Source: Octopus bimaculoides (taxonomy: Eukaryota). Taken from it: DNA of 34,099 nt. This document shows positions 1-34,099 of this stretch, in pieces. Numbering within the stretch: position 1 is the first letter of the stretch; each line of letters starts with the position of its first letter. The translations under genes and the position numbers were made by a program. Below the pieces are notes generated by a model. The model was not told the DNA's origin and made no database searches. It worked only from the letters and a program-made list of their open reading frames with translations. The stretch covers positions 187,693,617 through 187,727,715 of the forward strand of contig NC_068982.1 in assembly GCF_001194135.2 (NCBI RefSeq), read 5' to 3'.

Positions 1-31
<31 letters not shown>

Positions 32-1162
32 TATGTATATGTGTGTACGTGTGTGTTGCTCGCACGCACACACATACACACATTCACGGGCCAAGAGAGA
101 TACATAGGCTCTTGTAAACAAAATCATTCTATTTCTGTTTCGTACGTTTATGGTTTATACAAAATAATAACAAGAGTCAGGTAATGGAAAGAAGCGGCCT
201 CGCCCATCCCCCGCCACCGCCGCTTATATCATAAGATTGGTTATTTTGGCAGAAAGTGAAAGGGAGGAGGGTGAAGAGGAGGGAATGGTGAGAGAGGAGA
301 AAGGAAATTTAGGGAAGAGGAGAGAGAGAGAGAGAGAAAGAACGACAGATACATAGGTCGTGTGATAGGAGCAGAAAAGCGCGCGCGAAAGAAGGGTGAA
401 GGTAAGAGTGAAGGAATAAGAGAGAGAGAGAGTGATAGAAACAGAGATAGACAGAGAGATGAGTAGAAAGAAGCAGAAGAGCGAGAGAGAGAAAGGGAGA
501 AAGGAAGAGAGAGAGAGGGAAAGAGAGTGGTTAAAGCGAGAGAACAAACGAGAGCGTGTGCACGTGTATGTGTGCGTGTGTGTGTGTGTATATGTGTGTG
601 TGAGCTAAGCTAGCTAGCTAGCTAGATAGATAGATAAATAGAGAGATAGATAGTGAGAGACAGAAGGAAAGGTAAAAGAGAGCATACAGGCAGTGAGAGG
701 TGTAGTGGAGAAGGACTAATCTTTCAGTAAGCAGCAGCAGCAGTTGATAAACAAAGAATAACTGTTAGTCCTTTGTACAAAACGATTAGAGTGCAACTGC
801 AACAGCTCCATCTACTGAGATACAATTAATTACTGGTATTAGTCTCTGTTTCCTGAATGCTTCCTGCCTCTATTTTTACTGCTTAAGAATATTATTTCAG
901 AGAAAAGCTGGTGTTATCGTAACAGTGAATTGAGAGAGAAGGGGCGGCCATTTTGGCCGTAGGTTCCTCTTGTTTCAATAAAACTTTCTACTTTAGGAAC
1001 AAGGCCTGAAGTTTGGAGGGGAGCGGGAAAATGGATTACATCAACTCCAGTGTTTCACTGGTACTTGATTTATCGACCCCGAAAAGATGAAAGGCAAAGT
1101 CAACCTCGCCGGAATTTGAACATAGAACGAAAAGACATGCGAAATCTGCCAGCTCACCGCCT

Positions 1163-1182
1163 TAATAATAATAATAATGATG

Positions 1183-1219
<37 letters not shown>

Positions 1220-1279
1220 TGATGATGATGATGATGATGATAATTAATAATAATAATAATAATAATAATGATGATGATA

Positions 1280-1332
<53 letters not shown>
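1163..1332. repeat. Compound (AAT)n/(GAT)n microsatellite; a second tract at 1781-1832
   Basis: Direct; explains the poly-I/N/Y/D ORFs. Confidence 0.97.
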
Positions 1333-1791
1333 TCTTTCTACTGGAAGCACAATGCCTCAAATTTNNNNNNNNNNNNNNNNNNNNNNNNNNNNNNNNNNNN
1401 NNNNNNNNNNNNNNNNNNNNNNNNNNNNNNNNNNNNNNNNNNNNNNNNNNNNNNNNNNNNNNNNNNNNNNNNNNNNNNNNNNNNNNNNNNNNNNNNNNNN
1501 NNNNNNNNNNNNNNNNNNNNNNNNNNNNNNNNNNNNNNNNNNNNNNNNNNNNNNNNNNNNNNNNNNNNNNNNNNNNNNNNNNNNNNNNNNNNNNNNNNNN
1601 NNNNNNNNNNNNNNNNNNNNNNNNNNNNNNNNNNNNNNNNNNNNNNNNNNNNNNNNNNNNNNNNNNNNNNNNNNNNNNNNNNNNNNNNNNNNNNNNNNNN
1701 NNNNNNNNNNNNNNNNNNNNNNNNNNNNNNNNNNTAAGCATTTCGTCCAGTACGCTAACGATTCTGCTAGCTCGCCGCCTTGATGATGATG

Positions 1792-1832
<41 letters not shown>

Positions 1833-2591
1833 TTGGGGGAGTGGGCCAGTCGATTAGATCGACCCAGTACGCAACTGGTACTTAATTTATCAAGCCCCAA
1901 AAATGAAAGACAAAGTCAACCTCGGCGGAATTTGAACTCAGAACGTAAAGACAGACGAAATACCGCCAAGCATTTCGCCCGGCGTGCTAACGTCTCTGCC
2001 AGCTCGCTGCCTTTTTGTTTAAACGTGTCTTGAGAGAACAGAAATTATCCACCAAAACAATATCTCTTCTCTTTAACTTGTTTCAGTCATTAGACTCTGG
2101 CCATGCTGGGGCACCGCTTTGAAGAATTTTAGTCCAATGAATCAAACCGAGTACTTATTTGTTTTCAAAATACTGGTACTTATTCTATCGCTCTCTTTTG
2201 CCGAAACGCTAAGTTACGGGGGCGTAAACACACTGCCATTGGTTGTCACTGATGGAAGAGGACAAACACAAATACACACACACACACACATATACGGCGG
2301 GCTTCTTTTAGTTTCCGCCTACCAAATCCACTCACTAAGCTTTATTAGACCCGAGCATATAGAAGGTGTCAAGCAGTGAGATTGAACCCGGGACCACAAC
2401 GATAATGGAATTTATGTGACAACCCTCATAATAACCAAAGAGTAACCACGCGCACACATGGGCTTCATTACAATTTCCGCCTACCTAATCCAGTCACAAG
2501 ACATCGGTCGATCCAGGGACTAAAGTAGGAGACACTTGCCCAGGGTGTCATATGGTGGGACTAAATCGAAAACCACAGTCACAAAACGAGC

Positions 2592-2594
<3 letters not shown>

Positions 2595-2637
<43 letters not shown>
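2595..2637. repeat. (CA)n microsatellite; other (TA)n/(TG)n tracts at 1-28, 4614-4635, 6078-6108, 8545-8780, 19621-19653, 21762-21786, 22330-22360
   Basis: Direct. Confidence 0.95.
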
Positions 2638-2639
<2 letters not shown>

Positions 2640-3174
2640 AGTGTGTACATGTGCAGGCGCGGTCCCAGGAATTCTTCGAAGGAAAGCACAAGAACAGAAG
2701 GAATACAATTCTAGGAGAAAAGGGCATAATAACATTATTTAGAAGGGTACACTTCTTTTCTTGAACGGGGCTCGTGCCCCTCAGGCCACCACCTTGGGTC
2801 CGCCCCTGATATATGTATGTGTGTGTGTGTGCTCTTGTCTCTTTGTAAATCAAAGTTTATGCGAATGTGATTTCAGCTAAATTTTATCAAGCAGAGTGAC
2901 CGCGTGGGATCGAATTAAATTCGATTGGTTTTGCTTAGCTCCAGTTCGATCAAACTTATCTTTGGCGCAAGGTGTTCGTCTTGGACCATCTCACTGTTTT
3001 AGTGTATGAAGATTTACATTATTAATATAATCTTTATTTTAGACGGTCGGGGTATGATTTGAGGGTGAATTAACTGCTATTTCTAGCAAATTGAGTGAAA
3101 CACCGTGTTCTCCTCTTGATATAGATTGGCGTCATTTTATCGCAGCAGACGATACTGTCGTCTGCCAGAAAACA

Positions 3175-3500
3175 ACTCTGTCTCTCTACCCCCACTCTCT
3201 CACTCTTTCTCTTTTCCTCTTCCCCCCTCTCTCCCTCCCACTTTCCCTTTCTCTCACTCATTTGCCTTATCTCTCTCTCCCTCTCCTCTGTCCCCTCTTT
3301 CTCCTCCTCTGTCTCCTTTCTTTTCCTCTCTCCTCCATCTCTCTCACCCTTCCTCTCTGTCTTCTTTTTCTTCCTCTTTCTCTGTTGCCTTCTCCCATCC
3401 CTTTCTCTCGCCAATCTTTCTTTTCCTCTTCCCCCACCGCTTCTCTCTAGCTCTCCCTTCCTCTCTTTCCATCTCTCTCTCTCTCCATCTCCTATTCTCT
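3175..3500. repeat. CT-rich low-complexity tract (GA-rich tract at ~250-545; CA-rich tract at ~3990-4320)
   Basis: Direct; explains the S/L/P-rich and R/E/K-rich ORFs. Confidence 0.9.
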
Positions 3501-3695
3501 CTTATATATTCTATTATATTTCATTTCATCAAAGAAGTGGTTGTGGTTTGAGATACGAGTTATTTCGATTTAATTACGTCAGAGAAGTGGCTGATGTGAG
3601 GTTATTACTTACATAAAGACGCTGTTGTAGATGACGAGAGGAAGCGCTGGCAGAGTTTCGGTTATATATATAGATATACATACAGAGCTTCATTT

Positions 3696-3910
3696 AAAGG
3701 CGAGCTGGCAGAAACGTTAGCATGCCAGGCTAACGCTTAGCGGTATTTCGTCTGTCTTTAAGTTCTGAGTTTAAATTCCGCCGAGGTCGACTTTACCTTT
3801 CATCCTTTCGGGGTCGATTAAATAAGTACCAGTTGCGTACTGGGTCGATCTAATCGACTGGCCCCCTTCCCCCAGAATTTCAGGCCTTGTGCCTAAAGCA
3901 GAAAAGAATA
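3696..3910 (+). mobile_element. SINE family A copy
   Basis: ggcgagctggcagaaacgttagc...gagtttaaattccgccgaggtcgactttacc...; related copies at ~1000-1165(-), 1833-1990(-), 11810-11975, 18250-18430, 18800-19200, 25225-25370(-), 32500-32660. Confidence 0.85.
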
Positions 3911-4329
3911 TATAGCAAGACGTAAAACTGATATAATTCCTACTCTCATACTCCCTTCCCCCTCTCCCTTCATCGTCACCCCTCCCTCGTAACCCCAACC
4001 CCACACAATCCAACCCCACCTTCCCTATCCATCCCATCACCACCCCATCCCTTACACCCAGTCCAACATACCCCATCTCTACCCCACCCTCAGCCTACCC
4101 ACATACCCCCACCCTCATCTTAACCCACACCCTACCCTTGCTTGCCCCACTCTCACCTCCCCCACATCCCAACACTATCACAGCACTACACCATACACCA
4201 CCACACATCACATCACACCACGCACACACTAGCACTGACCACTTCTCAGCCCCACACACCTACACATGCACACACGCACTCGTCAAGGTCACCAGCCCTC
4301 TTCCACATGCACATACATGCTCTCTTATA

Positions 4330-4600
4330 CACAGGCACGCGCACCTTCATTTTGGGATCACCACTACTTCATTAACTGCCCTTCTTCCTAGCTCTCCTAT
4401 GTGACCCCTCTGTCGGCATTCGCCATGATAGATCGCTAGCCACTACACATTCTTTATTTTCACTCCTTGTTTTTTTCTGTGTTTCTTTCTGTGGAAGAGC
4501 GTAGGCTCGAAACGTCAAAGACTTTTTCACTTCCCGAGCGTTATACTAATACATCTGTTTATTGTCTACACCACTTGTCTTCGTCTTTTTTTTGTGAATT
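4330..4600 (+). mobile_element. Penelope-like terminal-repeat remnant with degenerate hammerhead motif
   Basis: tcttt-CTGTGGA-a-gagc-gtag-gctc-GAAACGTC-aaaga at 4484-4521; element boundaries approximate. Confidence 0.5.
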
Positions 4601-6073
4601 CTCCCCCCCCCCCCTATATATATATATATATATATAGTTCAAAAAAACAATAACAAAAAAACAACAAAGTGAGAACGTGATATGGATAGTATTATTGGAC
4701 GCTCAGGAAAGGAAAGAGAGAGTGTATGACGTTTTGGGCGTCGCCCTTCGTCGGAAAGATGGAAAGTTCGGAGAATGGAAGAACGGAGAAAGAGGAAAAT
4801 GGTACCGATGCCCACGAGGTTACATTAGGCGCTGACGCGGTAAGAAGCTTGCTTCCCAACCACATGGTTCCGGGTTCAGCCTCACTGCATGGAACCTTGG
4901 GCAAGTGTCTTCTACTATAGCCTCGGGCTGACCAAAGCCTTGTGAGTGGATTTGGTAGACGGAAACTGAAAGAAGCCGTCGTATATATATATGTGTGTGT
5001 GTGTGTGTGCTTGTTCCCCCACCATCGCTTGGCAACTGATGTTGGTGTGCTTACGTCCCCATAAACTAGCGGTTCGGCAAAAGAACCCGATAGAAAAAGT
5101 ACTAGACTNNNNNNNNNNNNNNNNNNNNNNNNNNNNNNNNNNNNNNNNNNNNNNNNNNNNNNNNNNNNNNNNNNNNNNNNNNNNNNNNNNNNNNNNNNNN
5201 NNNNNNNNNNNNNNNNNNNNNNNNNNNNNNNNNNNNNNNNNNNNNNNNNNNNNNNNNNNNNNNNNNNNNNNNNNNNNNNNNNNNNNNNNNNNNNNNNNNN
5301 NNNNNNNNNNNNNNNNNNNNNNNNNNNNNNNNNNNNNNNNNNNNNNNNNNNNNNNNNNNNNNNNNNNNNNNNNNNNNNNNNNNNNNNNNNNNNNNNNNNN
5401 NNNNNNNNNNNNNNNNNNNNNNNNNNNNNNNNNNNNNNNNNNNNNNNNNNNNNNNNNNNNNNNNNNNNNNNNNNNNNNNNNNNNNNNNNNNNNNNNNNNN
5501 NNNNNNNNNNNNNNNNNNNNNNNNNNNNNNNNNNNNNNNNNNNNNNNNNNNNNNNNNNNNNNNNNNNNNNNNNNNNNNNNNNNNNNNNNNNNNNNNNNNN
5601 NNNNNNNNNNNNNNNNNNNNNNNNNNNNNNNNNNNNNNNNNNNNNNNNNNNNNNNNNNNNNNNNNNNNNNNNNNNNNNNNNNNNNNNNNNNNNNNNNNNN
5701 NNNNNNNNNNNNNNNNNNNNNNNNNNNNNNNNNNNNNNNNNNNNNNNNNNNNNNNNNNNNNNNNNNNNNNNNNNNNNNNNNNNNNNNNNNNNNNNNNNNN
5801 NNNNNNNNNNNNNNNNNNNNNNNNGTTGAAAATACTTCAAGATATTTTAAAATAATCTATTTTAACGGATCGATAGTCGCGTGACTTTATTCCCCCCACC
5901 CCACTCCGACACTTCTCTTTGGCATGAATCATTAAAACATTTTTTTTTCTCATTAAAAGATATCGAATTTTCATTGAAATATACTTGCGACATATCAGAC
6001 AAAATATCGTTGATGAAGTTTCAATAGTTCAATGAATAAAAAAAACAACCCCATTAATTCTCTCTCTCTCTCA

Positions 6074-6112
<39 letters not shown>

Positions 6113-8567
6113 CTTCTTCTTTAAATTTAGCTCGTCTCCGTTTCTCTTTTTATTTATTGAAAATATTTCATTTTATTCATTCTGTCTTCGTTTCGTATTT
6201 TTATTCCTCCTTGTGATTCTTATTCTTGCACCCGTACACTCTTTGCCTACTTTTTGTTCTCTCTGGTAGCTGGAAGTTGTGTGTGTGTTTGTGAGAGAGA
6301 GAGAGAGTGTGTAAGTGAAAGTCAGTGTGCGTGCGTGCGCGTGAGATAGATTAGGAGGTTGCCCTTAGTTTTATCCTATTTAAAGGACTACTATTTATCA
6401 GTCAAACATTTTCAACCGTGAAATTTCAAGAAAAGTTATCGAGGGAAAGAAATTGAAAAGAAAAATGTTTGTTGTCAATGAAATGGAGCGAGTAAAAAAG
6501 GAAATGATATATATAAAATAATTCTTCGTTCAGAATTTAAACATCACGGTGATTAGAGACAGATAGATGGAGAGAAAAATAGATTAGACAGTAAAGATAG
6601 AGAGATAGAAAAATGTAGACAGACAATCAGACAAATATATTATGAGATAAGATAGAGAGGAAGGCGGAGTAGTATATGATAGAGTTTTTACGTTAACGAG
6701 AAGCGGAAGTACAAGAGCGCTCAAGTACAAATATAGAATTGTGTTGTTGAGTGTGATATGTGGACTGTTGAAGGGGGGAGAGCTAGAAAAATATATTAGA
6801 GTAGATATTGGAACGACATTGAAAACTATGCCTGCTAATGCCGTTTTGATAGTAGGATTTGAATGAAACTCAAGTGTGTGGCGATATAGTGAAAATTTAC
6901 CGCCAAATCTCGTTCACGTCTGACAACGGCAGTCTCATCAGTGGTGACGGAGTTGTACAGTTGACATTTTGTGAATTGTACTCTAAAGGCTTTCGCAGAT
7001 GAGAAACTGGAATTTAGGATATCGTTTAGTCAAAGTGAAGGACAGCGGAAAGAGAAGAGATTCAGGTTCTGTCCATGTTGGCTTTTCAAATTCGTATTGT
7101 AGAATCCAAAACAGATTTTCCTTGTTGCTCGACTTGCCAGAAATAATAGATATATTTCCTTCAAATCACACCTCACAGTTTAATGTATTCTTTTATTTGC
7201 TTCAGTCACTGTCGGCCAGGCTGGAGCACCGCCTTGGAACGAATCGACACCAGTCCGTATATTTAGCATATATTTTTTCTATTTCCTTGTTTCAGTCACT
7301 GGAGTACGGCCATGCCGGGGCACCCCCTTGAAAGGTTTAGACGAACAGATCGACTCCAGTACTTAATTTTAAGTATGGTGCTTATTCTATTTATTTTGTC
7401 GAACCGCTAATTTCGGGTACGTAAGCAAACCAACACTTAATGCTGTCAATGTCTCTGCTCGATGCGTTTGGTCATCAAACATGAAAACGAAAACCCGACG
7501 AGCACGAACTACACATCTGTACTCTAGGCGTAACTGATAGGAACTGAAGCGGCCTATCGGCGCGAAAGTTTTTAAGCATGTGCAAGAAGGGTCGCATCAC
7601 CTTCCACCCAAAGGATTTTCTCCAGGCAGCGTTAATTTTGGCGGGAAAAATAAAGCTTTTGAACGTACCTTCGAGGTTACACAGACACACACACACAAGT
7701 ATATATATATACAGACAATAGGTGAGAGATGAGTATGGTCAGTATAGAAATAGGATGGTAGTGCTCAAAAAGATTTGAATCTAAACTCCGAAATCTTAGC
7801 CCAGGGCAAGGCCCACCGCGTCAAGACTGGCCATAAGAGAAATTCAAATCAGCTTGATTTGGAAGCAGTAATACAGATAAATACTGGCTTAATATAATTA
7901 TATGTAGAAGGAGCACTGTGCGCCATGTAAGTATATTTATATCTAGTCTATGTTTGTATTCATAACTCTCTAATATGTATGAGAGGTATCCGGAAGACCC
8001 AAAAGGAAGGTAAGGCTATGTAAATGCTACGGAAGGACCGCTGTAAGACTTCCGGATTTGATAATAATATGAGTGAGGAGCCTAATGCGGGTCGTGTGTG
8101 AGCGTGTATATGTTAGATAAATGTTATTTAACATACATACACACACAGGCTTCCACTATGTTATTTAACATATATATATATATACACACATATACACATA
8201 CAGGCTTCCACACAGTTTCCACTTACTCACCAAGCATTAGACAGCCCGGGACTAAAGTGCAAGATACTTGCCGCGGTGTGGCACTAACTCTTCCCCGAAA
8301 TCCCATGGTTGGAAAGCCAGTTTCTTAACCACAGGGTCCTACGAGACTAAACAAGAAGAGAAAGACAAAGGTTGAATGTGATGGATATTAAAATAGACCA
8401 ATAAAACATTTAGCTGCATCATGAGTGAATGATGAAGTGGTTGTGTGGTAAGAAACTTGCTTTTCAACCACATGGTTCCGGGTTCAGTTCCATTGCGTGG
8501 CACCTTGGGTAAATATTTTGTAGACGGAAACTGAAAGAAGTCCACATATATATATATAATGAAATCC

Positions 8568-8610
<43 letters not shown>

Positions 8611-9713
8611 NNNNNNNNNNNNNNNNNNNNNNNNNNNNNNNNNNNNNNNNNNNNNNNNNNNNNNNNNNNNNNNNNNNNNNNNNNNNNNNNNNNNNNNNNN
8701 NNNNNNNNNNNNNNNNNNNNNNNNNNNNNNNNNNNNNNNNNNNNNATATATATATATATATATATATATAAATATATATATAATGCGTATGTCTGAGTGT
8801 TGGTGTGTTGGTGTGTTTTCGTCCCCGTAGCTTAGCAGCTCGGTAAAAGAACCAATAGAATAAGTATCAGTGGGGTGGTCGATTAATTCGATTAAAAATT
8901 CAAGGCAGTGCACCAGTCTAATGAATAAGCAAGTAATAGAAAAAAAAAATCACCTCGCAACCGCAATGTCTCGGGTTCGATCTCTCTGCGTGACATCTTG
9001 GAAATATGATTTTTGGGTCAACATTCATAAAAAAAAAAAAAAAAGATACGAGTGAAGCTGGGTCGATAGAAACCCATCGGGTGGATTGTTCTAATAAGCC
9101 AAAAGAAGCGGTCTTGTCATATTGTGTACGCCGAGAAATATGTTAAAGGTACACGTGTCTGTGGAATGACGAATCATTTACACGTCATTTCAGTCAGGAG
9201 CAGGTAATTCAGGTGATACATCAACTGAATCCTCGTTGTCCAACGACTGAGATCCTCCGGGTAATAAACTAACTTCTACGTCGTATCTTCTCAACGCCAA
9301 TAATATAAAACCGGAAACTACTTTGAAATACATTATAGAGTTAGCATGTAGTGTATTCTTTTGTTCTTTCACTGGTTTCATTCTTTGGATGGTGGTCATG
9401 CTGGGGCACCAACTTTAAGGGTTTTAGTCAATCATACATATTTCAGCTATGTGTTCGCTTTCGGTGAGTGTGAAAAGAAACAGTTGCACGAGATCTGTCT
9501 CTTCCTCACTTCCCATGGAGATATTGAGTAAAGAGCCACCTCCTTTTGAGCTAGTAGGAATTGTGATTTATATAACAGACTTCTTAGCATTCATTATGAT
9601 CCTAATATCAAGGAAAAGCTTGCAGGAAGAGGAACTCAGTTATGAAATGTAGGTTCAGAATGTTTAAATCGGAACACTAAGAATACAACAAAAGCATAGC
9701 CAGAAACTTCTTG

Positions 9714-10340
9714 AGTAATCCCTCGACTATCCATGCACAAACACTATCAACTCTTCGACTCGCATAATGGTGAAATTAGTCATTCCTGCCCTGATAAGAT
9801 CGCCTCTAAGATTAAATATTACAACTGCAAACATGTTCCAAAACCCCCGCGATAGGTGAAAATCCCCGAAGTAGAAACACTACTGTACTGTATAGTTAAA
9901 TCAAAACTGAGTATAGTTTGAGTCAAAGAAAAATGTGGTAAAATTGAAGTTTCTCAAGTATTACAATATGTTACTGTTTAGTTCCAATCATACTGATTGC
10001 TCAGATAATCAGCGTCGTTCTGGCCATGATTAGCCAAGCTTATTTTCAGACATGGCATATTGAAGACAACATGGCAGCGAGTCTTCAGATTGACTTTTTA
10101 GTCTACTAGAAACAAGAAAAAAAAAAAAAAATGCTGTTGCATGGGATGTTACTAATAAAATCTGTTTTAAAATTTAAAATATATTGCTCACATTGGTTTG
10201 TTAAACTTACTCGTGTATAATAAAAATGAGAAACGTTTTTAAGACACTCAAACTCACTTATGGATTCAATAGAATCTTAACATTTCGGAAAAATTCGCAA
10301 TGCTCCACTGCAGCGAGGTGCGCCATTAGGGATCCACTGC
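9714..10340. mobile_element. Degenerate pogo/Tigger-type element related to the 29159 MITE
   Basis: Left agtaatccctcg at 9714-9725; internal cgcgataggtgaaaatcc; degenerate right end near 10325-10340. Confidence 0.4.
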
Positions 10341-11159
10341 ACTAGAGTGTGATTTGTGGAAAATTCGAACAATTAGTTAGGAGACAAACTAAGAGAGAGA
10401 CCTAATAGATTTTTCTTAATTTTAAAACAGGTCTTTAATAATTTCCCATGTGAAACAACAACAGCAGTTTTATTTCTAGTCTTTAGCACACTGCGAAGTC
10501 AAAAATTTGTCACTGCCCTGTTCTCTTAAATATATGTCTGAAAATAAACTAGTCTGGTCATGGCCGGAATGCCGATGGTATATATATTTAGTAGAAAGTG
10601 GGTTATACATCTTTAGATTGTATACCTGACTTTCTACTATAAAATTAAAGAAATAGACGGAACGCTGAACAACATTTATTTACTTAGTAAAACATACATA
10701 TCTTTAGTTATACATCTTTAGAGGTGAGAATAACGAGCTGTCGAGTATAAGACCGAAAGATGTAGAGACAGCTTTGAACACACGTCCATGCTCAATCGCT
10801 GGCCAGCGTGAAAGAGAATGAAGTGAGCGGGAAACGCTTGCTTTATTAATTCTACGCATGCGCAGGCGTTACTACATACATACATACATATATATACATA
10901 CATACTTAACTGTTTTAAAAGGTTGAGCTTATACTTCGACTAAATTCAAGACAAGACACGGCGAATTCGATCAGAGGTGTCCTGAGCGATAACTAGACAG
11001 CAACTGATGCTCTTTCGCTGATACTTCCAGCTTTTATCACAAACCGTCGTTGCCGATGTTTCGTGTTCGAGAAATTGTTCGTAAACCGATTTGTTCGTGA
11101 TGAAAGGCCTTCCTAAACAGGTTCCACTGTATTTGTAAAATATATGCTTTTTATATATA

Positions 11160-11162
<3 letters not shown>

Positions 11163-11199
<37 letters not shown>

Positions 11200-11235
11200 G
11201 AACGACACGTACAGCAATAGTTATTTTTATTTATT
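11163..11235 (-). terminator. Probable polyadenylation site of the FAS-like gene
   Basis: Two overlapping AATAAA on the minus strand (11226-11235), ~300 nt after the stop, followed by a GT-rich stretch (tgtacgtgtcgttcgt) and a long T run (11163-11196). Confidence 0.6.
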
Positions 11236-11535
11236 CATAAAATATGCAGCTACAGTTATTACTAACGAAACAGTTATATCCAAAACAAGGAACAAGCTTG
11301 AACCAAATTAACAGGATAAATATTAAAATATTTCTAACTAATTTATTAAGTTATAATTAATTGAATACATTTCTGTATATTGAATACAAATGAACAAGTG
11401 ACGAACCACACAAACACAAAAGACAGATGTGTTATAAACGAAAACACAAAATAAGTTCATTTTCGTAATTGTTGAGCAATAGAAAAATAGTTAATTATTG
11501 TTAATATTGACAAAGATAGCAATGTTTAAATTTGA

Positions 11536-11720
11536 TTAATCTCTCTCTTTCAAGAGAGTTTCTATGTCATTCGCCAAACTAATTCCATTCAGGAATGTCT
11601 GGTGGTTACCATCGTAGTAATTAATGCAGACGTTGGTACACAATTTTGAGAGGCCATAATCAGACGGTAAAGCGAGAGAATCCGTTGGTTCCGTTTTGAT
11701 TCGTAATAAATGGATGCAAC
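11536..11720 (-). CDS. Terminal coding exon, 185 nt: TE catalytic His (CIHLLRIKT...SDYGLSKLCTNVCINYYDGNHQTFLNG...LLKERD-stop)
   Basis: Acceptor aattactttttcag; TAA at 11538-11536; DYGLSKLC...DGNHQTFL resembles FASN DYNLSQVC...EGDHRTLL. Confidence 0.93.
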
Positions 11721-14700
11721 CTGAAAAAGTAATTTTAGAACTAATTTGTTCAAAAGCAATTAAGGTATCAAAATAATTTTTAATTTTGATTTCAAATTTT
11801 TTGTGCAAGGCCAGCAGTTTCTGGGGGAGAGGGTAAGCCGATTACATCGGACCCCGGAGTTAAATTGTTACTCATCTTATCGATCCCGAAAGGATGAAAG
11901 GCAAAGTCGGTCTTAGCAGAATTTGAACTCAGAACGGGCGAAATACCGCTAAGCATTTTGCCTGGCGTGTTAACCGTAACATAATTGTTACAGCTAAGAA
12001 CGGGGTCGATGTAATCGAATGATTTCTTTCTTCGTAATTGCTGGCATTGTGCCAAAACTTGAGATCAATATTAAAGAACGAAAAAAATAGAAGCAAAAAG
12101 CTGGAGGTAAAGGGAGGTAACTCTGGATTATACAGTAAATGATTAAAAATTTTGTTGAATAAGTCTGTTGTGTCTAGAAGAGAGCTTTTCTCTTTAGTAT
12201 CAGACGTTAGTTTGTTATTATTCCAGTCACATGTCGGACAATGTTTATATAAATATTATACCATGTCCAATAGTTGATCGGTATTTTATCAACCCTGGAT
12301 AGATGGAAAGCAAAATCGACATCAACGGGGATTTAAACCAGTGCTCCCCAACCATCCATCTGCCGGTCCCCACCACCTGACAGTCTTCCCTCGAGGAACT
12401 CGCACTTTGGTCACACGTTTACCGCAGTACGAAGTCAGGAGCATCCATTCTTCCTGACCTTATCGCCTTCCCTCTCGTAACGTATGTTGTAAATCTTTTC
12501 AATTCCTTGATACGCTTCTCTATGGCTTCTATCGGCGCAATCTCTATTTTTCTTGTGGCTCTCTTCATGGTTTTAAATGTTACCGTTCTTTTTAACACGT
12601 TGGCCGATAATTCTTCCGGTGGCGTTAGCTTCAGAATATTACCTTCCTTAGAGATTAATTTTTCACTTTCCTTCATCTTTCGAGGCTCCACCTTTATCTC
12701 GCGGACATCCAACTCTTGCACGTCTACTCCTCTGCTCGTTGCGGCCGCATTACTTGGACATCCCTCCTGCATCTTCTCTATTTCCCCCACAACGGGGGGG
12801 GGGGAACACAACAATTAACAAATTAACAACGTCAACAGTTCTAACATCAATTCAAATCAAATAACAATGGCAAGAATTCGATAAATATTTCAACATAAAC
12901 TCACGCATAAACTCAAACAGACGAACAACCGCTAAGCATTTCGTCCGGCGTGCCCACGTTTGTCAGCTCGCCGCCTTTTTCCTAGCAAATATTAACGACG
13001 TAAATGAAATGTTTACTACTGAGAACACACACACACATTTCTCTCTCACAAATACTGTTGTAATATGAAATACCAACCATGGTATTTTTTCCTGGGATCG
13101 TATTGATAACCCAAGTGGCAGTTCTGGATAAAGTCACGACATTTCTGTGCCCGAGAGATTCGTAAGACTTCTGTCGTCGTTGAGAACATTGGTTGTTGTT
13201 TCATTCGGAGTTTCGTATAAACCTTTAACCAGTTTTTCTTACCTGATGGAGGGCTACGACAAATGAAAGAAAATAACATTATAGAATGTTTAATATAATT
13301 GTGGAATATTACAGAAGCTAAACAACCATCACTGAAGTATATTGGGAAGAGGAAGATGACAACTACACACACACACTAACAGTTTGTGCCGGTCGCCGTC
13401 GAGACCTCGTGTGTTAATTGGAGTAACTGCGGCCAGTCTGAGAAATGAGCCGGGCCAAGTGGGGGCAGCTGCGACAGTGAGTGTCACTGGCCATTCTCTG
13501 CAGCAACGCCTTTGCAATCATGTCTGCGAGGCACGGCGAAACACGCCATTTGTTCTGGGATGTACAGCCCATTACCCCCACCCCATCTACTACCACTTTT
13601 TGTTTCCTTGGTGAAGTAATTTTGAAGGATTTTTTTTGCTCTTGTAACGACCGTGCGACAGGAGAGGTGACGAGGAATGGCACATCGCACGGTCGATACA
13701 AATAAAAATATGAAAAGGGGATAAATGAGTGCAAGTGCCAGAAGGAGAAGAGAGACATAACCGGGTAGAATGTTTAAGAGAAGATTTTATTTATATGTTT
13801 ACATGTTTGTGCGTCATATATACATAATAATAATAGACAGGCCGTCACGTATACATAATGCGTATGTGTGTGCATTAAGTACAGAGCATTGAAAGAGTCT
13901 ATAATATGACGTTAGAAGAATGTCCAGACACAAGGATGATAAATACCAGTTCATAGTCAAGGTGCACAGTAGTTGAAGTGCTGTATTAAAGGTGCAGCCG
14001 AAAGCTAGCTGTTATCTACTACGTCCGTATTTATGTATATATAACAAAGAGAGAGAAGTTTCCCTTAAGGGAGATAGATAAAAGTAAATACAATGATCTA
14101 CACAGAATCGATACAATTGATTATTATCCGGTCATGAAATTTAGCATTATGACAAAATAACTTTAATAAAAACTTGAAAATACGAGAAAAACCCAAAAGG
14201 TCAAGGGAGATAACTTTTATTATTTTAGTTTGGATCGTCTAACTTTAACTACAAACTGAACTATGAAAGAGAGACCAAGTCGATAAAAGGTGTCTATGTA
14301 GCAGATACATGTGCTGGAAATAGCAGCTAATCTCTCAAATCATAACTGGTCTTAAACGGAAAGATATAACATGTTGGATAATACAATCGGATATCTATAT
14401 ATTGGACAACAAAAGAGGAGATGGTTACGGCTCGGTCAGACCTATGAACTGCTACATTGAGAGGTTTACAGCGATGCTACGATGTTACTGTGATTAGAAT
14501 GTTACAGGAAACCATCACAAAACGGTTTCTTAAAGCTGAGCCAACTAGCAGGTGACCTCGGGTTTAACCAAGAACCCAATGGTTAGATAATGTCCGCAGT
14601 CTCAGATGGTCATGTTCAAGAATTCAACTGGACATTTAATGACTGTTGCTTCTGATAGGATTCTATGGAGGAGATGGTTGAGAATTCCACTCCCTCGTCT

Positions 14701-17700
14701 TTCCCCCAAAATAGTGGGCAAAGAAGACTAGAACAAGAAACAAGGGGCAGAACCCACTGCTTTTTCTGGCCCTTTAAGACGGCAGAAAAATAAAGTGACA
14801 GGTTTTAGAGGGATCATGCTCTAGGAAGGAAGGATTGGGTGTCATAATGTGATGTGGGGCATAGAGGTGGACAGCAGGGTGATGAGGAAGGAGGAGGCAA
14901 AATACCTGAATGTCTGAGTGGGAGGTGAAAGGAGTCTGGCTAGCTCTGAGGAGTAGAGGTCGTTATAGGATCAGGAGAAAAACAGAGGTGTCAGCAGACC
15001 TGTGGGCCGGGGGCAAGAGCAGGTCTTGGAGAGATACTAACTGGCATTCCGTATGTTTTGACAATGAGTGTTCCAGTTGATTTGATCTATGGAACAGCCC
15101 GTTCATAAAATTAACACGCAAGTGGCTGAGTACTCCAGACAAGTGTATCCTTAATGTAGTTTTTAGGGAGATTCAATGTGACACAGAATGAGACAAGGCT
15201 AACCCTTTGAAATAGGAGTACAACTTTTTTGCCAGCTGAGTGGATTGGAACAATGTGAAATAAAGTGGCTTGCTCAAGGACACAAGGCACTGCCAAGAAT
15301 CGAACTCGTGACCTTACAATTGTTAACCAAATACCCTAACCACTAAGCGACACATCACGGGAGATTTTATACCAATCAGTTCGGGGAACATATTTTGGAC
15401 CCAGTTTATGAAATGTGTGAAGTAACTACGTACCAGTTGCAAGAGTAACACTGAACTGTTGGGTCCAGTAACAATAGAATCTGTTTTTGTAAGGACAACA
15501 TTTTTATACTCTTTTACTCTCTTTTACTTGTTTCAGTCATTTGATTGTGGCCATGCTGGAGCACCACCTTTAGTCGAGCAAATCGACCCCAGGACTTATT
15601 CTTTGGAAGCCTAGTACTTATTCTATCGATCACTTTTTGCTGAACTGCTAAGTTACGGGGATGTAAACACACCAGCATTGGTTGTCAAGCGACGTTGGGG
15701 GAACAAACACAGGAACACAAACACACACGTATATATATATATATATATATATATATGACGGGCTTCATTCAGTTTCCGTCTACTAAATACGCTCACAAGG
15801 CTTCAGTTGAGGCTATAGTAGAAGACACTTGCCCAAGTTGCCACGCAGGGGGACTGAACCCGGAATCATGTGGTTGGTAAGCTAGCTACTTACTACACAG
15901 CCACTCCTACGCCTATAGGGTATTTTTTTTTTTTTTAAAGAAATCACTGTGCAATTTTTTTGTTTTTTTTGTGATTGCCCAAGGATGGGTGGCAAACTCG
16001 AGGATTTCCACTGATGCTTCAAGATTTTGATGATATGATTGGTTCTTTTTTGAAAGACATTATAAGGGAGGTGGAAAAATCCAGATCTGGCTGGTTTGAA
16101 CATAAAACAGGTAGAATATTTGAACCGGATATGACTGGTTTGAATGTTAAAGGATTAAACAAAAATAAAGCTTACCTCATTAAGGGTTTTCCAAATAAAT
16201 ACTTAACGGCCCACTCAAGTTTTGACTCAATGTCTTTTAGTTTCAATAAAGATGAGCGAATCAGTAATTTAGTGTCCTGACTAATTGACTTGTAATTACT
16301 AATGAAGCTCAGGATGAAGCCAATATCCAGGAACTCTTTGAACTGAAACAAAACAAATTACCATATTTGATGGCATATGAAACCCTTTTTCTTACCAAAA
16401 AATGTATTTAAAAAATTCTGAAATCTTAATGGAATATTAATCGTTAGAAGGACGGACCCTAACTGTATCTTCTGCCATTTTGCTCTTCTCTTCCAACCAT
16501 ATTACAGAAAATACTTCTTTAACTGGTTCAGAAGTACCAAAGTGACAAAGAATTTATTCAACTACTAACAGCATTTTACTAATAGGCATCTTTTTTTGGC
16601 AAGAGCATAAAAAAAAAAAAACAACTTTGCATTTTTCTTCATAATTAAAGTTCTGTGTTGCTTAAACTTCTGAGAAGACCAAAAGCTTTTTGCAATTAAC
16701 CTCATTATCATTGATAACAATATTGATTTCAAATACAGGGAGCGGCAGAAAAGTTGCCCCGATTTTGAAGGTTAAGAAAAAGCAAACAAATGAAGATACA
16801 AGAAAAAAAAACAATGCTCTCCACTCCGAACCATGGTGGGTATTACCGGAAACAGAAGAAAAAATGGCATTTAATGAACTTCATAGAAATACAGTTGATG
16901 GCACACATGACATTTTTTTCCCCATAAAAAAATATCTCTGCATACAGGACCCAAGGGGAATTTACAAAGTTGGGCCTTATATATTACAGGTTTTAATGCA
17001 TTAAAAGCTTTTATTCTTGAATATGGGCTGCTGGAATTGGCATGCATTGCCATTATATATGGTACCTCGAATTAATGTTTTACAAGTGTTTTATGTTAAT
17101 TATTTAATTAATCTTTTGTGACCCTACTCCTTATGAAGTACATAGTCTATGAATTTCAGGTCTACGCCCATGGCATATGGCGTAGTGGTTAAGTGCATGG
17201 GCTACTAACCCCAAGATTCTGAGCTTGATTCCAGGCAGTGACCTGAATAAATAATATCAAAAAATACGTTAGGAATCAGAACCCAGGTTTTAAATTTCCT
17301 CAAGACACCTGAAGAAGGCTGGAGGGTGTATCAGCCAAAGCGTTGTGTTAACAATAAACAAGATGAAATAAACAAATGTAAATAATGTACGTATTTCAGT
17401 TTGAAAATAATCAAACATTTGGTTTGATTTAATAAAATAGCTTTGTCGCTACTAAAACAGTGTTCTTAGGTAAAATTATAATGGAAGGTTGTAATTTAAG
17501 TCAAAATACAAGGTGCGGCAGAAAGGTCGCCCTGATTTCAAAGATTAATAAAAAGCAAATACATGAAGAGGCAAGCAAAAACTTTGTATTTCTATGAAGT
17601 TCATTAAATGCCATTTTTTCTGCTGTTTCTGGTAAAACCCACATCGTATTTTCTTGTATCTTCATTTGTTTGCTTTTTATTAACCTTTGAAATTGGGACA

Positions 17701-19618
17701 ACTTTTCTGTCGCACCCTGTATTTGAAATCAATATTGTTATCAATAATCATCGTTTAACGTCCACCTTCCATGCTAGCATGGGTTGGACGATTTGAGTGA
17801 GGACTGGTGAACGAGATGGCTGCACCAGACTCCAATCTGGTCTGGCAGAGTTTCTACAGCTGGATGCCCTTCCTAAGGCCAACCACTCCAAGAGTGAAGT
17901 GGGTGCTTTTATGTGCCACCGGCACGAGGATCAGAGTGGCGGTACTGGCAATGGCCATGCTCAAAAGGGTGTATTTTGCATGCCAACTGCACAGGAGCCA
18001 GTTCAGCGGCACTGGCAACGACCTTGCTTAAATGTTTTGTTCACATGCCACCGGCACAAGTGCCAGTAAGGTGACGCTGGTAACGATTACACACAAATGG
18101 TTTACTTTTAACGTGCCATCGGCACGGAAACCAGACAGCTGCTCTGGCAATAATCATGCTCAGATGGTGCTGTTAGTGCTCCAATGGCACGGATGCCAGT
18201 CATTGAATTTGGTTCAATTACGAAATCAATATCGTTATCAATGATAATGATAGTTGTTTCTGCTATAGGCACAAGGACTGAAATTTACAGGTAAAGGGCT
18301 AGTCATTTACATCAACACCAGTGCTTAACTGGTACTTATTGACCCCGAGAGGATGAAAGGTAAAGTCAACCTCGACAGAGTTTGAACTCAGAGCAAAGAC
18401 AGATGAAATATCACTAGGCATTCTGCCCCGTGTACTTTGGGCCTTAATTATACCACCTTTCATCGTCTCAGGGTCAATAGGTACCAGTTAAGCACTGGTG
18501 TTGCTGTAACCGACAAGCCCCTTCCCCTTAAATTTCAGCCCTTGTGCCTACAGCAGAAACAACTATCATTATCATTGGTAACAATATTGCCTTATGGCAA
18601 AGTGGCAGCAACATTGGTGCGGCGGACAAAATGCCACGTATTATTTCTTCTGGTTTATCGTTTCCAAATCCCTCTGAGTTCCACCTGGCCTTTCATCTTC
18701 TCGGGGTTGAAGAGTATCGATCAATTACTCTCAAAATTTCTGAAACTTAGAAATGAAGAGAGTAGGTGAGGGGATTCCTGTAATGAGGTTCCTTAATCAT
18801 AATAACTATTTCTGCTATACGTACAAGGCCTGAAACTTTGGGGGGAAGGGTCTAGTCAATTACCTTGACCCTAGAGCATAACTGGTACTTATTCTATCAA
18901 ACCCAAAAGGATGAAAGGTAAAGCCAACCTCAATGGAATTTGAGCTCAGAATGTAAACATGGACGAAATACTTAGTATTTTGTTAAGTATACTCAAGATT
19001 CTGTCAGCTCGTTACCTTAATGATTAGCCTTCATAATGGTTTCAAATTTTGGCACAAAGCCAGCAATTTCTGAGATGTAAGTAAGTCAACTACATCAACC
19101 GCAGTGTACAACTGGTACTTATTTTATTGACCCCGACAGGATGAAAGACAAAGTTGACCTCAGCAGAATTGGAACTTGGAACTTAAAGACAGGCAAATCA
19201 TAATACTAATACTACTACTAATAATATGAAAACTTACCATTTTAGTTGAGCAATCCCTTGGCAATTCTCTGGTTATATAATTACAGTGAGAGTGGAAGTA
19301 TTGTGGAGAGCCATCTAACAGAATCAGGACCTCAACCTGTCAGACATTTTTAGAGTCATTATTTAGGGGATTAACTGGATTATAATTTAGGGTTTAATTC
19401 AAATTGCAATTTTAAAGTTACAAAAATAAAAAGAAACATTAAAAATTAGGTTACTTTTTAAACAAAAAAAATTGAAAATCAGGTTTGGCTATGTGGTAAG
19501 GACACGGTTCTAGGTTCAGTCCCACTGCATGGCACCTTGGGCAAGTGTCTTCTACTATAGCCTCAGGCCAGCCAAAGCCTTGTGAGTGGATTTGGTAGAC
19601 GGAAACTGTAAGAAGCCC

Positions 19619-19655
<37 letters not shown>

Positions 19656-22329
19656 ATTTGCCCTACACAACCACTTGACAATTGGTGTTGGAGAATTTAT
19701 GTCCCTGTAACTTAGCAACCCAAGGACTTTAAGTGTGACACTTATTCTATCAGTCTCTTTTGCTGATCTGCTATGTCTGACTAAAATCCTTCAAGGTGGT
19801 GTTCCAACATTGCCACAGTCAGGTGACTGAAACAAGATGAAATAAATGAAATTTATAAAATAAATTCATTATACAGGGTCCAGCAATTCTCTGGCCCCTG
19901 ATGCATCGTTTTTGATAGAAGCTTAATCTGCAAATGTTTTGCGTGCACTGGTCCAAACCAAAATGGCAACTGAAAAAGAAAACCCAGTAAAAACATTAAC
20001 TACATGAAAAGGACATTATCATTTGTGGAAATTCTCTAGTGCCAGACTAACTACCATGGAATGTCTTTCTGTTGCATCTGGTAATTAACTACAATATCAT
20101 CATCATCATCGTTTAATGTCCGCTTTCCATGCTGGCATGGGTTGGTCGAGTTGACAGGGGACTGGCAAACCAGGAGGCTGCACCAGGATCCAATCTGATC
20201 TGGCAATGTTTCTACAGCTGGATGCCCTTCCTAACGCCAACCATTCCGAGTGTAGTGGGTACTTTTTATGTGCCACTGGCACAGGAGCCAGTCAGGCAGC
20301 ACTGGCATCAGCCACGTTTGGATGGTGCTTTTTACGTACCACCAGCACAGGGAGCCAGTCAGATGGCACTGGCAATGACCCATGCATGAATGGTGCCTAT
20401 TGCATGTCACCAGCATGGGAGCCAGTCAGGCAACACTGGCAATGACCCACGCTTGAATGGTGCTTATTGCATACCACCAGCATGGGAGCCAGTCAGATGG
20501 GCCACAACTACAATTTCCATTTTGATTGTGGTTTGATTTTACTTGACTCAATGGGTCTCTTCAAGCACAGCAATTAAACATTTTTAAATATCCAGAAACT
20601 TAAGAAATAAAAAGTCAGACATACTGGTTTGTTGCTGGTTTCTAACTGTAGGGCCATTTCGAAAGCTACACAGGCTCCGAATGAATAACCAGCAAGTCTG
20701 TAGGGACCACAGGGGTTAGCAGCCTCCATAATGCAAATATAAAATCTGAAGAAAATATAAAATAAAGATTATGTTTTTGAAGTGTAGATATATTTTTTTT
20801 CCAACAGCATATATAAGATAAAATCCTTTTAGAGCAGAAAAGTTTGTCAGCAACCAGCCATGAGGATCGAATCCACACTCCTCTAATAGAGAGCCATCAT
20901 CATTGCCAACCCCAGGGCATTAGCTGTCCTAAGACTCACAAGGCCTGTCACCCAATTACCACAGCATTTAAGTAACTGAGATCACAACATTCTCCCTCAA
21001 TGGGATGTCAGTCCATTGCAGGGTTAACTCATTTACGGCTGAGGGGACTGGAGTGAATAGGAAATGAAGTGTTTTGCTCAAGAACACAACATCCTGCCTG
21101 CTCTGGGAATTGAAACTATGATCTTACAATTACGAGTGCAACACAACCACTTGTCTTCAACACTAATGGTAGAGGATCTGAGTTGCCATTTTAAATTCTT
21201 TCATTGCACTTTTACCATAGGCGGAACTTTGCTCTCAATTTTGCAGTCAACCGTTGCCAGTTCTTACAGATTTCAGAAATAAGCAATAAAGAGGTATTAG
21301 TATTAAAGAGATTATTTTCATTTTAATTTCTTGTTGGATTAACTAACATTCATTTTGAATAAACAGGCCACACTTGATTCAATTTTCAGGTAAATATAGT
21401 TCATTTGAAAGCAAAAAAGAAAATACTTACTCTGCCATATCCTCCACTGAATTTCTTGGAGTCTTATTGGTCATTCTAATTCCAAAACATGGCATTGTTA
21501 GCATCTGTCCCAAGGATTTCAATGCATGAACATTACCTTTAAGAATAATGTAAAAGACGGACATAATTAATGCATGCCCGCAACTGGTACACAGTCCTGG
21601 GTGGAGGAGTGGCTGTGTGGTAAGTAGCTTGCTTACGAACCACATGGTTCCGGGTTCATTCCCACTGCATGGCACCTTGGGAAAGTGTCTTATACTATAG
21701 CCCCGGGCCGACCCAATGCCTTGTGAGTGGATTTGGTAGACGGAAACTGAAGGAAGTCCGTTATATATATATATATATATATATATNNNNNNNNNNNNNN
21801 NNNNNNNNNNNNNNNNNNNNNNNNNNNNNNNNNNNNNNNNNNNNNNNNNNNNNNNNNNNNNNNNNNNNNNNNNNNNNNNNNNNNNNNNNNNNNNNNNNNN
21901 NNNNNNNNNNNNNNNNNNNNNNNNNNNNNNNNNNNNNNNNNNNNNNNNNNNNNNNNNNNNNNNNNNNNNNNNNNNNNNNNNNNNNNNNNNNNNNNNNNNN
22001 NNNNNNNNNNNNNNNNNNNNNNNNNNNNNNNNNNNNNNNNNNNNNNNNNNNNNNNNNNNNNNNNNNNNNNNNNNNNNNNNNNNNNNNNNNNNNNNNNNNN
22101 NNNNNNNNNNNNNNNNNNNNNNNNNNNNNNNNNNNNNNNNNNNNNNNNNNNNNNNNNNNNNNNNNNNNNNNNNNNNNNNNNNNNNNNNNNNNNNNNNNNN
22201 NNNNNNNNNNNNNNNNNNNNNNNNNNNNNNNNNNNNNNNNNNNNNNNNNNNNNNNNNNNNNNNNNNNNNNNNNNNNNNNNNNNNNNNNNNNNNNNNNNNN
22301 NNNNNNNNNNNNNNNNNNNNNNNNNNNNN

Positions 22330-22362
<33 letters not shown>

Positions 22363-25300
22363 AAGTTTGTGTGTCTGTTTGTCCCATTTCCTCCATCCCT
22401 TGACAACCGATGCTGGTGTGTTTACATCTCCGTAACTTAGCGGGTCGGCAAAAGAGACCGCTAGAATAAGCACTAGGCATACAAAGAATAAGTCTTGGGG
22501 TTGATTTACTCAACTAAAGGTGGTGCTCCACCATGGCCACAGTCAAATGACTGAAACAAGTAAAAGAGTAAAGAGTCCTGTATCACTGCCATTCTTGCGT
22601 TTCATTCAAGGAAATAATACCTGTTCTTCCCTTCACAGGAAAATCTCAAGACACAAGAGGAAACTTTAGTCTACTTTCAGTATCGTTCATCTTTTACTTG
22701 TTTCAGTCAGTTGACACTGGCGAAGCTGGGGCACTGCCTTGAAGAAATTTTATGGTTTTAAAGCTCAATACTTATTTTATTGGTTCCATTTGCTGAACCA
22801 CTAGGTTAGTGGGACACAAACACCAGTTGTCAGGTGGTGATGAGGGAAAAGACAGACACAAAGACATGCACACTTTTTTTTTATGTGAACTACCAGATTA
22901 CTTGAATCCAGATGTGACTATATATACATATAAAATGGGCTTCTTTCAGTTTCCATGTACCAAATCCATGCACTATCCAAACGTGACCGATGCCAGGCCT
23001 GCCTGACTGGCTCCTGTGCCAGTGGCACATGAAAAGCACCCACTACACTCTTGGAGTGGTTGGCATTAGGAAGGGCATCCAGCTGTAGAAACCTTGTCAG
23101 ATCAGATTGGAGTCTGGTGCAGTCTTCTTGCTCTCCAGATCTCAGCCAAACCGGCCAACCCATGCCAGCATGGAAAACGGACGTTAAACTATAAGACTTT
23201 ATGCCAGGTGCTAAAATGCTAAAGTATGATAAAAGGACGAACACAAGTACCATGCTATAGGGGTGGGAGAGGGGATACACGGCTACCCTATATTATATAA
23301 GGGTGGGAGTAACTGGAAAGAGGGTGGTGACGAGATTGCAGAACATACTCCAAAGAGAGTGAAAAAAATAATGGATTATTATAAATTCTAGCTCAATATT
23401 GGAATTGCTTAAAGAGCAGTTGACAACATTGGCTAATGCAAGTGTTGTCCACGTCTACAGAGATGATATCATTTAACACGGCACCCCCTGTGCCGGCGCC
23501 ACCTACAGACCAACCCCCGTGCCGGCGCCACCTACAGACCAACCCCCGTGCCGGCGCCACCTACAGACCAACCCCCGTGCCGGCGCCACCTACAGACCAA
23601 CNNNNNNNNNNNNNNNNNNNNNNNNNNNNNNNNNNNNNNNNNNNNNNNNNNNNNNNNNNNNNNNNNNNNNNNNNNNNNNNNNNNNNNNNNNNNNNNNNNN
23701 NNNNNNNNNNNNNNNNNNNNNNNNNNNNNNNNNNNNNNNNNNNNNNNNNNNNNNNNNNNNNNNNNNNNNNNNNNNNNNNNNNNNNNNNNNNNNNNNNNNN
23801 NNNNNNNNNNNNNNNNNNNNNNNNNNNNNNNNNNNNNNNNNNNNNNNNNNNNNNNNNNNNNNNNNNNNNNNNNNNNNNNNNNNNNNNNNNNNNNNNNNNN
23901 NNNNNNNNNNNNNNNNNNNNNNNNNNNNNNNNNNNNNNNNNNNNNNNNNNNNNNNNNNNNNNNNNNNNNNNNNNNNNNNNNNNNNNNNNNNNNNNNNNNN
24001 NNNNNNNNNNNNNNNNNNNNNNNNNNNNNNNNNNNNNNNNNNNNNNNNNNNNNNNNNNNNNNNNNNNNNNNNNNNNNNNNNNNNNNNNNNNNNNNNNNNN
24101 NNNNNNNNNNNNNNNNNNNNNNNNNNNNNNNNNNNNNNNNNNNNNNNNNNNNNNNNNNNNNNNNNNNNNNNNNNNNNNNNNNNNNNNNNNNNNNNNNNNN
24201 NNNNNNNNNNNNNNNNNNNNNNNNNNNNNNNNNNNNNNNNNNNNNNNNNNNNNNNNNNNNNNNNNNNNNNNNNNNNNNNNNNNNNNNNNNNNNNNNNNNN
24301 NNNNNNNNNNNNNNNNNNNNNNNNNNNNNNNNNNNNNNNNNNNNNNNNNNNNNNNNNNNNNNNNNNNNNNNNNNNNNNNNNNNNNNNNNNNNNNNNNNNN
24401 NNNNNNNNNNNNNNNNNNNNNNNNNNNNNNNNNNNNNNNNNNNNNNNNNNGACATTTATATGACGGGATTTTTTCAGTTTCCGTCAGTCAAATGCACTTA
24501 CAAGACTTTGGTCAGCCCAAGGCTGACATAAGTAGAAGACATTTGCTCAAGGAGCCCCGAAGTGGGACTGAACCCGGAACCATGTGGTTAGGAAACAAAC
24601 ATCTATCTACACAACCACGTCTGCACCTATATTGAAGGAGGTTTTTTTTTTTTTTATCGAACGAATCAATTCCAGTACGGAACCTGAAACCATTCGGCTG
24701 CAAAGCCAGCTTCTTAACGGCACAGCCGTGCACCGTACCTCATGCCACAAAAATATAAACCACAATGTCAATAAAAAGGTGAAACAAAAGAAATTACTAA
24801 CCTGTTACTGGGTGGACAATAAAAAGTGGTTTTTCACCATTTTCTAGGGAGTTTAATGGCACCAAAGTGTCGTTATATTGTCCCTGTTTCATTAATTCTT
24901 TAATACGAGGTGAAAAATCAGGTTTTGGTGGACTCATAACCAACAGTTCCTCATCGGCAAAAGATGTGATCTTCAAAGGGGATGGTACATTTCTATTGAG
25001 TTTTGGGGTTTTCCTCCATTGAGACAGATTCCTACAGACATTTTCAAAGGGAGGATCTTCATTATGCAATGACGGACTTTCAGGAAGAGTGACAATTATG
25101 GATGGCGTCATAGGAGACTGCTGTAGTCGTGTCTTGTCACTACAAGAAACGGTGACAGGTGATTGAAAAATTTTCTGAAAGATAAATAATATTGTTTCAA
25201 TTTTGGACACGAGACCAACAATGTTAGGGGAGGGGCAAAAATCATATTGACCTCAGTATTCAACTGGTACTGTTTTTAATCAACCCCCAAAAGGATGAAA

Positions 25301-28300
25301 GGAAAAGTCGAACTCGGAACATAGACGGGCAAAATTTCGTTAAGCATTCTGCTAGCTCGCTGCCTTACGAAAGCTAAGTGATATCAATTCAGAACAACAG
25401 AAATGAAGAATAGAGATCTTAGAATTATGGTAAACGTACCCGATACGAACTCAGTGTTTGCTTTATATTTTCCAAAAAATCCCAGCTCTTGTCAGCAAAT
25501 TTACTGACAAATTCTGAATTGTCTTCGAAAGATTCAAAGAAGTTTTGTATCTTAGTCAGTCTGACGGGGGTTTCAAATTCACCAGTATGCAACTGAGTGA
25601 ACAAAAGACTCTGCTGCAGTGAATAGCCATCACAGAACTAAAAAAGAAAAAAAGAAGACAGCTGTTATGACAAGTGAGTAAATAGTATTGCAACAAAGAT
25701 TTCCTAGGACGGTACTATGAACAGAGTTAGAGCATTAGTGACAACGGGAGGGAAGGACAAGTGGGCTGGCAACAACAGGAAGGTGAGAGGGTTCTAGCGG
25801 CAAATGGAAGCAGTGCTGGCGGCACACTGGAGGGGCGCAGGCAGCACACTGGAGGGGGCGCAGGTGGCACACTGGAGGGGGCGCAGGTGGCACACTGGAG
25901 GGAGCACAGGCGGCAAACTGGAGGGGGCACAGGCGGCAAACTGGAGGGGGCACAGGCGGCACACTAGAGGGGTGGAGCCAGTGCAGGTGCTTTTTACGTG
26001 ATGCCAGCACCAGTGAGGTTACCAACTAGNNNNNNNNNNNNNNNNNNNNNNNNNNNNNNNNNNNNNNNNNNNNNNNNNNNNNNNNNNNNNNNNNNNNNNN
26101 NNNNNNNNNNNNNNNNNNNNNNNNNNNNNNNNNNNNNNNNNNNNNNNNNNNNNNNNNNNNNNNNNNNNNNNNNNNNNNNNNNNNNNNNNNNNNNNNNNNN
26201 NNNNNNNNNNNNNNNNNNNNNNNNNNNNNNNNNNNNNNNNNNNNNNNNNNNNNNNNNNNNNNNNNNNNNNNNNNNNNNNNNNNNNNNNNNNNNNNNNNNN
26301 NNNNNNNNNNNNNNNNNNNNNNNNNNNNNNNNNNNNNNNNNNNNNNNNNNNNNNNNNNNNNNNNNNNNNNNNNNNNNNNNNNNNNNNNNNNNNNNNNNNN
26401 NNNNNNNNNNNNNNNNNNNNNNTTTTAAAACGAAACCAAATATTAAGATCGTCGTCGTTCAACGTTCGTTTTCGATGCTGGCATGGAAAATAATATTTAT
26501 TTTGTATATTCTTTTACTTGTTCCAGTCATTTGGCCGCGGCCATGCTGGAGCACCGCCTTTAGTCGAACAAATCGATCCCAGGACATTCTTTGTTAGCCT
26601 AGTACTTATTCTACAGGTGCCTTTTGCCGAACCGCTAAGTTACGGGGATGTAAACACACCAACATCGGTTGTCAAGCGATGGTGAAGTGGGGGACAAACA
26701 CAGACATTATATATATAAACGATGGGCTTCTTTCAGTTTCCGTCTATTAAATCCATTCACAAGGCTTCTGTCGACCCGAAGCTATAGTAATAGTAGAAGA
26801 CACTTGCCTAAGGTGACACGCAGTGGGACTGAACTTGAAATCTTATCACAACCACTGCTGCGCCTTTTTTTTTTGTTTTTAATTAGAAAGTCTTTGATCA
26901 GATTCTCCAAATGACACCATGAACAGTTCAAGATAACATTTCTGATCATATAAACCACTTCGAATGCTATTTTAGAAAGTTTAAAGCGACTTTTTTTTTG
27001 TGTGCCGTAAACCATTTACCATTTCTATGGCTTCCCTCTCCCTGAATGCTCTAAGCACGAGCTTATTTTACTTCGTTGTTGGAGCTGTTTGAACCAGTGC
27101 ACACTGCGTTTGCCGTCAGAATGTTCGTTCATCTGCAAATTGCAGAGTCTTTTTTGCTTCTTTGTTTGTCACACTCTGTACGAGACCAGTAATGCATTCT
27201 GAACTGTTGATAGAAATCTCATAACAAATTGGTCCGTACAAAGTCGGCACTTGTAACGGTGATGATAATGAGGAGGAGGAGGAGGACTACTACACATCTG
27301 TTACATTTAGTTCTTTTACACCGGAACTTAAAATCACGTTTCTTTCAGCCTTTGCATTAATAATACATAAATGCCTTCAGCGGTTACCAAACATTTACTC
27401 GTCCTCTAGCACAGAAGAATATTAATGATTTTTAAAAAAAACTGACGCTTCTGTTCAAGGCTTCCACTATACTTTACAGAAACTAGGTGATCGCCTACGG
27501 GGTTAAAACCGGAGACGGTGGAGGGCTGTATAGATTTTAAACAGCTTTAAATTTCTTAATCTAACTCAGAATACTGAATTTCATTAAGAGAGCAAAAAGC
27601 AGGGATGTCACTGCCCACATCCCTGAACAGAGGAGGATAGAAGATGGGGTAAGGGTAGGGTGGAAAAGACGAGAGGATCACGTGGTTTTATGACATGTCA
27701 CATGATTTTGTGTGAAACATTAGAGATTTCATCAGATAACATTTATGCAGTGACATGTCGTTTTGTTAAAACTATAGACTTCTTGTGTGAAAGTTAATTT
27801 TACAAAACCAATTTCTCAGCTGATGCAAAGGTGATGATGCTGGGAGGAAGGGTTAGAGAAATATTAAAGAAGACGCATGAAGCAGGGCTGAGAGAAGTGG
27901 GGAGCATTTTGTTTGGCCGGGAGAAGAGAGGACACACTGCATAACGGGAGAAAGTGGGAAACATTGTAAAGGGGAGGGAAAAAGGAAGGGGCCATCATTG
28001 GACTGGGAAAACAGGTGGGGTGGGGGGAGAGCACATCGCAGAACTGGATGGGAGAACAGGGGAGCAGACGGTTGGCAGACGGAGTGGGGAGCACACTGTG
28101 CGATGGGAGACAAGGGGAGGACATCTTTTTATCGCTCACTTGTTTCAGTCATTGGATTGCAGCCATACTGGGGCACCACTTCAAAGGGGTTTAGTAGAAC
28201 AGATCAATCCCAGAGCGTATTGTTTTAAAAGCGGGATTCTTATTCTATTGGTCCTTTTGATGAACCGCTAAGTTAATGGGATGTAAACGAACACCAGTTG

Positions 28301-31300
28301 TCAAGTGGTAGGAGAAACAGAAATATGAAGACACACGCAGACAACGGACTTTTTCTGAGTTATCAGCCAAATTCACACACAAAGCATTGGTTGACCAAAG
28401 GCTATCGTAGGGGCTGCAAAGTAAGACAGAGTCCAAAACCGCGCAGTTGCAAAGCGAACATCTAAACCATACTCACGGCCACTAATATAGCCGGAGTGTG
28501 TGCCGCCGGAGGCAGCCCTTCCACTTGCCACCCCCCACAAAAAATTTTGCCTACAGCAGACCCAAAAGTGCTGCCTGGGGCGAACCGCCCCTACCAGCTA
28601 CGCCAGTACTCACGACTGACAAGAATTTAAAAATGTCAAAAATACCTGAAAAGACTTGGCGTTTAGAATTCTGTTTACCAATTCTGAATGTAAAGCGGAA
28701 TCATTTTGTTTCAAGAACTCAAAGACAGCACCGAAAGGTTCTGTGACATGAAGGGTGAGGTTTCTTAGAAACGCACTCATACCAATATATTCAGATGGAT
28801 CTGGAATTCCTAAGAGGACAAGTTTTCCATTGTCTGCGAGAGTGATGAAGGCATTATTGATATCTGAAGGGAGAAAGAGCAAATTATATATATATATATA
28901 TATGTGTGCGTGTGTTTTCAATAACAACTATGTTAAGATAAATATCGGTTATGTTGACAATACCAATGTTGTTGTCAAGAATAAACACACAAGAATCTGT
29001 AGCTATTCATAGTAATTACATGAAAAATAAAACTTACGTCGACATCAGAGCTTACGCTTCTGCACCGACGCACAGATACGCACACAGCCGCTGCGCCGAC
29101 GCCAATCGTAATAAACTGAGCCACGGTTTAAGTTCACCATTCAAAAAGAAAAAAAGTATAGTAATCCCTCGCCGTATTGCGGTTTATTGTTCAAGCTTAT
29201 GTCGTTTCCTCTGTGGTGTTGTTTTGCGTTTATAATAAACTAACACTGTTTTTACATCACGGATTTTCACCTATCGCAAGGATTTTTGGAGCGTAACATC
29301 CGCGATAGCCGAGGGATTACTGTACAAGTTTCCACAACCTTTATTTATCAAATGGATGTGTTATAAAACTATTCTGCACATACAATAACAGCCATACCGA
29401 CACTCCAACACATCTCCATCATCGGCTGCCCCACGGATATCACTATGGTTTCGATACTCGGACAGTACCATTCAATACCTTAGCTATCACCACATTCATT
29501 GAATCTTAATTCTAGGAAGAATTAAAGACTAACGTTAATTAAACTACAACAAAGAAACACATTTACCCTGTGGACAAAAATAGCATCGGTAAATTAATAA
29601 TTCTATAAGTAGATCTATAACTCCTAAATTATCTAACTAAATAGCAACCTCTCCACCTATAAAGCTGTGGCGGTCACGAAGCCACGACACAGGACACCCA
29701 CCCGGTAGTATGATTGAATTCGAAACCACGAAACGGCAAAGCGAACTTCTTCAAAGAAGAGCCATGTTTGTCTCCCATTTTATTATTATAATATCGATTA
29801 GGAAGAAACTTACCAGTTCCAGATGTAATGGCAGCATCGCAACCCAAGCCTTTCGTCAAAGACAATATTTTATTATTCAAGTACAAGCCCCAGACAGATG
29901 AAACACCAGGGAACATCTCTTCCAAATCACTGCTGTGTTCCAGGCTCCAAGACGATACGTAAATGTGTTTGCAGAAAGCGGATGCCATTTCAATAAGAAA
30001 CAGACACAGCACGTCTAGAACGAAATTAAGACAAATAAGCTATAGAAAGTCTGTTTAGAAGAGTTTTAAGATTACTCTGTATCTGTAAAAAGAGGTGGTA
30101 TTGAGAATGATCAATGATCCATGAAGTCATCTGAAGAGGATTACTGAGTGCTCTTCGGAGTAATGGAGTGGTTTGATGTAAACTGATGAGGTTGAGGGGA
30201 GGCTCAAAGGGATATAATCGTTAGCAAAAAATGAATGGGAAGATTAATGACCCGCCACCCCTACAGGTACCTGGTGATTAGAAACGAGATCACGAGGCTG
30301 CAATCAATAAGGAAATATATAATAGAGTCATGAGGCGACACAAATGAAATGAACAATGATTCTAACATCCTTGATAAATTTCTAGTCTCACAAAAACCGC
30401 GTAAAGCCTTTGATTGCTTTAAACCCCATACAAATCTGGTCCCCTCAACTTTCAGCTTTTTGTTTTGATTGACAAAATATCTGCCTTCTTAGACCAGTGG
30501 TTCTCAACCGGGGTTCATATAAGATTCTGGAGGGTCCACGCAAGCAAAATAGTAAATTGGGAATCTACAGACGTATTTCAAGGGTCGATGAAAAAAAAAA
30601 TTGCTTTCGATGTATTAGTTGCAAGAAACATAAGCTTCTTTCTCTAACGCTTAACAGAGTTCAACATGTTATTTCTTTATCGCCCCCAAGGGGCTAAACA
30701 TAGAAGGGACAAACAAGGACAGACAAAGGGATTAAGACGATTACATCGACCCCAATGCGTAACTGCTACTTATTTAATCGACTCCGAAAGGATGAAAGGC
30801 AAAGTCGAGCTCGGCGGAATTTGAACTCAGAACGTAACGGCAGACGAAATACCGCTAAGCATTTCGCCCGGCGTACAAACGCCTCTGCCAGCTCGCCGCC
30901 TTGAGTTCAATATGTTTCTGACCCCTGAAACATTCTCCCAGAGAATTCTATTGAAAAACTACACAAGTGAATGGGTGACAAACAAAATAGGAATTTTGAA
31001 AGAAGGATATATAAAACTGTCTTTTTCAGCATTGAATGGTTACGGGGTCTACCGGAACAAATAGTAATCCAAGGGGTCTAGAAGTGAAAATATAACTGAG
31101 AACAGCTGTTTTAGACTGCATAAATACCAGTAATTAGTTTGTACTGACTGAAAGGTGGATGAATCAACAGAGTCTGTCCTGGCTGCAACTGAAGGACTCT
31201 GTGAAGCAGATGATACGAAATAAGGTACGGGAGGACCTTCGTCAAGTCACTTTGTTCGATTTGTCGATCGGCTTCAATAAATCGAGTGTAAAAACGTTCA

Positions 31301-33522
31301 TCTAACAAAAAAGAAAAAAAATGTAAATAATATATTTAATAAATCAAATTCGTTTGTCTTAAATATTCTAGGAAAATAACTATGGAACCAGAAATGCAGG
31401 CATACCTCAACTTACGTCGGTTTTTGGAGAAAAGTTCAGCAACCAATCACCGACGTAACACGAAAAGTCATTAAAACAAATTTATTAGCTCATATCGATT
31501 TTAATGAATGGTTTTGAAANNNNNNNNNNNNNNNNNNNNNNNNNNNNNNNNNNNNNNNNNNNNNNNNNNNNNNNNNNNNNNNNNNNNNNNNNNNNNNNNN
31601 NNNNNNNNNNNNNNNNNNNNNNNNNNNNNNNNNNNNNNNNNNNNNNNNNNNNNNNNNNNNNNNNNNNNNNNNNNNNNNNNNNNNNNNNNNNNNNNNNNNN
31701 NNNNNNNNNNNNNNNNNNNNNNNNNNNNNNNNNNNNNNNNNNNNNNNNNNNNNNNNNNNNNNNNNNNNNNNNNNNNNNNNNNNNNNNNNNNNNNNNNNNN
31801 NNNNNNNNNNNNNNNNNNNNNNNNNNNNNNNNNNNNNNNNNNNNNNNNNNNNNNNNNNNNNNNNNNNNNNNNNNNNNNNNNNNNNNNNNNNNNNNNNNNN
31901 NNNNNNNNNNNNNNNNNNNNNNNNNNNNNNNNNNNNNNNNNNNNNNNNNNNNNNNNNNNNNNNNNNNNNNNNNNNNNNNNNNNNNNNNNNNNNNNNNNNN
32001 NNNNNNNNNNNNNNNNNNNNNNNNNNNNNNNNNNNNNNNNNNNNNNNNNNNNNNNNNNNNNNNNNNNNNNNNNNNNNNNNNNNNNNNNNNNNNNNNNNNN
32101 NNNNNNNNNNNNNNNNNNNNNNNNNNNNNNNNNNNNNNNNNNNNNNNNNNNNNNNNNNTTTTTTTCTTTTATTGTTCAAGCATTGAATACCTACAAACCA
32201 ATAATGGAAACAATTTTATTTTTAGATGCGCATATAAGGATATACATAATCGTGGCACTCCGTCGGTTACGACGACGAAGGTTCCAGTTAATCCGATCAA
32301 CGGAACAGCCTGCTCGTGAAATTAACGTGCAAGTGGCTGAGCACTCCACAGACACGTGTACCTTTAACGTAGTACCCCGGAGAGATTCAGAGTGACGCAT
32401 AGTGTGACAAGGTTGGCCTTTTGAAATACATGTAGTACTCTGTTCATACTTTGCAAAAGAACCTTCTGGAATTCGCTCTGTCGATATTTCCCTCAAGACG
32501 CACTTTGTCTTTCAAATTTTGGTACAAAGCCGGCAATTTTGAGAAGGGAAAGTCGATTACATCGATGCCAGTTATCGACCCCGAAAGAATAAAAGGTGTA
32601 GTTAACCTCAGAGCCATTTGAACGTAAAGAGCCGGAAGAACTGTTAAGCGTTTTGTTCTGCTAATGATTTTGTAAGATTGTTTCCTTAAGCCTTTAACAT
32701 TCAAACCAGTCACACTAAGTTCAAATATCCTCCTAGTTTTATGTTTAAGTTGGCCAGATCTGGCCTCTTACACTCAGCCTATAATGTCTTTAAATATAAG
32801 CAATCACATAATCGAAATTTCAAAGCTATGGAAATAATACATGCTTAACCCTTTCGCATTCAAACTGGCTATATCTGGCCAAAATATATAACCTGTTTTA
32901 TGCTCAGACTGACCAGACCTGGCCTCTCGCCTCAACCCCACAGTCTCATTCTAAAACTGAATAATCACATCATCGAAATCTCCAAACTTCAAGATAATAC
33001 ATAATTCAAAACAATAAAGATAAACAAACACCGTTTTGAATTAACCCTTTAGCATTCAGATTACCGTCAAACATAATGTGAATAAATCAGCTTTACATTT
33101 GACAGAGAAATCTGTATGCTTTCGGGCTAATATCAATGAAATTCAATCTGAGCCACATTGAACCACAATGAACCGCTTTGATCCGGCTTGTGGGGGGTGG
33201 GTGGAGAATATACAAAGGCCAACGCAGCAGCTGCTTCCCTTCTTGTTAAGCGGGTACAACGGGTAGAAAAGTGGGTAAAACGGGTAGAAAATAGCTGTGT
33301 GTGCCTTACCTAAGACCAGTGAGATACCAATGTTGGCCTTCCCTGTTACAGAATGGAATCCAGAATATATTAATACGGTGGCGTGTGTTTGTTTGGAGAT
33401 ATCATAGACCAACATATTCTGAACAAATAAGTCTTCATGTTTGGGAGATTCCACATCCTTCAGATAAAGCACAACAGGGGGCGGACTGAATTGTAACACC
33501 AGACCTCCAGACTGACAAATAC
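11536..33522 (-). CDS. Multi-exon FASN/animal FAS-like PKS-related gene, 5'-partial: pseudo-ER + Ser/Pro linker + thioesterase. join(complement) 33310-33522, 31128-31301, 29814-30014, 28646-28863, 25440-25637, 24802-25174, 21431-21536, 20625-20745, 19238-19336, 16176-16342, 13078-13253, 11536-11720
   Basis: Hand-spliced. All introns are GT-AG; phases 1,1,1,0,0,1,2,0,0,2,1 agree at each junction; 2231 nt with no internal stop. FASN-like motifs: QPGQTLLIH, LTKGLGCDAAI, IGMSAFLRNLTLH (ER); PLFIVHPVTG, GPYRLAGYSFGACVAFEM, LILLDGSP, YDPRKKYHG, DGNHQTFL (TE). Confidence 0.9.
12419..12814 (-). pseudogene. Lys/Glu-rich ORF, probable retroelement gag/ORF1 remnant inside the last intron
   Basis: 131 open codons, more GC-rich than the flanks, no splice pattern fitting the host gene; identity is inference only. 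Confidence 0.3.
13078..13253 (-). CDS. Exon, 176 nt, phase 2-1: TE (PPSGKKNWLK...FIQNCHLGYQYDPRKKYH)
   Basis: Acceptor ttttctttcatttgtcgtag; donor CATG|gttggt; YQYDPRKKYHG resembles FASN EQYTPKAKYHG. Internal structure uncertain (possible 72-nt intron). Confidence 0.82.
15085..15352 (-). mobile_element. tRNA-headed SINE-like element joined to an aaattaacgtgcaagtggctgagcactcc module
   Basis: Minus-strand head cttagtggttagg...gagttcgattc; module also at ~32250-32440(+) and ~9050-9185(-); fragment at ~21000-21150. Confidence 0.65.
15508..15914 (-). mobile_element. tRNA-derived SINE, family B (head aggcgtaggagtggctgtgt..., internal TA/TG microsatellite, tail gaaacaagtaaaagag), full length
   Basis: tRNA-like A/B boxes in the head (B box ggttcagtccc); same modules in several other copies in the window. 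Confidence 0.85.
16176..16342 (-). CDS. Exon, 167 nt, phase 0-2: TE lid subdomain (FKEFLDIGFILSF...LLKLKDIESKLEWAVKYLFGKPLM)
   Basis: Acceptor ttgttttgtttcag; donor AG|gtaagc; LLKLKDIESKLEWAVKYL resembles FASN LLPLKGLEERVAAAVDLI. Confidence 0.88.
17171..17390 (+). mobile_element. tRNA-headed SINE-like element with a Penelope-type tail carrying a degenerate hammerhead motif
   Basis: A box TGGCGTAGTGG at 17178-17188; degenerate B box gagcttgattcc at 17221-17232; acac-CTGAAGA-a-ggctg...cagcc-aaagcgtt-gtgt at 17305-17348. Confidence 0.6.
17509..17719. mobile_element. Tc1/mariner-type MITE, 211 bp
   Basis: TIRs caaggtgcggcagaaag and cttttctgtcgcaccctg, TA on both sides; part of a larger inverted duplication with 16710-16893. 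Confidence 0.7.
19238..19336 (-). CDS. Exon, 99 nt, phase 0-0: TE catalytic Asp (VEVLILLDGSPQYFHSHCNYITRELPRDCSTKM)
   Basis: Acceptor tgtctgacag; donor ATG|gtaagt; LLDGSP matches FASN LFDGSP. Confidence 0.93.
20096..20560. mobile_element. Interspersed repeat family C (catcatcatcgtttaa...ggatgcccttcctaacgccaacc) with internal ~67-bp tandem units
   Basis: Homologous copies at ~17746-18230 and ~22990-23190 (opposite strand); ~3.4 tandem units at 20277-20500. Confidence 0.75.
20625..20745 (-). CDS. Exon, 121 nt, phase 2-0: TE nucleophile elbow (FYICIMEAANPCGPYRLAGYSFGACVAFEMALQLETSNKP); not in the ORF track in this frame
   Basis: Acceptor tattttcttcag; donor CCA|gtatgt; near-identical to FASN GPYRVAGYSYGACVAFEM. 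Confidence 0.95.
21431..21536 (-). CDS. Exon, 106 nt, phase 1-2: TE (NVHALKSLGQMLTMPCFGIRMTNKTPRNSVEDMA)
   Basis: Acceptor attattcttaaag; donor GA|gtaagt; resembles FASN [31 protein letters not shown]. Confidence 0.92.
21600..22577 (+). mobile_element. SINE family B copy whose internal microsatellite is spanned by an assembly gap
   Basis: Head ggagtggctgtgtggtaagtagcttgc; (TA)n, gap, (TG)n; tail gaaacaagtaaaagagtaaagagt. Other copies at ~2080-2400(-), 4826-5108(+), 8436-8870(+), 19482-19840(+), 22690-22980(-), 24451-24630(-), 26508-26872(-), 28130-28480(-). Confidence 0.85.
23482..23601. repeat. 29-bp GC-rich minisatellite (caacccccgtgccggcgccacctacagac), at least 4 copies, running into a gap
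   Basis: Units start at 23482 (variant), 23511, 23540, 23569. Confidence 0.95.
24802..25174 (-). CDS. Exon, 373 nt, phase 0-1: Ser/Pro-rich linker and TE start (KIFQSP...TLVPLNSLENGEKPLFIVHPVT)
   Basis: Acceptor ttatttatctttcag; donor ACAG|gttagt. LNSLENGEKPLFIVHP resembles FASN LNSVQSSERPLFLVHP. Confidence 0.88.
25440..25637 (-). CDS. Exon, 198 nt, phase 0-0: end of ER and start of linker (FCDGYSLQQSLLFTQLHTGEFETPVRL...FLENIKQTLSSYR); not in the ORF track
   Basis: Strong acceptor tcttctttttttcttttttag; donor CGG|gtacgt; 66 open codons. FTQLHTG falls 52 aa after NLTLH, versus 53 aa for FRYMAQG in human FASN. Confidence 0.75.
25818..25975. repeat. ~23-bp G-rich minisatellite (ggcacactggagggggcgcaggt), ~7 diverged copies
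   Basis: Direct inspection; abuts a family-C-like fragment and the 26030 gap. Confidence 0.85.
28646..28863 (-). CDS. Exon, 218 nt, phase 1-0: ER (INNAFITLADNGKLVLLGIPDPSEYIGMSAFLRNLTLH...ILNAKSFQ)
   Basis: Acceptor tcttctcccttcag-type pyrimidine tract ending cag at 28864; donor CAG|gtattt; an alternative donor TC|gtgagt would end the exon at 28614. IGMSAFLRNLTLH resembles FASN LGMAIFLKNVTFH. Confidence 0.85.
29159..29322. mobile_element. pogo/Tigger-type MITE, 164 bp
   Basis: TIRs tagtaatccctcg and cgagggattactg (12/13), TA on both sides; its internal motif gcgataggtgaaaatcc recurs at ~9850. Confidence 0.8.
29814..30014 (-). CDS. Exon, 201 nt, phase 1-1: ER (VLCLFLIEMASAFCKHIYV...ILSLTKGLGCDAAITSGT)
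   Basis: Acceptor ttctag; donor ACTG|gtaagt. LTKGLGCDAAI resembles FASN HTGGKGVDLVL. Confidence 0.85.
30495..31108. mobile_element. hAT (Charlie-like) non-autonomous DNA transposon with a nested SINE
   Basis: TIRs cagtggttctcaa and ctgagaacagctg (10/13); 8-bp TSD tcttagac (30487-30494) and ttttagac (31109-31116). Confidence 0.75.
30671..30902 (-). mobile_element. tRNA-derived SINE, family A (head aaggcggcgagctggcag), full length, with 14-bp TSD
   Basis: A-box-like tggcagaggcg and B-box gagttcaaattcc on the minus strand; flanks gagttcaacatgtt (30657-30670) and gagttcaatatgtt (30903-30916). Confidence 0.85.
31128..31301 (-). CDS. Exon, 174 nt, phase 1-1: ER (ERFYTRF...VLPYLISYHLLHRVLQLQPGQTLLIHPPFSQYKLIT)
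   Basis: Acceptor ttctttttttgttag; donor ACTG|gtattt. YHLLHRVLQLQPGQTLLIH resembles FASN YYALVVRGRVRPGETLLIH. Confidence 0.85.
32685..33070 (+). mobile_element. Tandem degenerate copies of a TTAACCC-terminated (piggyBac-like) repeat end
   Basis: Three (t)taaccctttagcattc-like starts at ~32687, 32845 and 33042 with similar downstream sequence; a related copy on the minus strand at ~16070-16157. Confidence 0.4.
33310..33522 (-). CDS. Exon, 213 nt, phase 1-1: N-terminal part of degenerate ER (ICQSGGLVLQFSPPP...VLIYSGFHSVTGKANIGISLVL)
   Basis: Acceptor ttttctttccag at 33523; donor TTAG|gtaagg at 33309; open frame; in phase with the next exon. Confidence 0.75.
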
Positions 33523-33741
33523 CTGGAAAGAAAAACACTTATTTAAATACGATCCTCGGCGATAATGTATTTTCCTTTATCTCTCTATAAAAGGCGATTT
33601 AAAATGTTGGTTGGCTGCTTTCTCTAGACATGCATTACATCGAATAGCGAGAGGAAGTAGAGAGAGAAAGAGACTTAATTGAAAGATTAGTGTACATATT
33701 AGGCTTGGTGACAGGCAATGAGTAAATGAATGAATACCCAC

Positions 33742-33875
33742 ACAGCACGAGAGAATCGCAGACGGAGGAGCGGAAGTAAACTACTGAATAGTCATAGGAT
33801 TTGTTATACAAATAAGAAATTTGTTTTAATTCCATTTTAAGGTAATAAATGCTTTTCTTCAGAAAATTAGTATCC
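33742..33875 (-). CDS. Candidate additional upstream exon, 134 nt, phase 2-1 (DTNFLKKSIYYLKMELKQISYLYNKSYDYSVVYFRSSVCDSLVL)
   Basis: Strong acceptor caatttttcttgtatctag; open frame inside ORF 33635-33967; donor T|gtgggt fits the phase of exon 33522. A competing phase-2 donor GG|gtattc does not fit. No clear homology. Confidence 0.4.
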
Positions 33876-33952
33876 CTAGATACAAGAAAAATTGTAATAG
33901 ATATGTCTACCATATTTCTCGATATTAGCCATGATGGTAAAAGTATACTTCC

Positions 33953-34099
33953 AAAGTTAGCCGTCATACGGCGACTGACAGCTTAAAGTTAGCCGTCATA
34001 CGGCGACTGACAGCTTAAAGTTAGCCGTCATACGGCGACTGACAGCTTAAAGTTAGCCGTCATACGGCGACTGACAGCTTAAAGTTAGCCGTCATACGG
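33953..34099. repeat. 32-bp minisatellite (aaagttagccgtcatacggcgactgacagctt), at least 4.6 identical copies, cut by the window end
   Basis: Units start at 33953, 33985, 34017, 34049, 34081. Confidence 0.95.

What the first reader, a model, noticed from the sequence alone, without database searches (positions are those of the whole stretch)
11536..33522. Intact FAS-like gene with rearranged architecture: pseudo-ER joined to TE, with KR and ACP missing
Seen: 12 exons give one stop-free frame, with ER homology ending at ...FTQLHTGEFETPVRL (exon 25440-25637) and TE homology starting at TLVPLNS (exon 24802-25174). Only ~140 aa separate them, with no GGxGGxG KR motif and no GxDSL phosphopantetheine site, and the intervening intron (25175-25439) has no gap. 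Established: animal FASN is KS-AT-DH-pseudoME-pseudoKR-ER-KR-ACP-TE, with roughly 370-380 aa between these points, and ACP is required for chain elongation. Molluscs and arthropods also have FAS-like PKSs (AFPKs) that make non-fatty-acid products. Inference: this is not a canonical synthase but a retained derivative, for example a trans-acting chain-release/editing partner of another FAS/PKS or a tethered acyl hydrolase. I cannot confirm from this window that it is undescribed.
Basis: partly seen in the sequence, partly recalled or inferred. Interest (0 to 1): 0.88.

Follow-up and report, generated by a model that had tools for sequence, protein, structure and literature searches.

The report
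Known carrier-less FAS-like octopus gene

Summary
Twelve minus-strand exons (33522..11536), all with AG/GT splice sites, give a stop-free 735-codon frame. A degenerate ER-like domain is followed after 141 aa by a FASN-type thioesterase (TE), with no KR or ACP. The junction exons lie in one gap-free contig. All four gaps are intronic, and gapless assemblies of Argonauta hians and Octopus sinensis show the same junctions.

The window is Octopus bimaculoides. The model equals residues 288-1022 of RefSeq XP_014775595.1 (LOC106872932). Upstream lie a KS, an AT-like domain (catalytic Ser to Gly) and a DH-like domain without its His.

Absence of KR and ACP (and of pseudo-ME and pseudo-KR) is an old family trait, not a local rearrangement. 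Gastropod and bivalve homologues of about 1,850-1,975 aa share it. One of them, Gigantopelta XP_041375027.1, is labelled 'clade4' by Lin et al. 2024 ('mo-clade 4 AFPK': only KS-AT-TE predictable, unknown biochemistry, present in cephalopods).

The gene is under purifying selection (dN/dS 0.24 against O. sinensis). O. sinensis and O. vulgaris have nevertheless lost the TE.

Most likely function (inferred): a synthase-dead scaffold carrying a flexibly tethered thioesterase that acts in trans. The finding is real and well read, but not novel.

The parts
33310..33522 (-). Exon 1 of the window's part of the gene. It holds the end of the DH-like domain (ICQSGGLVLQF...) and the start of the truncated ER-like domain. 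It begins in phase 1, so coding exons continue upstream of the window.
   Evidence: AG/GT sites and frame. Aligns to Argonauta P0001 residues 84-156. DH-end assignment from the mapping to canonical FASN and from the upstream sequence of P0045.
31149..31301 (-). Exon 2. ER-like domain up to ...LLIHPPF, where the NADPH-binding GxGGxG should begin. A second in-frame donor lies 21 nt downstream (31128).
   Evidence: 58% identity to Argonauta. Isoforms P0045 and P0191 differ here.
29814..30014 (-). Exon 3. ER-like Rossmann part. NVLCLFLIEMA replaces GSGGVGQAAIA of FASN.
28646..28863 (-). Exon 4. ER-like domain (…LADNGKLVLLGIPDPSEYIGMSAFLRNLTLH…).
   Evidence: Matches canonical FASN ER and the mo-clade 4 representative.
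25440..25637 (-). Exon 5. End of the ER-like homology (…FTQLHTGEFETPVRL, to about 25557), followed by a family-specific helical element (25556-25440).
   Evidence: AF2 predicts helices at residues 575-611 of P0045.
24802..25174 (-). Exon 6. About 100 aa of predicted disordered linker (25174 to about 24875), then the start of the TE (TLVPLNS…PLFIVHPVTG, from 24868).
   Evidence: pLDDT is below 35 for P0045 residues 612-714. No similarity to ACP or KR by hhalign.
21431..21536 (-). Exon 7. TE domain.
20625..20745 (-). Exon 8. TE nucleophile elbow GYSFG. The catalytic Ser codon TCA is at 20684-20682.
   Evidence: Pfam PF00975 on this exon alone, E 2.6e-11..
19238..19336 (-). Exon 9. TE domain. The catalytic Asp (LLDGS) codon GAT is at 19315-19313.
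16176..16342 (-). Exon 10. TE lid region.
13078..13253 (-). Exon 11. TE lid, including a family-specific insert (SPPSGKKNWLKVYTKLRMKQQ…). It is 176 nt, the same length as in Argonauta.
11536..11720 (-). Exon 12. TE C-terminus. The catalytic His (DGNHQTF) codon CAC is at 11604-11602. The TAA stop is at 11538-11536.
31520..32158 (.). Assembly gap, inside intron 1.
   Evidence: O. sinensis (gapless) has the same exon 1-exon 2 junction.
26030..26422 (.). Assembly gap, inside intron 4. A 23-bp minisatellite (25818-25972) lies beside it.
   Evidence: The O. sinensis and Argonauta junctions are identical.
23602..24450 (.). Assembly gap, inside intron 6. A 29-bp minisatellite (23483-23601) abuts it.
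   Evidence: The Argonauta intron 6 is 448 bp, gapless, with the same junction.
21787..22329 (.). Assembly gap, inside intron 6.

Best explanation
The finding covers the 3' two-thirds of Octopus bimaculoides gene LOC106872932 (XP_014775595.1). This is the octopus member of an ancient mollusc-wide family of fatty-acid-synthase-derived proteins, the 'mo-clade 4 AFPKs' of Lin et al. 2024.

Shown:
- The full gene reads KS, AT-like, DH-like, ER-like, disordered linker, TE.
- The segments that in FASN hold pseudo-ME plus pseudo-KR, and KR plus ACP, are absent in every member examined.
- The AT serine, the DH histidine and the ER NADPH motif are gone.
- The KS cysteine and the TE Ser/Asp/His triad are kept. 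In Octopus (seen in the O. vulgaris and O. sinensis orthologues) the first KS histidine is Asp.

Inferred mechanism: with no carrier domain, no loading transferase and no reductases, the protein cannot build an acyl chain by itself. Most likely it is a FAS-shaped scaffold with dead synthase centres. In O. bimaculoides it still carries an active FASN-type thioesterase on a flexible tether of about 100 residues. That thioesterase would hydrolyse acyl thioesters presented in trans, such as the acyl-ACP of the canonical FAS or acyl-CoA.
For: Identity:
- The exon model is 100% identical to P0045 = XP_014775595.1.
- The window matches GCA_001194135.2 chromosome CM046602.1 base for base.
- An exon at L003:9980-10249 spans the border with the adjacent KS-containing gene model, so the two models are one gene. 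An AT-like exon lies at L003:4244-4480.

Family:
- A HMMER search of 1.84 billion representatives with the Argonauta orthologue finds only 12 proteins at E<=1e-30. Apart from the last two of the twelve (one traced to a haptophyte alga, the other not traced; both match mainly over the TE part), they are Octopus, Haliotis, Gigantopelta, Patella, Pecten, Sinanodonta, Pinctada and Solemya proteins.
- Gigantopelta XP_041375027.1 is labelled 'clade4' in the paper's source data.
- Each octopus domain scores higher against these proteins than against canonical FASN: KS 348-387 vs 238-303 bits, TE 173-217 vs 92-149 bits, ER-like 85-124 vs 35-42 bits.
- The paper's own clade-4 representative has the same degenerate ER, then linker, then TE, with no KR or ACP.

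Architecture and motifs:
- Mapping to the canonical 2,513-aa FASN.
- Motif table.
- Pfam scans with a positive control.
- No KR, ACP, pseudo-ME or pseudo-KR by tblastn in four loci, two of them gapless.

Constraint:
- dN/dS is 0.24 over 426 codons against O. sinensis, Fisher p = 3e-9.
- Identity to Argonauta is 49.6% over 822 aa, with exon lengths and phases conserved.

Structure:
- The AF2 model has a confident ER-like domain (pLDDT 75-89) and TE (75-93) joined by a disordered segment at residues 612-714.
- The Foldseek top hits are human FASN TE (7mhd, TM 0.80, E 2e-21), followed by FAS/PKS modifying regions.
Against: - No biochemical or expression data for this gene were available here, so TE activity and trans action are inferred from conserved residues only.
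- O. sinensis and O. vulgaris carry a premature TAA in exon 6, and O. sinensis lacks exons 7-9. The upstream part is still constrained. The TE is therefore dispensable in close relatives, and the conserved role may be non-catalytic.
- Argonauta has Glu in place of the triad Asp.
- In gastropods and bivalves the KS Cys-His-His triad is intact. There the family may do real condensing chemistry with an external carrier, which a pure 'hydrolase on a dead scaffold' picture does not explain.
- Membership of mo-clade 4 was originally defined on KS phylogeny. The O. bimaculoides KS lies outside the window and was not examined.
Confidence: 0.55

Rival explanations
1. Non-catalytic pseudoenzyme. The conserved function sits in the KS-to-ER-like body, for example as a dimerisation partner or regulator of the canonical FAS, or as a lipid- or acyl-binding scaffold. 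The TE is vestigial in octopods.
For: - All catalytic centres except the TE are dead. The KS His1 is Asp in the O. vulgaris and O. sinensis orthologues.
- O. sinensis and O. vulgaris lost the TE, yet exons 1-6 evolve at dN/dS 0.24.
Against: - The TE triad, fold and open frame are retained in O. bimaculoides, and in Argonauta apart from Asp to Glu, despite about 50% overall divergence.
- The TE is kept in all gastropod and bivalve members.
- The dN/dS value averages two lineages and cannot show constraint in O. sinensis alone.
Confidence: 0.28
2. A working but unconventional condensing enzyme. KS and TE would act on CoA thioesters or on a carrier protein supplied in trans, making an unknown metabolite. 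This is the 'unknown biochemistry' of Lin et al.
For: - The KS Cys-His-His triad and the TE triad are conserved across gastropod and bivalve members.
- The family has been maintained across three mollusc classes.
- The paper files it with AFPKs.
Against: - In the Octopus orthologues examined the first KS His is Asp.
- The AT Ser is Gly in every member, so there is no obvious loading step.
- There is no ACP remnant.
Confidence: 0.12
3. A decaying pseudogene whose open frame survives by chance.
For: - Many catalytic residues are lost.
- The TE is lost in O. sinensis and O. vulgaris.
- Pfam barely sees the ER-like domain.
Against: - 735 codons over 12 exons have no stop, and all splice sites are canonical.
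- dN/dS is 0.24 with p = 3e-9, and intron identity (84-91%) is lower than exon identity (92-98%).
- Exon lengths and phases are conserved with Argonauta.
- The degenerate motifs are shared with gastropods and bivalves, so they are ancient rather than recent decay.
Confidence: 0.04
4. Assembly artefact. KR and ACP exons are hidden in the N gaps, or the contigs are mis-joined.
For: Four gaps lie within the gene, and the newer assembly has not closed them.
Against: - The ER-end and TE-start exons sit 265 bp apart in one gap-free contig.
- Gapless Argonauta and O. sinensis loci show the same junctions.
- There are no KR or ACP hits anywhere in the four loci.
- Gastropod and bivalve proteins have the same layout.
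Confidence: 0.01

Closest known systems
mo-clade 4 animal FAS-like PKSs (AFPKs) of molluscs (Lin, Li, Krug, Schmidt, Nat Commun 2024, PMC10764717)
   Same: - Only KS, a weak AT and TE are predictable.
- There is no KR or ACP. The ER-like domain lacks the NADPH motif and the AT Ser is Gly.
- A TE is present at the C-terminus.
- The family was reported from all mollusc classes, including cephalopods.
- A protein the authors labelled clade4 (Gigantopelta XP_041375027.1) is among the closest non-cephalopod homologues.
   Different: - The octopod proteins are shorter, about 1,700 aa by my estimate, against about 1,850-2,900.
- The Octopus orthologues examined have Asp for the first KS His.
- O. sinensis and O. 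vulgaris have lost the TE.
- Haliotis carries a PLAT insert that octopus lacks.
- The paper does not, in the text I read, spell out the absence of pseudo-ME/pseudo-KR or the dead AT and DH residues.
Canonical animal type I fatty acid synthase (FASN)
   Same: - Same domain order for the parts that remain: KS, AT, DH, ER, TE.
- Intron-rich gene.
- The TE is 30% identical to a canonical FASN (P0056) and structurally superposes on the human FASN TE at TM 0.80.
   Different: - FASN residues about 1095-1625 (pseudo-ME, pseudo-KR) and about 1869-2231 (KR, ACP) have no counterpart.
- The AT Ser, the DH His and the ER GxGGxG are lost.
AFPK mo-clades 1-3 (e.g. sacoglossan EcPKS1/EcPKS2)
   Same: FAS-derived, mollusc-specific paralogues of FASN.
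   Different: They keep KR and ACP and lack a TE. This gene is the reverse: it has a TE but no KR or ACP.
Stand-alone type II thioesterases that act on FAS in trans (e.g. vertebrate OLAH / thioesterase II; from my own knowledge, not tested here)
   Same: Proposed mode of action only: a Ser-Asp-His alpha/beta hydrolase releasing acyl chains from a carrier on another protein.
   Different: - OLAH is a free protein of about 30 kDa. Here the TE is the FASN-type C-terminal domain, tethered to a large pseudo-synthase body.
- No activity data exist for this gene.

Membership tests
mo-clade 4 AFPK (Lin et al. 2024) | Sequence relatedness to proteins that the authors placed in clade 4. The clade was defined on KS phylogeny and FAS-vs-PKS HMM scores. 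| tested here: met
   - The Argonauta orthologue retrieves Gigantopelta XP_041375027.1 (labelled clade4) at E 8.7e-55.
- The KS of the O. vulgaris orthologue and the ER-like domain and TE of O. bimaculoides all score higher against the clade-4-type gastropod and bivalve proteins than against canonical FASN.
- Caveat: the KS of O. bimaculoides itself lies outside the window, and no tree was built.
mo-clade 4 AFPK (Lin et al. 2024) | Domain predictors find only KS, AT and TE. No KR, ACP, ER or MT is predicted. | tested here: met
   - Pfam finds only TE in the window's protein.
- KS is found in the adjacent upstream model.
- KS plus a sub-threshold AT are found in O. vulgaris.
- The paper's representative shows the same pattern.
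mo-clade 4 AFPK (Lin et al. 2024) | C-terminal thioesterase present (unlike mo-clades 1-3). | tested here: met
   PF00975 scores E 1.3e-21 and the triad Ser508, Asp535, His714 of the model is intact.
Canonical animal FASN | Ketoreductase domain (GGxGGxG, PF08659) between ER and ACP. | tested here: not met
   No motif, no Pfam hit and no tblastn hit. The control FASN is detected.
Canonical animal FASN | Acyl carrier domain with a phosphopantetheine Ser (GxDSL, PF00550). | tested here: not met
   No motif, no Pfam hit and no tblastn hit. hhalign of the family linker against FASN ACP gives probability 0.1%.
Canonical animal FASN | Catalytically competent AT (GHSxG), DH (HxxxGxxxxP) and ER (GxGGxG). 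| tested here: not met
   The AT Ser is Gly, the DH His motif is absent and the ER glycine motif is absent, in all family members. For O. bimaculoides the AT-like exon is L003:4244-4480.
FASN-type thioesterase domain (alpha/beta hydrolase, PF00975) | Fold plus a Ser-Asp-His triad (GxSxG, xxDG, GxH). | tested here: met
   - Pfam E 1.3e-21.
- GYSFG, LLDGS and DGNHQ aligned with the FASN triad.
- AF2 pLDDT 75-93, and Foldseek 7mhd with TM 0.80.
- Activity itself is not testable here.
MDR-type enoyl reductase | Rossmann fold with an NADPH-binding glycine motif. | tested here: not met
   The fold-level homology is present: BLASTP E 2e-8, PDB PpsC ER E 1.5e-4, and Foldseek to FAS modifying regions. 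The glycine motif is replaced by PPFNVL and Pfam is below threshold. It is therefore a pseudo-ER.
Unitary pseudogene | Frame disruptions and neutral evolution (dN/dS about 1). | tested here: not met
   There are no stops or frameshifts. dN/dS is 0.24 with p = 3e-9.

The most novel reading that the evidence does not exclude
Octopods may show an enzyme-to-pseudoenzyme transition in progress. The protein is FAS-derived, and its AT, DH, ER and (in Octopus) KS centres are dead. The last intact centre, the TE, has been deleted in O. sinensis and O. vulgaris, while the remaining body stays under purifying selection. That would imply a conserved non-catalytic role, for example heterodimerising with or regulating the canonical FAS. 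At family level, it could instead point to a carrier-less condensing chemistry that has not been described.
Probability: 0.25. Interest if true: 0.6.

Novelty: already known. Interest (0 to 1): 0.3.

Why it matters
For the scan, this shows that a tool-free reading of raw sequence recovered a correct 12-exon gene model and a correct domain anomaly. The anomaly, however, is a published family trait and an annotated RefSeq gene, not a discovery.

Biologically, the family is still an open problem. It is a megasynthase-derived protein kept for hundreds of millions of years in molluscs without a carrier domain, a loading serine or any reductase, and its function is unknown.

Three details assembled here give concrete handles for anyone who wants to test whether it is a trans-acting hydrolase, an odd condensing enzyme or a pseudoenzyme:
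- the exact extent of what is missing relative to FASN;
- the universal Ser-to-Gly change in the AT domain;
- the His-to-Asp change in the Octopus KS, and TE loss in O. sinensis and O. vulgaris despite dN/dS of 0.24.

Tried and rejected
- Pfam on single exon ORFs found only the GxSxG exon. Domain calls needed the spliced protein.
- I first took the in-frame ORF upstream of the last exon (11721-11841) as coding, because it extends a FASN-TE alignment. I rejected it for two reasons. Exon 10 ends in phase 2 and only exon 13253-13078 fits. Argonauta also has a 176-nt exon of the same content and an acceptor at the same place as 11720. RefSeq agrees.
- By eye, the helical element after the ER-like domain looked like a degenerate ACP helix II. 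hhalign of the family linker against FASN ACP and KR-ACP alignments gave probability 0.1-0.2%, so I dropped the idea.
I used the Argonauta protein instead.
- I hoped the newer O. bimaculoides assembly would close the gaps, but it has the same gaps. Cross-species gapless loci were used instead.
- I looked for Octopus accessions in the supplements of Lin et al. and found none. Only the Gigantopelta accession is present.
- P0087, which I added as a third 'canonical FASN', is not a FASN. I ignored it.
- The second word-indexed homologue search, with P0045, returned only the three octopod proteins.

Full report
**1. What is in the window**

The window has seven N gaps, four of them inside the finding. 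The gene is on the minus strand. Six-frame ORFs and canonical splice sites gave a first set of exons. A first homologue search with a rough concatenation returned one strong hit. It is a 640-aa 'hypothetical protein, partial' of Argonauta hians (P0001, E 8e-121) whose only Pfam domain is Thioesterase. P0001 aligns collinearly with nine window exons at 40-66% identity and shows the same direct passage from the ER-like part to the TE.

The last three exons were fixed with the Argonauta locus L001. Its second gene model (177 aa) is the rest of the TE, and its middle exon is 176 nt. A window exon of exactly 176 nt (13253-13078) has the same content and the right phases.

The final model has 12 exons, all AG/GT, totalling 2,210 nt, 735 codons and a TAA stop at 11538-11536.

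**2. Checking the specific claim**

- Exon 25637-25440 and exon 25174-24802 are 265 bp apart in the gap-free stretch 24451-26029 and join in phase 0.
- There are 141 residues between '...FETPVRL' and 'TLVPLNS...'. The protein has no GGxGGxG, GxGxxG or GxDS[LIVM].
- Pfam on the spliced protein finds Thioesterase (E 1.3e-21). ADH_zinc_N appears only at E 0.29, and there is no KR or PP-binding hit.
- A canonical 2,513-aa FASN run with comparable settings shows KS, AT, DH, pseudo-KR, ADH_zinc_N, KR, PP-binding and TE.
- BLASTP against a canonical ER-KR-ACP-TE fragment aligns the ER part at 25% (E 2e-8), with HAGTGGVGQAAISIA opposite HPPFNVLCLFLIEMA. The TE aligns at 46%.

**3. The gaps**

All four gaps fall in introns 1, 4 and 6. 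The window is identical to part of chromosome CM046602.1 of GCA_001194135.2, which keeps the same gaps. The test therefore has to be comparative.

- Argonauta (L001, no N) has the ER-end and linker/TE exons 540 bp apart, and the next TE exon 448 bp further on.
- O. sinensis (L002, no N) has exons 1-6 with the same boundaries.
- tblastn with canonical pseudo-ME/pseudo-KR and KR-ACP segments finds nothing at E<=0.05 in the window, L001, L002 or L003.
- Minisatellites abut three of the gaps, which probably explains them.

**4. Identity**

A HMMER scan of 1.84 billion representatives with P0001 returned P0045, a 1,022-aa protein. P0045 contains my 735-aa model exactly, at residues 288-1022. It is XP_014775595.1, 'uncharacterized protein LOC106872932' of Octopus bimaculoides, which UniRef names oleoyl-ACP hydrolase.

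Orthologues are O. sinensis XP_036356706.1 and O. vulgaris CAI9716890.1 (1,401 aa), both named 'fatty acid synthase-like'. The O. vulgaris protein includes the KS and AT-like N-terminus.

In O. bimaculoides the upstream neighbour is a KS-containing model that ends where this one starts. An exon at L003:9980-10249 spans the border, and an AT-like exon lies at L003:4244-4480. It is therefore one gene split into two models.

**5. The family**

Most of the other strong hits are proteins of about 1,850-1,975 aa from Haliotis, Gigantopelta, Patella, Pecten and Sinanodonta, with shorter models from Pinctada (1,478 aa) and Solemya (779 aa).

Mapped onto canonical FASN, they and the octopus proteins keep KS (1-470), AT+DH (490-1095), ER (1625-1869) and TE (2231-2504). 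They have nothing for residues 1095-1625 (pseudo-ME, pseudo-KR) or 1869-2231 (KR, ACP).

Aligned motifs:

| Site | State in the family |
|---|---|
| KS Cys | kept |
| KS His1 | kept, except Asp in Octopus |
| KS His2 | kept |
| AT Ser | Gly in every member |
| DH HxxxGxxxxP | absent |
| ER GxGGxG | absent |
| TE Ser/Asp/His | kept (Glu for Asp in Argonauta) |

Pfam on the full-length members sees KS, a weak or absent AT, and TE. It never sees KR or PP-binding.

**6. Literature**

Lin et al. 2024 (PMC10764717) divide mollusc FAS-like proteins into clades. For 'mo-clade 4' they state that antiSMASH predicts no domain and InterPro predicts only KS-AT-TE. They also state that most of the sequence resembles nothing else ('as yet unknown biochemistry') and that the clade occurs in all mollusc classes surveyed, including cephalopods.

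Their representative (2,902 aa, Supplementary Data 11) has the same degenerate ER, then linker, then TE, and the same Pfam profile. Their source data label Gigantopelta XP_041375027.1 as clade4, and this protein is one of my top hits.

Domain by domain, the octopus protein scores higher against these proteins than against canonical FASN. I found no later paper that characterises the clade.

**7. Is it alive?**

Against O. sinensis, 426 codons of exons 1-6 give dS 0.162, dN 0.039 and omega 0.24. The ER-like part alone gives 0.21 and the linker 0.31. Fisher p is 3e-9. Introns are 84-91% identical, exons 92-98%. Against Argonauta the protein is 49.6% identical over 822 aa with 15 gap positions. 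This is purifying selection, not decay.

Unexpectedly, O. sinensis has GAA to TAA in exon 6 (…FADE*). It loses alignment at the 3' end of exon 6 and lacks exons 7-9 in an otherwise collinear region. Exon 10 survives as a relic. The O. vulgaris protein ends at the same residue. The TE is therefore lost in that lineage.

**8. Structure**

An AF2 model of P0045, built on an 11-sequence family alignment, has mean pLDDT 65.

| Region of P0045 | Assignment | Confidence |
|---|---|---|
| 130-300 | DH-like | pLDDT mostly 55-85, dipping to about 35 at 209-236 |
| 313-611 | ER-like, plus three short helices after it | pLDDT 75-89 in the core, lower towards the C-terminal helices |
| 612-714 | predicted disordered linker | pLDDT below 35 |
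| 715-1020 | TE | pLDDT 75-93 |

Foldseek's best matches are human FASN TE structures (7mhd, TM 0.80, E 2e-21). The next are the modifying regions of human FAS, a MAS-like PKS and insect FAS. A PDB sequence search agrees. The linker shows no profile similarity to ACP or KR.

**9. How it most likely works**

Shown: the protein has no carrier domain, no loading serine, no DH histidine and no NADPH sites. The TE triad is intact in O. bimaculoides, and a flexible tether joins the TE to the body.

Inferred: it cannot elongate a chain in cis. The simplest working model is a FAS-shaped, probably dimeric scaffold whose tethered TE hydrolyses acyl thioesters offered in trans.

The main rival is a non-catalytic role for the body. 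TE loss in O. sinensis and O. vulgaris, under continued constraint, supports this rival. A third possibility is real condensing chemistry with an external carrier. It fits the intact KS triad of gastropods and bivalves better than it fits Octopus, where His1 is Asp. Artefact and pseudogene readings are effectively excluded.

**10. Verdict**

The gene is annotated, and its family, including cephalopod members, was published in 2024. What remains open is the function.

Noticed in passing
L002 (O. sinensis) 46327-54772; window exons 6-10 for comparison: The O. sinensis orthologue has a premature TAA in exon 6 (…ITSFADE*). It has also lost the 3' end of exon 6 and exons 7-9, which hold the TE Ser and Asp, while exon 10 persists as a relic. 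The O. vulgaris protein ends at the same residue. The TE is therefore lost in that lineage although the upstream part has dN/dS 0.24.
   Followed up: yes
window 23483-23601, 25818-25972, 33953-34099: Minisatellites (29 bp x4.1, 23 bp x6.8, 32 bp x4.6) lie next to assembly gaps, including the 1,789-N gap just beyond the window end in L003. They probably explain why the assembly breaks in these introns.
   Followed up: partly
window 31128-31149 (exon 2 donor region): Two in-frame GT donors lie 21 nt apart. RefSeq isoforms use both, giving …HPPFN|VLCLF… or …HPPFSQYKLITD|VLCLF…. Argonauta matches the shorter form.
   Followed up: partly
window 11721-11841 (minus strand): An open frame continues upstream of the true last-exon acceptor and extends a weak FASN-TE alignment (YFDTLIAFEQ…). 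It is intronic in RefSeq and by phase logic, and it is a trap for exon calling by eye.
   Followed up: yes
P0047 (Haliotis rubra XP_046574357.1) residues 483-591: A PLAT/LH2 domain (Pfam E 6e-23) is inserted between the KS and the AT-like domain in the Haliotis family member. It is absent from the octopus, Gigantopelta and Pecten proteins. PLAT domains usually bind lipids or membranes.
   Followed up: partly
O. vulgaris P0195 residue ~300 and O. sinensis P0196 (KS domain, outside the window): The first catalytic His of the KS (EAHGTGT) is Asp in Octopus (VEADGTGI). All gastropod and bivalve members keep His. This was not checked in O. bimaculoides or Argonauta, because their KS exons lie outside the fetched loci.
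   Followed up: partly
proteins P0002, P0003, P0007-P0009, P0012, P0013 etc.: The first search returned a large set of stand-alone proteins of about 340 aa, closest to the FASN TE, with only PF00975. They come from 'ena' and Logan assemblies, with contigs up to 756 kb, and have many paralogues. Their source organism and role are unknown.
   Followed up: no
window 12422-12814 (minus strand, intron 11): A 131-aa open frame, Lys/Glu-rich, has no Pfam hit. It is not part of the RefSeq model and is probably repeat-derived.
   Followed up: no
window 30670-30902, 26507-26834, 15507-15937 and others: Interspersed repeats of about 230-430 bp occur in the introns and recur many times in the O. sinensis locus at 75-91% identity (SINE-like).
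   Followed up: no
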